Assembly: GCF_004010195.1 (NCBI RefSeq) | Contig: NC_057740.1 | Coordinates: forward strand, 31,563,257-31,627,160 | Origin: Chiloscyllium plagiosum | Lineage: Eukaryota | DNA: 63,904 nucleotides | Reading direction: 5' to 3' | In this document: in pieces, positions 1 to 63,904 of the stretch | How the letters are laid out: each line of letters begins with the position of its first letter | How positions within the stretch are numbered: the first letter of the stretch is position 1 | The notes under the pieces: model-generated | Databases searched by the model: none | The model's input: the letters and a program-made list of their open reading frames with translations, nothing else | What the model was told of the DNA's origin: nothing | Made by a program: the position numbers and the translations under genes

Positions 1-128
1 TTCCTGATGAAGGACTTATGCCCGAAATGTCGATTCTCCTGCTCCTCGGATGCTGCCTGACCTGCTGAGCATTTCCAGCACCACACTCTTGACTCTGATC
101 CCCAACATCTGCAGTCCACACTTTCTCC
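1..128 (+). mobile_element. Penelope-like pLTR fragment, family A, with decayed hammerhead motif
   Basis: CTGATGA(4-10)-AGGACTTATGCCC-GAAATGTC, then the family-A tail gattctcctgctcctcggatgctgcctgacctgct..., which recurs more than 10 times in the window. Confidence 0.85.
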
Positions 129-1149
129 ACTTTGTTGCTGGCATCAAGCGATTTCACACCTATTTAATCAGCAGGAAATTCACAGTTGGAATAAATGATG
201 AGGCACTAGAAGTGATCCACCATAAATTGCTAATGGATGTACCATCACACTTGCAGAATTTTGCTGTGAAGGTGGAAGGATATGTCTTTGAAGTGAGATA
301 TAAACCAGTTACCAGGATGATGTACAATGTTGATCCCAAGAAAATATCTACTCCAAATCCAAACTTATTAAGTCTCATGTGCTGAGCAGATTACCCAGCC
401 ACACAAAGATCTACACATTGGGCTGAATCTTATTTCATCTTTAGTTCTTTTTTGTTCAAGTGTTAGTTTTGTCGACTTCCACAAAGGGTTTTTCTCTGCA
501 AGGCCTAGCAAGGTCTTATGCTGGATCCTATCAAACTTGACTCATTAACCATCTCGCTCACCCCTCCAGCTCTCTTCATGCTCAATTCTAGTCCTGTTCT
601 CCCACCTGCCATTCTGGACGAACTCACCACTCATCTGTTATCCTCTGAAATACCAGTATTCCTTGTGCCTGTGTCTTCTTTCGAAGGTCATTGTGAATCT
701 AGATAAGCATTGGCAACCTGGCATTGTAATGGCACAGCAGTCGTAAAGGTATGCTGCTCCTGGCACGCAGCTGATGTGGCTGACACTTCCTCGCACACCC
801 AAACCCATTCTCTCATCCGAGTCACTGTTTAACCACAAGGCCACATAGTTTACCTGTCCTTAGCTCCATTCCATCTGAACACCCTCTCTAAGTCACTGTG
901 ACTCTGTCCCCAGTGCCCACAGTAGTCCCACATCTTATCCAAGAGGGGAACATCAGATACAGGTTTGCAGTTGGACACTTTTCCTTTTATTTACAGCCAT
1001 CAAAGGAAATGCAAATAATACAAATAGAGGCTTCAGTTTGTTCCCACAATGGAGACTAAATGCTGACATGATGACCAATGAGTATTTTACATTTCACTAT
1101 GCACCCAGCTCTCATCCATTGGATCTGGGTATCAATCATGTCCTGTCTG

Positions 1150-1400
1150 GCTTTTAGTGCCTGGCACAGATGACCTCCCTCATGCACAAGGTCAGCTTCC
1201 TCCTCCCCAATGTCCTCTTCCTCCTCCTCTTCCTCTTACTTGGATGACTGCTCCTTTTCCCCAATTCCTCAGCATTCAGATAATACTGCATTGCCTGCTC
1301 CAATTGAACAGGGAATGATGTGGCACAGTCTGTCCAGATTATACTGGAGGCTCCCCCAGATTGGTCCAAACAGGGAAGCCCGGTGACCAGCCTTGAAAGG
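1150..1400 (-). mobile_element. PIF/Harbinger transposase C-terminal remnant
   Basis: With one frameshift the minus strand reads C-L-D-Q-S-G-G-A-(L)-Q-Y-N-L-D-R-L-C-H-I-I, followed by a purine-rich tract. This resembles the HARBI1-type RCLDxSGGALQY motif. Confidence 0.65.
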
Positions 1401-2439
1401 CACATGGGCCAGGTACATGAGAATGCTCCAGGGTGTAGGATCTGGCAGCCATCAGGTAATGGTCAATATAAAATGGTCAAGCAAGCCACTCAATTTAAGG
1501 GCAATGAAGGATGGGTGATAAGCACTGGCTTAGTCAGGAACAGTCACATCTGATAAAAAAGGATGAGAATAAGGAAGAAAACTTCACTATAGATGATTAT
1601 GCAGTGATGTTGAGTGACAATAACTAGCGGCAAGCCAACCAAATTGTCAAACAAATGTCACAGAGAACAATGTGTGCTGGTCCAAATACAATCACCAGAT
1701 CAGGAAGAGACGTCAAACCTCCACAGCATTACACTGAGGTTTGAAATGTTAGTCATTGTAAACTCTGTTTTACCTGTTTGTATAATTATCAAATTGACAA
1801 TACATGTCTATGTACAACAACATAAATCTGTTTGAAATAATTTCTTCACATTTTGAAAGAGGGCCACAGTCAGCAAAGCTTTAAGAGACCTGCTCATGAT
1901 AACATCACTGTTTCATAGCAGGTGGCCTGAGGATATAAAGGTCTTAGATCTCATCTTACTTGAGATCATTTGATGTGTGACTTGTTAACACAAACAAGCT
2001 CTTCTGGTGGAACTGAAGAGCCTAATGCTAGGCCAGACACTTATGAGCCTGTGAATGTATTAATTATACATAACTGCCAGATGTAATAAACATCTGTTGG
2101 ATCCTTCAATCCCATGTTATCCACTCCTAGTTTCTTATGTTACAAAAAAACATAAACATTGCCACATCTGAATATAGTTTATTGCACATTGGAAATAGGG
2201 CATGAGTTAGATTGTATCATTAAACATTTTTAGTAAGACCACCAGGAGACCCAGTAATAACAGATATGTCCCTTTGAGATTCCCAATGATCTTCTGCCTT
2301 TCCCCATCCAAGTTCTTAGGACACATTATATTAGATGTGATTTATTGTAGTCTTCAGCATTAACCCTTCCAAAACCATTATGTTATATACCATATCCTAT
2401 GCTTTTGAGACCCTCAGTGTGTCCTCCAAGCTTGGAGCC

Positions 2440-2760
2440 ACACTGATTGCTCAGCTGGAGGTGGTAGGGATGGCAGTAGATGGTAATCAGCAAGAGGCCA
2501 TGTTTGACCCAATGTCATGAGATTTCATGGACTCTGAACAAAATGTTAAGGACTCCCTCCTGACTGTATAATAATGTGAATCACCTCTGGTGGATCGACA
2601 CTGTCAGTAGAACAGGACATAGCTGAGGTAGTGTGTCCAGAGCATTGGCTGTGAAGTATGAGTCAATGAATATTTAAATATCAAGCTTATGCTTGTCTAG
2701 TCTGTGAACTACTCTCCCAAATCTGGCACAGGCTCGCACATATTAGCAAGGAGGACTCCG
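2440..2760 (-). mobile_element. Decayed LINE APE-endonuclease fragment (L2/CR1 group)
   Basis: Minus strand encodes YVLFY*QCRSTRG-like and LLLITIY-like pieces resembling the GY..RxDR..RGGG region of LINE endonucleases. Confidence 0.5.
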
Positions 2761-2844
2761 CAAGGTTGATAAGGTTGTCACTTCTGGTCAATGCTGGGTG
2801 ATCCATCCAGTTTCATTCACTGTGACTTTACTGTAGCTTTTAAA

Positions 2845-3160
2845 GAATTAATTCATGGGATGTGGGCAAAGCTAGTTGGGCCAGTATTTATTGCTTATCC
2901 ATTAATTGCCCTTGAACATGTGGAGTCACATGTAGGTCAGACCAGATAAGAATGACAGATTACCTTCCCTAAAGGTCTCTAGGAAAATTGATATGATTTT
3001 ATAACAACATTTTCAGAGTCTCTATTGCTGTGACTATTTTTTAAATTCACATTCAATTTAAACTCCACCTGCTGTCTTGGTGGGATTTGAACTTGGTGTT
3101 CCCATAGTCTTATCCTGACCCTTTGGGTTGTGAATGCACAAACCACCTCCTCCTGATACC
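2845..3160 (-). mobile_element. tRNA-headed SINE with L2-type 3' tail
   Basis: Tail ttcatgggatgtgggc...ccagtatttattgc and B-box-like gggatttgaac. Same family as 16870-17330, 35485-35840 and 48620-48946. Confidence 0.65.
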
Positions 3161-4929
3161 AACAGGACTATGGGTAATCCCTGAAGGAGGGTTTTGTAGC
3201 CCCAAATTAAAGGCAAATCTGAGGTTCCTGCCAGGGCGAGGTTGGCAGGTGCCAACAGAGAAAGGTTGGGAGCTTCATCAATGCAGCGGGGCTTTCCCCC
3301 AGTCTGTCAACGGCCAGCCCAGCAACAATCCTGCCCCAACTGCAGGTAAAATCCCCGGACAGTAAGATCTGCCCTCAAATCAAAGACAACCCTCTAGCTC
3401 TCTAATTGCTATTTTTACACAAACCCAAACGGGAAATTTGAACAAACCCGTCTAACTGGAACTGGAAGTCTACCTGCTGAAACTAAGACAAAAATTGAGA
3501 AACAGAACTAGGTTAGGTGTCATGAAAGCAAATCGCTAGCGGGCTCAGTACTAAGTTACCGTGTCAGATAGTCATCCATTTTTGTGCTTTCTATTTGCAG
3601 AGCCTTACATCAATTTACCAATCAGTTATAGTTCAGAATCAACAACAGGAGTTTACACAAGATAATATTTCTCTGACAGTGTCACAAGCATTTTTCCGAC
3701 GATATATTGTAATAAACGACATGATGTTGGTTTATAAATAAAACTGGGACGGAGCTTTTATCTCTTTCTGTGAGGATATAATCAAAGAATTGCTTATAAT
3801 GGATCGTTGGCAGAAATGTGATTGACATCATTTGTTCCTCAGTGCTCCACTCTAGGTCCTTTTGTTATATTAAGGACCTGCCATCAAGCTGTCTCCATTC
3901 TGACAACTCTTTTTAAAATCGGCAACACATTTGCATTCTGAAGAAATCAGGAAGACTATTGAAAAGCTTTTAACGGCAGATATTTCTCTGCGATTGAATG
4001 TGAACCATCTGACACAAAGAACAGATAAAACCAAATCATTACTAATCTAATTGACATCAGCAACTGCTGGACTGATTCATTCTCACTAAGTGTTAATGCC
4101 TCCTTCCTGGAAAAGCAAATTCGATAACATATGTAAAGCTAGACTTCAAAATAAAATATTATGCTTTCCTTTATGTAACCAAATAACATTTGTGGAGCCA
4201 GGCATCTCTTTGTAGACTAACACTGGAACAGGAGTAGGCCATTCAGCCCATTGAATCTGTCGCATCATTCAATTAAATTGTGGCTGATCTAAATAAAATT
4301 ACACATTCAGAGCCTACCAAACACTGGAGTAACCAATGCAATGTTCAGTTAAGCCTCAAAGGTCAACATTGTTCCTTTTATTCCTAGCTGTTGCCTGACT
4401 TGTTGAGTATTTGCAGTAATTTCTGTTTTGTATAGCTGTATTGTTGGTTTTCTTTTCAACCTTTGTTTCATCCTTTCCTTCTTCCGGCTTTCCTGCAGGT
4501 TCTTATTCATCAAAACTCTGTCAGACCCGAGGCAGAGGTCATGGGCTCAAGGGCCACTCCAGGACTCAAAAATGTGAACCAGCAGACTACGTCTCCAATG
4601 GGCTGAAACTTCAAGAACTATAGTCCCTGGAAGAGACAATAGCATAAATTAAGCAATTCCAGTAATGAGCTGAAGATTTGGAGTACTTCCGCCCCATATT
4701 GTAGCCCTTTCTGTGACCCATAGTGCACACCAAAACACTAAGAGTGCATGGCTACTGAAGTTTTTCTATTGAACTGAAGCCCTGTCTACCTGATAATGGT
4801 TTGGATGGGTGTTTACAAACTCTGATTCCATTGAAGAGTGGGAGCTAACCTCAGGCAATGCCCAAAATCAGATTAATCAATCATTCACCTCATTGATGTT
4901 TGTAAACTCCTTGTCTGCACAAACCAGAC

Positions 4930-5148
4930 TGGTGGGTGTCTGGAATGTGTTGCCAGCAGAGGTGGTGGAGGCAGGCACGGTAGATTCATTTAAGATGCGT
5001 CTGGACAGATGCATGAGTAGGTGGGGAGCAGAGGGATACAGATGCTTAGGAATTGGGCAACAGGTTTAGACAGTCGATTTGGATCGGCTCAGGCTTGGAG
5101 GGCCGAAGGGCCTATTCCTGGGCTGTAAATTTTCTTTGTTCTTTGTTC
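4930..5148 (+). mobile_element. CR1 LINE 3' end
   Basis: Encodes VGVWNVLPAEVVEAGTVDSFKMRLD (CR1 ORF2 C-terminus), then ggccgaagggcct stem and (TTCTTTG)n tail. Confidence 0.9.
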
Positions 5149-5504
5149 AGTTTCACATTGGTCTCCAGTTTAAAATTACTTGAGTGCAACTACTTTTAGA
5201 TATGGCTAATGGATGAAAACAAAATGCTGAATAAGTTGAAATTTCTCCTTTTCTTTAAGCCACGATTGAGAATGGGCAATATATTTTGCAAGTTAGCCCT
5301 GCTGCTGCAGAGTTCTGCAAATCTGGAAAGCTATACCTCCAGCAGAAAAAATGAGGGCACTTGAACGATATACACTATGCAATACTATAAGTATTCCAAT
5401 CACAGAAGCTGGTCAATATGCTGCCTTAAGTGACTATTCTTCACAAATTACTCTAGTTAATGATGGGTAGACCTGCCTGATTAACATGCATTTTAAAAAA
5501 GGCA

Positions 5505-6070
5505 GAATAAGAAGGTTCAGTGAGTAACTCACCTCCTGACTCCTCGAAGCCTGTCCACCATCTACAAGACACAAGTCAGGAGTGTGAAGGAACACTTCCC
5601 AATTTCATGGATGCAGCTCCAACAACATTCAACAACCTTGACACCATCCAAAGCAGGCCGCTCGATTGGCACCTCATCCAACAAGAAACATCACTTCCTC
5701 CAGCACCAATACTCAGCAGCTGCAGTAAGTACCATCTACTAAATGTACTGCAGAAGTTTGCTGAGCTCCTTATCCAACACCTTCCACATCCATGATCACT
5801 GCCATCTAGAAGGACAGGGGGAACAGCTGGGAACACCATTACCCGCAAGTTCCCTTCAAGCTTCTCACCACCCTAACTTTGAAATGCAGTGGTTGTTCCG
5901 TCAGTGTTGTTGAGTCAAAATCCTGGAAATCCCTCACGAAATACATTGAGTCTACCCACATCAAAAGTACTGAAGCAGTTCAATATGCTCACCACTAGCT
6001 TCTCAAGGGCTAGGCATTTGGGATAGGCACTAAATTCGCAATGCCCACCTCCCATGATGACTAAAAAAAA
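5505..6070 (+). mobile_element. L2-type LINE 3' fragment
   Basis: gtgagtaactcacctcctgactcc...caagtcaggagtgtga... and tail gcccacctcccatga. Homologous to 29845-30415, 44590-45115 and the RT-bearing copy at 56750-57520. Confidence 0.75.
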
Positions 6071-6439
6071 AGGAAGTAATATTTTAAGATGTAATCACTT
6101 GTCCATACAAATTGCTTGTAAAATAAAATCCCTGCAGCTCCTTTGGTGCCAATGACTTTGATCAGGGAACACTTGGTGACAGTTGTTAGAGCAGCACGCT
6201 TCCAGGCAAGTGGGGAATGTGCTGTCACATACAGGCTGCAGTCGTTTCAGGCAAGCCAAGAGAGAGTGCAGAGACAGTCACAAGGACTACCAGTTGCCGA
6301 TGTGTTGTTTAGGTGGATGCCTCAGTGCTTTGGCACCTCACCCCTGTTGTAATTAAAAAGATAAGGCCTGCTGACACTCAACCCTCATATTACTCATAAC
6401 TCCAATGCCCCCTGCCTCCTCACCCACCTTCAAGCATTT

Positions 6440-6765
6440 AGAATCATAGAAATCCTACAGTCCAGAACAATCATTCAGCCCGTCAGGTCCACGCTGACCC
6501 TCCGAAGAATATCCCACTTTATCTTGACAACCCTACATTTCCCATGGTTAATCCATTTCACCCACCCTGTACACTATGGGCAACTTAGCATAACCAATTC
6601 ACCCAACCTGCACATCTTTAGACTGTGGGAGGAAACCGGAGTAAACCCACATGACATGGGGAGAATGTGCAAACTCCACACAGACAGTGTCCTGAGGCTG
6701 GAATCGAACTTGGGTCCCCAGTGCTGTGAGGCAGCAGTGCTAAACACTGAGCCATTGTGCCACCC
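6440..6765 (-). mobile_element. HE1-type V-SINE
   Basis: Reverse complement has the tRNA-like head ggcacaatggctcagtgtttagcactgctgcctcacagc...gttcgattcc, the V-domain tgtgtggagtttgcacattctcccc, and a CR1-type tail. Confidence 0.9.
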
Positions 6766-6979
6766 TTCACATTGGACCATGGTGCTTTGGTTCTATTTGG
6801 AGGGTGGATGGGCATAATGAATCCTCTGGTGACAGCAGGTTGTGTACAGAAATTGTTCTTTTAACAAAAAAAAGATTAATTTCCTTACGTTTGCCCACAA
6901 TGACCTTATGTTACGACAGGCTGATAGATGTGTCAATCATCCAAGTACTAATGGTACAAATTGAAAACACTTGAAACCT

Positions 6980-8340
6980 CTTATGCTGGGCAAGCTTTTG
7001 GAGAGAATCCTGAGGGATAGGATGTACATGTATTTGGAAAGGCAAGGACTGATTAGGGACAGTCAACATGGCTTTGTGCGTGGGAAATCATGTCTCACAA
7101 ACTTGATTGAGTTTTTTGAAGAAGTAACAGAGAGGATTGATGAGGGCAGAGCAGTAAATGTGATCTATATGGACTTCAGTAAGGCGTTCGACAAGGTTTC
7201 CCATGGGAGACTGATTAGCAAGGTTAGATTCCACAGAGTACAGGGAGAACTAGCCATTTGGATACAAAACTGGTTCAAAGGTAGAAGACAGGGGGTGGTG
7301 GTGGAGGGTTGTTTTTCAGACTGGAGGCCTGTGACCAATGGAGTGCCACAAGGATCGGTGCTGCGCTCTCTACTTTTTGTCATTTACACAAATGATTTAG
7401 ATGCAAGCATAAGAGGTACAGATAATAAGTTTGCAGATGACACCAAAATTGGAGGTGTAGTTGACAGCGAAGAGGGTTACCTCAGATTACAACAGGATCT
7501 TGACCAGATGGGCCAATGGGCTGAGAAGTGGCAGACGGAGTTTAAATCACATAAATGCGAGGTGCTGCATTTTTGGAAACCAAATCTTAGCAGGACTTAT
7601 ACACTTAATGGTAAGGTCCTAGGAAGTGTTGCTGAGCAAAGAGACCTTGGAGTGCAGGTTCATAGCTCCTTGAAAGTGGAGTCACAGGTAGATAGGGTAG
7701 TGAAGCATTTGGTATGCTTTCTTTTATTGGTCAGAGTTGGAAGGTCATGTTGTGGCTGTACAGGACATTGGTTAGGCCACTGTTGGAATATTGCATGCAG
7801 TTCTGGTCTCCTTCCTATCGGAAAGATGTTGTGAAACTTGAAAGGGTTCAGAAAAGATTTACATGAATGTTGCCAGGGTTGGAGGATTTTGAGCTAGAGG
7901 GAGAGGCTGAACAGGCTGGGGTTGTTTTCCCTGGAGCGTCGGAGGCTGAGGGGTGACCTTATAGAGGTTTACAAAATTATGAGGGGCATGGATAGGGTAA
8001 ATAGGCAAAGTCTTTTCCCTGGGGTGGGGGAGTCCAGAACTAGAGGGCATAGGTTTAGGGTGAGAGGGGAAAGATATAAAAGAGACCTAAGGGGCAACTT
8101 TTTCACACTGAAGGTGGTATGTGTATGGAATGAGCTACCAGAGGAAGTGGTGGAGGCTGGTTCAATTGCAACATTTAAGAGACATTTGGATGGGTTTATG
8201 AATAGGAAGGGTTTGGAGGGATATGGGCCGGTGCTGGCAGGTGGGACTAGATTAGGTTGGGATATCTAGTCGCCATGGATGGGTTGGACCGAAGGGTCTG
8301 TTTCCATGCTGTACATCTCTGTGACTCTATGACTCTATGA
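6980..8340 (+). mobile_element. CR1 (HER1-like) LINE, 5'-truncated, RT pseudogene plus 3' UTR
   Basis: ORF 6971-7834 has QHGF..GKSCLTNL, YMDFSKAFDKV, GVPQGSVL and KFADDTK. ORF 7922-8269 continues in another frame. Ends in (CTATGACT)n. Confidence 0.97.
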
Positions 8341-8399
8341 CAGCCCAGAAATCCCAGAAAGTTGGCACCTGAGGATCGAAGACTTTGTCATTGGTTAAA

Positions 8400-8797
8400 T
8401 CTGTGGCAGTAGCGGAAGGGCATCACAGCAACATTGACGAGGTGGGTGCAGCGACGAGAGTTGTGACTCTGACATTGGGATTTGGCATAGGTGGCAGTGG
8501 AGGAGGAGAATCGGCCCAGCGGTGGAAGATGATGCCTGAAGAGTGCTCACATTGACGTTGTTTGGGTCTGGTGTAGACAACAGCGAATCAGGGAAGGACG
8601 GATGGTGGGGTAAGTGTCATTAATGATGAGCTGGTTCAGGACTGATGGACTCTGTTTAAGCTATACTTTCCTTTTTTTTGTCTTATCACTAAAACTATTC
8701 AAAATGTTGCTGGATCATGGCAACAGTGGAAAAGCTTTTCACTGTATTTTACTGCTTTTCTCATTGCAAAATACATGTGACAATAAAATCATTCAAG
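8400..8797 (+). mobile_element. Non-LTR element 3' end with Rex1/Babar-like tail
   Basis: Ends aagcttttcactgta...catgtgacaataaaatcattcaa, like the tails at 20380-20655 and 42305-42618. The 5' boundary is uncertain. Confidence 0.5.
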
Positions 8798-11065
8798 ATT
8801 GCAAGAGCATTTTAACATACACAAAAAGTAAGAGAGAGGCAAGAGTGGACATTGGACCGCTGGAAAACAAGGTGCCAAATGCCTTAATGGAGAACAAAGA
8901 AATGTTGGAGAAACTGAATAAGTACTTTGTACCAATCTTCACAGTGAAAGACCCCAATAACATACCAACATTTCAAGAGACTGGGGGCCAGAGGTGAGTG
9001 TAGTGACCATCACTAAGGAGAAGGTGCTAGGGAAGCTGAAAGGTCTGAAGGTGGATACGCTACCCAGACCAACTGGACCACACTCCAGTGTTCCAAAGGA
9101 GGTAGCTGAGGAGATTATGGAGGTATTGGGTATTGATCTTTCAAGAATCACTGGAGTCAGGCAGGGTCCCAGAAGATTGGAAAATGGTTAATGTAACATT
9201 CCTGTTTAAGACGGGAAGGAGACAAAAAAATTGAAAATTTAGGTTGGTTAGCCTGACCTCGGGGGTTGGTAAGATTTTAGATTCCATTATTAAAGATGAA
9301 GTACTTGGAAGCACATGGTAAAATAGGACTAAGTCAACACGGCTTCATCAACGGGTGGTCATGTCTGAAAAACCTGCTAGAATTCTTTGAGGAGGTAACA
9401 AGCAAATTAGACAAAGGAGAGCATGTGGACGCGAAATTATTGGATTTCCAGAAGCATTTGGCAGGGTGCCACACAGGATGCTGTTAAGTACGATAAGAGC
9501 CCATGATGTTGGAGGCAAGGTACTGGCATGGACAGAGGATTGGTTGACTGGCAGAAGGCAGAGACTAGGAATAAAGGGGACTTTTTCAGGATAGCAGCTG
9601 GTAACTAGCAGAGTTCCGCAGGCATCCATGTTAGGATACACAACTGTTCACATTAGGTATTAATGATCTTGGTGAAGGAACCGAGGGCATTGTTGCTAAG
9701 TTTTCAGATGACACCAAGATAGTTGGAGGGACAGGATAGTGTTGACGAAGTGGACAGGCTGATGAAGGACCTGGAAAGGTGAAGAGAGGGTGCACAGAAG
9801 TGGTAAGGTGGAATATAATGTGGAAAAATGTAAGGTTAGGCACTTGGCAGAATAGAGATGTAGACTATTTTCTAAATGGATAAAGACATCAGAAACCTGA
9901 AGCACAAAAGGACTTGAGAGTCTTGAGTTCAGAATTCTTTTAAGTTTAACATTAAAATTGACATGCAGGTTCAGCTGGCAGTTAGGAAGGTAAGTGCAAT
10001 GTTAGCATTCATTTGAAGAGGACTAGAATTCAAGAGCTGGGATGTATTATTGAAGGCTGTGTTAGGCTCTGGTCGGATCACATTTGGAGTATAATGGGCA
10101 GTTTTGGGCTCTGTATCTAAGGAAGGATGTGCTGGCATTAGAGGAGGTTTACAAGATTGATCCTGGGATGAAGAACTTGTATAATGAAGAGCAGTTAAGA
10201 ATCCTGGGTTTGCACTTGATGGAGTTTAGAAGGAGAGAGACTAGGACCTGAAGGCACAGTCTCAAGAGTGAAGGGATGACCCTGTGGGATGTAGATGAGG
10301 AGGAAATTCCTCAACCAGAGGATAGTGAATCTGTGGAACTCACTGCCACAGAGGGCTGTGGAGGCCAAGTCATTGGGATCTTTAAGACAGAGACAGATAG
10401 ATCCTTTAATTTGAAGGCAAACAGGAATTATGGGGAGAAGTTGGGAAAATGCAGTTGAGAAACACAGCAGCCATGATCGAATGGGGAAGCAGACTTAGAG
10501 CCATAGAGTCATAGAGATGTGCAGCACAGAAACAGACCCTTCAGTCCAACTCATCCATGCCGACCAAATATCCCAACCCAAACTAGTCCTACCTGCCAGC
10601 ACCCTGCCCATAACCCTCCAAACCTTTCCTATTCATATATCCATCCAGATGCCTTTTGAATGTTGCAATTGTACCAGCCTCCACCACTTCCTCTGGCAGC
10701 CCATTCCATTCCATACACGTACCACCTCTGCGTGAAAAGGTAGGTCTCTTTTATATCTTACCCCTCTCACCCTAAACCTATGCCCTCTAGTTCTGGACTC
10801 CCCCACCCAAGGGAAGAGCCTTTGTCTATTTATGCTATCCATGACCCTCATGATTTTATAAACCTCTATAAGGTCACCCGTCAGCCTCCGACACTCCAGG
10901 GAAAACAGCCCCAGCCTATTCAATCTCTCCCTATAGCTCAAATCCTCCAACCTTGGCAACATCCTTGTAAATCATTTCGAGTTTCACAACATCCATCCAA
11001 TAGGAAGGAGATCAGACTAGATGGGCTGACTGGCCTAATTCTGCTCCTAGTTCATGGCCTCATAT
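8798..11065 (+). mobile_element. Older CR1 LINE (second subfamily), frameshifted ORF2, interrupted near its 3' end
   Basis: Fragments LNKYF, SQHGFINGWSCLKNLLEFFEEV and aagttttcagatgacaccaag (KFSDDTK). The 3' UTR resumes at about 11013 after the insertion. Confidence 0.9.
10498..11012 (-). mobile_element. CR1 LINE 3' fragment nested in the older CR1
   Basis: ORF 10633-10962 MLPRLEDLSYRERLNRLGLFSLECRRL..., very similar to 7870-8340, with a (catagagt) tail. Confidence 0.95.
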
Positions 11066-11584
11066 AAAATTGCAGCTTAATGGAGCAATAGTTATTGGCT
11101 ATTGACTGCTATAGTTTGGGATCAGTTCTTGTTCATTTACATTGTCTTTTGACTATTGTTTTTCAATAAAAGAAGGCTAAGTATTTTAAAGATGCAAATT
11201 AACTTGCAAGTACCAGTTTCAACTGGAACAAAAGTTTGTACTTCTGAAATATTTTTGACATTTGCAGGAAGATATCCCAGAATATAGAGGCATACAGTGT
11301 GCGTTCATTTTTTTAAAAAATCAAGGCCTTTACTTGATTTGAGCTTACTGAGTACTTTTCGCAACTTCACAAAGTCTGAAAGTACATTATAGCCAAATAA
11401 ATATTTTTTGAAGTGTAGACAGTTATGTAGGAAACACAGGAATCAATTCATAAATAGGAAGCTTCCTCAAACAGGAATCAGTTCATCAGTTTTTCTGTAA
11501 CATTGCTTGAGAGGTAAATATTGGCTAGGACCACAGGGATTATTTTTCTTTGAATAGTCTCAGGGGAACTTTTATAAAAACTGA

Positions 11585-12150
11585 AAGAACTACAAATACT
11601 GGAAATCAGAAACAAAAACAGAAATTGCTGGAAAAGCTCAGCAGGTCCGGCAGCTTCTGTGGAGAGGAATCAGAGTTAATGTTTCGGTTCGAGTGACACT
11701 TCTTCAGAACTGATGGTAGCTGGGGAAAGGTTGGTTTACATGCAGATGATAGGGGGCAGGGAGGGAGTAAGTAGCAAACAATAGGTGGGGATAGAGCCCA
11801 AAGAGAGAGAACAACAGCTCGACAGACAAAGGAATGGATAACAATCAGCCTAGGAAAATGAACAGCTACAAATTAATGGCTAACAATCAATTGTGTGTGT
11901 CATAGCAGACCAAGGAGATAACAAGGAGAAAGTGAGGACTGCAGATGCTGGAGATCAGAGTCAAAAAATGTGGCACTGGAAAAGCACAGCAGGTCAGGCA
12001 GCATCTGAGGAGCAGGAGAGTTGACTCACTTTTTGAAGTGATAACAAGGCCTGGTGTGTGGGGGTTGGGGTCAGGACATGGGAGAAGAAGCTTCAAGCCC
12101 TAAAATCGTTGAAGTCAATATTGAGCCCAGACCACTGTAGAGTTCCCAAG
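11585..12150 (-). mobile_element. Penelope-like element 3' end, family B (GIY-YIG C-terminus plus pLTR with hammerhead)
   Basis: Minus strand ends ...LGTLQWSGLNIDFNDFRA*. Hammerhead at 11674-11711 reads (rc) AGTT-CTGAAGA-AGTGTCACTCGAACC-GAAACATT-AACT. Confidence 0.85.
11927..12039 (-). mobile_element. Family A PLE fragment nested in family B
   Basis: Family-A tail flanked by direct repeat GATAACAAGG (11917-11926 / 12040-12049). Confidence 0.85.
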
Positions 12151-13789
12151 CAGACTTTTATGTTCCCTTTAGACAGGTCTAACTTTAACATCTGATCTGA
12201 AAGACAGCACCTCTGGAAGTGCAGAGCTCTCTTTGTACTGAACTGTAAACCTCGGTTTTTTCTGAGATGCAAACCTGGCTTTTGGAGATGGGCTTGAAAA
12301 CCACAAACTGAGCCAGGACTCATGTAAAATTCAAGAGGGCAAGTGCTGTCCAATTTTGACAATACAGATTTTTTCACATATCGTTTCACTTCCTAGTCAT
12401 GTGTTGCGTTGTCAAAATGAGAATGGATTAGAGGATGTGATTGGAAGATAGTATAAACCACATGGATTACTAAGGGGATTCCAAGAACTACAAAATAAAA
12501 CAAGCATCGTCGAGCAACACTGAAAGTTAGATTCAAGCACTCGCAGGCATGCATATTTCCTCAATTAAGCTGGTAACCACTAAACACAGAGAAAGACATG
12601 CAATGAAACCACAGTTGCTTCAGTGATATCACTGGCCTATAGACTATTTGACAAGAAAATTCCAGCCTCTGGCAGTATGAGACTCAGGGTAGCAATAGTC
12701 GAAAACCACACATACCAAGCTGCTAGCAGAGCGGAGTACAAACTCTACACATGGTTGCAAATATAAATAAGACTGAAAATTTCTGGCTTGGCTCCTTTCA
12801 CAGGTTTACTTTTCACTGCAGGCACGCCACTGCTATTGCATGCAAAACACGAAAATGTGGAGGGGGGTACGGGGTTGAAAATCCCCCATTTTTTTCTGTC
12901 TGTCAAGCCTCATCTTGTGTGAGGACAAAAGCCCAGATGAGACTGCACAATCCAGCAATAAACAAGCATCTGAACTGAAAGAGAAACGCAGCCTGCATAC
13001 ACAAGGTCTTATTTTCCCTGGTCAGGCAAAAGCACAATTACCTCTCATCCTGGAAAGATTGCTGAACACAAAAGGTCTCTGATTCTGCTTCAGGGACGAA
13101 ACCAAAGCTTCATCGAAGTAGAATTAGTCAGATCCGTGAAGGCATTTGAAGACTTTGTGCAGGCTCCATTTCAGCAAAGCAGTGACTGTTCTGGCACAGC
13201 ATAGAAACTCTTCTGTCCAATACTACCTCCTTTCAAAACAAGCACACCCAAGCAAGCACTAACATTAGAAATGTGCCCGTGACAACTTAAGATGCAGCTT
13301 TTACAAGATATATGCCGAATGAACATAACTCTGTTATTTGGCTGGTCCCATAATTAGTAAAGCAAGTAATGTAATGAAGATGATGTGCCTATGTAAATAA
13401 AATGTTGGCCTTTTCCTCTATTTAATGGAGCCATTTAAGTCTCAATAAAGATATCAATGGAAATAATAAAGGTAAATGCCAAAAGTGAGGAATAACATTG
13501 TTAGGGGTGTCCAGCTCTTAATTTCACTCTCTTAAAGAGCTATTACTGACTGTTAATGCAACCTGTTTAGAATGTGGAGCCGCATTGGTTTGGGATGAAG
13601 GTTTGGCACTACCATGGGTCGGAAGGGGAGTTGGCACTCTGATATTGGTGGCTGAAACTTGCAGTCCAGGAAGGAAGTGCCCTCTGCTCTTCCTTGCTCG
13701 CAAGGAATGCTCCTCATTGTATAAAGTCCCATCTGATTCCCCGTGTTAAAATTACCTCCTTCTGTGCTGCATGATCTCAGTGGATCATC

Positions 13790-14480
13790 ACTGGCTGTCC
13801 CTTGATTCGGGGACTATGTTTACTCAGGGTCATGGGTTTTTGTCATGGCTCTGCAGGTGACTGAACAGGCTAGATTTTGATCTGTAGATTTATGGGGCAG
13901 GGCATCTCAGAAGGTATGGTATCCAAAGAGTAGGGTTTGTTTTCTTTTCTTCTCTGCCTCATCATTAATATGTTGTGACTCAAAGTGCAAGGCAGCTTCC
14001 TCAACAAGCTATTGCCATTGTGAACAAATGATCACAAGCCCCTCACAGTCATTATGCCACTGGCTTCAAGGAAAGACTCAGGTGTCTTTAAAGCATTTTT
14101 TAAAAATCTCCTGCTGAAATGCTGGCTGTCTAAAAATTGAGAAGAGAAGAGGTGGAGGAGAAGATGCTTTTTGGCCACCCCGACACAACCCATCAAAACT
14201 GACTCTGCAGGAGTTTTGCCTGAACACTTGTGGAACTGGCTTCCAAGGAAGACACTAGTCTTTGTTGGGTGGACCTCCCATTGAATCCTAAGGAGGTAGA
14301 GGAGGTGATGCTGTTGGAATTTCTTGCGCACTCATATGTATAACTCTTGTGATACACAGCCTCGGTCTAATGACAGTACAGGAATGTGGTGATAACAACT
14401 GCTCTGTACTCTGAGAGTTTTGTTCATGTGCAGAGATCCTGATAGTTCAACACTGGCTGTCAGAGTGACTCATGACTCCA
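13790..14480 (-). mobile_element. RTE-clade LINE 3' fragment
   Basis: Minus strand gives LLRIQWE.., RRFLKNALK.., VEEAALHFE and SLFSHLQSH, typical of RTE ORF C-termini. Confidence 0.75.
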
Positions 14481-16289
14481 GTAGATACTATTCCACTAGT
14501 ACTAGCCACTGGTGCATAGCCAATATTAATTGTTTTCTTGGCAATGTTTAAGAATGTGTATTTTCCAATGATAGACAGTGGGCAGCAATCATGAGCAGAA
14601 TGCTTATTCTAGCTGAGGCACAGAAAACCATTTGTATCTCTCAATTTGATTCCTTGTCTGAGGTCAGCCAACTGAACAAAGACTGGGAACCTGGGGCTTC
14701 TATTATTGCTCTACAACTCACTGGCATTATTAACTGAACCACCAGTTAGAACAGAATCCTTTTCAGGCAACAACAATCAAACCTGTGTGGTGTTTTACCC
14801 GTCCTGCAAATCAACAGATTCCCAGGTACAGTAAGCCTTTAAATGCAGTGTCTAATTCAAACTGTTCACATTTATTCATTCATCTTTAAAGACAATCAAC
14901 TGTGAAAATGTTAAAACTGGAGTTTTTGGCAGACACACAAGACCAAGCTGCAGCTAGAATTAGTCAACTGACTCACCTATGTTCATTCATGGCTGCTGTT
15001 ATAACAGGTCACGCTAACCCAACCACAGGGTCATGCACACATCAACTCATAATCATAAATTCCTTGTTAGTATAAACACACAATAATAATTTGTGTTACT
15101 GGCTTGTAAGATGTTAAAGTGTGCAAGATTTACAGCATTTATAGTTTCTCACAGGGATGGGCTGACCTTATTTCCCCACAATTGGCAATCTATGCCTAAA
15201 CAACAAGCAAGCACAGCCAATACGATAAGGGCAAGCTGCAGACAACCAGACAATTTTGGCTCCTGTTGAAATTGTTGTTGGCTGCAGGAGTTAAAGCAGA
15301 GAATTGTTGGGATTCAACCAAGTAACATGTGATTCCCCACAGCCAAGGTCTTCTTCAGCTAAGTGTGAAGGCCACCCAGCAGGATAAGGGATTGTGATGT
15401 CAATCTCCTCAACACCTTTCCTCTTCTGTTACTAGCCAAAACAACTGACAATATGACAAGGGTATTGTAACTGAAACTGGGCACACCCCTTCCAATCAAA
15501 ATACGAAGATAGCTATCTCTTTCATAGCTCCAGTTATCAAGGCACAACGAGTGAGCTGCCCATTGGAAAACACTTTGAAGCTAAACACTGGAATGTTTCC
15601 AAAGTAGCCATTATGTTAATTCCCTTCCAGCCAAAGAAAGCTGGTATCTCTATTGTTAATTCTGTTCGGTCAACACAGACAGTATTTGTGTAAGCGCTAC
15701 AGACCTAATCCCATTTATGGCTTTTATATTTTAGGCATTTTTCAGCCTTTAACAACCTCCCAACTATTAAATGTGCTATCTTCAAACGTTTGTTGCACAA
15801 TACTCCAGATCAGAGCGTTGATGTGGTTGGCTGCTCCTGTACATTTTCAGGTTTCTACTCACTTTGATTTCAATAATGCGAAGGTCAAGCATATTCTGAA
15901 TCCAGTGATTCACATTCCACCAGAAAACCCATTTATTTTTCCCAAGGGGACCAGAAATATGATGGAAGCCCTCATACTGTGGAACGTAGATAATAAGGAC
16001 ACTCTGTATTCAGTGCAAACCACTTCCCTGACCTTGCACAAATAAGCCATAAAACCATAGAAAATAGGAACAGTGCCTCAAGCTTGCTCCACCACTCAAT
16101 AGGATCATGGCTGATCCAATGTACTCCTCATGTCCACTCTCCTGCCTTTTCCCTATACATAGGACCATAAGATGGTGGGAATATTTTGGTCACTAGAAGT
16201 ATTTGGATAAAGACTTCCCATTCGGCTGCAGCCTCCAAAGATTTCCAAGTGAGAGACCAATGCTTTTTGATAATAGACTTCTAAGATTG

Positions 16290-16493
16290 GAATCTAGAGT
16301 GTGGTGTTGGAAAAGCATAGCCAATCAGGCAGAATCTGAGGAGCAGGAGAATCCACATTTTGGGCATAAGCCCTTCATCGTATACCCGAAACATCAATTC
16401 TCCTGCTCCTCAGATGCTGCTTGACCGGCTATGTTTTTCCAGCACCACAACTCTCCACTCTGATCTCCAGCATCTGTAATCCTCACTTTCTTT
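16290..16493. mobile_element. Family A head-to-head fold-back pair
   Basis: Minus copy ends at 16379, GTATA filler, plus copy starts at 16385. TSD TTCTAAGATTG at 16279-16289 / 16494-16504. Confidence 0.9.
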
Positions 16494-16869
16494 TTCTAAG
16501 ATTGAAATGTCTATCTGAAGCACAATCAGTTATTGCCCTGGATTGATGAATTTGAAACAAGCTGCCAGATGAAGTGGTTTTGCGTTCTCCTTAACTCCCC
16601 TAAGAACCTGCTGCCTTCATTTCAATGCCAGATGCATATTGACTGTGAGTAGTGACCGGGCTTTCCTGGGCCTACAGGAAAAAGGAATGCATTATTCAAG
16701 ACCATATATCACTGAATCGGTGGAGTTCAGATTGTTGAAGAAGATTGTTTCATATTTGCTCTTGGGAAGGAGTAACTAGGCAACACTCAATGCCAAGGGA
16801 TTTCACAATCCCATTAGACCTTAGGGAAAACATAAAAACACTGGCATTAGCATGGGAACAGTAAGATAG

Positions 16870-17330
16870 TTAGAATGTTATTGTATCAGTAACCCAGAGG
16901 CCTGCGCTAATGCAATTGAGACATGAGTTCAACTCCCATCATTCTAACAGGGGAATTCAATTCAACTAATTAAATAAATCTGGAATCTTAAAAAAAACTA
17001 GCCTATATAATCTTAACCCTGAACTCACCACAGTCCTCTGGAGGAAGAAATCTGCTGTCATTACTCAGTCTGGCCGACATGTGGATATGTGGACATGTGG
17101 ACTTTCTTATGTATGGGGAAAAGGCAGGAGAATGGACATGTGGATATAGCGATATGCAGGACACGTAACTGCTCTCTGAAATGGCCCAGCAAGCCTTTGA
17201 GTTTTATCAAACTGCTAGCTCTACCATGGGATCTGAGCTGTTCAGGAAGGCTGTTCACCACCACCTTCTCTGGAGTAATTAGGAATGGATGCTGGACATT
17301 CCCAAAAGTGACCACACCACATGAGTGAAC
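16870..17330 (+). mobile_element. tRNA-headed SINE with L2-type tail
   Basis: cagtaacccagagg...gagttcaactccc head, gaaatctgctgtc core and L2-type tail. Contains a small internal (GGAYATGT) tandem at about 17076-17147. Confidence 0.7.
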
Positions 17331-18016
17331 AAAAAGAAACAAATTTTGCTACTGGTTAACATCAGAATGCCCCTAAAGATCACCATACAGTACTGCACTA
17401 TACTGATAAAGATCAGGTGAGTGTCTGTTATTATCAGGGAAAAAAAAACAAATATACACTGTGGAGTTGGGCCATTGGGTTTAGATACCTCAGAGAAAGC
17501 AACAAATGAGAACACTGAACCACGAGGGATTTTTCTTCCCTCTTGCTCTCTTCTAAAATGAACATAAAACATTACAGATCATGCACTCACATATACATCA
17601 GAACTAGAACCTAACGATTCAAAATTCAGTTCACTGACATTTTCTTTTCTTATCTAATTTGGTCATCCTTCAAGTAACAGGGAGTATAAACTTGTTAAAG
17701 TCAGCCTTGTACTTACAGAAGCAACTTGCCTTGGCTTTATCCTTGAAATATATCCCGCAGGTGCAAATTTGGAGATGAATAGTTCAAAAATGGCCCTCTT
17801 TAAAAGAAAAGAAGAAACTCAGCGACAAAATGTCTGGCCAAATGGCTGGGTCAATTGCCTTTGGGCACCACGTCAACTCGTGGCCAAGGCCAAGTCATGT
17901 CATGTTGCAACGTTCAATTGGGGAGAGATTATAGTTGGCCACCCTCATCAGAAGGTCAGCCATGCCTTTTAAAAAAGAACTAAGAACTCATACACACATG
18001 CTTACTGAAAATTCCA

Positions 18017-18189
18017 ATAACACCAGGTTATAGGCCGACAGGTTTATTTGAAATTGCAAGGTTTCAGAGCGCTGCTCCATCCTCATACCTGAAAGCTTAC
18101 AATTTCAATTAAACCTGCTGGAATATAATCTGGCATCACTTGATTTTTGACCTTATCCACCCCAGTCCAACTCCGGCACCTCTACATCT
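18017..18189. mobile_element. Family D PLE head-to-head fold-back pair
   Basis: Inverted arms (caccaggttataggccgacaggttt / aaacctgctggaatataatctgg) joined in the hammerhead at about 18085. TSD TGAAAATTCCA at 18006-18016 / 18190-18200. Confidence 0.85.
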
Positions 18190-18334
18190 TGAAAATTCCA
18201 GGCCTCTATTGAATTGACACACTGTAGTGGTGGAAGTACAGCAATGTTACAAATTAGTTTAACAGTAAGAAAAGGATGTTGATTCCTGATGGGCTGAGAG
18301 GTTCCAGCTGACTGAATGCAGTGTTCATGTCAAT

Positions 18335-18957
18335 TGTGACAAAACTATGGCTTTAAGAGGTGTCTTTTATCCTGTTTTGTTTTGAAGAAAGGTTAATACG
18401 GAGGTGCTGAGCAGTCAACTCCAAAGCTAATAAAGAAAACAGATTGTGAGGACTTGGTTTTTTTTAAAGTTGCAACAATAGAAGCAGCCTGAATGGGTGG
18501 GGTCAAGCTTCCACAGAAGCAGGATTTTTAGTTTTAGTTTTTCATTAGCAGATGTGGGGTCTTGAAGCTGGGTGTGGAAGCTGTTACTTCTCTCTCAGTT
18601 ACAGCTAAAAGTTGAGGTTCTCTTCCTGCTGCTCATGTGAGACAATACTTTAATTTGCCTCTGCCAATGGTGTGGTTATGGGATGTTATTGCATTGGAAC
18701 AGTTGCTGCTTAGTAATTAAATAATCTATTATTCTGTTACGTTTTCCAATAGAGATAAGTTATTCTGATTTCTTCTTTCTTTTGTTGTCTTTTAACAATA
18801 GTGTATGGATGAGGTGTTTCCCTTCAGGTTTGGGAGTTTGACCAATTGAATTGCATCTGGAAAGCAACACCTGGCACTTGTCTTTAAAATAAGAAAAAGT
18901 AAATGGCTAGGCTATCTTCTTCATATATTTTAAGGGGGTTTGGTCTAGTCCATAACA
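18335..18957. mobile_element. Probable solo LTR (Gypsy-like)
   Basis: TGTGAC...ATAACA termini, 623 bp long, with flanks CAAT / CAGT (3 of 4 match as a 4-bp TSD). Confidence 0.55.
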
Positions 18958-18979
18958 CAGTTGAGCACCATCAGGTATC

Positions 18980-19070
18980 ACCAGTTCTGAGGAAGGGTTA
19001 CTCAACCCAAAACATTAACTTTCATTTCTGTCCAAGATGTTACCAGACCTGCAATTTCTGTTTTTGTTTC
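18980..19070 (+). mobile_element. Family B pLTR fragment with decayed hammerhead
   Basis: AGTT-CTGAGGA-AGGGTT ACTC AACCC-AAAACATT-AACT (18983-19020). Confidence 0.8.
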
Positions 19071-19902
19071 TATGCACCATCTTGGCATTTACTCAATATT
19101 TGAAATGCTGGCTCTTTAATGGCCAGCAGATTGTGCATTCTAGCTGGGAGATGTTTTTAAAAGTGTTTTCATAGGAAGCTTGGAAGACTACTTTGCACTG
19201 AATGTATTTCACCCATTGGCAATGTTTGTCTTTGATTCAAAATCTATGCCAAGTTTACATTTGGCTTCACATTGATGCATGTTGTTTACATTTCATTAGT
19301 AGTGAGAGCAAGGAATCAAGTTAGCCAGTTCCAAATCCAGGCTCACAGATGAAAATGCCTCATAAAATATCCCAGACATGTAAAACACAAAAGCTAGCTG
19401 GATCCAAAGAACATGCAAGAGAAGTGATGTCAGACCCCTGCAGAGCACCGGACCATGTGTCACAACATCACTGAAGGACTTCCTCAGTGAAATCCTTGGT
19501 CTAAACATCTTCCTTAATGACTTTTTGTACAATCAAAGACATGGAAAGGGCTTTTCCCAGACCATTCCACAATGTTTAACTCATTCAGAACACTAATGAC
19601 CACTGCAGTACCACCCATGAATGGAACTGGACAGAACTCCATACGAAAAAAGCCACATAGAAAATAGGAATGGTATAGGCTATTCGGCCCCTCAAGCCTG
19701 CTCCACCATTCAACAGGAACAAGGCTGACCTGCCCCAGTTTTCAACGACAACTCTTCATTCATGCGACATAGCCCTCAACTTCCTGATATTTCAAAAATC
19801 TATGTACCTCAACTTCAAAGGAGGCCAAAATTGTACACAGTACTCTTGGTGCGACCTCACCAACACCCTGTCGGGTTGTAATAAGGCTTCCCCATTTTCA
19901 AA

Positions 19903-20161
19903 GTTGAGACATGTGGTACTGAAGAAGCACAGCAGGTCAGGCAGCATCCGAAGAGGAGGAGAGGCGATGTTTCGAGCATAAGCCCTTCATCAGGAATGTG
20001 GGGGAGGGTGGAGGGAAGGAGATGGGGGTTGAGAGATAAGTAGGTGGGGTTGGGGGAATGGTAGCTGGGAAGGCGATCGGTAAATACAAGTGGGAGGTGA
20101 TGGTGATAGGTCAGAGCTGAGGGTGGAGTGGATAGGTGGGAAGGAAGATGGACAGGTGGGA
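19903..20161 (-). mobile_element. Family A-related PLE pLTR
   Basis: Reverse complement reads ATTC-CTGATGA-AGGGCTTATGCTC-GAAACATC. TSD CATTTTCAAA at 19893-19902 / 20162-20171. Confidence 0.9.
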
Positions 20162-20379
20162 CATTTTCAAACTCCAACCCTCATGCAAATACGCCAAAAT
20201 TCTCTTTGTTTTCTTAAATACCTGCTGCCAACTACAATGTTTCATCCACAAGAACACCCAATTCCCTTTGTACTGCACTTTGTAGACTCTTGCTCCATTT
20301 CAATAATAGTCTGCTTTTCGACTGTGCTCCTACTAAAGTGCATGATCGCACACTTTCCTAAATTAAACTACATCTCCAT

Positions 20380-20655
20380 TGTGCAGAAGGTACAAACGCT
20401 CAAACACACTTACTACCAGATTCAAAAACAGCTCCTTCCTTGTGTTATTAGATTTCTGAATAGACCTCTCAAATTTCAAATTTAATGTTGGCCTCACTGT
20501 TGGTGCACCTTCTCTGCAGCAGTAACATTGTATTCCTCGATCTGTTCTATTACCCTAATGCACTTTGTATGGTGTGGTCTGGCTGTACTGCAGGCAAAAC
20601 AAAACCTTTCATTGCAGCTCAGTGTGTGTGACAATAATAAATCAAATCAAATAAA
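20380..20655 (+). mobile_element. Rex1/Babar LINE 3' end
   Basis: RRY...TTRFKNS..VIRFLN-like C-terminus and gtgacaataataaatcaaatcaaa tail. Confidence 0.75.
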
Positions 20656-21076
20656 AAAAATTGCCATGCTTTGCCCGCTCACTCAACTTATTTATATCTC
20701 CTTGCAGATTCCATATATCTTCATCACAACATCCCTTCCAACTATTTTTCTAGGGTCAGCAAATTTGGATACATTATACTCCATCCCCTCCTCCATTTCA
20801 TTAATACAGTGATAATAATAGAGCAAACAACTGAGCCCCTGGGACTGATCCTTGGGGAACTCCACTAGTTATTTTATTACAACCTAAAAAAGACCATTTA
20901 TCCTGATTCTTTCACTTCTATCTGTTAACAAATCCTCAATCCATTCTGATACATTATCCAAGGCCATGACCTCCAAATTTGTGCAATGATCTTTTCTATG
21001 GCACCTTTGAAAGTCTAAGATACTGTACATCTTCCAGTTCCACTTTATTAACGCTACTTGTTACATCCTCAAAGAT

Positions 21077-21167
21077 GGGAATGTGTTGCTGGAAAAGCGC
21101 AGCAGGTCAGGCAGCATCCAGGGAACAGGAGAATCGACGTTTCGGGCATAAGCCCTTCTTCAGGAAG
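21077..21167 (-). mobile_element. Family A mini-insertion (91 bp)
   Basis: TSD ATCCTCAAAGAT at 21065-21076 / 21168-21179. Confidence 0.92.
21132..21166 (-). ncRNA. Minimal hammerhead ribozyme motif, intact core
   Basis: Reverse complement reads TTC-CTGAAGA-A-GGGC TTAT GCCC-GAAA-C-GTC-GATT. Stem I is weak. Confidence 0.7.
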
Positions 21168-21741
21168 ATCCTCAAAGATCCCTAGCAAACTTGTAAAACA
21201 TGCCTCACCTTTCACAAAACCATATTGATCCTGATTGTGATACATTATTCTAAATTCCCAGCTATTGCTTTTTTAATAATAGATCCTTTGTTAATCATAG
21301 GTAGTTCATCCATTTCACAGAGTTGTCTTTTTTGACCAGAATAAGTTTTTGCTGCACTTTATGAAATATCTGGTTGTTTGCCATTGATTTTCCCCTTAGT
21401 TTATTTTCCCATCCCACTTTAGCAACTTTTTCTTCATATTTCTGTCATTGTCCTTATCTAAGTTGAGAGCATTGATTTGAGACCTGAGTTGCTCTTTAAC
21501 AAATTGAATTTGAAACTCTACTATGTTGAGATGGCTACTTCCTAGCGGGTCCTTCACTGAGATCTCTTATTAATTCTACCATAATCCAGTCGGTTAATGT
21601 TACAATGTTATACTCTGCAGATCACGACTGTAACCTAAGCCGCTCTACAACACTTAAAGTCTGCTTAAATATGGAAGGATGAGATGACAAAGTAACACCA
21701 GAGTGGATGTACATTTGCTTGCTGGGCTGGAAGGTTTGTTT

Positions 21742-21781
21742 TCAGAGGTTTCGTCACCATACTAGGTAACATCATCAGTGA
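21742..21781 (-). ncRNA. Family E hammerhead motif (one stem III substitution)
   Basis: Reverse complement reads TCA-CTGATGA-T-GTTACC TAGTAT GGTGAC-GAAA-C-CTC-TGA. A more decayed twin lies at 24086-24125 (+). Confidence 0.7.
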
Positions 21782-22254
21782 GCCTCTGGTGAAGCTCTGG
21801 TGGTATGGCCTACTTTTTATTTATGTGCTTACGATTCCTTGAGTTGGCGATGTCATTTCCTGTGATGATGTCATTTCCTGTTATTTTTCTCAGGGGTTGG
21901 CAAATGGGATCCAAGTTAATGCTTCTAGGAATTCTCATGCATGTCTCTGTTTGGCTTGACCTAGGATGGATGTGTTGTCCCAGTCAAAATGGTGTCCTTC
22001 CTCATCTGTATGTAAAGATACTTGTGAGAGTGAGTTATGTCTTTTTGTGGTTAGTTGATGTTCATGTATCCTGGTGGTTAGTTTTCTGCCTGTTTGTCCA
22101 ATGGGGTGTTTGTTATAGTTCTTGCAAGGTATTTTGTAAATGACATTAGCTTTGCTTGTTGTCTGTGTAGGGTCTTTCAAGTTCATGAGCTGCTATTTTA
22201 GTGTATTAGTGGGTTTGTGGGCTACCATGCCAAGAGGTCTGAGTGGTCTGGCAG

Positions 22255-23990
22255 GTAGCAACACTTACCAACAAGTGGCGATAGATCTGACCCCACAACT
22301 AGAGAAACGAAACACAGCCCTTCTCAAAAAACTTCAGAGATCTGGAGAAATAAATAAGACTGACTTCCAAACAATGAAACCAGACAGATCCGACTCACCA
22401 CGTTTCTATGGATTAACCAAAATTCACAAACCAGGAGCCCCCCTCAGACCCATAGTCTCACTACCTGGAACACCAACTTACAGATCGGCCAAGGAGCGAC
22501 ACCAAAGACTAAAACATTTAGTAGAAGACTCACACCACTCCATCCACTCCACCCAAGAATTCCTGAAGACCATCAAAGACTCCAAGATAGAAGAGGATGA
22601 AATAATGGTCTCCTTTGATGTAACAGCCCTGTGCACATCCATCAACATCAACCTGGCCAAGGAAACACTGATTACCCTATTAGAAGAACCAAAGACACAT
22701 ACACCAAACACCACCAACTTCATCAGCAAGGACAGTATTGTCAAGCTAGTGGACCTATGCCCCACTACCCACTCCACCTTCAACAACAAAACCTACAGAC
22801 AAACCAACAGAACACCCATGGGATCACCGATATCAGGGTTCTTAGCAGAGGCAGTAATGCAGAGACTCAAACAAACAGCTCTACCAACCATCTAACCTAA
22901 ATCTTGGGTCAGCTACGTGGATAACACCTTAGTCATCACTAAACGAGACAAATCAGAGGAAACCTTCAAGACCATCAACAATATGGTTATTGGCATAAAA
23001 TTCACTAAAGAGGAAGAAAACAACAACAAACTGCCATTCCTAGATGTCACAGTACAGCGAACAGCCAATGGGGAATTTCAAACCAGCGTCTACAGGAAAA
23101 CAACACATAAGGACCAAATATTGAACTACAGAAGCAATCATCCCAATGCCCACAAACGAAGTTGCATTAGAACATTATTTCAATGAGCCACCACACATTG
23201 CAGCACACAGGAACTACAAAGAGCAGAGGAAAATCACTTTTACAGTGTATTCAAAAAGAACGGGTACCCAATGAACACAGTCCACCGATTTCTCAACAAC
23301 AAACCCAAACAAGCAGACAAAACATGTCCAGAAACCCTAGCCACTCTCCCCTACATCAAAGACATCTCAGAAATGACTGCCAGGCTACTCAGACCTCTTG
23401 GCATCATGGTAGCCCACAACCCAACCAACACACTAAAACAGCAGCTAATGAACTTGAAAGACCCTATACAGAAAAACAAGCAAAACTAATGTCATTTACA
23501 AAATAACTTGCAAGAACTGTAACAAACACTACGTTGGACAAACAGGCAGAAAACTAGCCACCAGGATACATGAACATCAACTAGCCACAAAAAGACATGA
23601 ACCACTCTCACTAGTATCTTTACATACAGATGAGGAAGGTATGGAATGAGCTGCCAGAGGATGTGGTGGAGGCTGGTACAATTGCAACATTTAAGAGGCA
23701 TTTGGATGGGTATATGAATACGAAGGGTTTGGAGGGATATGGGCTGGGTGCTGGCAGGTGGGACTATATTGGGTTGGGATATCTGGTCGGCATGGACGGG
23801 TTGGACCGATGGGTCTGTTTCCATGCTGTACATCTCTATGACTCGATGACTGGGACAACACATCCATCCTTGGACAAGTCAAACAGAGACACACATGAGA
23901 ATTCCCAGAAGCATGGCATTTCAACCGGAACTCTATCAACAAACACATTGACTTGGATCTCATTTACCACCCCCTGAGAAAAAGAACCAG
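22255..23990 (+). pseudogene. PLE reverse transcriptase / GIY-YIG endonuclease, disrupted
   Basis: PRFYGLTKIHKPGAPLRPIVS, SFDVTAL, PMGSPIS, YVDN, LPFLDV, YRKTTH, NHPNAHK and VIYKI..C..YVGQTGRKL..RIHEH, with stops and frameshifts. Confidence 0.95.
23639..23851 (+). mobile_element. CR1 3' end inserted in the PLE GIY-YIG domain
   Basis: VWNELPEDVVEAGTIATFKRHLD and ctatgactcgatgact tail. Absent from the inverted arm. Confidence 0.95.
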
Positions 23991-24219
23991 AAATGACATC
24001 ATCACAGTAAATGATGTCAACAACCCAAGGAAACCTAAGCACAAAAATAAAAAGTGGGCCATACCACCAGTGCTTCACTGGAGGCTCTCTAATGATGTTA
24101 CGTACTACGGTGACAAAACATCTGAAAACAAACCTTCCAGCTCAGTGAGCAAACTTACATCCAGAACCCCAACCAGAGCTATAAATCATCTCAAAATTTG
24201 CTAACACCAGAGTGCTAGC

Positions 24220-24630
24220 TAAAGTCAAAGTTATTATAATTCAAGAGGACCATAACGCTACTTTCTCATTGGATATCTTAAAGGTCACCATGCCTCAGGT
24301 GAGGGGAGAGGTTGAGAAAGTAGGCCATTCAAGGTGACTTCAGCTGGTACAGGAATTTTACCCACACTGTTGGCATCTCTTTGCATTTCAAACCAGCCAT
24401 CCAGTCACTACCACAGAAGGCTATGAGGCCAGGTCATTGAGTATATTTAATATGGAGATAGATAGCTTCCTAACCGTAAAGGGGATCAAGGATTATGGAA
24501 GAAAGTGGGAAAATAGGTTTGAGAAACTTATCAGCCTTGAATGAATGGCAGAGCAGACTCAATGGGCTGAATGGCCTAATTTCTGCTCCTATGTCTTATG
24601 GTCTTATGGTCAACTGAACTAACCAACCCC
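24220..24630 (-). mobile_element. tRNA-derived SINE split by a plus-strand CR1 3' end (about 24410-24610)
   Basis: Homologous to 30590-30812. The CR1 piece ends in (cttatggt)n and the SINE head resumes at caactgaactaacc. Confidence 0.7.
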
Positions 24631-25022
24631 TAAGCCAGTGTTAGCTACTGAACATCTCTATCAAGAGACTGCCTAGCTTTCACCATCATTAAATTCTCCA
24701 CAACTATCCAACTATAATTAGATAGAAGGTAAATCAATCTAAAAGAGCAGAAGGGAGACCAGTTACTTGAGTTGTTCTCCTCTACATCCTTTAATAACTC
24801 CTCACCATCTGCAATTTATGCTCAATTTATCTGACCAGGCACAGTTACATCTCTGAAGAAGCTTGGCATGATTGAGCAGATCGTTTGATTGCTCCCTGGT
24901 GATTTGGCAAGATGTCACTTCATTCCACCATTAGTGAACCAATGCTGTAGTATGTGACCTACAGGATGCACTATAGCATCTCATTTAGATTATCTCGACA
25001 ACACCAATTGCCTCTGCAAGTT

Positions 25023-25054
25023 CTGAAGAAGGGCATGTGCCCGAAACGTCGAAT
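25023..25054 (+). ncRNA. Minimal hammerhead motif, intact core
   Basis: CTGAAGA-A-GGGC ATGT GCCC-GAAA-C-GTC-GAAT. Confidence 0.7.
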
Positions 25055-25110
25055 CTTCTGTTCCCTAGATGCTGCCTGACCTGCTGTGCTGTTCCAGCAA
25101 TAAAGTTTCA
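25025..25110 (+). mobile_element. Family A mini-insertion (86 bp), young subtype with AATAAA
   Basis: Perfect 14-bp TSD CCTCTGCAAGTTCT at 25011-25024 / 25111-25124. Confidence 0.95.
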
Positions 25111-25654
25111 CCTCTGCAAGTTCTACCAACTTGAATAAATAAAGCACAAACTATGAGAACACAATTAGCTTCTTTAAGGCATGCAATGATTGCTAAGCCA
25201 TTGATATCATTGGCTCAAGAGCCTGCAAGTCCAGAGCCACAGCATTATAGGAGCACCAGTTGCAGATGCACTGTAGAAGTTCAAGGATAAAGTTCACCAT
25301 CAATCCACTCAGAGAAGCTAAGACAATCAAAGGCAACATTGGCAAATGGACCCCTCCTGAAAACAAAATTTTAAAGGCTGCTTATCAACTCTAGTTTTTC
25401 TTTTCCTCTTATTTTACATAGGACATTCCTCAAGATATTTGAAGAATCCTTTTCATTGCTACCACAGTGAAGGAGCAGAAAGTATTTGGGGCTAGGTGGT
25501 GCCATATACTATTCAAAAGAATAACAAATATCAGGCAGCAAGCTGCAAGCTCTAATTCAAGCTCATGGCTCTGTTAGTCTTCATCAACTGCTCAAGATTC
25601 TTCCTCGTGTTTCATTATGCTATTTGAATCGTTCAATTGAATTACAGCCTCACA

Positions 25655-25985
25655 TATAGAGTCATAGAGATGTATAGCACGGAAACAGAACCTTCGATCC
25701 AACTCGTCCCTAGTTACCCTTTTGTCCTTAACTATTTGTAAAAACCCTTTGGATTCTCCTTAATTCTACTTGCCAAAGCTATCTCATGTCCCCTTTTTGC
25801 CCTCCTGATTTCCCTCTTAAGTATACTCCTACTGCCTTTATACTTTCCTCAGGATTCACTCAATCTATTCTTTCTATACCTGACATATGCTTCCTTCTTT
25901 TTCTTAACCAAACCCTCAATTTCTTTAGTCATCCAGCATCCCCTATACCTACCAGCCTTTCCTTTCACCCTAACAGGAATATCCC
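25655..25985 (-). mobile_element. CR1 fragments (tail plus internal ORF2 piece)
   Basis: atagagtcatagagatgtatagcacggaaacag tail fused to a purine-biased CR1 ORF2 segment. Confidence 0.75.
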
Positions 25986-27469
25986 TGCCCATTATCTATT
26001 ATATTGTTTTCCATTACTGTTGGTGGCTGGTTTTATACATTTATTTTTTTCAGTGTTGAAGTAAATGAATATTAGAGCATAGAATCTGCCTGTTGTCTTC
26101 ATTATTCCTTATACTTCAATTGGTTAAGGCCACCAAGTGATGGAAGGGTGTGAGCTAGCTAATAATGCATAAAGCAATTTCTAGGAAGTGAAACAGGAGT
26201 AAGTATTCACCCTCCAAATTTTTTCTGCCACTCATTGGATCTGCTCTTACCCCTATCTACCTACCTTAGTTCCATAGCACTTCATACACCTCGTATCAAT
26301 CACAGTATTAACATTTTTAAATTGGTCTAGCCTCTTGCCAATTTGGTCAGTCAAGTCATTAAAGAACAAAAGACAGGTTAGTGTTTCAGATGGGACTATC
26401 CTTTTTTAATACTGCTACATATTTCCAGCAGGATACTACCCTGTTGATCAATTGCTTAACAACGGGGTTTCATTGATGTGGCCTCCATTTTGAAATGTTC
26501 TGATCCACTAGAACACTGAAAAATTAATATTTTAAAATGAACCACAATAAATTTTCAGAAACCTATTTAATCAGCACAGCTTTGGTTGGATTGTGTTTTT
26601 GTACATGAACTGCCTTGTTGCACAGCATCAGGTACAATTCCATATCCATCTTTGGCTGGTCCCAAGGGGCTCCCTTAATCAGCTCTAACCCTATGTCAAA
26701 GTAAATGCATCTGATAATTGGATCTCGAAAGAAAATGTTGTACAATAATGGAAGACCCACAGCACTTCTGAATTTATGCAGAAATAACACTGACAAGCAA
26801 AGGGAAATGAACTGCATCTGTCAAATGTAGGTCAAGTATTATAAAGTACAACAAACAAGGATGACATAGATATACTTCTGAATTAAAGAAGTTCTTGGGT
26901 GCAGATGATACGCTGGTGACTGTAAAAGATCTTCTGGTCTATTACCGTAGATACATTTCTGGAATTGAAAAAAAATTATATCTTTTCCTGCTTTTGTAAT
27001 GTAAACAGCATAGCCACAGCCCATTTACACTACAGAGGCATATGCAATTCGAGACTTATTTATCTAAATTGAATTCAGTAACTCTGAAGCACTAATCATT
27101 GGGAATTGGCAGCTGGGACTCAGTTGAATTGGTTGAGAGAGATGAAATTACAATTTAGCCATGGGAATGATGCAACAGGAGAGAGACCTCGCAATCTCAA
27201 TGGCAACCTCAGCTAATGATGGGGTTTTGATTTGATGTACGTGTGCCAGGATGATTTACACGGGTGGAGATCAAATCAGGCACTCACCCCCATCAGGCAC
27301 CCTCCCCATCATTCAGATTCAAATAGTTGCAGGTGTAGACCTCAAGAGCTCAGGTCTACTTGCTATGTAGCCTTTCCACAATGGCATGTCCTACGTGTGA
27401 TTGCAAATTATGCTGCAAGTTAAAGTTGTGCTTGGAACAGTTCACATCTTGTTAACTCACTTCATTGGA

Positions 27470-27770
27470 GCTTTCTCACTCTTGCACTGGATGTGGTCAT
27501 CACTGGCTAGCCAAGTATTGACTGTCCAACCACAAATGCTCTTGAGAAGGTGGTGGTGATCTGCCTTCTTCGACTGCTGTAGTGTAGGTACCCCCCAACC
27601 TCAACCCCAACAATAAAGTGATGGTTTCAGGACTTCAACCCAATGACAGGAACAGCGAGATAGTTCCAAATCTGGATGGTGAGTGACTTGAAGGGGAACT
27701 TGAGGGAAGTGGTGGTCCTTTACATCCACTACCCTTGTTCTTCTAGGTGGTAGGTTTTGGAACGCGTTAC
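27470..27770 (-). mobile_element. L2-type LINE 3' fragment
   Basis: ggatgtggtcatcactggctagcc...cttgagaaggtggtggtg...ggatggtgagtgacttgaaggggaac, homologous to 5800-6060. Confidence 0.7.
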
Positions 27771-28109
27771 CAAAAGATCAAATTGGCAAATTGGCTATTA
27801 CCAGCACACAGGGATTCAGTCCATCATACCTGTGCTGAGTTTATGATTCACTCTTACAACATCTTTCTTGACAATGTTTAAGAATACTGTTAGATGATGG
27901 ACATGAAAGGCCTGGAAATGTTTGGAACGAAAGAACTCAAGAGCAGATTGGCCTCCTTTTGCATCATAACAATTCTACGATATGTGACGATTAAGGCCAA
28001 AAGAGGAAATTAATCACAAACAAAGGAGTCAACTTAGTTCCATTGCTAGAGTCAACGCCACAGAACCAGAAAGTTGTTGGAAGCCTTTGTGAATATTTGA
28101 TCGCACAAT

Positions 28110-28340
28110 ATACATTGATCCTCAGTGTAGCATTAAAGGGGTCCTGCATTGTCAGAGATGTTATCCTGGCTTGTTCAAAGGATCTAGAATGTTTCATGAC
28201 ATCATACAAAGATGATGAACAAAGTTCACTAAGAAAACATAGCCAATATCATTGAAATCTGACTACTGACCATTCATCTATGGGTTGTTTGTGTGACCTT
28301 GTTGTGCATAATACTCTGTTTGCATTAAAACAGTCAAACA
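28110..28340 (+). mobile_element. DeuSINE-type SINE remnant
   Basis: gcattgtcagagatgtt...gccaatat...gtttgtgtgaccttgttgtgcataa, homologous to 11355-11580 and 39690-40100. Confidence 0.55.
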
Positions 28341-28999
28341 TCACAAAGGGGAGGCATTAATAAATACTTAGGGCCAACTGCCATAACATCTGGGTAAAAA
28401 TAAATGGTTTGCTTCCAGTTTTAGGTGTTAGGTTTTACGTCTTGGAGATAAGCAAAGATGACACAGCAAATCCTACGTCTCAACACAAGATTAAAACATT
28501 TACGACTACAAGTTTACAGCTTCCTACTTTAGCTGAATTTCTAATTTTTTTAATAGACCAACCTGAACTCATGGGGAAATAGCAAACAGTTAACGGGTGC
28601 AAACAATCAAACAACTGAACACAACTCATATGTGCTTCACAACGTATGATAGGAGGAACGGGGGTATAAACAAATCAATTTCTTTTCGTTTCTTGGGAAG
28701 CACTCAGATACAGTTGGCAAATGCTTGGTTACATACAGCAAAAATTGGAACATTCTGCTATGTGGAAACAAAGTGTGAAGATATTTTCTCTTCTAAGTAC
28801 TGACATAACCAACATTATTGTTCCTCCCAGCCCAAGATACAAAACAAAACGTTTATCTCTGGGATTCCTCTCTAGCTGGTCCACCAGCTGATTCTGAGCA
28901 TAGAATATGCAGCAACAACAAAAATCTGCATTTATATAGCATCTTTCTTGACCACCAGCTATCTCATGTGAAGTATTTTTGAAACATTGTTATGTTTTC

Positions 29000-29830
29000 A
29001 TTATTCGTTTGTGGGATATGGGCATCATTGGCAATGCCAACGATTGATGGTCCCCAACTGTATATGAACTGAATGGCTTGCTAGATCATTTCAGAGGGCA
29101 GTTAAGAGTTAGCCACAATTCTGTGTGTCTGGAGTTACATATAGGGCAAATCATAGAATCATCCAGCATGGAAACAAACCCTCCAGTTCTACCAGTTTCC
29201 CAGACTAAACTAATCCTTGTTGTTGCATTTGGTCCCTATCCCTCCAAACCTTTTCTACAACTTTGTTACAGCTTCAGATCTCCCAAGTAAAAAGACATAT
29301 GAATGGTAGCTTATTTCATTTTAAAATGGCTCAAGGTCAAAGTGCACAGACTTCCCATCCCCCACTTTCTTTACTATTGGTCAGCTAAGTTGTCCCTTTG
29401 TATTTAGATCCTTGGTACAGGCTAAACCTGTATGAAGTATTGCCTCACTCAGCAATAACCTATGCTCTGTATTCAAGTAAATATCTCCCCATTCATTTGC
29501 CAGGGCTGGGGGGGTGGGGTGGGGGAGCAGGGGGAAGGGAGCACAGTCAAGAGTCAACCACAGTGCTATGGATCTGGACTAAACTTTTTCTATTCAGTTA
29601 TATGTCCAATTGTCTTTTAAATGTTGTAACAGTATCTGGAAATCAGATTTGTTGTTTCTTTTACAAAATATGTCGATGGTCACCATTACTGAAACTAGTT
29701 TTATAATCCAGATTTACTAATTAAATTAAAACACCAGCAGCTGCCAGTTTTGGATCTGAACATGTGCCCAGAATGTTAGCTTGGTCCTCTGGCTTATTAG
29801 TTCAGTGGCATTACAATAATGCCTCCATGT
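29000..29830 (-). mobile_element. SINE containing a CR1 3' end (about 29150-29640), which itself contains an unknown insert
   Basis: SINE tail 29000-29148 and head 29640-29830. CR1 pieces at 29150-29257 and 29581-29640. Confidence 0.7.
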
Positions 29831-29844
29831 CCTCCTTGTTATTA

Positions 29845-30415
29845 ATTCAAGAGATATTGGCATCACTGGCTAGGCCAGCATCTATTGACCATGCCTAATT
29901 TCCCTTGGCAAGATGGTGGTGGGCTGCTGCATTTCTTGGGGATGAATGCACACTCACTGTGCTGTTAGGAAAGGAATTTCTGGATTTTGACCCTGTTACA
30001 GTGTAGGAGTAGCATGAGAGTTCCAAGTCAAGATGGTGTATGGCTTGGAGAAGAATCTGGAGGTGATGGTATTTCAATGCATCTTGTCACTGTAAGTGGT
30101 AGAGGTCACAGGTTTGGAGGGTTTGGGCAAGTTGTTGTAACTTATATAGTAGATGGTACACACTGATGCTCTTGTGTTGGTGAGGAAGGAAGTGAACGCT
30201 GAAGTTAGTGAATGGTTGAAATTCTGGAGTGTTGTTGCAGCTGCACCATCCAGACAAGTGAGGATTATTCCTTCATACTCCTGACTTGTGTCTTGTAGAT
30301 GGCAGTCAGGCACTGGGGAGATTAATTACTCCCTGCAGAATTCCTAGCATCTAACTTTCTCATGTAGCCATAGTATGGCTGATTCAATTGAGTTTCTGCT
30401 CAATAGTAACCATTT
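29845..30415 (-). mobile_element. L2-type LINE 3' fragment
   Basis: Reverse-complement homolog of 5505-6070 (ctcctgacttgtgtcttgtagatgg). Confidence 0.8.
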
Positions 30416-30589
30416 CCACTCCCCCACCCTCCTTCTCACATCCCCCTCCCCCCCCCCCTCCACCCCTTACTCACCCCAGCTGAGTGCCACAGATGACAAT
30501 GCCCAGGTTAAATTAAAACAGTGCCTATAGAAAGCTTATTCATACTCAATTTCCACAGCCCAGTGTGAACTAAAGCACTATCCTACTAA

Positions 30590-30812
30590 AGATAAAGTTG
30601 TCATAGTCCAACCAGACCATAGGAATGCTCTCCAATTAGAGTGAGATGACTGGTGGTAGTTTCGCCTGAAGGTCACCATGCCTTGTGTAGGGGGAGAGGT
30701 TGAAACAGAGAGCCCTCCAAAGTAACCTCAGGTGGTGCAGGAATTGGACATACAGTGTTGGCGTTACTCTGCATTGCAAATCAGCCATCCAGCAAACTGA
30801 GCTAACTGACTC
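30590..30812 (-). mobile_element. tRNA-derived SINE
   Basis: Reverse-complement head gtcagttagctcagtttgctggatggctga...gttcaattcc-like. Second copy at 24220-24630. Confidence 0.7.
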
Positions 30813-31044
30813 CCATCTATTCATTCCTTGATAATTTCAAAATTGTTGTTTTCCAGAATTCAGCTTATGCCTCGGCAGTAATTGGTGAATGGGAAGAACA
30901 GAACAGGGAGTGGGAAACCAGAGACCTGGTCATTCTAGGCTCTTATGCCAGTCAAGAGTGATATTACAGGAACACTCACAGTGATCATTGTTTCCTGATG
31001 TAACATTTAAACTGACAGTAAACACAAGAAATTCAGCCAACTCG

Positions 31045-31322
31045 CATCATGGCTCAGTGGTTAGCACTGCTGCCTCACAGTTTCAGGGTCCTGGGTTTGA
31101 TTTAGCCTCAGGGGGAGTTTGCATGTTCTCCCAATGTCTGTGCTGGTTTACTCTGGACGCTCCGAATACTCCCACAGTCCAAAGATGGGTAGCTTTGCCA
31201 TGGAAAATGCAAGGTTACAGGTATAGAGTAAGGGGTTTGGTGTGGATGGAATGCTCTTTCGAGGGTTAGTGTGGACTTGATGGGCTGAATGGTCTGCTTC
31301 CACACTGTAGGGATTCTATGAT
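31045..31322 (+). mobile_element. HE1-type V-SINE
   Basis: tggctcagtggttagcactgctgcctcacag head, ggagtttgcatgttctcccc V-domain and gggattctatgat tail. Confidence 0.9.
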
Positions 31323-32144
31323 ATCAATATCTAATCAATAAAATTGCAGTGAGCAAAGCTTTGCATTTGAATGCATGTTCTTGAGAATGAAAGTCAAGTT
31401 CCCTTTGAATTGTAATTGGTCATCGCTCCTTATTTCCATCCTGTCTCCTTATAGGTGTTTTCCGTTTCCCCTTGTTAGTGCTCACAAGATGTTTATCCCC
31501 TTGAGGGACACTGTAAGTATGCAACTGGTTGTTATGCATTTCATCGGATGAAAACATTGATCTGTGGTCCACAGCTACAGGAGAAAAATAAAAGTCATGG
31601 AAACAGTGTTTACTTTTGGAAGAGAAAAACCTCCAAAAGAGGAAAGTAGAAAGACCCCAGGAGATCTACCATTTATGGTTTCAGAATCGTCAGTCAGTTT
31701 TGTTCTGCTTTTAGCTTTCTTTATTGTTAATGGTAATGAGAGCTTTATGGTCAAAGACTCAGACTCAACTTTCCTTCAAGGAATCAGACAAGCTTTACAT
31801 CTCGTTAACGGCAATGAAGTCAATGCTCAATGACTTTTCTGTGAGTTTATGTAGTGGTCAATTGTTCCATAAAAATGCACAGACACTACAGAAGCTACTG
31901 AAAGTTGACCCATAAGCATCAGTGCAGATATTTTGTGATGGGTGCAATATTTTATAAGTACACCTGTTGCACGCTTAGAAGCTAGTGGTAATTCTAAAAT
32001 ACAATAGTTACATTTTTATAGATCTTTAAAGCAGTTAAACATCCCAACAATTTATGAGAGACTTATCAAACAAAATCTGGCACCTGCCTTATTATACAGA
32101 CAATGATAGCCTTTTTTGACTGCAAGCAGACTTACTCCACAACT

Positions 32145-32268
32145 AGGGGAAAGTGAGGACTGCAGATGCTGGAGAGTAGTCGAGAATGTGGTGCTGGAAA
32201 AGCGCAGCAGGTCAGGCAGCATCCGAGGAGCAGGAAAATTGATGTTTTGGGCAAAAGCCCTTCATCAG
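32145..32268 (-). mobile_element. Family A fragment
   Basis: Homology stops exactly at TCATCAG (rc CTGATGA, 32262-32268). GAAA is decayed to AAAA. Confidence 0.9.
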
Positions 32269-33689
32269 CCCCTCTATTCATGTGGCACCATAGTGGAAAC
32301 TCAAATAGCTAATCATTGAAGCTGAATAAAGGGGGGGGGGGGGACAAGATCATGTTCCAAATTTTTTAATAACTTAGTGAATGTATTCTTCATATATCAC
32401 ACCAATTCTTACAACTTGTTACAAGGTAATGATCATTTCACCCTTTAAATTTAAGAAACGCAGAAGAATTTCCACTTGTTGCAGAACCTTACAGGGAATT
32501 GACTCGTGATAATTTGGAATTCTAATCAAATTCATTAGCTGTGAGATCATTCTATCTAAAGAGTTCTATCTTCCAACTGGAAGCTGCATGAAGAATGTTA
32601 TTATCCTGTTTGCGCCATGAGATTATTGGGCAAATGAAAAATTAATCTTCATTCAGATATTGCAATATAAAGAAGCCTTTCCAATGAATTCTTCACACCC
32701 TGATTCTATTCCATACAGGGTCACTGGCAGCACGGAGAATGATAATTCTTGATTGAATTTAATTATAAATGCCTCACTGTTTGATTTAAAATGCAGTTAG
32801 CAAGGTGATAGGTGAGAGTGTGTGGGAGAAGAGGTTGATTTTATTTGAAGACATGTACATGTTTGTTTTAATGAAAATACTTAACTGGTCTTTTCAATTG
32901 TCTATATTGTTGCAGAATTTTATTTACTTTTATGTAATGAGGTAAAAACTTGTGTACGCACCGTCAGAAAAACCTTTAGCCAAGAGATGTAATAGATGCT
33001 CTAACATGCCATTGCTTTTCTGCACGTCTCCTCCTTTCAACCAGCATAATTCATTTTTGAAGTTGGTATTTCCTTCACTAGCAAGCTGTCTGTAGAACAT
33101 CTATAACTCCTCTACATAGTGCAGCTCAGACCTGAGGCCCAATATTGGGTGTGTCTCAGGTCGATACCTGAGTTGGTGCACATATTGTTCTCTCAACCTG
33201 CAGCTTTGTAGATAATTATCACTTCCTTAATTTTAATTTACCTCACTCAGTCAATCAGGCAACCAACCAAGGAACTAATCAATCTCACAAACTGGATAGA
33301 TACATGATTGTATTGGTGCTATTTGTTTGAGACCAGTAATTAGAGTGTTATGATAAGCATTAGGTCAACATTATCCTGAGGCAATGGAGCTCTTTGTTTG
33401 CATACACAGATCTATAAGTGGATCTCCAGTCTGCAGCATGAAAGTATTAATTAAATATTTAGTTTTATTTTAAAAAGTAGACATCAGTAATGTCAGTGAA
33501 TTGGTGATGTCCTGCCAACTAGGATTCCCTGCCTATAGTTGGGAGCAGTGTAATGCAGAGAAGTGAGATTTCATCTTCATGTGGGTCTTGGCTGGCTTTC
33601 CAAAATGTGAGCTGCTATTTGCTTAACTTATTTACTTTCCAGTTACCATATAATAATAACAACTAACATTAATAAAGCTCCTTTAATAC

Positions 33690-34000
33690 ATTGTCCGAAG
33701 ACACTTCAGCTTTGCTGAAAAGAGAGATGTTTTTCTGAAGCTTTTCAGTTTGCAGTCATCAGGACAATGGCAAGAATGCCAAATTTCCAACAATAACAAC
33801 AAATCATACTCCAGGAGAAAGAGATACCAATTGGATAGCAAGTCAACTCTGATTAGCCAATGCATTGCCATTAGAGAAAGCAACAGAGAACAATAAGATC
33901 CCGACATTTCTGCAAAATTGAAAAGGTGAAAGGCTTAAACATATTCCTGTTTTTTTTAATGCAAGGCTTGGCTGGTTTCAGTGTGATACTGGTACATAAG
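33690..34000 (-). mobile_element. PLE family C 3' end with decayed hammerhead
   Basis: Reverse complement has a KKQEYV*AFHLF-like GIY-YIG terminus, then TGTC-CTGATGA-CTGCAAACT-GAAA-AGCTTC (33737-33766). Stem II pairs poorly. Confidence 0.6.
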
Positions 34001-34324
34001 CCATATTTCCCAATGATTGGATGACTAAATCAAGCAGCATGTTTCTTTGGGATTTTTTTGCACTAAACGGACAACCATAGAAAATAAGTAATTAAAATGA
34101 TTTAAAATAGTAAAATAAAACAATGAAATAAGCACAGACTATATTTAACCAACCTACACTAACAAAACCCAAATCAAAACATCTACTATTAGATATGGCT
34201 CTGTAATTAGGTAGCAATTGTTTAACAATCCAGAGTGTGCTATTAACTACAATAATAAGCAATGTACTATAATTCATTGAGGGCATAACATGGTTCATTT
34301 ACATAAACTGGAAACAGGAGATTG

Positions 34325-34950
34325 TTGTAAAATGGTAATGTCAGGACATTAATAATCTAGTGGCCCAGCCTAATGCTTTGGATCTGTAAACCCGAATCCC
34401 ACCATGGCAGTGGATAGAATTTAAATTTAATATTTCTGGAATTGAAAGCTTTTCTCAGCTATGGTGGCCTTGAAATATCATCAATTCTCATAAAAAGACA
34501 TGTGGTTCCCTAATGTATTTTAGGGATGGAATTCTGCTTTCTCAATCTGGTCTGACCTATATATGACTCCAGACTCATAGCAATGTATTTGATTGTTACG
34601 TACCATCTGGAATGGCCTACCGAATCAAATATCATAGAGTCACAGAGTTGTACAGCACAGAAACAGATCTTTTGGTGCAATTTGTCCATGCCAACAAGAT
34701 ATCCTAAATTAATCTGACCCCATTTGCCAGCACTTGGCCCATATCCCTCTAAACCCTTCTTATTCATATACCTATCCAGATGCCTGTTAAATGTTGCAAT
34801 TGTACCAGCCTCTACCACTTCCTCTGGCAGCTCATTCCATACATGCACCACCCTCTGTGTGAAAAAGTTGCTCATTAGTCCCTAGAGCAATTATGGATGG
34901 ACGACATGTGTTGGCTTTGCTAGCCACACGCCCACCCCGTGAAAGATAAT
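34325..34950 (+). mobile_element. tRNA-headed SINE interrupted by a minus-strand CR1 3' end (about 34632-34872)
   Basis: Head tggtaatgtcaggacatt..., CR1 peptide NFFTQRVVHVWNELPEEVVEAG, and the SINE tail resuming at about 34885. Confidence 0.85.
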
Positions 34951-34964
34951 GAAATATTGATCTC

Positions 34965-35190
34965 CATTCATTTGCAGGCACATGTTCTCTGTAAATGAAA
35001 TAAGTTTGTCTAAGTCTTGAACCTTTCTTAGAAATATCCAAGTGCTTGGACAGCTAATGGTTCCCATTAATATTTCAGTGGTGCATCTCAGCCAATCAGA
35101 TTTGACTTACCAATCAATCAGCACCCTTTTCTCCATTTCTATGAACTATTGTGATCTTTTGTAATTTGTCATTCTTTGTCCTGATCAGCA
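34965..35190 (+). mobile_element. PLE family C 3' end
   Basis: HVLCK*NKFV*VLNLS* terminus. The cagccaatcaga...accaatc...tgtcctgatcag stretch is homologous to the reverse complement of 33760-33870. Confidence 0.6.
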
Positions 35191-35201
35191 TTCTGGAATG
35201 A

Positions 35202-35325
35202 CCTGAAGAAGGGCTTATGCCCGAAACGTCGATTCTCCTGCTCCTTGGATGCTGCCTGACCTGCTGCGCTTTTCCAGCAACACATTTTTCAGCTCTGATC
35301 TCCAGCATCTACAGTCCTCAGTTTA
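35202..35325 (+). mobile_element. Family A fragment with intact hammerhead core
   Basis: CTGAAGA(35203-35209)-A-GGGC TTAT GCCC-GAAA-C-GTC(35228-35230), then the family tail. Confidence 0.92.
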
Positions 35326-35484
35326 TCACATAAGTGGATATTAGGCAAATGACCAAAAGGAAAACACAAGTTGTTAGGAATGTTGTAAGAGAATATGAAG
35401 TTAGAGAAACAGAGAGTTTGGGGAGAGAATTCTAGACATTAATACTTGGCAGGTAAAGGTTTGACTGCCAATAGTAGCATAACA

Positions 35485-35840
35485 GAGTTATTTTTTATTT
35501 GTTCATTGGATATCAACATTATTAACTTGGCCAGTACTTTTTGTCCATCACTAATTGCCTTGGAACTGAATATCTCATGAGGCCTTTCAGAGGTCAGTTA
35601 AGAGTCAACCACATTCCTGTGGCCTGGAGTCACATCTCTCCCTAAAGGAAATTAGGGAACCAGATGGGTATTCACAACAATCAACAGATACACGTTTGCT
35701 ATTAAACTAACTACTTATTCCAGATTTTTATTGAAATCAAATTTCTGAATTTCAAACTATTTTCCATGGTGGGATTCAAGTCCAAATTGCAGAATGTTAG
35801 TCTCTGGATTGCTAGTCCTGTTACGTTACTACTATGCCAC
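35485..35840 (-). mobile_element. tRNA-headed SINE with L2-type tail
   Basis: Reverse-complement homolog of 48620-48946. Confidence 0.75.
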
Positions 35841-36039
35841 TACTTCCGATGGGTTGAACATCAAAACTGGAACAGTTCAGAGCCTTGGAAGGCTCCAAGG
35901 AGGCAGTAGGTAGAAGCAAAGGCCTGGCATTGGAAGGATTTGAATACAAGGATGAAAATCTCCTATGGAATTGACCAACCTTGAACAGCAAATTAATTGC
36001 CACATTACAATTGCAACGAATCAATATATCAGAAAAGTA

Positions 36040-36215
36040 TTACTGTTTCTTCAGTATGGCTAGATCAAAATCCTAAAACTCTACAGTACTGTATACCTAC
36101 CTACATCAAATGGATGGCTGATGTCCAAGAAAGCATTGCACCACCTTCTCAAGGGTAATAAGGGATGGACAATAAATATTGGCCCAGCCAGTGACATCCA
36201 GATCCCATGAATGAA
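36040..36215 (+). mobile_element. L2-type 3' tail
   Basis: caccaccttctcaagggtaataagggatggacaataaatattggcccagccagtgacatccagatcccatgaatgaat. Confidence 0.75.
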
Positions 36216-37179
36216 TAACTAAAATACAGCTGCACAAAGCTGCAAGTTGCCTTACCACAACAATTTTAATGGTGCTGTTTACCTGCTTTTGAAATGGGAT
36301 CATGCATATGTTAAAATAGTGCTGGGGTGTATTTATCAGGAGTCTTTTAAGTGTATTTGAAACTTCTTGGCATTTCGTTTTGGTAAAAGCACTTCCAATA
36401 TGTCTTTCCCATTTGGTAGATTCACGATGGGGTTGCCAGCTGTGGGACAGATTTTATAATTGCATTATCAGCCGTGCAGAGTCTTAGCACTTATTGAGTG
36501 TCAGAATTCAGGCCCTCATTTTGACCAACTCAGACAAGACTCCAAGCACGATTATGGTCTCAATAGCTTATTTTATAGAGGGACCTGCTGCCAACATATG
36601 ACTTTCTAATCTTGCCACAAGAGATTGTGATGACTTCCAGGAAAACCACAATGAAAAGGTACATTTTCTATTTAACTCTATTCGTAGGTTCTATAGAACA
36701 TGATAATCCCTTTTTATTGGAAGAGGCTCACTTTGTGAAGTATAAAGAGAACATTGTGTCATCTCCTGTTTCATTTCAAGCATACGCAATGTTTTCTGAT
36801 CGACAAGCTGCTATCTCATTTCATCAGAGTTCATACAGTTCATGCTGCAACATTTGTGACCGATTCTTAAGCATTGTTTTGCGAGAGGACATTCACATCC
36901 TACAATCAAGCTCAATTTGTCCCATTTAATTCACCCTCCCCCAGTCTGTTCTTACACCAGTGCACTGTTTGGTACAGGCTAGATGAGACTTCATCAGAGA
37001 AGCCACCCATGCAGGGGATTAGGCAAATTGAATGTCAATTCATTTGGGTCATCATCCTCCTATATCAATGCACCTACAGCTGGGGTCATGGGATAGAAGG
37101 AGCATGACTCCGTTTTCACCTAGAAGAACAATTGAGGTAGATGGGAATATGAAATATCAAACACAAATGGATCAGCCAT

Positions 37180-37278
37180 GAAACAAAAGCAGAAATTGCA
37201 GAAGAAACTCAGCAGCTCTGGCAGTATCTGAGGAGGGAAAACAAAGTCAATGTTTCAGGTCCAGTGACCCCTCTTCAT
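37180..37278 (-). mobile_element. Family B pLTR fragment, decayed hammerhead
   Basis: Homologous to 11605-11710. Reverse complement reads TGAAGAGGGGTCACTGGACCTGAAACATTGACT. Confidence 0.75.
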
Positions 37279-37895
37279 TGAATTTCAAAACTGGCATGAA
37301 AAATGGTCTACTTCTGCTCCTACTTCATATATATTTATGTCTGAATAGCCTGTTGTATTTGTTCCTGCTGAGAACAACTAGGCTTGAACATAAAGCCAGT
37401 GTTGTAGGCTGGAATGACCTTGAAAATTGTCTCACATTAACACATTACCCTCTTTTTGAAGTAATGACCAACAAAGTAAGCAAGTGCCCAACACTTTGTG
37501 TCCCGGTCCATTGTCAGCCTGAGGGCTGAGCTAGCTTTGGCTTCCAAGACCTTTGTTGAAGTCATTGTCCTTGCCTAGTCCCACTTGATCCTCCATAGCC
37601 CTGCGAGTTTACTTCCTTCAAGTGACTGTCCAATATCCTTTTAAAATCATTGATTGTTTCAATATCCATCCTCGTCAGCACAGAGATCCAATTTATTATC
37701 ACACGCAACAATGGAAGTTTCTTCCTCATTTTCCTCCCTCCAATTTTTACCCCAAATTTAAAATCTGTCCTTCTTTCATCAATTAATGGGAAAAGTTTTT
37801 CCCTGCCTACCTTACCTAATTGTATAATAATTTTGTAGTTGAAACTTTATTGCTGGAACAGCACAGCAGGTCAGGCAGCATCCAGGGAACAGGAG

Positions 37896-37931
37896 ATTCG
37901 ACGTTTCGGGCACAGGCCCTTCTTCAGGAAT
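37896..37931 (-). ncRNA. Minimal type-I hammerhead ribozyme, mirror copy
   Basis: Exact reverse complement of 38114-38149. Confidence 0.8.
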
Positions 37932-38113
37932 GAGCAGAGAGTGTTCAGCAGGAGAAGATAAAAGGTAGGGAGGAGGGACTTGGAGGAGGGGCGTTGGAAA
38001 TGTGATAGGTGCAAAGAGGTCTTGACCTCTTTCCACCTATCACATTTCCAACGCCCCTCCTCCAAGTCCCTCCTCCCTACCTTTTATCTTCTCCTGCTGA
38101 ACACTCTCTGCTC

Positions 38114-38149
38114 ATTCCTGAAGAAGGGCCTGTGCCCGAAACGTCGAAT
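38114..38149 (+). ncRNA. Minimal type-I hammerhead ribozyme, fully intact
   Basis: ATTC-CTGAAGA-A-GGGC CTGT GCCC-GAAA-C-GTC|GAAT. Stem I is ATTC/GAAT, stem III is palindromic ACGT, predicted cleavage after 38145. Confidence 0.8.
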
Positions 38150-38659
38150 CTCCTGTTCCCTGGATGCTGCCTGACCTGCTGTGCTGTTCCAGCAATAAAG
38201 TTTCAACTTTGATATCCAAATGAATCCAACAAGAACTGGACCAAGCATATGTGGTACTCATAATCTTCTTCATCCTAAGTATACGCATGATTTTACTACA
38301 ACTGCTAAGTATTTCATCAGTAATATTTTCAGCAACATAACACAAAACATCGCAGATAAGAAAAACTGCAGCATATTAACATGCCAAATTTCCCCTAAAG
38401 TAAATGCATTAAAATTCCATCAAATTTGACAATATTGTTATGTATTTGGCTTTAAGGGGTTAACACGTAGGGGGTTCCATACAACAGCCAAGCAGGGTGA
38501 GATCAATAGTTGTGATGTTGAGAAGATATGCTCTTCTTCATTAGGGTAAATAAAACCACAGAAAGTAGACAAAATCAAACACAAAATATTGCTGAGGAAA
38601 GGAGTGAACAAAGACAGAAATGGGAACTATTTAAATGTAAATCTATGATTTGTTGTACG

Positions 38660-38810
38660 TATTTTGAACTGGTCCTCCTGGGAGCAGATGCGGTGGAGAC
38701 GAAGGAATTGGGAGAATGGGATGGCGTTTTTACAGGGGGCAGGATGGGAGGAGGTGTAGTCCAGGTAGCTGTGGGAGTCGGTTGGTTTGTAGTAGATGTC
38801 CGTGTTAATA
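38660..38810 (-). mobile_element. PLE RT thumb-region fragment
   Basis: INTDIYYKPTDSHSYLDYTSSHPAPCKNAIPFSQFLRLHRICSQEDQF. Confidence 0.9.
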
Positions 38811-39689
38811 ATTTTGTACACTAGCTCTAACAAATCAGCCCTTCCAGATCATTTACACCTAGGATACCTTTCCAGTGTAATGTTGTAACAAATCATTTCC
38901 CTTCCATCGGATCTATTCCGGTAAATCACCACTGCATCGTCTGGAGAACCTTCACCTTTCTAACATGTGATGACAAGAATCAATGTAAAACCTAACTTCC
39001 CTGCTTTCATAACAATTTATGAAGCACTGGACCCCATGTGCTTTCCTTCTCAATGTTTTATATACACGTCTCTCAATATCTGGTATTTATGTAGAATAAG
39101 TGAAAGAAGCTCTTATACACATGCAACAGTTGCACTTTGACCCCGTCCTACTGCTCTGAGTGTCAAGAATTGGCTCACCAGTCTGCTTTACCTCCTTAAT
39201 TGCAATCAGCCCCTTTCCCCAACTTGGGACTTTGACAATTACATTGTCTGTTTAGCTAAGCAATTCCTCCCACCCCCCACACCCCCCACCCCCCAGCTGC
39301 CTTGAATGAAAACCATTGTAGCATAAAGATGTAAGCAGTTCTGGAATGTGTTTGATGTCCTCTATTGTCTCAGAACTAATATGACACATGAGAATACATA
39401 CATTTTTAATAGCTGCTTTAGGTATTCCAGCTAATTACCTCCAACAACTTCCCAGGCAGGTTGTGTCTCTTTGGAAATGAATCCTTTGTTGACTAACTCT
39501 AAAAGCTGAATATAAATTAAACCATAATCCTGTCCAGGCTTGCAAATGAAATCCTACTGGACGAATGTGTCACAGTGACAGCAACGATCGTACAATATCG
39601 TATGATAAAACCTACAGTGACCTTGCGTTATTTCTTAATTCAGGAAGAGAAGTTTGAATTTATAAAGCACCCTTTCAGAACTGTAGAAA

Positions 39690-40100
39690 ATTGCAATAAT
39701 TTGAAAGATCTTAATCATCAATTAAAATGTAGGAAATACTTGAATTCCAAACCATGTTTCTTGACCTGATGGCTTTCGAAAGCATTTCTTACAGTCAGAG
39801 AAATACTTTCGAAGTGCGTCACTGTGCAGGAAAAATAGCTGACAGTAAATTCCCATATGCAGCACCATGACACTGAGCAGATATAACCTATGTTAGTTAG
39901 GTTTGGGATAACTTCACTTCTCCTTTGCAAAATAGTGCCAAAAGATTTTTTACATGTGCCTGAGAGACTGGATGGGCCCTCAGTTCATCGTCCCATCTGA
40001 AAGATGTCATCTCCAACTGTGCAGTACTCCCACAGTACTACGTGTCTTGCCAACCTTGATTTTTGTCCTGGAGTGGCAGGGGTGCTACCAAGTGAACTAC
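39690..40100 (-). mobile_element. DeuSINE-type SINE
   Basis: tttcgaagtgcgtcactgt... and catctgaaagatgtcatctccaactgtgcagtactccc. Confidence 0.7.
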
Positions 40101-42304
40101 AACTGATTACTTCCCAATTCTGACTGCTATTTTTTCAAGCCTATATCATCATTGACAGTATGGTATTACAAGTGAACCTGGATTGGAGTTCTAAACATGA
40201 TATCAACTTTTAAAGTACAAAATATCTGTTCTTCTGCTCTTGGGATTCGTCTTTATAATAGAAGCCTGCACTTAAAGAGCATTATCAGACAGAAATTGCC
40301 TTTCCACATGATGCAACATAAAATTCTAGCAGTGACCTACAATCAGTCAAAGAAATCTCCTACTCTCAGCAGACAGTGGGTGCCACCTATTGGTCTGAAA
40401 GAGATGGCCCAATAGAAGCAATTTGGACTCAAATGATGCGGTAAATCGTGACAAAGTAGCAACGATTACCATGGTAACCACAAATCCACACCAATAGCTT
40501 AGGGAAAACAATAGTTAAGTAAAAATACTTCAAAAGCACCTAGATCACTAACATGCATCCAGTAGGTTATCTTTGCTACTGATTTCAAGCAGCAAATGTA
40601 TCCTGTTTGCAGGCAGTCTAGCACAAATAAAAATGTTACATTAAACAGTCATTGTTACCATGCAGTAGCAAACGCAATCAATTTTGGTGCAGAAATTTGT
40701 TCCGCTACATGAACCTGCTAAAATTATAACAGATGAAAAGAATGTCATGAATATATTTACATAAAGATTGAATAACAAAATTAACTAGAAGCACTCAAGC
40801 GGCAGTGAAATTCCCATGGAATTCCCTAATAAGTCAATTCAATATTTGCAAGAGAAAGCAGAAGCCTGTACATATTGCTTACGTCCCATGAATTAATAGG
40901 AATTGAGCAGATCACAATATTTCACTGGAATCTGGGATGTGAAAATAAAGGGCTTTGAAACCATATGCGTTGCATTAATAATGAATGTACTGAGATTCCT
41001 CTGTTCAGTATTTCAGCAAAGGCAGTAACTCATTTTGGACCCATATGAGGGAAGATTTATCTTTGATGTGGGTAAAAACAGACAAGAGATTCCACATAAT
41101 TTTTATTTCCATGTAAAAAGAAATTAGATGTATTGCATAGTAAGCCATGATCCTTTGCCCACCATTTTACACATTCCCCACACTGTCCCCAAAGTTGGAT
41201 TGCACCTCTTCCCTAACGCAGACTGAAAAGTTTCCTTGTCTCATGCTTTGGGGTCCTTATCTTGGGAAATGAAGCTCTCCGCATTTGGTGCTCCCAGGTC
41301 AAGTACCTGCCACCACAACGGGGAATAAAGCATTCATTGCTGTGTGTCAATAATGTGCTTACCCCACAGTTTGACCCATATTGCTCCAGTTTTGTGTTTT
41401 TTTTTTAAATTCCATTCCTCATGCCAGCTATCCTGCGATCTCTGTGAATGAGATTGCCAGTCAGTGTCAGATTTTCGCTGTGTGAATCTACTCACTATGA
41501 TTGACACTGCCCAAATTGATTTCACAGTGGACATTTATAACCAGCAGAGACAGGAGATTTTCATCCATTTAGGCTGAGATGGATTTGCATCCAGTTCCCA
41601 GAGATGAAAGAAGAGCGTCAAACCACTCTGGCACCCAGTTCCAAACAAAGAATTAGTGTAAGAATATTAATGTATCCATTACTAAAACAAGGAAAGATTT
41701 GCATTTAAATGGCACAACATTAAATGCCTCTAAGCACATCTAATTCAAAGTGCATTACATATGGCATACAGTCTGTAATGTCTTATAGGCAAATACAGTA
41801 ACCATTGCAAAATCCACAAATGGCAAATGATGATAGAATAGTAGAACATCAGAGAACCACTCTCCACAGATGCTGCCAGACGTGCTGAGTATTTCAATAC
41901 TTTCTGCTTTTGCATCATAGAGGACATCCATTAAACCCATCATGTCCGTCTTAGCCGTTCAAAAGAGGTATGCATTGAATTTGGTTACCCTCCTCGAGAT
42001 CTGCAAATGTTTCATTTCCAAGATTATATCCAGTTTCTTTTGGAAGTAATGATTTAAGCTTCATCCAATCAAGCGGTGAATTCCTAAACAATTAGTTAAG
42101 CAGATTACGGGTCATTGACTGAGGGAGGGATGCTTACTCAGGCGCTGAGAAAATTCTGTGATGTTTTTGATTATGGTATGTTGCAGGGTGGGGAGAGGAA
42201 TCATTGAGCAAGCTGCACTGTAAGTTCATTGTCTATTCTGAAGAACTGCATCTCTGACAAAACTGGTGTGTCAGGATAGTATATATCCTGGAAATAGGTT
42301 TCAA

Positions 42305-42618
42305 CCCATAGTCAAACCACAGTTATAATCTCTTCCAATCTCTTCCAGTGGGCAGATGATTCAAAAGCTTAAAAACATGGACCAGCAGATCCAAGGACAG
42401 CTTCTTCCCTGCTGTTATTAGACTTCTAAATGAACCTTACAAATTTCAAATTTAATGTTGATCTTGCTCTTTCTGCAGCCTTAACATTGTAGTCCCTGCT
42501 CTGTTCCACTATCCCTACGTACTTTGCATAGTATGATCTGCCTTACTGATGCAAAACAAGACTTTTCACTGTACCTAGGCACACATGACAGTAATAAATC
42601 AAAGTAAATCAAAATCAA
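42305..42618 (+). mobile_element. Rex1/Babar LINE 3' end
   Basis: Clear homolog of 20380-20655 (SFFPAVIRLLN-like terminus and taaatcaaa tail). Confidence 0.8.
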
Positions 42619-43339
42619 GAGTACCGCCAGTTGATGCATTGGGACCACATTGCAATCAAAAGAAAAAGATTGGACCAATAAACAAACCCAAACTGTCCTT
42701 TTCCTCGACAGCTCTGTGACACATTGGCTGGGTCTACTGTGCTATCATAGGAATAGCAACAACAAATTACATTCAAACTGAATCCCAAGGCATTTCCCAG
42801 AGGCACAAGGGAAGGAAATGGACACGGAACCAAAGAAGGAAATATTGGGAAGGTGGCTAGAAGTTTGGTCTCAGGATTAGTTTTGTGTTGGGTAAGGGTT
42901 TGGGCTGGGAGTAACATTAGAGAGTGGGAGAGAAGGTGTGGCAGAACGTTACACCTATGTGGAGAGAAACAAAAAGTGTGTATTACTGGGCAACAGGTGG
43001 CAGGAAGAAATTGGGAGGAAAAGGCCTGAGAGAAGGCAAAAGAGAAAAAAACTAATGGAACTAAAGGGATCAGGATAGCAGCCAGATTGGGTGAGTGGCC
43101 AGAGAGGGATTTTGAGTTACAAAGGCAGAGGCGCAAGCTGGGCTATAAACAGAGGATCTCCCCATTTTCCCTAGGCACATTGTATCGAGCAGGTCAATTT
43201 TTTTACTGTAAGTTACAGCTTCTTAATATTACAATGAAGTGTTACAATATCTAAATGACCTTTTATTTTTCCAATTCTGATTTCTCGCACAATGCTGCTT
43301 TCCTTAAATTACCACCTTTGTCTATGCCTGGGTGGTAAG

Positions 43340-43585
43340 TTAAAATCTGGAATGAGAAGCTAGCTAACGATTACTAAGTCATCTTCTGTAGATTGTTGTA
43401 ATAACTAATTTGGTTCACTGATGTCTTTTAGGGAAGGAAATCTACCATCCTTACCTGGTCTGACTTATATGTGACTGCAGAGCTCCAACAACATGGTGGA
43501 CTCTTAAATACCCACTGAGCTATTAGGGATGGGCAACCAATGCTGGCTAGCCAGCTATGTCCAAAACCTGTGAATGAATCTTTTA
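43340..43585 (+). mobile_element. SINE 3' part (L2-tailed family)
   Basis: ggttcactgatgtcttttagggaaggaaatctaccatcc...tgaatgaat. Confidence 0.75.
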
Positions 43586-43922
43586 AAAAATTTCCTCCCT
43601 ACAACCTTTCTCTCTCTCTAGCTTTGATACTCTCCTTAAGATCTATCTCACACAATAAAAAACTTTAGCTGACATCTCATCATGTGGCTCAGTTTTAAGG
43701 TTTGTCTGATAACACCCCCTTGAAGCTCTGTGTGACATTTTGTTACATGAAAGGCAATGTAGGTATTTTCTATTGAACCTGTTCAGAGATAGTCTGATAC
43801 ATCTATGGAGCATGGAGAACTTGAAACCAGGCCTCTTGGCTCAGAAATAGAGACACTACCACAGCCCTCTGTTGTGTAATTACATATAGTGATATTGGTA
43901 ACATGTTGAGTCTGGATTACAA

Positions 43923-44081
43923 TAGGGAGAAAGTGAGGACTGCAGATGTTGGAGATCAGAGTCGAGAGTGGGGTGCTGGCCTTTCATCAGGAGTAATGCA
44001 GGGCTTATGCCTGAAACATAAATTCTCCTGCTCCTCGGATGCTGCCTGACCTGCTGTGCTTTTCCATCACCACACTCTCCA
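43923..44081. mobile_element. Family A head-to-head fold-back pair
   Basis: Minus arm (internally deleted) ends TCATCAGGA at about 43992 and the plus arm starts at about 43994. TSD CTGGATTACAA at 43912-43922 / 44082-44092. Confidence 0.9.
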
Positions 44082-44589
44082 CTGGATTACAACAGCTGGT
44101 TAGCAATCAGTTTACATTTTGTTTGCATGGGATTTGGTTTTGTGAGGATTGGGTGGGAAGTAAGAAGAAGGATTTGTTTTTCACTGCTTCTATAACAGGA
44201 TCCGTTCCCCCAACCCTTTCATTGCTGTCTAAGACAGGCAGCCTGGGTAACCCTTAACATAAAGAATGGACACTTTGTCAGGAAAAAAGGATGGACACAC
44301 ATATAATGCTGGCACTCCATTCACTCCTTTTAGAAAATTGCTTATAATACTTCGATCCAAAATCACAGAACTGTACAACCGAAACAAGATACAAGTCTGA
44401 TGAGAGCGAAAACCCACATTCCCATTTTCACCTTGTACTTTACATTTAGAATAGGGAGAGTCGGAGTGTTGTCAATCACTTAATTTAACAGTGACTCATT
44501 TCAAATAATGTACAACACTTACAAGCTTACATGCCTATATACAGTATACACATACACTAATAACCCAATACATCCACAGGCATACCTGC

Positions 44590-45115
44590 ACATTGTGGCT
44601 TCAAAAACAAATCAGATGCTGAGAATTCTGTGATTCACCTCCTGACTACCCAAAAACCATCCAACATCTACAATGTGCATGTCAGGAGTGTGATGGATTA
44701 CTCCCCACTTGCCTGGATGAGTGCAGCTCTAAACACACTCAAGTAGCTCGACATCTTCCAAGACAAAGCAGCCTGCTTGATTGGCAATCCATCCATCACT
44801 TTCAACACATTCACTCTCTCCACTACTGATGGAGAGTAGCAATAGGGTGTACATCTACAAGATGCACTGTAGTAATTCAACAAGATTTCTTCAACAGCAT
44901 GTTCCAAACTCATCACATCCACTACATAGAACATCAAGGACAGAGGACACAAGGGAACACCACCATCTGCAAGTTCCACTCCAAGTTACACACCAAGTTA
45001 CACTTGGAACTGTATCTATGTTTTTTCACTGTCAGTGGGGCTGAATCCTGGACTTGCCTTCCTAACAACAGTGTACCTACATCCCAAGGACTGCAGCAGA
45101 TGAAGCAGTTCATTA
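44590..45115 (+). mobile_element. L2-type LINE 3' fragment
   Basis: Homolog of 5505-6070. Confidence 0.8.
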
Positions 45116-45352
45116 CTGTTGTACGATGTAATGCTTCTGAAAGAGTTAGTGTTGAATTAGCATTGAGCTCCATCCAATCTTACATTGTTGTGTAGGGAGA
45201 ATTGAGCAGACTAACCTGAGGTCCCAATGGACAGAGTCATCTCTGGCTCATGATTGTCATTATGTCTTGCTAGCCCAATGTAATTTGCATCAAAGCTATC
45301 ATTTAATAAATTACATCTTGTTATGTAAGAAAGATGCCTCTCTTCATTAAAA

Positions 45353-45882
45353 TCTTTGAGGAGAAAGTGAGGACTGCAGATGCTGGAGATCAGAGCTGAA
45401 AATGTGTTGCNNNCTGAGACAAGGTGGGGGAGGGGAAATGAGGAAACTGGAGAAATCTGAGTTCATCCCTTGTGGTTGGAGGGTTCCTAGGCGGAAGATG
45501 AGGCGCTCTTCCTCCAGCCGTCGTGTTGCTATGGTCTGGCGATGGAGGAGTCCAAGGACCTGCATGTCCTTGGTGGAGTGGGAGGGGGAGTTGAAGTGTT
45601 GAGCCAAGGGTTGGTTGGGTTGGTTGGTCCGAGTGTCCCAGAGGTGTTCTTCCTGACCTCTCCGTCCCCACCCCCACTCCGGCCTATCACCCTCACCTTG
45701 ACCTCCTTCCACCTATCGCATTTCCAATGCCCCTCCCCCAAGTCCCTCCTCCCTACCTTTTATCTTAGCCTGCTGGACACACTTTCTTCATTCCTGAAGA
45801 AGGGCTCATGCCTGAAACGTCGATTCTCCTGCTCCCTGGATGCTGCCTGACCTGCTGCGCTTTTCCAGCAACACATTTTCAG
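45353..45882. mobile_element. Family A PLE: minus arm with GIY-YIG C-terminus (contains NNN gap) plus plus-strand pLTR
   Basis: Minus strand reads LAQHFNSPSHSTKDMQVLGLLH...LEEERLIFRLGTLQPQGMNSDF. Plus-arm hammerhead at 45790-45825. TSD CTCTCTTC(A/G)TTAAAA at 45338-45352 / 45883-45897. Confidence 0.92.
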
Positions 45883-46042
45883 CTCTCTTCGTTAAAACTC
45901 AATAGTCATTTTCCTAGCACTGTTAATTGGATATCCCTTAGACTCATTGCAGGTGGATTACGGATTTTGTGCCAGGAGCTCTGCGTTCAATTTGTATTTG
46001 CTCAGATATATAACAATATCTCTGAACAGTTGGTTATAAAAT

Positions 46043-46165
46043 ACAGTCGGTTCTGATATAATGTAATAATCCCATTCTCGTGCAATCTTGCATTATAAGA
46101 ATATCGCGCAATAGCCACACCAGTGAAACTAATGGGGCTGGAATAGGATTATAGCCAATACAGGT
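46043..46165. mobile_element. Possible Tc1/mariner (Tigger-like) terminal fragment
   Basis: Starts TA-CAGTCGGTTCTGATATAA. I did not find a partner TIR. Confidence 0.4.
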
Positions 46166-47355
46166 AAGAAAAGTTTGCTTTGTATAAATAAATTCTTCAA
46201 TCATGTGAAAGCCAATTCATTTTGAAGAGACATTTGGAATAGCAGAACTGGCTGTACTGGGAAAGCTGGATCCCCGGGTATGCTTGAAGAGTGAGCACTC
46301 TGGACCTGCCAGTATGTTTCAGGCCTCCTGTGATCACTGCAGGTGCTGGGGTGCATCATCACCCCACAGAATATTATTTGCAACTTTCCATTGGATTTTT
46401 GACTTTTGTTACAGTGTCCATTACCTGCCCTAATTTTCTTTAATTTGTTCATTTTTTAAAGCATTTTAAAGTTTGGTAGCCCACTCTTCCCTAACCTGAA
46501 GCCTCCAATGTTTGGTACCTTAACATGTTATAGCTATCGCCTTCTTAAGAGCAGTTAGGGAGGGCAAAAAATGCTGGCCCAGCCAGCAACACCCACATCC
46601 CATAATGGAATAACAAAAGAAATACCCAAACCTGCTAATACATGTAAGAGAAATCAGATCTTAAACAAATAGAATCATCAGTGCTTGAGGATGAAGTGTT
46701 GGTTTCATTCATCTTGTTTGAATATTCATCAGACATGGCAACAGGAGCCAGTTATTCCATCAGACGTGATTTAAATTAAAGATTTTCTCCATTTACATGC
46801 ACAGGATATGCAGATACATCACTCATGTTGATGTATCTTTATTGCGACAGAGGTCCATGTAAACCATTTACTTCAACATTTTAGTCTGGCCCATTACTAC
46901 ACATCAAGGTGGATTACCCAGTTTAGGCTGACACATCCTGTCTGTGAAAATGCATTGCTGCATAAAAGCTGCCTAAACTGAGAGTGCATGTGATGCTTTG
47001 ATCTCAGATAATGCAGTCACCCATCTGCAAAAATAAAGATATGGCAGTAAGTATATACCACAAGCATGACTGCACAAAGTAACAGTCACATTTTTGTTAT
47101 CCCACAGCCTGCATTCGCCTAGCTCATTCAGCAACAGACGCTGAAGGACGTTTTAAATTTTTATCTTCCTTTTCTCACTCAGGTTGGGAAGCCCTTGATT
47201 CAAAGATCTAGTGTGACACTAAAGGCAACCCACTGCCCTTTGGTTTCTTGTCCAATCCTTACATGTAAAACTACTGAACTTAAGTAGATCGTTTATTCAT
47301 CACAGCCAAATACATTTTTGGGATTGCCTGTTGGTTATACACAAGAAACATGCAC

Positions 47356-47500
47356 GGACAGACAGACAGACACACACACACACACAGAGATACACACATA
47401 CACACACAGCACAAAAATACAGACACATATACAGCTAAATATACAATTCATATTCGCATAGAAACACACCTACACTCAAAAACACACATATATGCACAAA
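47356..47500. repeat. Compound (CAGA)n/(CA)n microsatellite, decaying
   Basis: gacagacagacagacacacacacacacacagaga... Confidence 0.9.
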
Positions 47501-48140
47501 CATGTATGATATAAGAACACATAACTATTCATTAAGAAAAGCAATGCACGAACACAATTTTTGCAGTTCTGAAAGAATATTTTTGCGAACTAACCACTAT
47601 GCAGTTCATTTAAATTTCCATTTCTGCCTGTAAATATTATAACAATGCAAACATAATTTTAAGATATGACCTTGCAAGTTTACAATAGAAGCAGGATCTT
47701 TCATTTTGTGTTCAATTAGTTGTGGAAGGCACCCAGTTGCAGGAGTGGAATGCCTTGACTGAGACTGTTGGCAGGAGAATCACAGATTCCGGGATCCTGC
47801 CATTAACAGTCTGGCAGCTAAAGTGCATCACTCAATATATTCCTTTTCTGTGGTTGATTTAAATTGAGCCAGCACTGCTGGTGTGCTTCAAGGAGTGCTG
47901 ATTTAAATAGGTAAATTGATTAGGTTGTGGCTGATCTATTGCATGTTGATTAAATCTGTTCACCAAGCAGTGGGGAGACTTTGGTGAACACATGTCAGTT
48001 CATAACAACTGAGGAAAAGATAAAGCAAATTCAGGTACAAATAGGATTAACTACTTCATCCTTGGAGCTATTGATGTCTAAAATAGGTTGATAACCTGGC
48101 ACAGTGAAGATACAACAAGGAAGGTATAAAAGAGATTATG

Positions 48141-48334
48141 GTTTAGATCAGAGTGGTGCTGGAAAAGCTCAGCAGGTCAGAGAGCATCCGAGGAGCATGA
48201 AAATCGACAGGAACAGCTTTTGCCTGAAATGTCGATTTTCCTGCTCCACGGATGCTGCCTGACCTGCTGTGTTTTTCCAGCACCACTCTGATCTAAACTC
48301 TAGTTTCCAGCATCTGCAGTCCTCACTTTTACCC
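48141..48334. mobile_element. Family A head-to-head fold-back pair
   Basis: Minus arm ends at GAC (rc GTC) 48208 and the plus arm starts in stem II at about 48216. Perfect 15-bp TSD ATAAAAGAGATTATG at 48126-48140 / 48335-48349. Confidence 0.93.
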
Positions 48335-48619
48335 ATAAAAGAGATTATGACAGCTCACAACTGGAAAAGCCCATTGCAGTCCAACTAACAGGTAGGTCCA
48401 TATGACCCGCAGCCATTATATCCAACATTAGCTCTTCCAAAGAGTCAGAGACATCTCCAGCACAAAAATGGCCCTTTGGCATATCGAGTCTGTGCCAACC
48501 AAAAGCAACCACCTGGATATTCTTCCACAAGTGCAGATCTAAATACTGCCTAGCAGTTAAGGGGTTCTGCCTCGACCACCCTTACAGGCAGTGAGTTCCA
48601 GATTCCCACTTAAGAGGAA

Positions 48620-48946
48620 ACTGGTGGTATAGTGGCAATGTCCCTGGACTAATAATGCAGATTGCCAGGGTAATACCGTAGGGATATGGGTTTGATCTCC
48701 CCATGACTGATTGTTAAATTCTAAGAAAAACAAATCTGGACTAATAGTGACTGTGTTACTACTGCTGATAGTTGTAAAAGCAGTCTGGTACACTGGTGTC
48801 CTTCAGGAAATAAAATCTGTCATCACTACCTGATCTGACATACAATGTAACTGCTGATCTACAGCAATGTTGTGGACCTTAACTACTAATTGGAGATGGA
48901 CAATCAAAAGCCTAGCAGCAATGCCCACATCTCATGAATGAATAAA
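48620..48946 (+). mobile_element. tRNA-headed SINE with L2-type tail
   Basis: tggtatagtggcaatgtccctggactaataatgcag head and gcccacatctcatgaatgaataaa tail. Confidence 0.8.
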
Positions 48947-50174
48947 ACTTTCATATGAAGTTTTTCTCCAATGTTTACTAATTAACTCATTCCTTATTGC
49001 CTCTCTTCACTAAATGAAAAATATCCTTTGTGTTAATTGTCTCCACTTTATTATCCATTTTTCCGCCCCTACTTACTTTGAGATGACATCTCTTATATTT
49101 TGATGTTTTGCCCTGCTATCAATGACTGGTGGACTGTGGTTGGGTAGAGTGCTGCTACTAATTCTCCTTTTCATATATTTTCTAATCAACCTGTTCAATG
49201 ATGTTATTACACATCACTGAAGCAGATGGGACTTGAACCGGGGCGTCTTGGTTCAAAGCGAGGGATACTACCACCATATCACACAAGCCCAGTTCTCCTT
49301 CCTATGCCGGTCTAAAGGGCTAAAGGGCTATTCAGTAGTCATTGGTGGAGGATGGACTAGATGCAAGTCTCGGCGTAAGAAGCACGTTAAATAAAAAGCT
49401 GTAGTGTATTAGCTTACAATAATTATACACTGGCGATATCAGCTCTTAGACATATTCATTATTATTAGCAAAGAGGACAGTCTGTGAATCCCCACCAGGG
49501 GTTTTTGCCATAACGCAACTGATTCACTACCACATGTGAGTACAGCTCACACATTAACCCATTCGGAAGCATTACCTTATAGAACAACTTGCACTCTGTT
49601 GAATGACACAAAGAAATGGAAAACTTAATAAATAGATTGGCATGACGGTAATCCAAAGGTAAGTGGGTGATGACAATGACCCGCATGGTTCTGTGATGTG
49701 GAATGGAACAAATGGGAGATAGATTACCTGGCTAACCTTTCTGCTTTTACATTCTACTCTTGATGAACAATATTTAAATATTGTTTACATAAGAAGAATA
49801 AATCACATAATAATGGTCCCATTGTGTATTCTTGCAGATAGGTTTTATTCATTTAGCTTAAATTAATTCAAATTTATTAGGTACATAACAGTGTTCTTTC
49901 TTTCATTGTCAAATTTTATACATTCTCTTTAGGACCTGCTCATACATCATGCACATAGACAATAATGAATGCACATTACACATTATACTTATTGCTCATT
50001 TTTATAATATATCGGTTATGCTGCCGTCTTGCAAAATCTCATCTCTTTTCTTCAGGAAAGGACAGTTCTGGTTCTCCTGATTTCCCACCATAAAATCATT
50101 AGAAAAGCTGTATGAACTACTTGAACTCTTCTCACTGTGTTCTTTAGGATTTTCGCTGATCTTTAATTGAAGTT

Positions 50175-51730
50175 ATAAGGACATAGAACAGTACACTCAG
50201 GAAAGGACCTTTCAGCCCATTATGTCTGTGCTGACCACAATGCCTTTCTAAGCTCATCCCATCTGCCTGCACATGGCCCATATCCTTGTATTCTCTGCCT
50301 GTTCATGTGTCTGTCTAAATGTGGATTAACTGTTGCTATTGTGTCTGCTTCGACTACCTTTCTTGGCAGCGCATTAGCCACCTATCGTCCTCTGTGTAAA
50401 AAACGTATCTCCTACACCTTCTTTAAACTTTCCACCTCTCACCTTAAACCTATGACCTCTGATATTTGACATTTCCAACCTAGGAAATAGACTTCAACTA
50501 TCCGCCCTATCCATGCCACCTATAATTTGATATACTTCTATCAGGTCACCCTTCAGCCTTCGACACTCTAGTGAAAACAATCCAAGTTTATCTAACCTCT
50601 TCTTAGAGCGAATACACTCCAATCCAGGCAACATTCTGGTAAACCTCTCTTGCAACCTCTGCATAGCCTCCACAACCTTCCAATAGTTTGGTGACCAGAA
50701 CTCCAAGTGTGGACAAAGTAAAGTTTTATACAGCTGCAACAGGACTTGCCAACTTTTATACTCAGTGCTTGAATCGATGAAGGTACACATACCACATGCT
50801 TTCTTTACCACTGATCCACTTGTGTTGCTCCTTTCATGGAGCTATGGACATGCACCCCAAAGTTCCTTTGTACATCAATGCTCCTCTGGGTCCTGTCATT
50901 TACTGCTTTCCTCATGCGTTTGACCTCCCAAAATGAGTCACCTCATACTTGTCCAGATGAAACTTCATCTGTCATTTCTCTGCTCAGCTTTCGAACTGAT
51001 CTATATCCTGCTGCATCCTTTGATAACCCTCCTCACTGTCCATAACTCCACCAACTTTCATGCAGCCTGTAAACTCACTAATCCGACAATCTATGTGTTC
51101 TTCTAAATCATTTATATATTACAATCAACAGAGGTGCCAGCACTGATCCTTGTGAAACACCATTTGTCACAGACTTCAGTCAGAAAAGCATCCCTCCACA
51201 ATTACCTTCTGCCTTCTTTGACCAAGCCAATTTTATATCCAACTTACAAACTCATACTCCTTGCATTAAAGTAGATACACTTCAGGCTGCCAGTCCTGCC
51301 TGTTCTTCCTACTGGACTTACCTGATTTAGTCCTCTCTTCGCTTCAAGCACTCCACATGCTGAGCCTACTTTTCAGGTCCTGCTTTTCAATTTTCCACCT
51401 AACTCCCTAAATTCCCTTTTCAGGCCTCATCTCTCCTTCTGTCTATGATATTAGTTCCAGTATGGACCATGGCCTCCGGCTGCTCAGGCTCCCCTATTGG
51501 AATATCTGTACCCACTCGGAGACATCCTTGATCCTGGTACCAGGGAGGCAACACATCATCCTGCAATCTTACTCACAGACACAGAAATGTCTATCTGTGC
51601 ACCTGACTATTTCATTACTGCACACCTACACTTGATGCTCTCGCCTCTACAACAGAACCAATTGTGGTACCACTGATCTGGCTACTGCTGTTGCTTTCCC
51701 TGAAAGGCCATCCCTAACAGTATTCAAATA
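50175..51730 (-). mobile_element. CR1 LINE: tail, ORF2 C-terminal half, then an internal deletion joining an ORF1 (SGNH/esterase-like) fragment
   Basis: ORF 50494-50811 LQLYKTLLCPHLE..RFTRMLPGL. About 51520-51560 (rc) reads RMMCCLPGTRIKDV. Confidence 0.85.
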
Positions 51731-52964
51731 AAGTGAAAATTGAGAAATTTGCTCCCAACGTCCTGAATACTATCTCAGTGTAAGGTGCAGTCACTGCAAA
51801 ACCAATTGATTGTTTTTGAAATGACTATTTTCATTCACATATCCCTCACTGGGTCCGATCCTTCCTTTACAGCCTCCAATGGCCCAGCTTGCAACTTCTG
51901 TGTATATTCAATTGCACATCTTCCCATTCCCTTTATTTTATTATCAGTCACAAAACCTTTAGCCATTATAGCCTTGCACTCTAGCAAAGCACTTGTTACC
52001 TTGTTTTTTCTACCTTCAAATTGCTCCTGAAGAACCTACTCCTCAACTGTGTTTGGTTGGCCCACTACAGACTCCAAACTCATGCTCAGCAGTCAATCCA
52101 TCTTCTTGTGAACTGTACTGCCATGTATTGCTATGGTTAAAGGAGTATGAGTACCCTTTGTAGTTGCACAATGTAAACTGGGCCTACAGTGAGTGTGGTT
52201 ACACATAATGTGAGAATGCAGGAAAAGGTACGTCATAACGTAGCTCCAGTTCACAATGGGCAGCATGGCTGGAATGGACCAGAAACAAGTACCCAATGTA
52301 AAACTTTGGTTTCCAAACATTTATGAGATGAACGAAAGGAGCCGAGGACCATTAGGTACAGAAGGAAGCCATTTAGCTTCGCAACCTCGATCCTTCATTC
52401 AATTAAATTATCCACATCTTAACTCTATTTCTCAGTCTTGACTCCATATTGTTGACACTTGTGCAGAAAAGGGTTGACTCTTGAATATGTTCATAGGAAG
52501 CTATCTCAATGATGAAGCCATGATCATACAATGGAGAGACCCTGAAGCAACAACTTAAACTTCATGCTTAATTCAAATCTACGGAGTTAGTTTAATATAA
52601 ATAAAATTTTAAAAGTACTAAGACTCTAGCCAGATCTCTAGCATAGAGCAGTGGACTCTAAAATCTTTGAAGACATCACACCACATCATCAGAAGTCTAT
52701 TAATGTCATTTTTGATGGTTCTAATTGTCCCATCATCCATATCCTTTTGGAACAGAGAATTCAACATTTCTCCTATGCTTTTTGATCTTGTACGGTAAGT
52801 CCCTTCATGTTTGAGTCTCCCGACCAGATTAAATAGTTTATCGATCTACTTGAAATCATTAAACGTATCCAACACCTCAATCAGGTCTCCATTAAATCTT
52901 TTAGATTGAAAGGAATACTAAGTTTGTGTAACCTGCCTTTGTCATATCATTGGTTAGAGACAAA

Positions 52965-53013
52965 GAGTGTGTATTTTACTGTTGTCATTGTAACAACAGT
53001 AAAATACACACTC
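52965..53013. repeat. Perfect 21-bp inverted repeat with 7-nt loop
   Basis: GAGTGTGTATTTTACTGTTGT-cattgta-ACAACAGTAAAATACACACTC. Confidence 0.9.
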
Positions 53014-53434
53014 AAGTTTGTCATTCAGTATTTTCTGTTCCTTGTCAGTTCCTGCAATGGTTTTAGAAGGGAAATGCCACCCGGTGTAAAGAGAAAGCCC
53101 CGAAATTTGATAATAATCCAAGCTAACCAACTTTACTACAACCATAGTGACAAAATTGGGCGGCTGTAATTGGTCTTAGGTGAGGGTAGAGGGTGAGCAG
53201 AGGATATTGGCTTTGGTCAAAGGTGGAGAATCCCAGTGTTGTGACTGCTATCTAGCAAAACTGGCTGCAAAGGTTAACAACTGCAGACATGACAGACTTA
53301 GTTGTGAGGGCCCCTGTAATGGAACAGACTGCTGAGAGCGATGACCAAAGTTCTTGGGTAAGGATAGAAGACTTGGCGTGGTGCCAAAAAGCAATTGGCA
53401 TTGGTTTAACTGTATTACATGAAATTATCAATGC

Positions 53435-53786
53435 AATGTCTTGCCCGGTGAAGTAGTTGATGCTACTTCATTAAACATTTTTAAAGCTAAGATAGATATT
53501 TTTTGAACAATAAAGGGATTAAGAGATGGTTTGGAGATGCCAGTGTTGGACTGGGGTGTACAAAGTTAAAAATCACACAACACCAGGTTATAGTCCAACA
53601 GGTTTAATTGGAAGCACTAGCTTTTGGAGCGCCGCTCCTTCATCAGGTGGTTGTGGAGGAATTAAGGGATACAGTGAGAGCGTGGGTAAGTGGAGCTGAG
53701 TCCACAAAAAGATCAGCCATGATCTTATTGAGAGGCGGAGTAGGCTCGAGGGGCCAGATGGCATACTCCTGCTCCTAGATCTTATG
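53435..53786 (+). mobile_element. CR1 3' end interrupted by a family D element
   Basis: LPGEVVDATSLNIFKAKID, with the 3' UTR resuming at about 53660. Confidence 0.85.
53524..53656 (-). mobile_element. PLE family D pLTR with hammerhead
   Basis: Reverse complement reads CAC-CTGATGA-A-GGAGC GGC GCTCC-AAAA-G-CTA-GTG (53615-53649). TSD AGG(G/A)ATTAAG at 53514-53523 / 53657-53666. Confidence 0.88.
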
Positions 53787-53879
53787 AAAGCTCAAAAGCC
53801 TTCAGAGGAGGCAAGAATAAAACCCCACTCATTGTAATCTGTGGAACAAGAATGTGGAGTGGAAAAGTGAGGAGGAAAA

Positions 53880-54092
53880 GTGTGAAGTTTGCACATTCTC
53901 CCTGTATCTGTGTGGGTTTCCTCCCACAATCCAAAGATGTGCAGGTTAGGTGAATTGGCCATACTAAACTGCCCATAGTGATAGGTGCATCAGTCAGAGG
54001 GAAATGGGTCTGGGTGGGTTACTCTTCAGAGGGTTGGTGTGGACTGATTGGGCCAAAGGGCCTGTTTCCATACTGTAGGGAATCTAATCTAA
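53880..54092 (+). mobile_element. HE1-type V-SINE, 5'-truncated
   Basis: V-domain gtttgcacattctccc...ccaaagatgtgcaggttagg and tail. Confidence 0.85.
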
Positions 54093-55789
54093 CAATATTG
54101 GATTCCACCATAAGTCCTAGATGTCATTTAAATAAAGATAAATCTACTAGGTTAATTTGAGTGATTGATATAGATGGATAATTTTATGTGCATGTTCATA
54201 AGGTCTTGAATAATGAGCATTATTATACAGATGCTCTCCTCTAAGAGGTTATGACTGGAAGAATTGGACCACACGCTACTGTAGTTTCAATTTAAAATGA
54301 TGAAACCCATACTGACTAAACCTATCACAAAGGGTTTTTTTAAAACGATCTTTATCTTGTTTTTGACAGCTTCTTGTCCCCTGTGTTTAGACATAGACAT
54401 CATTTTGACATCTTTCTTTACTGAAATTGGATTCAGTCATATTCAGTGCATGTTAGACTAGGCTACCTGCAGGACCTGCAAAAACACATCTCAGTGAATG
54501 AGGCCTTTATGCATTTATATGTGGCACTGACGAGAGGCCTTGTGCTGTTTGCTGCAGATTATTGAACAAACTGAGCAAGATAATAACAAATTCCTTACGC
54601 TCAACGATAAATCAAGCAAGAGAAATGTACCAGAGAGCACCCAGGTGGCCAATAAAACGATGGGGATGCAAGTCTCATTCTGAGGGAGTTCGCTGTAAAA
54701 ACATGATTTATTGCTAATGACAGATTTAATATATTAAAAAAAATGTGCCTGCTACATCGACTCAGAGTGGAGCAAAAAACATTTAAAATATGTGAAGGCA
54801 TTTTGTTTTATTTGGCCTTCAGCTCTCTGACTCTGCCCTCGTCAGTTCTGCAAATATTAAAAAAGGAGAAAGACTTGCTATGTTGGGCTGTTTTAAAAAA
54901 ATAGAGCCAGTGCTATATTATAACAAACTCTGCCATTCCTACTTACCCCTTTAATAATAATCTTTTCCTGTGGTCCTGGCAAATCTTGCCTCTTAATCGA
55001 CAGAGAAGCTCAAACTCAAAACGATTGTCACTTTGCAGAAATGTTCCCTATCGGATTGCACGAGGAAGGCTTGGCTATAGATAATGCAGAAAAGGGAAGG
55101 TCATGCATTAAGGATTATTTGCCAAAGTATGTGTTTTCAGGTACACAGCCGTCAAAGACGTGCGATGGACATGGGTGGTCCAGGTGCCTCTCCTACTCTG
55201 GCCTTGGCTGTTAAACCTCTGGTTTCCCAGTCCCAATAAAACTTATTGCAATCCCGCCATCTGGACAGATATCACTTTAACTACCTGCTGTTATAGAAAA
55301 ACAGAACTGCACAGTTTCCCCATTAAAAATGCAATAGTTACAAACTATTACAATCACTTCTTGGTGGTGTAAGTGAGCAGGTGATGGGGTAGATTGGTAA
55401 CTGGAGTAATTTTCCAATTTCACGCTCCAACTCATCAGGGCCTGGAAGTGAAAAATTATCCTTGCATTTATTTCCCACCTTTATGGCTTGGGGGATGAAA
55501 CTTTTTTTTGTTTCTCTGCAGTTCTCCCGCTGAATAATCATTCTTCATGTGTCACCACAGTGTGTATGAAAAACCTATCCAGCCATAGGACTGCACAAAC
55601 AAGCCAATCTTGCCCTTGCCCTCGGTGCAAAGGGAGGCCCTGTCAGAACGAAGATTGATAGCCTTTCTCTTCTCCTGCTGCCACCCTAGCTATAATCAGC
55701 GAACTCAGGAATCGAACTTCAGACCCTCCAGTTTGCATTGTGCTGCACTACCTCCAGGGCAGGAATAGAAATCACCAAACCCTCAAACT

Positions 55790-56038
55790 TTACCAGCTGG
55801 AAGCCCCAACATGGTAGCACCACCACCTGCAATTTTCCTTCCAACTCACTCACCATCCTGACTTGGAACTCATTGTTCCCTCAATGTTGCAGGGTCAAAT
55901 CCCAGAAACTCCTTCCTAACAACACTCTGGGTGTCCTTACACCACAAGGACTTGCAGCGTTTTAAGAAACAGCTCGCCGCTACTTTCTCAGGGCAATAAA
56001 TGATGGCCCAGCAAATGACATCCACATGAAAATGAATA
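55790..56038 (+). mobile_element. L2-type LINE 3' tail
   Basis: Homolog of 5800-6060. Confidence 0.7.
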
Positions 56039-56345
56039 TTCTAAAAAATTCAAGCTGAAGAAGCAGTAATTTGACAGACGACTGGTGGAACAGCTGGTGT
56101 GATATGTACACATGGATGCAAAAAAAAGGTAGTCTTCAAGATAGTAGTTCAGGCACTTTGGGGTGGACATTGGACTTGCTGCTCAGGTGTAAAATTTCAA
56201 TACAGCGCAGCCATCCATTATAGAAACAGCCTAGTTTTAACTTCCATTGAAATCCAGTGTAAAATTGTTTGGTTCCTTCATCTACTGTGCCAGTTTTATC
56301 TTGAAAACCTTCCCAATCTTCAGAGATGAATGAAGGGAAACAGTA

Positions 56346-56560
56346 CAAGGCGACCCCAGTATCTGCAGAATCGTTTTCCGCAGTTTCAGTTACCCATGGT
56401 TTACTGCGGCCCGAACATATTATAGGGAACCTTCTGGAACCAGAAACCAGCAGGCTGTCGGGAAGATAAATTTCCCATTGAAACGAATTGGTTCACTCCT
56501 ACCCATGGTCTCAGGCTTCTGTTCCTAAACGTATCCCCTGCAGGTACGGGGGGACTACTG
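56346..56560. mobile_element. Tigger/pogo-like MITE
   Basis: TA flanks at 56344-45 and 56561-62. Imperfect TIRs CAAGGCGACCCCAGTATCTGCAG and (rc) CAGTAGTCCCCCCGTACCTGCAG. Confidence 0.65.
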
Positions 56561-56749
56561 TACTCTGTTGATGACCAATGTAATTTTGACATTGTGACTA
56601 CTTATGGTGAGTGCTAATAGCTATGGCAATAACCAGTTCAAGGTAAACCACTTAGACTAGCTAAAGGTAACATGCACTCATATACACAGACCCATCCTGC
56701 ACAAACAAAGGTAACATGCTTAAGATTTGACCCTTTTCGGAATAGCTCT

Positions 56750-57520
56750 TAGGCTCAAGGGATCAAAGGGAATCAGTGGTAGACACTCCTCTGTGGAGAC
56801 ATACCTGACACATTGGAAGATGGTCGTGATTGTTGGAAGTCAATTATCTCAGCTCTAGTACATCTCTGTGGGAATTCATCAGGATAGTGTACTAGGCCCA
56901 ACTATCTTCAGTTGTGTCATCAATGACCTTTGCTCTATCATAAGGACAGAAGTTGAGTTGTTTGCTGATGATTGCTCAATCTTCAGCACCATTTGTGACT
57001 CCTTAGATACTGAAGCAGTCCATGTTCAAATGCAACAAGATCTGGACAATAGCCAGGCTTGGGCTGACAAGTGGCAAGTAACATCGCACCAGGCTATGAC
57101 CATCAAATGCCAGGCTATGTCCATGACCAATAAGAGACAATATAACCACCATCCCTAGATATTAAGTAGTGTAACCATCACTGAACTCCCCATTATTAAC
57201 ATCCTGGGGGTATCATTGACCAGAAACTCAACTGGACTCATTATATAATAATATTGGCCACAAGAAAGGTCAGAAACTAGGAATACTGCGGTGAGTAACT
57301 CATTACCTGATTCTCCAAAGCCTGTCCACCACCTGTAAGGCACAAGTCAGGAGCATGATGGAATACTCCCCACTTTTGAAAATATATCACTGCTCCTTCA
57401 CTGTCACCGAGTCAAAATAAGGACTTTGTAGGTGTACCTACAGCACATGGACTGCAGCAGTTCTCAGAGGCAACTAGGAATAAGCAATAAATGTTGGTTA
57501 ACTTGTAATGCACAAGTGGA
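56750..57520 (+). mobile_element. L2-type LINE RT fragment plus 3' end
   Basis: GIHQDSVLGPTIFSCVINDL...LFADDC...QQDLDNSQAWADKWQV, followed by the 3' region shared with 5505-6070. Confidence 0.9.
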
Positions 57521-57687
57521 TAAGTAAAAGTTAAAGCATATGAAGAAAAAGCAGGAACAGATTATTAAAGTGGATGATCAGCCATGAACATATTGAAAGG
57601 CATAGCAGGGTCAAAGAGCTGAATGGTCTGCTCCTTCTCCTATTTTCTCCATTTCTATGAATTAGCTGGGAGCTTGGACAACCAAGG

Positions 57688-58003
57688 GGATGGCATGGTG
57701 TCTCAGTGGCTAGCACTGCTGCCTCACAGTGCCAGGGACCTGGGTTCGATTCCAGCCTAGGGCGACTGTCTGTGTGGAGTTTGCACATTCTCCCCATGTC
57801 TGTGTGGGTTTCCTCTGGGTGTTCCAGTTTCCTCCTACAGTCCAAAGATGTGCAGGTCAGGTGGATTGGCCATGGTAAAATTGCCCATAGTGTGCAGGAT
57901 GTGTAGGTTAGTCAGGGGTAAATGTAGGGGGATGGGATATTCTTCAGAGGGTTGGTGTGGACTTGTTGGGCTAAAGGGCCTGTTTCCACACTGTAGGGAT
58001 TCT
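57688..58003 (+). mobile_element. HE1-type V-SINE, near full length
   Basis: tRNA head with B-box GGTTCGATTCC, V-domain and CR1-type tail. Confidence 0.93.
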
Positions 58004-58639
58004 TTAAAAAAAACCTACAGATAGATCTCTATTGGTAAAACTTGGCTAATTTGTTGACATGAAATTTTACATGCTTACATTTCTCTTGTAGGATGCAAAA
58101 TTAAAAGTTTTGGCAACATGTCTTTCTTTTTAGAAGTATTCAATTCTGTACGACCAAACTGATTGTTGCTTTTCAGGTTATAATTCTCATTCATTCACTC
58201 TCAGAATGAGATCCATCTGGTGTCACCTTCAGTGAAGTCTTCCGTGCACATTTTTTGTTGGTTTGTTTTATGGGAAAAGATGACACCCTATCAGTTAAGT
58301 GTACAGTTTCCTTGAACATTTACTTTTTTTCCATGAAGTTAGCATTTTTACTACAGATTAGATATACTTGAGGCCTCGTCTAAACTGAAGGTCGGCAGCT
58401 GTGTGATTTGGAATGATAGCAGCAATGCTGTAGTAAACATTCGGGGCTACCACGGAGGAGGATTCTTGACTTTTGTGGAAAGTCGTGGGTTTTATCAGCC
58501 GAGAAGAACAGATGCAATGAGATCATCCTTGGAAGACAGACCCCCTGTTTCAGTGTATTTGATTTTTGCAACACTTGACTTATTTGTGCAACAAGTGTCA
58601 TTCAATTTAACATACAATTTTCCATCCGAACGTTTCAGA

Positions 58640-59548
58640 GTTAGAACATAGAACATAGAACAATACAGCGCAGAACAGGCCCTTCGGCCCTCGATGTTGT
58701 GCCGACCTGTGAACTATTCTCAGCTCGTCCCCCTACACTATTCCATCATAATCCATGTGCTTATCTAAGGATTGTTTAAATCTCCCTAAAGTGGCTGAGT
58801 TGACTACGTTAGCAGGTAGGTTATTCCATGCCCTTACCACTCTCTGTGTAAAGAACCTGCCTCTGACATCTGTCTTAAATCTATCACCCTGCAATTTGTA
58901 GTCATGCTTCCTTGTACAAGCTGACGTCATCATCCTAGGAAAAAGACTTTCACTGTCTACCCTATCTAATCCACTGATCATCTTGTATGTCTCTATCAAA
59001 TCCCCTCTTAGCCTTCGTCTTGCCAATGAGAACAGGTTCAAGTTCCCCTCTTGAATCCCCTCTTAGCCTTTCCTCATAAGACCTTCCCTCCAGACCAGGC
59101 AACATCCTGGTAAATCTCCTCTGCACCTTTTCCAATGCTTTCACATCCTTCCCAAAATATGGGGACCAGAACTGTACACAATATTCCAAGTGTGGCCGCA
59201 CCAGCATTTTGTATAGTTGCAGCATGATATTGCAGCTCCGGAACGCAATCCCTCTACGAATGAAACCTAACACACCGTATGCCTTCATAACAGCACTATC
59301 CACCTGGGTGGCAACTTTCAGGGATCTATGTACATGGACTCCAAGATCCCTCTGTACATCCACACTATCAAGAATCTTTCCATTGACCCAGTACTCTGCC
59401 TTCCTGTTATTCTTCCCAAAGTGCATCACCTCACATTTAGCTGCATTGAACTCCATTTGCCATTTCTCAGCCTAATTCTGCAATTTATCCAAGTCCCCCT
59501 GCAACCTGTAACATTCGTCCAAACTGTCCACTACTCCACCGTCTTTAG
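58640..59548 (-). mobile_element. CR1 LINE 3' fragment
   Basis: ORFs 58962-59456 and 58733-59041 (MEFNAAKCEVMHFG..., RPHLEYCVQFWSP, WNNLP) and (agaacat)n tail. Confidence 0.96.
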
Positions 59549-60224
59549 TTCTCAGACTCCATTAGTTTGCAGTTGTGGGGTGGGGTTGGGGAGGTTGTTG
59601 TTGGGTATGTACTTGACTTTAATATGGGGATAAAAGCAGGAAAAGAAAATTTAACCAATTCTCATCAGATTCTTCTATCTATTTTGCTCCCTGCCAAAAC
59701 TCCCTTGTATTATTACATGTTGTACCATGCTGAAGGTGTACCTTGCCTTTAAGATGGTTCATCTTTAAGGGGTCTGCATGTTGTATGTATACAATGTTGT
59801 GCATCTGCATGCTGAGAGTTTGCAAGCTGTGAGCGCAGAAATCAGTTGGTACACTATAATGTTGGTTTTATAACTTACAATGTGTTTTACTTACTTAAAT
59901 GACTAGCCCACAGAGTTCATCAATCCTTGAAGTACATTGATTATTAGATGGCTGTATCAATGTGACAAGAAACATGTCATTCAGACCAACTGCTCCAGGC
60001 CAGAACCATTTCTCACCCATCTTTGCTTAACTCAATCTTCTGTTAAATTAACCCCATTTCCATGAAATACATTAGCATAAAAGATATCCCTTCAGTGCAG
60101 TAGAAATTGGTGGAACAACACTTGCACCGAAGCATAGAATCTATAATAGGTATTAAAATAGTTTTAGCCAATGCCAGATAGAAGAAAAACAACTCACGGA
60201 ACAGTCTGTGCTTTTACACCAGCC

Positions 60225-60790
60225 TTTCAGTGCTGCTTAAGACACTTGTTAAACCTCAGCTGGAGTCTTGTGTACAATTCTGAGCAGTGCATTGTGGGAA
60301 GGATGAGAACACATTGGAGGGAGCACAGAAACAATTCACAGGAATGACTTCAGGGATGAGAAACTTCAGCTATAAGGATAGATTGGAGAAGTTGGGACTG
60401 TTCCTGTAAGAAAGAAGACAGCTAACTTGAAATCTGATAAAGATTTTCAAAATCATAAATAGTCTCAATAGAATACACAGGCAAAATTGTTTCCATATGT
60501 AAAAGGAACAGGAACAAAAAGGTATAGATTAAGCAAGCAAAGGTGAACAAACAAGGATAAATTGAGGAAAAACTTTTTTCTCAGTTAGTATATGGAAAAC
60601 AGCGTCTGGAAAGGTGTGGAGACGGTTTCAATTGAAGTATTCAAGAGGGTATTGGATGATTATTTGGATAAAAATAATGTGTGGGGATAAAGCAGGAGAT
60701 TGGCACTTGATAATGATGCTCATAGTGAGTCAGTCTAGGCACGATGGGCTAAATGGCTGCCTTCTGTGTCATAACGTTTCTGTGATTCTG
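60225..60790 (+). mobile_element. Old CR1 3' fragment
   Basis: aaacctcagctggagtcttgtgtacaattctg (PQLESCVQF) and tail ctgtgattct. Confidence 0.8.
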
Positions 60791-61199
60791 GCAACTATTG
60801 AATAGGCCTTCTTCATGTAAGTGTTGGATGAGTGAGATCAGTGGGTGAGTGGGTGAAGTTGGAAACAATGGGAAAGGAAGTGGGGTGTTATCTATTTAAG
60901 GTGGTATTCTCCCAGTTGACTATTCGCAATACCTTGCAATATTTGGTAAATAGGGTGGCATTTTCTTGCATTGTGCTCCTTGTCACAGAATTATCACTTA
61001 TACTAGATTGCTAAGTAGTATAAGTTCAACTTAGAAAATCTCAAGCAAGTTTACTGAACAGGCAAACTGATACCTTGCAGTTACAGAGCAACTTCTGTCC
61101 ACATCCCTAATTCAGCACGCTCCACATATGGTGTCATCCAACCTTGGCTAATAAGCACAGTCAGCTGTTAAGGCAGTGATACAACAGGTATGTGGTGAT

Positions 61200-61637
61200 A
61201 GAGATGTAGAGGTGTACAGCAAGAAACAGACCCTTCAGTCCCACTCATCCACGCCATCCAGATTTTCTAAACTAATTTGGCCCATAACCTTCCAAACCCT
61301 TCCTATTCCATATATCCATCCAAATGCCTTTTAAATGTTGTAACTGCATCAGCCTCCACCACTTCCTCTGGCAACTCATTCTATACTCGCACCACTATCT
61401 GCATGAAAAAATTGCCCCTCAGATCCCTTTTAAAATTTTCCTCTCTCACCTTAAATGTATACTCTCTAGTTTTGTACTCCCCTACCTTAAGGAAAAGATC
61501 TTGACTATTCACCCTATCCATGTCTTTCATGATTTTATAATCTTCTTTAAGGTCACTGCTCAGTCTCTGATGCTCCAGGGAAATTAGCCCCAAGCTTCTT
61601 CAGCCTCTCCCTATAGCTCAAACCCTCCAAACCTGGT
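61200..61637 (-). mobile_element. CR1 3' fragment
   Basis: GLISLEHQRLSSDL...RDLRGNFF. Confidence 0.88.
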
Positions 61638-62494
61638 TCGTAGGAAGAGTGGCAGGTAGGCAAGTGGGCAGGTTACTAAGTGCTGCCAAAGGTAGTGTGG
61701 CAGTTGGAAGAAGGAGTAGGCTGGATTGGGTTGCAAGGAAGAAGCTGAGGGTTCAATTATTGGTGTGTGTTGTGGGGGGTTATGAAGGGATATTGGGGTT
61801 TTAGGAGAGCTAGGTTGGGGAAAGCCTGGTTGAGAGTTGGGGGTATGGGGGTTAGAGTCAAATGATGAAGTCAAGGCAGGTCAGGTTGCTGGTAGTGAGG
61901 GGTAAATGGATCAGGGAATTGGGTTGGAGGGGACAAGTTGGGGAATTGAGGTAAGTCCAGCAGTTGGAAGAAGTACCAATAGGGAAAATTGGGCTGGGAT
62001 CTGTTTGAGGACATCAGTGAAGGGGTCAGTTTTATAGTTTTCAATGATGTGGAGGTGGTTTTAATACTCACAACCTTTCCTGGCTAACTATTCAGCTACA
62101 TCAGTTGGAACCCTCTGAAGTTTTGGACTCTAACTCAAAGTTTAATTTTTTGACGGTGCACAGACATAGACTAATTGCTCAAAAGTTTAAAATTCCTGGA
62201 CAATTTCTGAGTAGTCAACTGCACTGGGACTTCTGTGTGGCCCAGGCACATATTTCCTGTCCACATTGGTGCAATGATGATCTTCCAACTGGAAGATATG
62301 CCTGAATGGTGGTATTGACAGGTTTGTAAGAGTTTCACACCCTTGAATGATTTTCCTGTTGCCCTGGATTTCTGCTTGTCAGATGAAGGAATGATGAACT
62401 ACAACACTTAAATGTCAGCGCATGCTGCAATATTTTTAAAGTTGTTCTATTTGATTTCCAAATAAACTGGAAATGGCTGGTGTAAGGTTGACTC

Positions 62495-62670
62495 ATCAGT
62501 GGTTCAGTGGGGAACACTCTCACTTCTGAACCAGATGGTTCTGGACTCTAATGCCAGTGCAGAGAGTTCAGCGCTAAAATCTGAGCTAAGAATCCAGCAC
62601 AGGACTGGGGGGATGCAACATTGCCAGAGGCACTGTCTTTCTGATCAGATGCCAAATAACAGCTTTTTAA
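62495..62670 (+). mobile_element. DeuSINE-type SINE head
   Basis: gtggttcagtggggaacactctcacttctgaaccag...cattgccagaggcactgtctttc. Confidence 0.6.
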
Positions 62671-63482
62671 AAAGAAGAGTGGGGTGACTTGTCATGAAGG
62701 TTTTTTATTTTTATTATTGCTTGAGAACTTGGATTCTAAAGTAGAGACAAATGGGTTTTTGGTTTTCAGTGCTGTGAAGGTCTGATCTGATTTTATTGAA
62801 GAAAGGGTCAGAATATCATTTGGAACAGTGAATAAAGGGCAGACTTTCCAAGAAATTACATGACTTAGCTAAGTGACTAAACAACTGTCTCGTGAGATAA
62901 TGAGCATTTATAACCGACAGAAAGGGGCCAGAAACAGGTTGGAGATGAGAAGAAAAAGACCATACCAGCAAATTAGCTCATATGGGGTACAGATTAATTT
63001 CAGGCATTTGTGTCAACTATTTCAGGTGAAAGGTAGTTTGCAGTCAAAAATGGGTGAGGCTTGAGCATAAATTCGTGTTGCCATCTACACTACCGCTAAC
63101 CAGATAGTTGATTTCCTGACTTGTCTGCAAAAACCCTGCTTGATTTTTAATCAGCACTGTTCCCTGGATCAAACTGCCTTGGATCTTCACTGCTATTGCC
63201 AGGAAGTTGCCTGCATTTCTTCTTTGCTAACATCCCATTTTCCTACAAGACATTGATCTCTTCCATTGCTCTGATTTGTCAAACTAAGTGGCCAAATGAT
63301 AAAGCTGCACAGGACTGTGATGTAGATCCTTCTTTTACACAATGTGTATGATGGTGTCTCTTCTTAACAGATTGCTACAATATAGCTGTGCTCTTAGAAT
63401 CATAGAGAAAAAAGATAATCAAGAAAAAACTGCAGATGCTGGAATCCAAGTACAGTAAACCATACAGTAAAGAAGAAGCCCT

Positions 63483-63808
63483 TTGGCTCATCAGTGGTCA
63501 GCACTGCTGCCTCATAGTGCCAGGAACACAGGTTCGATTCCAGCCTTAGGTGATTATCTGTGTGGAGTTTGCACGTTCTACCAGTGTCTGTGTGGGTTTC
63601 CTTTGGCTACTCTGGTTTTCTCCCACGGTCCAAAGTTGTGCATGTTAGGTGAATTGGCCATGCTGAATCGCACATTTGGTTCAGAGATGTGCAGGCTAAG
63701 TGGATTAACCATGGGAAATGTGGGGTTACGGGTCTGGGTGAGGAGGGGTGGTGCAGACTCGATGGGCTGAATGGTCTCTTCCACATCTTGGGCATTCTGT
63801 GATTCTAA
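63483..63808 (+). mobile_element. HE1-type V-SINE
   Basis: agcactgctgcctcatag...GGTTCGATTCC, V-domain and ttctgtgattcta tail. Confidence 0.9.
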
Positions 63809-63904
63809 TGACCAAGTCTCTACCATCAAAAATATCCTTCTCAATGAGTGTTAGAAGAAGGTGCCACCAGCTTCATTCGAGGAACTTGCTTTTAATTTGA
63901 AGCA

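Follow-up and report, generated by a model that had tools for sequence, protein, structure and literature searches.

Insertions in the window

The window, by which we mean the whole 63,904-nt stretch of Chiloscyllium plagiosum DNA under analysis, is studded with short insertions that carry hammerhead-like motifs and belong to several sequence families, labelled A to E here (a further family, F, enters the genome-wide comparisons). A host gene was also sought in the window: seventeen of its ORFs have no Pfam match, and one more has only matches at E 0.03. Family profiles give 25 matches in about 21 insertions, or about one per 3 kb, in good agreement with the roughly 20 insertions counted in an earlier note on this DNA, and the high density persists genome-wide (302 per Mb). 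The insertions are as follows.

1..128, plus: family A pLTR end and tail, truncated where the window begins; core at 4-10; decayed palindrome, reading ATGT
11568..11923, minus: family B pLTR with a decayed hammerhead (11673-11711); upstream of it, near 12090-12150, a weak remnant of a Neptune EN end
11924..12025, minus: family A stub inside the B copy; begins at about +26, tailed
16294..16493, no single strand: family A head-to-head fold-back, long and short arm; 15-bp TSD 16279-16293 / 16494-16508
18017..18188, no single strand: family D head-to-head fold-back, decayed; 12-bp TSD 18005-18016 / 18189-18200
18972..19071, plus: family B stub; hammerhead 18983-19021, decayed
19898..20180, minus: older family A copy; upstream pLTR extends to the last EN codons
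21077..21167, minus: family A mini insertion; begins at -2; short 3' end; 12-bp TSD 21065-21076 / 21168-21179; core intact
21706..24201, plus: family E, 5'-truncated Poseidon-type PLE with inverted arm; 13-bp TSD 21693-21705 / 24202-24214
21706-22229: inverted arm of the family E element, with hammerhead 21742-21781 on the minus strand
22230-24018, plus: RT-EN remnant of the family E element (GIY-YIG E 1e-5), followed by the tailed 3' pLTR, whose hammerhead is at 24086
23639-23851: CR1-type piece splitting the family E element
25021..25113, plus: family A mini insertion; begins at about +1; intact core, with a TSD of about 14 bp
32146..32268, minus: family A mini insertion; begins at +1; tailed; G12 lost
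33688..33980, minus: family C pLTR whose hammerhead (33731-33766) has a broken stem II; 72-88% identity to the nearest copies in the genome
35091..35198, plus: family C remnant; ends at its own core beside an A insertion
35202..35327, plus: family A mini insertion; begins at 0; tailed; core intact
37180..37277, minus: family B stub, decayed
37837..38208, no single strand: family A long fold-back with 185-nt arms, 99% complementary; TATA-like CTTTTATC upstream of each hammerhead; both hammerheads intact (37896-37931 minus, 38114-38149 plus); no TSD found on searching
41860..41912, plus: family B tail remnant
43926..44083, no single strand: family A fold-back, left arm deleted; TSD about 11 bp
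45360..45884, no single strand: family A Neptune GIY-YIG C-terminus (45413-45652, minus), continuing across a 3-N gap into a tailed end, with inverted pLTR arm; arm hammerhead at 45794 (plus)
48141..48334, no single strand: family A head-to-head fold-back, long and short arm; 15-bp TSD
53534..53658, minus: family D mini insertion; begins at -12; tailed; 10-11-bp TSD; G12 mutated; ATTAAA at +39
58049..58133, plus: family C remnant, highly decayed

Hammerhead motifs and the elements that bear them

The insertions share a common grammar, already read correctly in the earlier note: stem I, CTGANGA, an extra nucleotide, stem II, GAAA, a palindrome, an NUH triplet and stem I'. A strict hammerhead descriptor finds three motifs in the window (38118 plus, 37927 minus and 21778 minus) against 0.04 per shuffle in 100 shuffles, and the 15-16 segment is palindromic in 16 of 18 strict matches, versus 0.1 in shuffles. 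Minimal hammerheads of Penelope-like elements (PLEs) are recognised by a CUGANGA / GAAA / NUH core and by stems I and II. These are present, and core, palindrome and stems together uphold the proposal that these are the minimal type-I hammerheads of PLE pLTRs. N7 is the sole variable core column in families A, B, E and F. The extra nucleotide between 9 and 10.1 occurs in A, B, D, E and F and is absent from family C, which also stands apart by its 2-bp stem II and AAGCTT palindrome. The predicted cleavage triplet is GUU in B and F and CUA in D.

Most motif copies in the window are decayed, and complete core letters are found in six, all of family A. The family A motif at 38114-38149 folds as expected, into stem I and stem II with the core open, but most of the other copies cited as examples in the earlier note are damaged: the family D example at 53615 reads CCAAAAGC, i.e. 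G12 is replaced by A; in the B example at 11674, ACAT stands in place of ACGT and stem II is broken, as it is in the C example at 33737; and the two E examples have a non-palindromic ACCT (21742) and CTAATGA in the core position (24086). An Rfam search of the window returned no hammerhead family at E<=5. Its miRNA matches at 37905-38139 come from the family A fold-back at that place.

Compensatory stem changes are seen between families, as had been claimed, and also between subfamilies of B and E. One stem II pair in family B (n=24) is G-C in 10 copies, A-T in 9 and mixed in 2+2 (Fisher p 0.003, kinship ignored), and stem I of family E occurs as TCA/TGA and CCA/TGG; the 48 exact-pattern family B copies show no stem covariation. 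Neither 5' DNA ends nor RNA read ends are in significant excess at the cleavage site, and no sign of in vivo cleavage is seen. Unconstrained folding of a dimer gave stem-II swaps rather than the active dimer, and was uninformative.

Of five families thought to be unrelated, A and B can be aligned (70% over 91 nt). Four families had also been said to adjoin GIY-YIG ends in the window. Such ends are clear for A (45437-45652) and E (21917-22168 and 23476-23970) and weak for B (E 0.015), and none was found there for C or D; family D has GIY-YIG upstream in copies outside the window. The link of the short insertions to PLEs is borne out by the coding sequence upstream, and copies grade from short ends into RT-EN coding sequence. 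Neptune RT-Zn finger-EN lies upstream of D (locus L215) and A (loci L226 and L065), and Poseidon RT-EN upstream of E. RT with a C-terminal GIY-YIG thus precedes the pLTR on the same strand in A, D and E, and family B is represented by EN-end remnants only. EN is found within 700 nt upstream in 14/114 matches of A, 9/10 of E, 6/9 of F and 1/35 of B; no convincing EN was found in 59 loci of family C, though homology there extends about 570 nt upstream. The Zn-finger linker between RT and EN, by which the Neptune clade is defined in the available part of Craig et al. 2021, reads CNCKKCKTC in A and CHGGRCKTC in D, and there is none in E. Judged by sequence, A, B and D are probably pLTR ends of Neptune-type PLEs, and E, and F like it, of Poseidon-type PLEs; family C is placed with neither type.

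The median identity to the nearest copy is 0.97 in A, 0.93 in D, 0.92 in E, 0.84 in B and 0.80 in C, so that the description of this population as recently mobile suits family A and part of D, but not E, B or C. Long open frames (764-2242 aa) obtained in genome searches proved to be runs of N in the cases inspected. A SINE identity, with a head derived from Pol III RNA and a simple-repeat tail at the 3' end, is not supported: insertion sites have no tRNA, 5S or 7SL match, and the ends are PLE tail sites.

Ends, arrangement and transcripts of the copies

Positions below are numbered from the first C of CTGANGA. Young copies are those with at least 92% identity to long references, and 5' extents were measured by alignment to long, non-inverted references; extents from all-against-all BLAST were discarded, because fold-backs matching one another confound them. 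In young family A, 38/71 copies start at -15..+14 and 3/71 at -60..-16 (p 1.8e-12). In young family D, 15/22 start in the cluster at the hammerhead 5' edge and none at -150..-16. In both families the cluster coincides with this edge and lies about 31 nt below a TATA-like box; the modal starts are -2 to -4 in A and -7 in D, with a spread of about 25 nt, and TSDs directly abut the clustered starts. The mini form is therefore in excess of what random truncation would give. Among long copies that diverge elsewhere, the TATA-like motif keeps a constant offset (55/76 in one 6-nt bin in A, 37/52 in D), with its first letter at -34 in A and at -37/-39 in D. The minis are without it.

Among the first 100 listed out of 7,183 genome matches, 68 have G as the purine preceding ATTCC (p 1e-7 when compared with genome composition, 4e-4 when compared with 0.5), an excess that is partly confounded, as the partner arm of a fold-back is able to supply the G. 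Five of five local G cases are junctions with differing upstream sequence. An untemplated G is described as a mark of cap copying in L1/SVA in the available text of PMC4859970. Despite their TATA-like boxes, none of 36 family E copies, mostly ORF-selected, starts below -92, and none of 13 family F copies below -57; most of 20 core-selected family C copies extend well upstream. From the lack of a 5' cluster in E and F, and from the reach of these C copies, we see that the start-site pattern is not general.

The 3' ends are bimodal in A, B, D, E and F, falling at two fixed sites about 37 nt apart. In RNA run X21, 414 and 348 poly(T) reads mark D positions +61 and +58, respectively, which lie 12-15 nt beyond ATTAAA but still upstream of the two 3'-end sites; these reads come from one run, and their loci of origin are possibly host 3' UTRs. 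Family A shows no poly(A) site in mapped RNA reads, and AATAAA is confined to a minor A subfamily (11/177). Two read mappings revealed no pile-up of molecule starts or ends. Poly(A) reads are unable to reveal circular RNA.

Fold-backs are common: there are 6,073 exact head-to-head junctions genome-wide. A long arm is paired with a short one in 26/29 classifiable A head-to-head pairs (p 1.5e-5) and in 7/12 D pairs, the other 5 being unclassified. TSDs flank 36/47 fold-backs, compared with 9/371 shuffled pairs.

Origin of the short copies and related systems

We consider it rather probable (about 0.62) that the insertions are pLTR ends of EN-bearing PLEs, the commonest short Neptune form being abortive strong-stop cDNA that runs from an internal start to the RNA cap. 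The predicted transcription starts are A(-3) for family A and A(-7) for D. The RT-EN protein would cut both DNA strands and prime cDNA at a pair of internal sites (in A, +88-92 and +126-129), and 90-135 nt of synthesis would bring this cDNA to the cap. Strong-stop cDNA that is joined straight to the target would give solo minis; joined to cDNA from the other DNA end, it would give fold-backs. In long copies the cDNA would jump to the RNA 3' repeat and then copy promoter and ORF. Read-through tandem RNA would also yield long copies, as an alternative to strand transfer. The hammerhead would lie inside the terminal repeat R of a U3-R-U5-like pLTR, where its palindrome would pair two repeats, with cleavage maybe only with protein help. 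The stubs have no TATA box and are probably inert from the moment of insertion. Of the four features of an LTR-like layout (upstream promoter, capped start, poly(A) site and downstream priming site), indirect evidence points to all four in D and to three in A. A bolder version, which we hold only tentatively, has Neptune pLTRs as functional U3-R-U5 units, in which target-DNA-primed strong-stop cDNA from the 5' copy is strand-transferred to the 3' repeat; the hammerhead in R would be mainly a palindromic pairing signal that draws two repeats or two RNAs together, and minis and fold-backs would represent hundreds of thousands of failed transfers.

The short copies might instead be ordinary 5'-truncated PLEs, made when RT stalls, or two cDNAs anneal, at the palindrome-rich hammerhead, with no transcription start involved. 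Fold-back junctions often fall at microhomology (AATT, GCCC), the starts are spread as noted, and palindromes at inverted junctions are known and read as self-priming in the available text of PMC3846280. However, RT going 3' to 5' would be expected to halt on meeting the fold, at its 3' side (about +29 to +33), and not after passing it, whereas the modal start tracks TATA spacing rather than the stem; TSD-bounded solo copies that have no partner begin at the same position, and the G excess before ATTCC also speaks against truncation, which we regard as rather unlikely. In Drosophila virilis, Penelope has a TATA-less internal promoter and an intron before the hammerhead (PMC2377424, PMC4209133). 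That promoter counts against a start-site model such as ours, and the intron's 3' end maps to helix I, so that an intron ending there in a spliced or lariat template could fix the 5' boundary. Family A does have a pyrimidine-rich upstream tract with CTCAT at the boundary, but the D upstream region is not pyrimidine-rich and D starts at -7; a spliced exon upstream of minis was sought and none found, and it is a TSD or unique flank that adjoins the start. We hold this to be very improbable.

Self-propagating retrozymes or mini-PLEs would be short units that are transcribed, cut as dimers, closed into circles and inserted again. They would account for the defined ends and for a copy number of about 10^6, and vertebrate retrozymes are derived from pLTRs (10.64898/2026.07.22.740005). 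Outside the window, family A has one natural dimer, head-to-tail with a period of 334 nt and both cores intact (L101:2120-2720), a family F locus (L081) gives another tandem example, and one D junction is shared by 3/50 loci among the matches listed. Yet tandems are rare (5/178 random matches have only a same-strand neighbour within 1.5 kb) and no tandem array occurs within the window; most fold-back junctions differ from one another; minis are without a TATA box; neither copy end lies at the cleavage site, where 5' ends are not significantly enriched at +29 (9 starts at +29..+37 versus 5 and 6 in flanking intervals); and polyadenylated D reads pass through the motif uncut. An origin of this kind thus appears improbable, and the label "retrozyme-like" given in the earlier note is not sustained, because copies are solo or head-to-head, their junctions mostly differ, and they grade into RT-EN coding sequence.

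The motif type and its PLE hosts were already known; new is the 5'-end pile-up in young A and D copies. Minimal PLE pLTR hammerheads were described in 2014, including fish Xena, Poseidon and Neptune, and, as far as the available text of Cervera & de la Pena 2014 (PMC4209133) goes, the motifs here resemble them in having no helix III, a palindromic 15.2-16.2, an extra nucleotide at 9/10.1 and G10.1-C11.1, and in forming several families per genome, mostly of solo truncated copies. They differ from the motifs in that text in the stem II, the missing extra nucleotide and the palindrome of family C and in the predicted GUU and CUA triplets. The load is also well above the counts found in the parts of the literature compared: the largest vertebrate count in that text is about 9,000 motifs, whereas exact A and D cores number at least 93,465 here, and relics about 10^6 genome-wide. 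In common with canonical EN+ PLE units in the available parts of Craig et al. 2021 and PMC3846280, copies have 5' truncation, an inverted pLTR, a 30-40 bp tail at one end and TSDs of about 9-15 bp. A TSS in the pLTR, and a putative TATA with Inr in a rotifer pLTR, are likewise on record for such units (Craig et al. 2021; PMC3846280). Those parts of the two papers describe no dominant class that ends exactly at the inferred start, as A and D have here, and no poly(A) site lying ahead of the RT start sites, as D has.

PAc, a Poseidon of Anolis, has been shown in vitro to initiate at two internal sites and to prime on both strands (Frangieh et al. 2024, PMC11167929), much as the two tail-defining RT start sites and priming of both strands suggest here. 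Its hammerhead is dispensable for insertion, and there are no RNA ends at the cleavage site (PMC11167929). In PAc the hammerhead contains the start of the ORF, and the mRNA is proposed to be multi-copy (PMC11167929), whereas the family A ORF begins about 165 nt downstream, and here the genomic copies would point to cDNA running off at a capped 5' end. With 120,000 copies in axolotl, non-LTR retrozymes are similar in their type-I hammerheads, PLE derivation, short units and high copy number (PMC7229834; Li et al. 2026), but are tandem repeats with circular RNAs, unlike the solo or head-to-head copies here, with ends away from the cleavage site. A search of the openly accessible literature found no paper on shark PLE hammerheads and none on strong-stop or strand transfer in PLEs.

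Minus-strand strong-stop DNA of retroviruses and LTR elements is primed internally near the 5' end and runs off at the cap, within a repeat bounded by start and poly(A) site. The model for Neptune would work in a similar way, without making it a member of the LTR elements: the primer would be nicked target DNA rather than tRNA, and a GIY-YIG nuclease is found in place of integrase. The model makes predictions at the level of single bases, namely starts at A(-3) and A(-7), D poly(A) at +58/+61, priming at +90 and +127, and one priming site per DNA end. This population bears on how PLEs replicate and on what the hammerhead does. Since over half of young A and D copies stop at the likely transcription start, these elements may hint at two-step copying much like that of retroviruses; if strand transfer is true, a telomerase-related class of retroelements would share the logic of LTR elements.

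Hammerhead motifs and their elements

Family profiles seeded with the window copies gave 25 matches in the window (A, 15; B, 4; D, 3; E, 2; C, 1), which group into about 21 insertions; the hammerhead-type repeats described in the earlier note are present. A rebuilt C profile adds a match at 58074. The five families are not all unrelated, as had been proposed, since A and B align at 70% over 91 nt, and most of the copies offered as B-E examples are damaged; the one for D itself carries a G12-to-A change. The proposed stem covariation holds: stem sequences vary among families with pairing kept, and there is support within B, where one stem II pair covaries over 24 copies (10 G-C, 9 A-T, 4 mixed, 1 other), and within E, where stem I has two compensated forms. 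Three motifs in the window pass a strict hammerhead descriptor, versus 0.04 per shuffle; Rfam had no fitting model for the window at E<=5. The motif agrees point by point with the minimal hammerhead as described by Cervera & de la Pena 2014 (PMC4209133). In the majority subfamily of A (81% of copies), stem I (ATTC/GATT) contains a T-T mismatch, because of which strict descriptors overlook this subfamily; a minor A subfamily combines a fully paired stem I with AATAAA at +77 (the first C of CTGANGA is +1, the preceding base 0).

Features of the window
21706-24201: family E element; RT and GIY-YIG remnants, 3' pseudo-LTR (pLTR) with tail, inverted arm, 13-bp target-site duplication (TSD)
21077-21167: TSD-bounded solo copy
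25021-25113: TSD-bounded solo copy
53534-53658 (also locus L074:2542-2545): family D poly(A) signal ATTAAA at +39/+41, used
6965-8334, 10499-10942, 23639-23851, 34632-34878, 50171-50841, 58733-59471, 61195-61592: many fragments of another LINE-type RT element
31110-31317, 53880-54085, 57703-58003, 63491-63777: dispersed repeat of about 200-300 nt without hammerhead, SINE-like

The family E element is a textbook truncated Penelope-like element (PLE). The LINE-type RT element is CR1-like; one of its fragments sits inside the family E element, and another matches RVT_1 at E 4e-25 (6965-7831). A GIY-YIG endonuclease (EN) end at 45413-45652 adjoins a family A copy, and at other genome loci RT-Zn finger-EN frames precede A and D copies. 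The Zn-finger linker, a Neptune mark as defined by Craig et al., assigns both to Neptune; their proteins share just 28% identity. The EN ends of B are Neptune-like, and 59 loci of C yielded no EN. Family D has a (CA)n-rich tract within a long 3' UTR, between EN stop and pLTR (L089, L111, L040). In the region upstream of C (33760-33860, minus; 35091-35198; L127-L185), CCAAT boxes recur and a TATA box lies near -45; no ORF was found for the family, whose stem II is 2 bp long and whose palindrome reads AAGCTT. The genome sample revealed a sixth, Poseidon-like family, F, which is young, has a GUU site and 12 matches per Mb, and is absent from the window; at L081:2224-2947 two direct copies lie 226 nt apart, with one inverted copy.

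Abundance, age and tandem copies

The assembly containing the window has 3.56 Gb. Contigs C1-C39 were sampled at 120 arbitrarily chosen stretches of 10 kb each (1,148,582 non-N bases). The profiles gave 347 matches there, or 302 per Mb (bootstrap 265-337); the reversed sequence gave none. Of the 347, 75 have all core letters intact. Extrapolation to ~3.4 Gb, counting fold-backs (head-to-head inverted pairs) twice, would put the relics at about 10^6 and the intact cores at about 2x10^5. Exact patterns occur genome-wide as 78,733 A cores and 14,732 D cores (controls, 0), and narrower ones as 122 C and 48 B cores. Among the published counts that we found, the largest come from Xenopus, with about 9,000 minimal motifs (PMC4209133), and from axolotl, with 120,000 copies of retrozymes (PMC7229834); in whale shark, PLEs are reported to have expanded (10.1101/443036). 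The insertions are real and of known kind, and their load is exceptional.

Median nearest-copy identity, CpG sites excluded, is 0.99 in F, 0.97 in A, 0.93 in D, 0.92 in E, 0.84 in B and 0.80 in C. Young copies are only part of the population, and the label "recently mobile" in the earlier note is mostly unsupported. So is its label "retrozyme-like": retrozymes are described as tandem units (10.64898/2026.07.22.740005, with one chondrichthyan among the taxa), tandems are rare in this genome, and the window copies do not qualify as retrozymes on this count. At L101:2120-2720 (minus) there is a natural head-to-tail A dimer of 334-nt period with two intact hammerheads, in which an internal deletion has brought the upstream pLTR and the ORF start together, with an inverted short arm and a 14-bp TSD. 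It is a possible retrozyme seed and a ready-made substrate for testing dimer cleavage.

Ends of the copies

Families A, B, D, E and F have two 3'-end classes about 37 nt apart. This bimodal end is the PLE tail, whose origin Frangieh et al. placed at a pair of internal RT start sites (PMC11167929). Fold-backs occur often (sample plus window: A, 35; D, 12), joining a long and a short arm in 26 of 29 classifiable A cases; TSDs flank 36/47, versus 9/371 shuffled flank pairs, and one exact junction pattern occurs 6,073 times in the genome. We infer that fold-backs fit two cDNAs, each primed from one cut DNA end, with differing start sites. Unlike most of them, the 99% palindrome at 37837-38208 has two short arms and lacks a TSD; either it inserted very recently or it stems from faulty assembly.

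The 5' ends, mapped by aligning young copies to long, non-inverted references, are not random in A and D. Among 71 A copies, 38 start at -15..+14, 3 at -60..-16, 17 farther upstream and 13 downstream; in D, the interval -15..+14 takes 15 of the 22 starts, and -150..-16 takes none. Starts peak at -2 to -4 in A and at -7 in D, and TSD-bounded solo copies begin there, sharing no upstream sequence. Homology of core-selected B copies fades near the core in about 14 of 20, judged by eye. A TATA-like motif persists at constant distance in long copies from divergent subfamilies (A, TTTAT at -34; D, TATAA at -37/-39), 30-32 nt upstream of the modal start. In A and B the start overlaps TCATTC or TCAGTT, an initiator-type sequence. 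The family A ORF starts about 165 nt downstream, and one long A copy (L236) begins at +2 and continues into it. Among the first 100 of 7,183 matches listed, counted by eye, the purine preceding ATTCC is G 68 times and A 32 times. In L1 and SVA, cap copying is marked by an untemplated G (PMC4859970); the excess here is a moderate sign of it, because a fold-back partner arm can also supply G.

A proposed scheme for Neptune replication

In poly(A) single-cell reads (run X21, ~2% sampled), poly(T) occurs at D +58 or +61 in 762 of 2,174 mapped reads, counted as reads and not loci, just beyond ATTAAA, at a point without an A run in the DNA. The reads span an uncut hammerhead. Both D 3'-end sites (+85-90, +123-126) lie downstream of this poly(A) site, so that in such RNA the priming sites are confined to the 5' repeat. 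With ~48 D matches per Mb, host transcripts could be ended at this signal. RNA reads revealed no poly(A) site for A, and neither mapping showed start pile-ups.

From TATA through start, hammerhead and poly(A) to priming sites, the order of features resembles U3-R-U5, the hammerhead falling within R. Priming inside the 5' repeat would yield strong-stop cDNA of 90-135 nt ending at the cap; joined at once, it would give solo minis or fold-backs, and a jump to the 3' repeat would give long copies with the promoter regained. A single locus (L070), with a start at -11 fused to part of the ORF, resembles the product of a misplaced jump. Hammerhead cleavage would be dispensable at every step, and leaves no clear mark. 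Against generality of the layout, E and F lack the 5'-end cluster, C has little clustering, and Penelope of D. virilis is described with a TATA-less promoter and an intron (PMC2377424). Transcription starts within the pLTR and putative TATA/Inr have already been published; other literature cited is PMC3846280, PMC8969392, PMC6155905 and 10.1101/2021.04.23.441226. The end geometry itself provides a testable lead, probably new to the literature, on the replication of Neptune elements.

Follow-up and report, generated by a model that had tools for sequence, protein, structure and literature searches.

The window, a 63,904-nt stretch of the Chiloscyllium plagiosum genome (NC_057740.1, 31,563,257 to 31,627,160), carries many short repeat arms (Table 1). 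By their motifs, these repeats are the ends of EN+ Penelope-like elements (PLEs) with a minimal hammerhead, and they look Neptune-like. We take families A, B and D to belong to the Neptune clade, a motif-based label in which B and D are assumed to follow A from the similarity of their tails. Positions are counted from the C of CTGANGA as 0, with the first base past the cleavage site at +28.

Table 1. PLE arms and associated features in the window. Offsets in brackets are on the hammerhead scale.
Feature	Position	Strand	Remarks
Family B arm clipped by window edge	1..128	+	core at 4
Family D long arm	11586..11854	-	core at 11707; TATA-like box -35; TCAGTT at -6..-1; upstream limit approximate
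Family B solo arm	11927..12025	-	begins at GTC triplet (+25); short linker; 10-bp TSD 11917-11926 / 12040-12049
Family B head-to-head pair	16290..16491	.	5' ends 16379 (+2) and about +19 (+17..+20 at 16385-16388); short-tail and long-tail arm; TSD
Family C head-to-head pair	18008..18182	.	minus arm begins at 18085 (+1); second arm ~18088
Family B long arm	19898..20166	-	extends to about -173; 10-bp TSD
Family A2 solo insertion	21080..21167	-	5' end 21167 (-3), with a single extra C; 12-bp TSD
Family F (Poseidon-like) long head-to-head insertion	21704..24163	.	RT fragment 22140-22895; control family
Family A1 solo insertion	25023..25111	+	begins at C3 (0); TSD 12-14 bp
Family B solo arm	32139..32268	-	begins at 32268 (0)
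Family A2 arm	35202..35333	+	begins at -1; long tail
Family D-type arm	37180..37277	-	begins at 37277 (+1)
Family A1 near-perfect head-to-head palindrome	37837..38208	.	both arms cross boundary, to -94/-97
Family B head-to-head pair	43925..44083	.	minus arm begins at 43992 (-2), has internal deletion; second arm ~43994 (+1..+8); 11-bp TSD
Whole A2 insertion	45353..45886	.	inverted tail plus endonuclease end on minus strand, fused to direct 3' UTR, hammerhead, tail; 15-bp TSD, one mismatch
TATA-like AT island, family A2 pseudo-LTR	45759..45765	+	position -35; weak, 5/7 consensus letters; putative promoter
Initiator-like TCATTC (-6..-1)	45788..45793	+	A at 45790 (-4) is the boundary, candidate capped transcription start
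Minimal type-I hammerhead core: CTGAAGA, stem II, GAAACGTC	45794..45821	+	predicted cut between 45821 and 45822; motif as in PMC4209133
Tail up to proximal reverse-transcription start site	45822..45886	+	about +61 after cut site
Family B2 head-to-head pair	48141..48338	.	5' ends 48208 (+25) and 48216 (+10); 15-bp TSD
Family C solo arm	53534..53660	-	extends to -14

Body copies support the assignment to EN+ PLEs. They contain DKG, RT4 and RT5 motifs, with a GIY-YIG end directly preceding the 3' UTR; the Pfam GIY-YIG match (E=0.043) lies below the cut-off, and Pfam found no RT on the three family A/B pieces searched. No intact ORF was recovered: the bodies have gaps and stops, and the long open frames in nine fetched loci are assembly gaps. 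In 4 of 30 body copies the 3' end of an upstream copy precedes the body, forming a partial tandem (pseudo-LTR) whose tail continues into it. Inverted 5'-truncated copies, a 30-40 bp tail at one end and TSDs complete the Penelope picture. The arms carry the minimal type-I hammerhead of PLEs (CUGANGA, stem II, GAAAC-GUC and a short stem I, without helix III), and an Rfam scan gave no hammerhead match at gathering score. Three family A loci have a zinc-finger-like C-x4-C-x2-C motif in the RT-EN linker, which is common to Neptune and Nematis (PMC8557442).

Published EN+ PLEs share this organization. The available portions of PMC4209133 and PMC8557442 describe an RT with C-terminal GIY-YIG, partial tandems, an inverted 5' copy, a 30-40 bp one-end tail, and hammerhead motifs, solo or on opposite strands, that truncated copies have left behind. 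For elements with minimal pseudo-LTR hammerheads they also note that 5' truncation is common, and put forward self-cleavage and circles; those portions do not report a base-precise edge ahead of the ribozyme, an extra G or a TATA+30 spacing. Non-LTR retrozymes are likewise hammerhead-bearing derivatives of PLE pseudo-LTRs (bioRxiv 10.64898/2026.07.22.740005), but they form head-to-tail monomer arrays, whereas the shark stubs are solo or head-to-head, with TSDs. We found no head-to-tail tandem monomers bounded by the cleavage site.

The arms end at a sharp edge just ahead of the hammerhead. We sampled 1.31 Mb of arbitrarily placed genomic stretches and found 242 arms, of which 238 were aligned (four had no alignment or lay too near an edge); loci selected by protein or by upstream sequence served only as references. 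Among the aligned arms, 122 ended in -10..+12 and 37 at -4/-3, with -3 roughly as frequent as -4. Young arms ended at -5..-3 in 45 of 96 cases at risk against 2.7 expected (p=4e-43), a hazard of 0.20 per nt compared with 0.0096 upstream. From this edge, the 5' border of the motif, the distribution decays downstream with minor peaks at +2, +8/9 and +24 and no excess at the cleavage site. Exact genome-wide counts show the same step: among 50,382 arms whose -3..+19 stretch is intact, A(-4) is missing from 10,891, C(-5) from a further 11,050 and T(-6) from a further 4,785, and 23,656 retain all three. Homology is lost within -6..-4 in 53% of these intact-core arms and passes seamlessly through the boundary in 47%. 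Among 30 copies that contain an ORF, 7 reach across the upstream hammerhead region; three of these 7 start at 0, +3 and -8.

These data refine the initial annotation, which saw 5' ends and inversion junctions clustered inside the ribozyme. Every break site and second arm that it listed is present (Table 1), and the clustering is non-random, but the ends are not spread evenly inside the ribozyme. The two arms that it ended at the cleavage triplet (12025 and 48208) do begin with GTC, but a cleavage product would start 3 nt further downstream. Likewise, the copies at 19903, 37837/38208 and 45353 extend upstream as described, but so does the family D arm with its core at 11707.

The end clustering is real, above chance and no alignment artefact. 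Old B and C subfamilies differ immediately upstream of -4, so poorly alignable, variable pyrimidine-rich sequence could in principle mimic an edge, as the initial annotation had allowed. However, the edge is strongest in young family A, whose upstream sequence is uniform, and the upstream 60 nt were at least 70% pyrimidine in none of 101 short arms versus 63 of 66 long ones. A TSD adjoins the aligned 5' end in 47 of 256 solo arms (restricted to ends at -200 or closer), against a mean of 0.65 and a maximum of 2 in swapped-flank controls. Of these 47 TSD-verified ends, 32 lie in -8..+2 and 16 at -4/-3. The artefact reading is refuted here, and we assign it a negligible chance.

As the source of the main peak, self-cleavage is effectively refuted. 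The idea that self-cleavage, or a circular or dimeric template, sets the mobilised unit could draw on the two window arms beginning at the GTC triplet, on an arm at +26..+31 in 8 of 83 head-to-head pairs, and on a second pile of loose RNA-read ends at +24 (53 reads). Against it, young arms ended at +27..+30 in 2 of 150 cases where 5.7 were expected, none of the 47 TSD-verified solo ends lay at +28, and most stubs retain the whole core upstream of the cut. The initial annotation had itself judged simple cleavage a poor fit, rightly; the circular template that it favoured alongside stalling predicts no stop at -4. In the anole Poseidon element PAc, RNA-seq has no reads ending at the cut site, catalytic mutants insert normally and hammerhead cleavage is dispensable (Frangieh et al. 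2024, PMC11167929). It is extremely improbable that either process defines the unit, and the predicted ribozyme activity has no genomic footprint at +28.

A different origin of the edge, the 5' end of the transcript, was absent from the options first considered and is favoured by an extra G and by TATA/initiator spacing. The base preceding A(-4) was G in 57, A in 28 and T in 15 of the first 100 matches listed on one contig (C1), counted by eye in a non-random list that includes both arms of certain palindromes and at least one duplicated locus. The expectation for G, assumed from composition, is 26.5 (p=1e-10; a separate estimate gives 25.4%), and control listings had G in 29 and 15 of 100 matches listed. 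In the genome sample, G preceded A(-4) in 19 of 36 arms versus 81 of 294 other ends (p=0.003), an excess specific to -4. A clean single G separates TSD from A(-4) at one locus (L307) and in one family B copy; G is the final TSD base in 2 of 30 loci examined, and many of the Gs can be read as microhomology with a templated partner. In L1, an extra G marks capped full-length insertions (PMC11702581).

Promoter-like motifs accompany the boundary. The best TATA-like match falls at -35 in 23 of 28 long A2 copies, about 30 nt upstream of the boundary, although the family A box is weak (5/7 consensus letters). It lies at -35..-43 in 26 of 36 B and -36..-40 in 11 of 14 C copies, and in families E and F at -53 (8 of 9 E) and -45..-50 (8 of 8 F). 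An initiator-like TCATTC at -6..-1 spans the boundary in 27 of 28 long A2 copies. We infer a promoter function for the box from these motifs and their spacing.

Edge positions vary among families. None of the 44 family D ends lies at -4; the family peaks at -2/-3, with no ATT there and no G signal. Family C, analysed without alignments crossing inverted junctions (which had produced artefact ends at -55..-64 in an earlier pass), ends most often at -3 (7 ends), with 4 of 39 at exactly -8 and a TATA-like box at -38. Hammerhead families E and F have no comparable peak: none of 15 E ends and 3 of 18 F ends fall in -10..+12; 5 of the 18 F ends lie at -18..+7 and none from -19 to -151, and only 1 of 15 E ends falls near TATA+30.

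Stalling at the fold, which the initial annotation had offered, accounts poorly for this pattern. In its fullest form, the RNA extends further upstream, and a protein-bound ribozyme or new cDNA folding back stops the enzyme at the 5' strand of stem I, where it adds a non-templated C before switching template. The edge does match the border of stem I in A and B (-4), as well as the most frequent C end (-3), both arms end at -5..-1 in 14 of 83 pairs, and two short tandem re-copies of the core were seen. Stalling nevertheless fits poorly: arriving from the 3' side (+32), the enzyme would have copied the whole fold before it reached the edge at the 5' border. The region is also no more stable than shuffles (z -0.07 to 0.75), the E and F hammerheads lack such a peak, the G excess is specific to -4, and family C has its separate cluster at -8. 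We consider this reading, whichever the cause of the halt, unlikely. The template switching at junctions invoked earlier does find support in short hammerhead-copied linkers, but as a consequence of arriving at the template's end.

Processing of an RNA or cDNA end is distinctly unlikely. Either the RNA would be trimmed 5'-to-3' up to a protein-bound ribozyme, consistent with an edge at the fold border, or the element's endonuclease would cut cDNA at ATT (-4..-2), in keeping with the preference of PAc for 5'-ATT-3' (PMC11167929). The family D peak has no ATT, however, neither trimming nor cutting produces an extra G, and the TATA+30 spacing is left unexplained.

The far ends of the arms and their junctions indicate how the copies are assembled. 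The 3' ends form two clusters, about +61 and +97 (~36 nt apart), a bimodality taken from a separate 3'-end analysis because the windows in the TSD analysis were preset to these clusters. TSDs are 14-16 bp long in 126 of 204 cases. Of 83 close head-to-head pairs, in which both arms duplicate the same hammerhead-tail stretch, 78 join one long-tail to one short-tail arm and 50 have an arm ending at -5..-1. Apart from the two tandem re-copies, arms are solo or head-to-head. Some insertions carry an inverted tail-only arm, nearer to L1-type twin priming. Visible 3' arms of body copies were fused at -4..-15 to ORF interior in 5 of 8, a set biased toward deleted copies. One of 87 long arms is a B2/A2 chimera crossing at the boundary, which gene conversion could also produce.

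Pair junctions consist mostly of 1-7 nt overlaps and templated linkers, and the minor peaks at +2, +8/9 and +24 match palindromes. Microhomology alone could set the ends, with TTC/GAA, stem II and ACGT palindromes as favoured joints for randomly truncated cDNAs. Yet the same edge appears in solo TSD-flanked insertions that have no partner arm, making this very unlikely as a full account; microhomology likely shapes the downstream scatter, not the edge.

A tally of positions at which many RNA molecules begin came out empty. Sixty reads have loose ends just before 45790, but these are single-cell polyA reads, a kind that cannot show RNA starts, and the loose ends are most likely read-through of genomic stubs. 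Reads mapped to family F show no step at its predicted start, and contigs likewise cannot show starts. A 3' splice site was rejected as the cause of the edge: AG occurs at -17..-27 in several subfamilies but is absent from A1, the stubs have no shared leader, and no such joint was among those listed for the RNA reads. In D. virilis Penelope, helix I comes 46 nt plus a 75-nt intron after the start (PMC2377424, PMC4209133), so that start and hammerhead are arranged differently from those of the shark families.

We propose that A(-4) is probably the capped start of the transcript, and that reverse transcription begins in the 5'-repeat tail and runs off after 95-130 nt. Transcription would be driven by the 3' UTR of an upstream partial copy; if it starts at A(-4), the hammerhead is therefore the first 32 nt of the mRNA. 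By analogy with PAc, the protein would start cDNA internally, in the 5'-repeat tail, using both target strands once nicked. The enzyme would arrive at the cap after about 95 or 130 nt and add a C. The cDNA end, often trimmed by a few bases, would be joined to target as a solo stub or to its sister cDNA by microhomology as a head-to-head pair, or else would switch template. Long copies might arise by a template switch to the 3' repeat of the RNA or by priming on that repeat itself.

Retroviruses and LTR elements offer a parallel in minus-strand strong-stop DNA, which is primed close to the 5' terminus of the RNA, extends until it runs off the cap and can use terminal redundancy to jump to the 3' end. 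The proposed Penelope cycle would likewise have priming near the 5' end, run-off at the cap and terminal redundancy available, but nicked target DNA replaces the tRNA primer and products are integrated in place. More tentatively, and with rather more doubt than confidence, the short cDNA may normally jump from the capped 5' end to the 3' repeat of a terminally redundant RNA and so rebuild the promoter-bearing pseudo-LTR. The stubs, numbering hundreds of thousands, would on this view be failed jumps that preserve the start site at base resolution, and the ribozyme a cap-removing off-switch, not a unit-length cutter.

Pseudo-LTR regeneration and the role of the hammerhead are open questions for PLEs (PMC2377424, PMC11167929). 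Our literature search, which covered few subscription papers and not PAc Fig. S2, found no report of a cap G, a hammerhead start site or a strong-stop step for PLEs. Should the edge prove to be the capped start, assemblies alone would suffice to read start sites in any high-copy family, self-cleavage would be excluded as maker of the inserted unit, and a testable cycle would link target-primed retrotransposons to LTR-element strong-stop logic. The arms, at about 188 per Mb of the C. plagiosum genome, would be by-products and not an independent SINE family. Tens of thousands of copies begin at the edge, and as the likely capped start it would also offer a route to testing how PLEs rebuild their own promoter.

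L1 insertions show an extra G at a constant 5' end, inversions that arise by both-strand priming, and microhomology joints, as here (PMC11702581). L1 inverted segments are adjacent and nearly non-overlapping, whereas shark arms copy the same stretch, and the putative capped end of the shark elements is reached after only about 100-130 nt. PAc in vitro uses two internal cDNA start sites that define the tail, needs ORF RNA downstream, extends both strands and has its hammerhead at the pLTR-ORF junction (PMC11167929). It belongs to another clade by motifs, and its study discusses 3' ends and proposes a multi-copy mRNA, not 5' ends or the start. By eye, the printed PAc template has a TATA-like run ~45 nt before C3 (PMC11167929).

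The repeats flagged in the window, placed at 31563257-31627160 of contig C31 in a 3.56-Gb genome, are the 3' ends of Penelope-like elements, running from the end of the endonuclease through a pyrimidine-rich 3' UTR and a minimal hammerhead to a tail. On the features examined they qualify as EN+ Penelope-like elements; motifs suggest assignment to Neptune, with families E and F Poseidon-like. The family labels are ours: A1, A2, B/B2 and D, with related tails, and C, E and F. We searched 1.31 Mb, drawn from arbitrarily chosen places across over 30 large contigs, for arms (copies of the hammerhead-tail end), detecting them by tail alone, so that detection was independent of the 5' end. This yielded 242 arms; the A/B/D density of about 188/Mb extrapolates to roughly 670,000 genome-wide, and a 29-nt A2 tail motif has 48,145 exact copies. 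Young copies were added by tail selection (A2, from the first places on contig C1, and B), and 5' ends were called by local alignment against 71 natural long copies.

Taken together, the arms show a sharp 5' edge at -4/-3, counting the C of CTGANGA (C3) as 0 and the first base past the predicted hammerhead cut as +28. Among random arms (n=238), 37 end at -4/-3, 122 within -10 to +12 and 9 at +26 to +30. In young family A (156 arms), the hazard is 0.20/nt at -5 to -3 vs 0.0096 upstream, with 45 of 96 arms at risk ending there and 2.7 expected. Exact pattern counts across the genome covered 50,382 arms whose -3 to +19 stretch is unbroken; 21.6% of them lack A(-4), 28.0% of those retaining A(-4) lack C(-5), 16.8% of the remainder lack T(-6), and 47% of the full set keep all three bases. 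Per-site divergence of the counted copies from their references is just a few percent, too little for mutation to explain these losses. The initial annotation had described 5' ends clustering inside the ribozyme; every site it listed was found in the window, eight at -3 to +2 with second arms beginning at about +1 to +20. Two further window arms begin at +25, retaining the GTC triplet at their start.

Target-site duplications (TSDs) and RNA reads place the edge in the same position. A TSD lies flush with the aligned end in 47 of 256 solo arms (control 0.65); 16 of these 47 ends fall at -4/-3, 32 in -8 to +2, none at +28 and two at +29/+30. Poorly alignable pyrimidine-rich sequence had been feared to create such ends, a concern not borne out: TSDs abut the ends, and DNA upstream of short arms is ordinary genome. 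In one run of raw RNA reads, the largest 5' loose-end pile among those listed sits exactly at -4 (60 reads). Most likely the pile is read-through of genomic stubs, and it confirms the position of the edge independently of our alignments, not its cause.

Self-cleavage does not account for the edge, nor is the ribozyme fold enough to set it. We reject self-cleavage, one of the options raised earlier, as the source of the ends: only 2 of 150 young family A ends fall at +27 to +30 vs 5.7 expected, and the TSD-verified set has none at the cut. Stalling at the fold had also been proposed; the fold is insufficient, because E and F hammerheads lack a comparable peak. Of seven ORF-containing copies reaching the upstream hammerhead, three stop there (0, +3, -8) and four run on into the upstream copy.

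The boundary carries promoter-like signals, and A(-4) is probably a capped transcription start at which reverse transcription would run off. An AT-rich TATA-like box stands at a fixed distance in every family looked at. The -6 to -1 hexamer is TCATTC in A and TCAGTT in the two true long D copies; both match the initiator consensus, the A falling at -4 and the box some 30 nt away. The edge seems to shift where the box shifts: in small sets, family C has four ends exactly at -8, with more at -3, and family F ends lie at -18 to +7 with none from -19 to -151. Family E ends are uninformative here, and reads on family F show no step at the predicted start. G precedes A(-4) in 57/100 among the matches listed (29/100 and 15/100 at neighbouring positions) and in 19/36 of our own sample vs 81/294 at other ends; the element's own base there is C. 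Some of these Gs are ambiguous owing to microhomology, a reading under which the cDNA must likewise end in C. PMC11702581 ascribes a comparable extra G in L1 to the mRNA cap.

Given such a start, an upstream partial copy's 3' UTR would most likely promote transcription from A(-4). According to PMC11167929, the anole Poseidon element PAc requires RNA of the ORF on the 3' side of its start sites; in a pLTR-ORF-pLTR RNA (pLTR, pseudo-LTR) this is assured only at the 5' repeat. Primed there, the enzyme would reach the cap after 95-130 nt, and the cDNA would be joined to target or sister cDNA or switch template. In family A the first conserved ATG, a putative start codon seen in the window and in body copies L285 and L293, sits some 45 nt beyond C3 and on the 3' side of the cut, so hammerhead cleavage would part cap from ORF.

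Seamless long copies and a restored promoter would follow if the cDNA switched to the homologous 3' repeat, a hypothetical strong-stop transfer that we consider plausible but somewhat less likely than not. Body-containing copies support it: of their 8 visible 3' arms, 5 join the ORF interior at -4 to -15, at least two inside one TSD-flanked insertion, in a set biased toward deleted copies. A second point for it is L309:1445-1610, where B2 3' UTR gives way at the -4 boundary to the hammerhead and tail of A2, followed by the end of a B2 tail. Against it count that bias, the fusion shared by both arms of L295, which may predate insertion, and the possibility that the L309 chimera reflects gene conversion rather than template switching; priming at the 3' repeat could also make long copies without any jump. 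Separately, L272, L275 and L293 share a recurrent spot in the family A ORF, the site of fusions or of an insertion, where CTCAT-like microhomology with -7 to -3 is seen.

Head-to-head pairs fit a polymerase running out of template. Of 83 close pairs, 50 have an arm at -5 to -1 and 14 have both; the arms meet in short overlaps or through linkers copied from hammerhead sequence, as expected if such a polymerase re-anneals. 3' ends cluster at about +61 and +97 beyond the cut site, and 78 of the 83 pairs combine one long-tail and one short-tail arm. The clusters resemble the tail signature of PAc, which PMC11167929 traces to two internal start sites. In two arms (L021-L022, L054-L055) a second, tandem copy of the hammerhead core stands immediately ahead of a start at -4, suggestive of a polymerase that slipped back and copied it again. 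TSDs of 174 arms often start with CT (44) or end with AG (36), partly tail microhomology and possibly a cutting preference.

The elements, hammerhead ribozyme, tail and inversions were already known. The base-precise edge, extra G and strong-stop reading were not found in the mostly non-subscription literature searched, including the accessible parts of PMC11167929, PMC4209133, PMC2377424, bioRxiv 10.64898/2026.07.22.740005, PMC8557442, PMC3846280, PMC11702581 and PMC12910113.

The window holds further repeats (see table), among them decayed LINE fragments and a long head-to-head family F insertion. The LINE fragments are presumably CR1-like. At genomic loci L041-L049, long open frames near the endonuclease were rejected as ORFs: they are 2-6 kb gaps in the assembly, many of which separate inverted arms, and inverted elements of great length are therefore probably under-represented in it.

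Box positions relative to C3, and features of the window
Feature	Position	Remark
TATA-like box, A	-35	
TATA-like box, most B	-35 to -43	
TATA-like box, C	-38/-40	
TATA-like box, D	~-35	two true long copies only
TATA-like box, E	-53	
TATA-like box, F	-45 to -50	
Putative family A start codon	45839-45841	
Family F insertion (Poseidon-like)	21704-24163	own hammerhead, clear AT box, RT fragment; interrupted by LINE piece
Decayed LINE RT fragments	6965-8337, 10340-11016, 50248-51242, 58931-59546	presumably CR1-like
RVT_1 match	6965-7831	Pfam, E=4e-25
Dispersed ~300-bp repeat family, SINE-like	6443-6765, 31044-31330, 53880-54098, 57688-58003, 63491-63803	unrelated to hammerhead arms

Follow-up and report, generated by a model that had tools for sequence, protein, structure and literature searches.

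Penelope-like elements (PLEs) are already known to insert with a partial pLTR in inverted position: an architecture of inverted pLTR, one-sided tail and a single target-site duplication (TSD) has been published (Arkhipova 2013, PMC3846280; Craig 2021, PMC8557442). For its origin, Arkhipova et al. 2013 favour self-priming, not two nicks (PMC3846280), and the formation of tandem and inverted PLE structures is still termed undefined in the accessible text of PMC8557442. In vitro (Frangieh et al. 2024, PMC11167929), the Poseidon protein of Anolis carolinensis, a predicted dimer, nicks and extends both strands; two start sites of reverse transcription bound the tail, the hammerhead lies upstream and is not needed for insertion, and that paper reports that start sites did not differ between strands and that the target had no homology to them. 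Work on minimal PLE hammerheads has already noted motif pairs in Schistosoma, on opposite strands and separated by 100-700 bp (Cervera and de la Pena 2014, PMC4209133), and non-LTR retrozymes are head-to-tail tandem units, each with a hammerhead (10.64898/2026.07.22.740005).

We analysed a window of 63,904 nucleotides from Chiloscyllium plagiosum; the window is the whole stretch of DNA, and positions are counted from its first letter. It contains six head-to-head pairs in which a TSD encloses two 5'-truncated copies of a PLE end with their 3' ends outward (Table 1). All six TSDs, of 11, 11, 13, 11, 14/15 and 15 bp, were found exactly where the sequence-only reading had placed them. Among 1500 random position pairs with the same spacings and a slack of 6, none had at least 11 exact bases (the best had 10), and the best with one mismatch allowed was 11. 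These mirror-image repeats are real one-step insertions of PLEs, and the proposal that each pair entered as a single event is borne out by the one TSD per pair, by subfamily-matched arms and by an empty site observed for a seventh family-A element. The name fold-back, used for them in that reading, described their shape and not a mechanism.

Table 1. Coordinates of inserts, arms and solo copies; short and tail ends are 3' ends without and with the PLE tail
Feature	Position	Strand	Details
Family-A copy with tail end	11917..12049	-	10-bp TSD; 14 extra bases at 12026-12039
Family-A dimer (16290 pair)	16279..16504		TSDs 16279-16289 and 16494-16504, TTCTAAGATTG, 11 bp
16290 pair, inverted arm	16290-16379		short 3' end; 5' end 26 nt before hammerhead cut site
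16290 pair, direct arm	~16382-16493		tail end; 5' end 14-17 nt before cut site
Family-D dimer (18017 pair)	18006..18200		TSDs 18006-18016 and 18190-18200, TGAAAATTCCA, 11 bp
18017 pair, inverted arm	18017-18085		short end; followed by TA
18017 pair, direct arm	18088-18189		tail ~50 nt
Family-A solo	19893..20171	-	short end; 10-bp TSD
Family-A solo	21065..21179	-	short end; 5' end at hammerhead edge; 12-bp TSD
Family-E dimer (21706 pair)	21693..24214		TSDs 21693-21705 and 24202-24214, TAACACCAGAGTG, 13 bp
21706 pair, inverted arm	21706-22254		549 bp; short end; hammerhead motif 21748-21778
21706 pair, direct arm	22255-24201		RT + GIY-YIG remnant with stops and frameshift; tail 38-40 nt
Later insertion in direct arm of E	23640..23846	+	207 bp; ~9 bp of arm lost
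21706 pair, direct arm, decayed hammerhead	~24089-24122
Family-A solo	25011..25124	+	short end; 5' end at hammerhead edge; 14-bp TSD
Family-A solo	32143..32268	-	tail end
Family-A solo	35202..35330	+	tail end; no adjacent TSD
Seventh insert	37825..38818		TSDs 37825-37837 and 38806-38818
Seventh insert, arms	inverted 37838-38021; direct 38022-~38211		183/184 identical
Seventh insert, captured host DNA	38212-38650		from another locus
Seventh insert, family-A RT-region fragment	38651-38805	-
Family-A dimer (43923 pair)	43912..44092		TSDs 43912-43922 and 44082-44092, CTGGATTACAA, 11 bp; junction 43993-43999
43923 pair, inverted arm	43923-43992		tail end; internal deletion; 43980-43992 is upstream edge of hammerhead
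43923 pair, direct arm	44000-44081		short end
Family-A dimer (45353 pair)	45338..45897		TSDs 45338-45352 and 45883-45897, 14/15 bases matching
45353 pair, inverted arm	45353-45652		tail end; crosses NNN assembly gap 45411-45413
45353 inverted arm, GIY-YIG C-terminal coding sequence	45416-45652	-
45353 pair, direct arm	45653-45882		230 bp; short end; hammerhead motif 45794-45821
Family-A dimer (48141 pair)	48126..48349		TSDs 48126-48140 and 48335-48349, ATAAAAGAGATTATG, 15 bp; junction 48210-48215
48141 pair, arms	inverted 48141-48209; direct ~48216-48334		short end (inverted); tail end (direct)
Family-D solo relative	53528-53645		non-coding end

The inverted arms described in the earlier reading are confirmed by arm-to-arm identities of 63/78 (16290), 37/45 (18017), 480/540 (21706) and 63/69 (48141); the deletion and the NNN gap leave little overlap between the arms of 43923 and 45353. 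That the 3' ends point outward follows from coding direction at 21706 (RT then GIY-YIG on the + strand) and at 45353 (GIY-YIG C-terminus on the - strand) and holds by homology for the other family-A pairs, while in family D the layout of hammerhead and tail suggests it. One outer end has the PLE tail and the other lacks it in 6/6 pairs, an outcome with a chance of 0.016 if each end were random with p = 0.5 (n = 6). The tail measures 35-50 nt (~35 nt in A, 38-40 nt in E, ~50 nt in D). All three plain solo copies flanked by a TSD (at 19.9k, 21k and 25k) likewise have the short end as their 3' end, and so this end behaves as a start site of reverse transcription and not as the stop of a fold-back copy. 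The two arms of a pair stop independently, as their lengths show: 549 vs ~1740 bp at 21706 and 230 vs >300 bp at 45353. The arms are nested in three of the six pairs (43923, 45353 and 21706) and ambiguous in two (18017 and 48141); the 16290 pair is clearly non-nested, since its short-ended arm extends further 5' than its tail-ended arm and neither contains the other. Arms belong to the same subfamily at 48141 (where both have the subfamily-specific CTGATCTAAAC), 37838 and 45353; in old pairs, arm divergence is 9-19%, and the arms of the 16290 and 43923 pairs are not mutual best matches.

No two of the seven inserts in the window have the same junction. The idea that the cDNAs join at the ribozyme describes the four small dimers and fails for 21706 and 45353, giving no general rule. 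In the small dimers the distance from the 5' end of an arm to the cut site downstream is 3-35 nt, and most of these ends fall at the CUGANGA edge or in stem II, which places the joins in the upstream part of the hammerhead and not at the cut site; the 43923 junction reads as CAT/ATG self-annealing. The 21706 junction (22254/22255) is within the ORF, with the hammerheads near the outer ends instead, and the right arm of 45353 begins ~170 nt upstream of the cut site.

A PLE identity holds for families A and E, which have RT and GIY-YIG coding sequence; family D is without such a link. The family-E ORF matches both RVT_1 (E=0.0021, below the Pfam cutoff, with the YVDN core visible) and PF01541 (GIY-YIG; E=1.2e-5, above the cutoff). 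For family A, fragments in the window match a shark protein at 80% and 89%, and the relatives P0004 and P0005 carry RVT_1 below the cutoff; P0004 has PF01541 above the cutoff at its C-terminus, and the 79-aa GIY-YIG-region fragment of family A gave no direct Pfam match. By their predicted coding capacity, families A and E are endonuclease-positive PLEs. Family D has non-coding ends only in the window (18017-18189 and 53528-53645), and its putative membership rests on hammerhead and tail layout. A motif scan places a minimal hammerhead motif, a predicted ribozyme, in the pLTR, and stem II folds in A, D and E. Rfam gave no match at gathering scores anywhere in the window, the 50 matches listed (E up to 5) in 35000-48600 included no hammerhead model, and minimum-energy folds of the ends were not more stable than shuffles. 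A PDB sequence search with the family-E RT fragment returned chance matches only. Atlas matches agree with PLE identity, as a lead only. The insertion at 23640-23846 is the 3' end of another repeat of the window, which we take from its resemblance to be CR1/L2-like.

Among the other repeats, the 14 extra bases at 12026-12039 may be a tiny inverted second arm. No TSD was found within 2 kb of the solo at 32143-32268, nor in a far-TSD search for the tail-ended solo at 53528; for 35202-35330 there is a 10-bp match 1.8 kb off at 33414, possibly by chance. The inverted pairs 7802-8337/10496-11016, 16125/17105, 59131/60261 and 52959-53022 have no enclosing TSD of at least 10 bp.

The seventh insert, absent from the earlier list, spans 37838-38805 and has a 13-bp TSD and ~440 bp of captured host DNA, for which we found no other match within the window. 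It includes a near-perfect 184-bp palindrome with a 2-nt centre (37838-38208), and its direct arm at 38022 continues 3-6 nt beyond the end of the inverted arm. It breaks the short-plus-tail rule: the right outer end is a 5'-truncated ORF end, and both arms terminate close to the short site. Two related organisms (runs X5 and X9, from two studies) have an empty site with one TSD copy, and the insert therefore arrived as one event. We rejected a reading of 37837-38208 as a TSD-less palindrome or artefact, as the TSD lies 600 bp further right. Many sub-threshold Rfam miRNA matches fall on this palindrome; they reflect palindromes only.

Reads were compared over 34800-48600, with dimers 16290, 18017 and 21706 outside this range, and the contig results are the 32 contig pieces and 15 of 7613 joints listed, absence from which proves nothing. 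Among these 32 pieces there was no empty site for 43923, 45353 or 48141, and the relatives seem to carry all three. Paralogous contigs of four runs have head-to-head joints at the hammerhead edge, with 35202/45791 found in 11, 8, 6 and 11 contigs among the joints listed. The joints listed also include tail-to-CCTGA tandem joints from elsewhere in the genome.

Priming from both nicked strands, as the sequence-only reading proposed, is upheld as the most economical mechanism: we think it probable that each unit is one insertion of an endonuclease-positive PLE with two cDNAs primed in this way, which fits the nicking and extension of both strands in vitro (PMC11167929). Judging from the TSDs, the GIY-YIG endonuclease would nick the target strands 11-15 bp apart, and each free 3'-OH would prime reverse transcription on element RNA, one cDNA starting at the inner site (short end) and the other at the outer site 35-50 nt further 3' (tail end). 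Synthesis of each cDNA would end independently. It would frequently do so in the upstream portion of the hammerhead, a position that probably either lies close to where the copied RNA begins or acts as a strong stop. Joining of the 3' ends of the two cDNAs would follow, via 0-3-nt microhomology or a few filler bases and sometimes trapping foreign DNA between them, and repair would fill the remaining gaps. We infer double priming, the order of events, the way the ends join and the number of RNA molecules.

Single priming could give a similar shape if one cDNA, started at the tail, folded on itself or self-primed at a small palindrome near the hammerhead, copied back and joined the second strand. 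Self-priming (with an antisense template) is proposed in the accessible text of PMC3846280, and the nested arms of three of the six pairs, the palindrome at 37838-38208 and small hairpins at the hammerhead edge and stem II all suit it. However, it leaves unexplained why copying back should stop at the same site where solos begin, it would need jumps of hundreds of bases at 21706 and 45353, and neither the non-nested 16290 pair nor the extra 3-6 nt of the direct arm at 38022 fits it; we consider it unlikely. Several points do count against double priming. The nested pairs (43923, 45353, 21706) and the ambiguous ones (18017, 48141) are also allowed by fold-back, the sole clear non-nested pair (16290) could stem from a later central deletion, and the CAT/ATG junction of 43923 fits fold-back as well as annealing of two cDNAs. 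To these are added the ends of the seventh insert, the lack of a start-site strand difference or start homology in the available text of Frangieh et al., the arms at 16290 and 43923 that are not mutual best matches, the lack of a listed empty site for 43923, 45353 and 48141, and n = 6.

The inserts might also be whole copies of hairpin elements that already existed, either MITE-like or non-autonomous masters. Some junctions do recur: in organism A, a head-to-head joint from 37922 to 38115 with 3-bp microhomology is on a contig of depth 1259 vs 3-6 in unique flanks, a depth that is not a copy number. But all seven junctions differ in the window, TSD length varies over 11-15, the tail staggers the ends and the arms contain RT and GIY-YIG coding sequence, and we regard this origin as very unlikely. 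Two independent insertions at one spot, the second into or beside the first, would accord with arms 9-19% apart in old pairs and with a PLE protein able to nick its own pLTR in vitro (accessible text of PMC11167929), but we find this extremely improbable: there is no second TSD at any junction and a single one outside, the arms are matched by subfamily with strict short-plus-tail pairing, and they are 183/184 identical in the sole insert absent from relatives. Least credible of all are palindromes made by the assembler, despite the NNN gap within 45353 and the 99% palindrome at 37838, given the 9-19% difference between old-pair arms and the contigs of other runs (X3, X5, X9) that enter the inserts at the same junctions.

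Within double priming, the two start sites may be used in fixed order, inner first, with the outer tail site kept for second priming; we raise this tentatively and lean against it. Inner-site priming would be helped by partial pairing of the nicked target with RNA just beyond the site, and the second primer would be either the other target strand, giving a head-to-head dimer, or the end of the first cDNA, giving a head-to-tail pLTR tandem. Target-RNA pairing over 10 short ends gave 34/80 matches vs 20-23 expected, in a post hoc test with registers set by hand and a reverse-complement control of 29/80, which makes it a lead only. We found no statement of such a rule in open-access and preprint text. 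If true, this single rule would account for the one-sided tail as well as for solos, pLTR tandems and inverted pairs, and it is testable with the copies in this genome, of which there are enough. Short dimers with intact TSDs, which are very numerous, are products of the natural reaction, and counting them can separate double priming from fold-back. Annotation pipelines can mistake such dimers for MITEs or microRNA hairpins.

In L1 twin priming, the second target strand primes inside the RNA, giving an inversion within one TSD whose two parts do not overlap. Second-strand priming would likewise give an inversion inside one TSD here; unlike in L1, both cDNAs would start in the 3' end region, so that this end is duplicated as an inverted repeat. 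MITEs have flush terminal inverted repeats, a fixed TSD length and a centre common to copies. The dimers resemble them in being short, palindromic in appearance and TSD-flanked, but we rejected a MITE identity because the ends are staggered by 35-50 nt, TSDs are 11-15 bp, 7/7 junctions differ and the arms contain retroelement coding sequence. Non-LTR retrozymes were rejected because the units are head to head, not head-to-tail tandems. The predicted hammerheads are like the minimal ones of metazoan PLEs in the accessible text of PMC4209133 (CUGANGA core, extra base before stem II, G-C closing pair, palindromic 15.2-16.2); Rfam models do not detect them. The two start sites bounding the Poseidon tail match the short and tail ends here, and inverted products, the form seen here, are not described in vitro in the available part of PMC11167929. 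The structure itself is not new: with the architecture and its TSD already in print, these are good examples of a known pattern and not a new kind of element. As in the accessible descriptions in PMC3846280 and PMC8557442, a head-to-head inverted copy, a 30-40-bp tail at one end and one TSD around the unit are present, as are host DNA captured between pLTRs and an empty site with one TSD copy. Unlike the Adineta units, with TSDs of 8-10 bp (PMC3846280), TSDs here are 10-15 bp, and unlike the published units in those descriptions, four of the dimers are only 160-205 bp long and the tail is one-sided in 6/6.

Direct sequence comparison in the window confirmed six inverted pairs (dimers, named by their left start) of Penelope-like element (PLE) copies, each surrounded by direct repeats of the 11–15 bp proposed in the sequence-only reading. 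These repeats are not due to chance, because none of 1500 random position pairs, with spacings matched to the six dimers, had an exact 11-base repeat; with one mismatch allowed, the best repeat among the 1500 pairs was 11. An unbiased list of inverted pairs lying less than 4 kb apart in the window recovered four of the six dimers with their target-site duplications (TSDs). The other two, at 43923 and 45353, are absent from it because the overlap between their arms is small. Beyond the dimers, no inverted pair on the list had an enclosing TSD, and we found no TSD common to two facing LINE-type copies.

Features of the window discussed in the text
Feature	Coordinates	Strand	Description
Dimer	16290-16493		Family A
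Dimer	18017-18189		Family D
Dimer	21706-24201		Family E
Dimer	43923-44081		Family A
Dimer	45353-45882		Family A
Dimer	48141-48334		Family A
Family E coding region	21706-24201	+	RT remnant, then GIY-YIG
Family A coding sequence	45416-45652	-	89% identity to C-terminus of a protein with source label Chiloscyllium punctatum
37838 insert	37838-38805		Inverted arm; direct arm, 183/184 identical; 440 bp of host DNA; 155-bp family-A RT-region fragment
37838 insert with TSDs	37825-38818		Lineage-specific, family A, 13-bp TSD; empty site in two related organisms
LINE-type copies	6965-8337, 10496-11016		Facing, 2.1 kb apart, 85% identical
RVT_1 match in LINE-type copy	6965-7831		E 4e-25
AT-rich palindrome	52959-53022		64 bp; no hammerhead, no clear TSD
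Further hammerhead-bearing element	11600-12100		Possibly a fourth family; motif at 11681-11707 on -

The direction of the coding sequences fixes the orientation of families A and E, so the outer ends of their dimers are indeed element 3' ends; the layout of hammerhead and tail suggests the same for family D. Family E has a weak Pfam RVT_1 match and a GIY-YIG match (PF01541) above cutoff, in a coding sequence interrupted by stops and a frameshift; its inverted arm is the final 549 bp of the element in the direct arm (480/540 identical). A 3' piece of another repeat (23640-23846, about 9 bp lost) lies inside the GIY-YIG region of the direct arm only, and hence was inserted later than the dimer formed. 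Family A accounts for four of the six dimers and also for solos (single-arm copies), and a Rhincodon relative has RVT_1 (below cutoff) and GIY-YIG. No coding sequence of family D was found within the window. All three families have a CUGANGA–stem II–GAAA motif whose features, as predicted structures, are those of PLE minimal hammerheads; Rfam models did not detect these motifs.

Relative to the predicted cut site, the 3' ends of family A form two classes, the first at about +55 to +65 (with a single end at +72), the second at +95 to +101. Every one of the six dimers, across three families, has one short and one long end, and the extra 35–50 nt at the long end is the PLE tail, which PMC8557442 describes as often present at one end only. 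Plain TSDs (10, 12 and 14 bp) flank three solos, all of them short-ended. Three of the four complete tail-ended solos lack an adjacent TSD, and the fourth, at 11.9 kb, is separated from a 10-bp TSD by 14 extra bases. This family-A copy (11917-12049) lies inside the element at 11600-12100, and its 14 extra bases, which resemble its own short end, are perhaps a minimal second arm. In a post hoc comparison of 10 inserts, the target (TSD) bases beyond the short end matched the next 8 element bases at 34/80 positions, against 20.3 under a random null (P = 0.0007), 23.4 under a shuffled one (P = 0.004) and 29/80 in the reverse-complement control, a likeness that, as a lead only, hints at primer–template pairing.

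In the four small dimers (16290, 18017, 43923 and 48141) both 5' ends lie 3–35 nt upstream of the predicted cut site; as a rule one is at the CUGA edge and the other within stem II, and 0–7 unassigned bases separate the arms; the exact ends at 18017 and 48141 vary with the assumption of a small deletion. Four of six complete family-A solos start at -28 to -31. The proposal that the two cDNAs join at the ribozyme therefore suits the small dimers but fails at 21706 and 45353, whose junctions are far from the hammerhead. Since those junctions are distant while small dimers and solos stop there, the ribozyme region is a frequent reverse-transcription stop and not an obligate joint. Self-cleavage is not implied, and the hammerhead is dispensable for insertion in vitro (PMC11167929). 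In three of the four small dimers, a piece of one arm beside the centre may be missing (43980, 48209 and 18092), at 48209 and 18092 between 2-bp repeats, a loss that is expected of decaying palindromes.

Sequencing runs exist for the same organism and for two relatives; we aligned contigs of four runs to 34800-48600, a stretch that includes the 43923, 45353 and 48141 dimers and the 37838 insert. One contig each in runs X5 and X9 joins 37824 directly to 38806, skipping 981 bases that comprise a seventh, family-A insert and one 13-bp TSD copy. Because these empty-site contigs lack both, the inverted pair at 37838 came as one event with its target duplication. In X3 (organism A) contigs run into this insert from both flanks, and its 440-bp host segment sits at another locus in organism B. 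Unlike the six dimers, it has a 5' end on its right outer side. The 43923, 45353 and 48141 inserts appear to be present in the relatives: an X9 contig begins 24 bases inside the right arm of 43923, an X5 contig stops 23 bases inside the left arm of 45353, and an X9 contig, of which 64 letters are unplaced, stops 9 bases into 48141. Among the contig pieces listed, which break in repeats, there was no empty site for these three. The 15 listed of 7613 paralogous-contig joints include four head-to-head joints in which one of the arms sits at the hammerhead edge. They also include a tail-to-CCTGA tandem joint, present in 28, 19, 12 and 15 contigs; this head-to-tail joint, in contigs aligned to 35202 and 45359 (12–28 per run), runs from the tail end straight to CCTGA and marks mini tandems at other sites in the genome.

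The best supported explanation, and in our view a probable one, is double priming. Two staggered nicks would be made in the target, each would prime reverse transcription, one at the inner and the other at the outer start site, and the two copies would truncate independently before being end-joined. The strongest argument for it is that the short end of the dimers is the site at which TSD-flanked solos begin, and that in vitro a purified PLE protein (Anolis Poseidon) initiates at two sites, which border the tail, with both strands being extended (PMC11167929). Fold-back or self-priming as the source of the inverted arm, put forward in PMC3846280, agrees with the 37838 palindrome and with those pairs that are nested but requires extra steps at 16290, 21706 and 45353, and we regard it as doubtful. 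Copying of a whole hairpin is improbable, its single point in favor being that one junction recurs, at high depth, in organism A. Independent insertion of the two arms is unlikely, as is an assembly artefact.

The tail end of family A (for example 43923-43940, and 32140-32160 on the - strand) terminates in CTCACTTTCTCC(C)TAG, which we take to resemble a branch point, pyrimidine tract and splice acceptor. In Drosophila Penelope, one intron end falls in the 5' helix of the hammerhead (PMC4209133). That paper also describes opposite-strand hammerhead pairs, and a single TSD around both inverted copies, a tail on one side only and an empty site have already been published for PLEs (PMC3846280, PMC8557442), as have very short de novo insertions (median 128 bp; PMC9977147) and, as routine features, inverted pLTRs and short 3' extensions (PMC8969392). 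The architecture of the dimers is known, and in the open-access and preprint literature we found no demonstration that the inverted copy arises from the second nick. The 37838 insert, with its host segment, resembles the capture of host DNA that PMC3846280 describes for PLEs of Adineta.

Follow-up and report, generated by a model that had tools for sequence, protein, structure and literature searches.

A near-perfect 372-bp palindrome in the genome of Chiloscyllium plagiosum, probably a young head-to-head insertion of a Penelope-like element

Structure of the palindrome

Within the 63,904-nucleotide stretch of Chiloscyllium plagiosum DNA analysed here (the window), positions 37837-38208 form a 372-bp palindrome composed of two 185-bp arms (37837-38021 and 38024-38208) and a TT spacer at 38022-38023. 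These coordinates bear out the original prediction, made from the letters alone, of a near-perfect palindrome with 185-bp arms, a 2-nt spacer, one mismatch and unique flanks. The sole mismatch sets C at 38012 against C at 38033, the tenth pair counted from the centre; a mismatch 10 bp off the centre has a chance of about 5%, and we draw no evidence of selection from its position. The flanks are mutually unrelated and match none of the other repeats in the 64-kb window. With spacers of up to 30 allowed, no other inverted repeat in the window has an exact arm above 21 bp, the next-longest having 21-bp arms, and the palindrome lies far beyond chance.

The arms are family sequence at their edges as well as in their interior (Table 1). 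The spacer C38021-T-T continues the family sequence, as seen in the copy at 45697 and in loose ends at 38021, which carry the upstream family sequence ...ACCCTCAC. On the outer side the family sequence runs on for at least 4 bases beyond the right mirror arm (TTGA, to 38212), and the right arm terminus, ...CAACTTTGA, is like that of the solo copies at 19898 and 21069. Up to 38218, 9 of 10 bases match the family tail; the right arm may extend to that position, or the target may carry microhomology there. Since both the spacer and the right-arm overrun are family sequence, the arms are nested rather than equal copies, the left lying inside the right at both ends. The left arm carries the derived base at 38012, a site at which G accounts for 95-99.9% of contig depth and for 53 of 53 RNA reads.

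Neither arm carries a tail, which is 30-40 bp in known Penelope-like elements (PLEs). There is no TSD at the palindrome: the best match between the flanks scores 5, a value reached by 81% of 400 random pairs, in keeping with the earlier remark that none was convincing. The AATAAA that had been pointed out near each outer end is present, as sequence of the family (subfamily).

Table 1. Coordinates of the palindrome, its motifs and related copies in the window
Feature	Position	Strand	Remarks
Left arm, assigned as 5'-truncated PLE 3' end (pLTR)	37837..38021	-	spans -93 to +92 relative to hammerhead C3; tail-less
Right arm, assigned as 3' end of the same PLE family	38021..38212	+	spans -96 to about +96 relative to hammerhead C3
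Junction C-TT-G, 2-nt loop of family sequence	38021..38024	.	C38021 fits both arms (1-bp microhomology)
AATAAA	38194-38199; mirror 37846-37851	+; mirror -	subfamily sequence, present in the solo copy at 25023
Minimal type I hammerhead motif	38114..38149	+	CUGAAGA at 38118, extra A, helix II GGGC/GCCC, GAAA-C-GUC (C17 = 38145)
Mirror copy of the minimal hammerhead motif	37896..37931	-	
Older sister pair	16279..16508	.	arms 80% identical (67/84), staggered; one arm tailed; 15-bp TSD
Older sister pair	43912..44095	.	tailed arm internally deleted; 14-bp TSD
Sister head-to-head unit	45338..45897	.	15-bp TSD; long minus arm with tail; short plus arm 45652-45886
C-terminus of PLE GIY-YIG ORF	45416-45652	-	inside the long arm of the 45.6-kb sister unit
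Older sister pair	48126..48349	.	arms 91% identical (63/69); one arm tailed; 15-bp TSD

The arms belong to a family of Penelope-like elements

A search of the window with pieces of the family returned 15 loci, five of which are head-to-head pairs, namely the palindrome and those at about 16.3, 44.0, 45.6 and 48.2 kb. In the 45.6-kb pair, the plus arm agrees with the palindrome arm at 88% identity across 187 bases, and the long arm contains the end of an ORF. This ORF end matches proteins of Chiloscyllium punctatum and Rhincodon typus at 64-89% identity (E 1.8e-26 to 1.6e-20; 6 hits among 30 candidates), hits that mark the host as shark-like, and the fragment has 554 relatives at E up to 0.001. 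Pfam analysis of three of the matching shark proteins identified GIY-YIG in all three, in one above the curated cut-off, and RVT_1 in two, below the cut-off. A CX4CxxC linker is recognisable by eye in two of the three, as a feature of those proteins and not of the window. Such a motif between the RT and the endonuclease is described as a tie to Neptune and Nematis, with the form CX2-5CxxC in Neptune (PMC8557442). Judged by their sequence, the palindrome arms are the 3' UTR/pLTR of an endonuclease-bearing PLE, by a UTR-ORF link that crosses the NNN at 45411-45413 yet stays within one TSD-bound unit. The element is probably a member of the Neptune clade, an assignment that draws on the linker rather than on an RT tree. 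The family is very abundant, with contig depth rising from about 16 on the unique flank to millions on the arm, figures that express depth and not copy number.

The 3' ends of 18 family arms, read off alignments, fall into nine with a tail (about +117 to +125) and nine without (about +90 to +96). In each of the four sister pairs one arm is tailed and the other tail-less, and each is bounded by a TSD of 14-15 bp, with a score reached by one of 400 random pairs. Three sister pairs have nested arms and one, at 16.3 kb, is staggered; the arms of the 44.0- and 45.6-kb pairs overlap by just 20 bases in one case and 19 in the other. Six solo copies were tested for a TSD, which measured 14 bp in two and 12 bp in one and was not found in the remaining three.

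Several smaller observations concern individual copies. The 5' ends of the 18 arms lie mostly at about -2 to +26 of hammerhead C3, with two solo copies, the 45.6-kb pair and the palindrome as the only ones to extend farther upstream. About 60 bases (+12 to +71) are missing from the tailed arm of the 44-kb pair, 43926-43995, and these are the part mirrored in the other arm; the deletion may have been palindrome-driven. In several copies, at 25011-25124, 21063-21179 and 45883-45897, the initial bases of the TSD double as family 3'-end sequence (CCTCTG, ATCTTTGA and CTCT are examples), an overlap that hints at microhomology at priming, unlike in the in vitro work on the anole element discussed below. 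A divergent older copy on the minus strand at 11707 has a longer helix II, with 16 bases between the core halves, and probably represents another subfamily. None of the five tandem repeats recorded in the window comes from the PLE family of the palindrome.

This family layout bears directly on two other classes of element. Long terminal inverted repeats would give a MITE, or another derivative of a DNA transposon, the same palindromic shape, and the resemblance ends there. Most copies of the family are solo and 5'-truncated, the centres vary between pairs, the two outer ends of the palindrome differ and the family sequence adjoins an ORF of RT/GIY-YIG type. We find no fixed element with identical termini, a constant centre and a short TSD of fixed length, and consider such an origin to be extremely unlikely. 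Non-LTR retrozymes (bioRxiv 10.64898/2026.07.22.740005) are, as their description has it, non-coding and PLE-derived and carry a type I hammerhead, as does the palindrome. They are, however, head-to-tail tandems with two motifs on one strand, whereas the palindrome is arranged head-to-head with one motif per strand. We rejected this identity, as no tandem of the head-to-tail kind with at least two motifs on the same strand is present.

Minimal hammerhead motifs in the two arms

The hammerhead motif in each arm has the full conserved core, an extra A after A9, a 4-bp helix II with G10.1-C11.1 and a 4-bp helix I, while helix III is absent and a palindromic ACGU stands in its place. The claim that an intact hammerhead lies on each strand thus holds for the core, helix II and helix I and fails for helix III, and Rfam finds no hammerhead. 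Rfam returned no match at gathering score in the whole window, and none to a hammerhead at E up to 10 on 37700-38350. The 60 sub-gathering matches in the latter interval, nearly all to microRNA hairpin models, fit the duplex shape and were rejected. The missing stable helix III and the lack of an Rfam match do not fit a canonical, monomer-active hammerhead.

The motif is a minimal hammerhead (min-HHR) of the kind described in metazoan PLEs (Cervera and De la Pena 2014, PMC4209133), with which it shares the core, the extra base, helix I and ACGU. Each feature of that class is found here, from the core, the extra base after A9 and G10.1-C11.1 to the short helix I, the palindromic 15.2-16.2 and the absence of helix III. 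The 4-bp helix II differs from the 7-8 bp of the Schistosoma motifs. According to the same source, a single min-HHR shows no cleavage and dimers cleave at a low level; dual min-HHRs 100-700 bp apart on opposite strands are also already noted there. In the palindrome the motifs lie on opposite strands, so one transcript of it holds only one.

The predicted probability of helix II is 0.99 for the isolated motif and 0.92 within a single arm, and drops to 0.0 when the full palindrome is folded. A single arm is predicted to fold no better than its shuffles (z 0.42), and in energy co-folding the dimeric hammerhead is not the best structure. These values agree with the proposal that a read-through duplex would mask its own ribozyme, although a min-HHR is not expected to cleave as a monomer in any case. 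The hammerhead motifs of the palindrome are best regarded as passengers that, on these models, would not cleave. In the anole element the ribozyme is reported to depend on protein, and insertion in vitro can proceed without the ribozyme (PMC11167929).

Transcription and the possibility of a hairpin-RNA locus

The predicted read-through transcript would form a 185-bp duplex (MFE -390.7 kcal/mol), with the antisense arm first on either strand. This could suit a functional hairpin-RNA locus, from which endo-siRNAs or edited RNA would silence the PLE family. We found 940 reads, all on family sequence and in both orientations, in a sample of about 2% of a single-cell poly(A) run. The same small sample, which has little power in this respect, contained no RNA reads on the unique flanks, and none of its 53 reads at 38012 carried the locus letter C. 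Pfam was run on 383 of the 389 ORFs of at least 55 aa in the window, the remaining six being covered by five larger ORFs and overlapping frames. It detected no host exon at this length, which short exons would escape, and its hits were limited to RT, GIY-YIG and two weak matches. The latter, HisKA_4TM (E 0.0035) and DUF3615 (E 0.0087), are below the cut-off and were rejected. Furthermore, the palindrome is lineage-specific, and it is one locus within a very abundant family that is rich in inverted pairs, to which one young locus would add little. A silencing function for the locus is, on these grounds, highly improbable.

Age and reality of the insertion

Four of 24 sequencing runs were aligned to 36600-38055, an interval that takes in the left flank, the left arm and the centre and stops 32 bases into the right arm. 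In a second sample of organism A, one contig covers 37239-37859 with two differences and enters the arm by 23 nt at a depth of 16, as for a single locus. Its 23-base overlap with the arm is below the 31-base bar for bridging, as expected at the edge of a high-copy repeat, and the sample comes from the study of the best-matching sample and is perhaps not independent. A run of a third sample, from another study, has a hole at about 37712-37824, beside the left junction. No contig or read among the best-supported matches to 36600-38055 crosses the centre of the palindrome.

The related organism B provides an indication of age. A 4735-nt contig of this organism tracks the left flank as far as 37837, differing at 46 of 1238 positions (3.7% divergence), and continues for 3066 nt past 37837 without the arm, which suggests an empty orthologous site. 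Were the insertion as old as the split between A and B, about 6.9 arm mismatches would be expected, and the probability of one or fewer is 0.008. The arm letters at four subfamily sites make up 17-86% of depth in A and 1-8% in B contigs, and are thus 3- to 70-fold rarer in B. The missing arm in B, this probability and the rarity of the subfamily letters support the earlier suggestion of a very young insertion, whose youth explains the near-identity of the arms.

The alternative offered with that suggestion was that the arms are being homogenised, in which case template switching or gene conversion would have preserved the identity of an older inverted pair. Inverted repeats are known to undergo such homogenisation (PMC8604942) and a 2-nt spacer favours hairpins (PMC7999016), with instability reported to rise generally with longer arms and shorter spacers (PMC7999016). 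Organism B, however, lacks the arm at this locus and the subfamily has expanded in A, and two sister pairs have decayed to 80% and 91% identity, which makes decay the rule. Homogenisation is not needed to account for the palindrome, and we judge it very unlikely.

A further explanation is that the palindrome is in part or in whole an artefact, be it a real pair homogenised by collapse or polishing, a lost loop, or two loci joined through the repeat. The 45.6-kb sister has NNN where an inverted duplicate is expected, so that assembly appears shaky at such hairpins; the one mismatch of the palindrome lies within a k-mer of the unique centre, and that centre is unseen among the best-supported independent matches. 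Set against these points, the flanks are not mirrored as they would be in a fold-back chimera, the left junction is present in the second sample at single-locus depth, family sequence and a stereotyped 3' end are recognisable in the spacer and right end, and the four TSD-flanked pairs demonstrate that the head-to-head layout is biological in this genome. We therefore consider an artefact unlikely. The palindrome is real in the assembly and probably so in the animal, the support from the second sample being at the left junction alone. As a separate observation, 45411-45413 are the only Ns of the window and stand where some 200 or more bases of inverted UTR and hammerhead of the 45.6-kb pair belong; the assembly may drop hairpin arms.

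Comparison with known insertions and a proposed mechanism

The closest described counterparts of the palindrome are insertions of endonuclease-bearing PLEs with an inverted pLTR (Arkhipova et al. 2013, PMC3846280; Craig et al. 2021, PMC8557442). Such insertions share with the palindrome their head-to-head 5'-truncated 3' ends, a palindromic junction, a pLTR hammerhead and arms of about 200 bp, and a TSD-less inverted case has likewise been reported. Adjacent inverted 5'-truncated copies with one-sided tails are described in these sources, and self-priming is proposed (PMC8557442; PMC3846280). Here we find an RT and C-terminal GIY-YIG in one ORF (indirectly, through the shark proteins), a pLTR hammerhead and an adjoining inverted copy. 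The palindrome differs in consisting of two pLTR stubs alone around a 2-base loop, with neither a 30-40-bp tail, which is optional in print, nor a TSD, which is usual but not universal. It is a young example of a described insertion layout, unusual only in its symmetry, and this known inverted-pLTR layout is the main point that the original prediction had missed. Short, 5'-truncated new PLE insertions are also described elsewhere, in a paper whose available text is silent on inversions (PMC9977147). Our literature search, outside which most subscription papers lay, found no description of palindromes in shark PLEs.

Most likely, a single recent retrotransposition of an endonuclease-bearing PLE, probably Neptune, left two head-to-head 5'-truncated 3' ends. 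To the identity of the arms, the layout of the family, the missing TSD and tail and the absence of the arm in a related species, all of which are observed, we add the following priming steps, which we infer. A break in AT-rich DNA would have served to prime reverse transcription, which would have used the inner of the two start sites of the family and halted about 95 bases upstream of the hammerhead. The new cDNA might then have folded back on the C:G pair around the 2-base loop and copied itself, followed by end-joining to the other flank with loss of the TSD, a course to which we give slightly better than an even chance. The other course, which falls somewhat short of even, is that the opposite side of the break primed a second cDNA, which was joined to the first via the 1-base microhomology.

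An instructive comparison for these steps is Poseidon of Anolis carolinensis (PAc; Frangieh et al. 2024, PMC11167929), for which two internal RT start sites are reported to define the tail. The target of PAc is AT-rich, and both strands are cut and extended (PMC11167929). PAc belongs to a different clade, whereas the shark relatives carry a linker of Neptune/Nematis type, and the available text of the study leaves inverted copies unexplained (PMC11167929). The division of the 3' ends in our family into nine tailed and nine tail-less is what a pair of RT start sites like that of the anole element would predict.

The sister pairs fit priming from both ends of a staggered cut, in which each end would use one start site and the cDNAs would be joined mid-way. 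Two-ended priming is favoured by the ability of the anole protein to cut and extend both strands, and by the staggered pair at 16.3 kb, which is beyond what simple fold-back can give. The palindrome departs jointly from its sisters in three respects, as it has no TSD, no tail and a 2-base loop situated a long way upstream of the region near the hammerhead in which truncation usually falls. Fold-back is favoured by the nesting of the left arm at both ends, the 2-nt loop and the lack of both TSD and tail. These traits hint, for this one locus, that fold-back fits the palindrome slightly better than priming from two ends.

More speculatively, and with more doubt than conviction, two separable inversion routes could operate in shark PLEs: a common two-ended route with a 14-15-bp TSD, a tail on one arm and offset centres, and a rarer fold-back route with nested arms and neither TSD nor tail. 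If this were true, the palindrome would be a fresh footprint of the fold-back route, and the origin of inverted pLTRs could be settled by counting in the genome. The single locus matters little, being a dead insertion of a described type that is probably neutral. It is of use as a fresh footprint of how inverted PLE copies arise, and this genome holds many pairs of different ages, five of them in the 64-kb window. Persisting in a vertebrate genome, a 372-bp palindrome with almost no spacer can also serve as a marker for the rate at which palindromes decay, and as a warning for assemblies.

Other elements in the window

A second Penelope-like ORF, of another family, lies broken on the plus strand at 22140-23646 (RVT_1 E 0.0034, GIY-YIG E 1.3e-5), split by repeats. 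The minus strand of 38630-38820, 420 bases to the right of the palindrome, holds a fragment like the RT thumb region of the shark proteins (DIYYKPTDSHSYLDY...), apparently a separate old insertion. The exact inverted repeat at 52965-53013, with 21-bp arms and a 7-base spacer, is outside the PLE family of the palindrome. Fragments of LINE-type RT, putatively CR1/L2, lie at 6965-8269, 56859-57155 and 58962-59471 (RVT_1 E 4e-25 and 4e-5), and their dispersed 3' ends probably account for many of the long-range inverted matches in the window.
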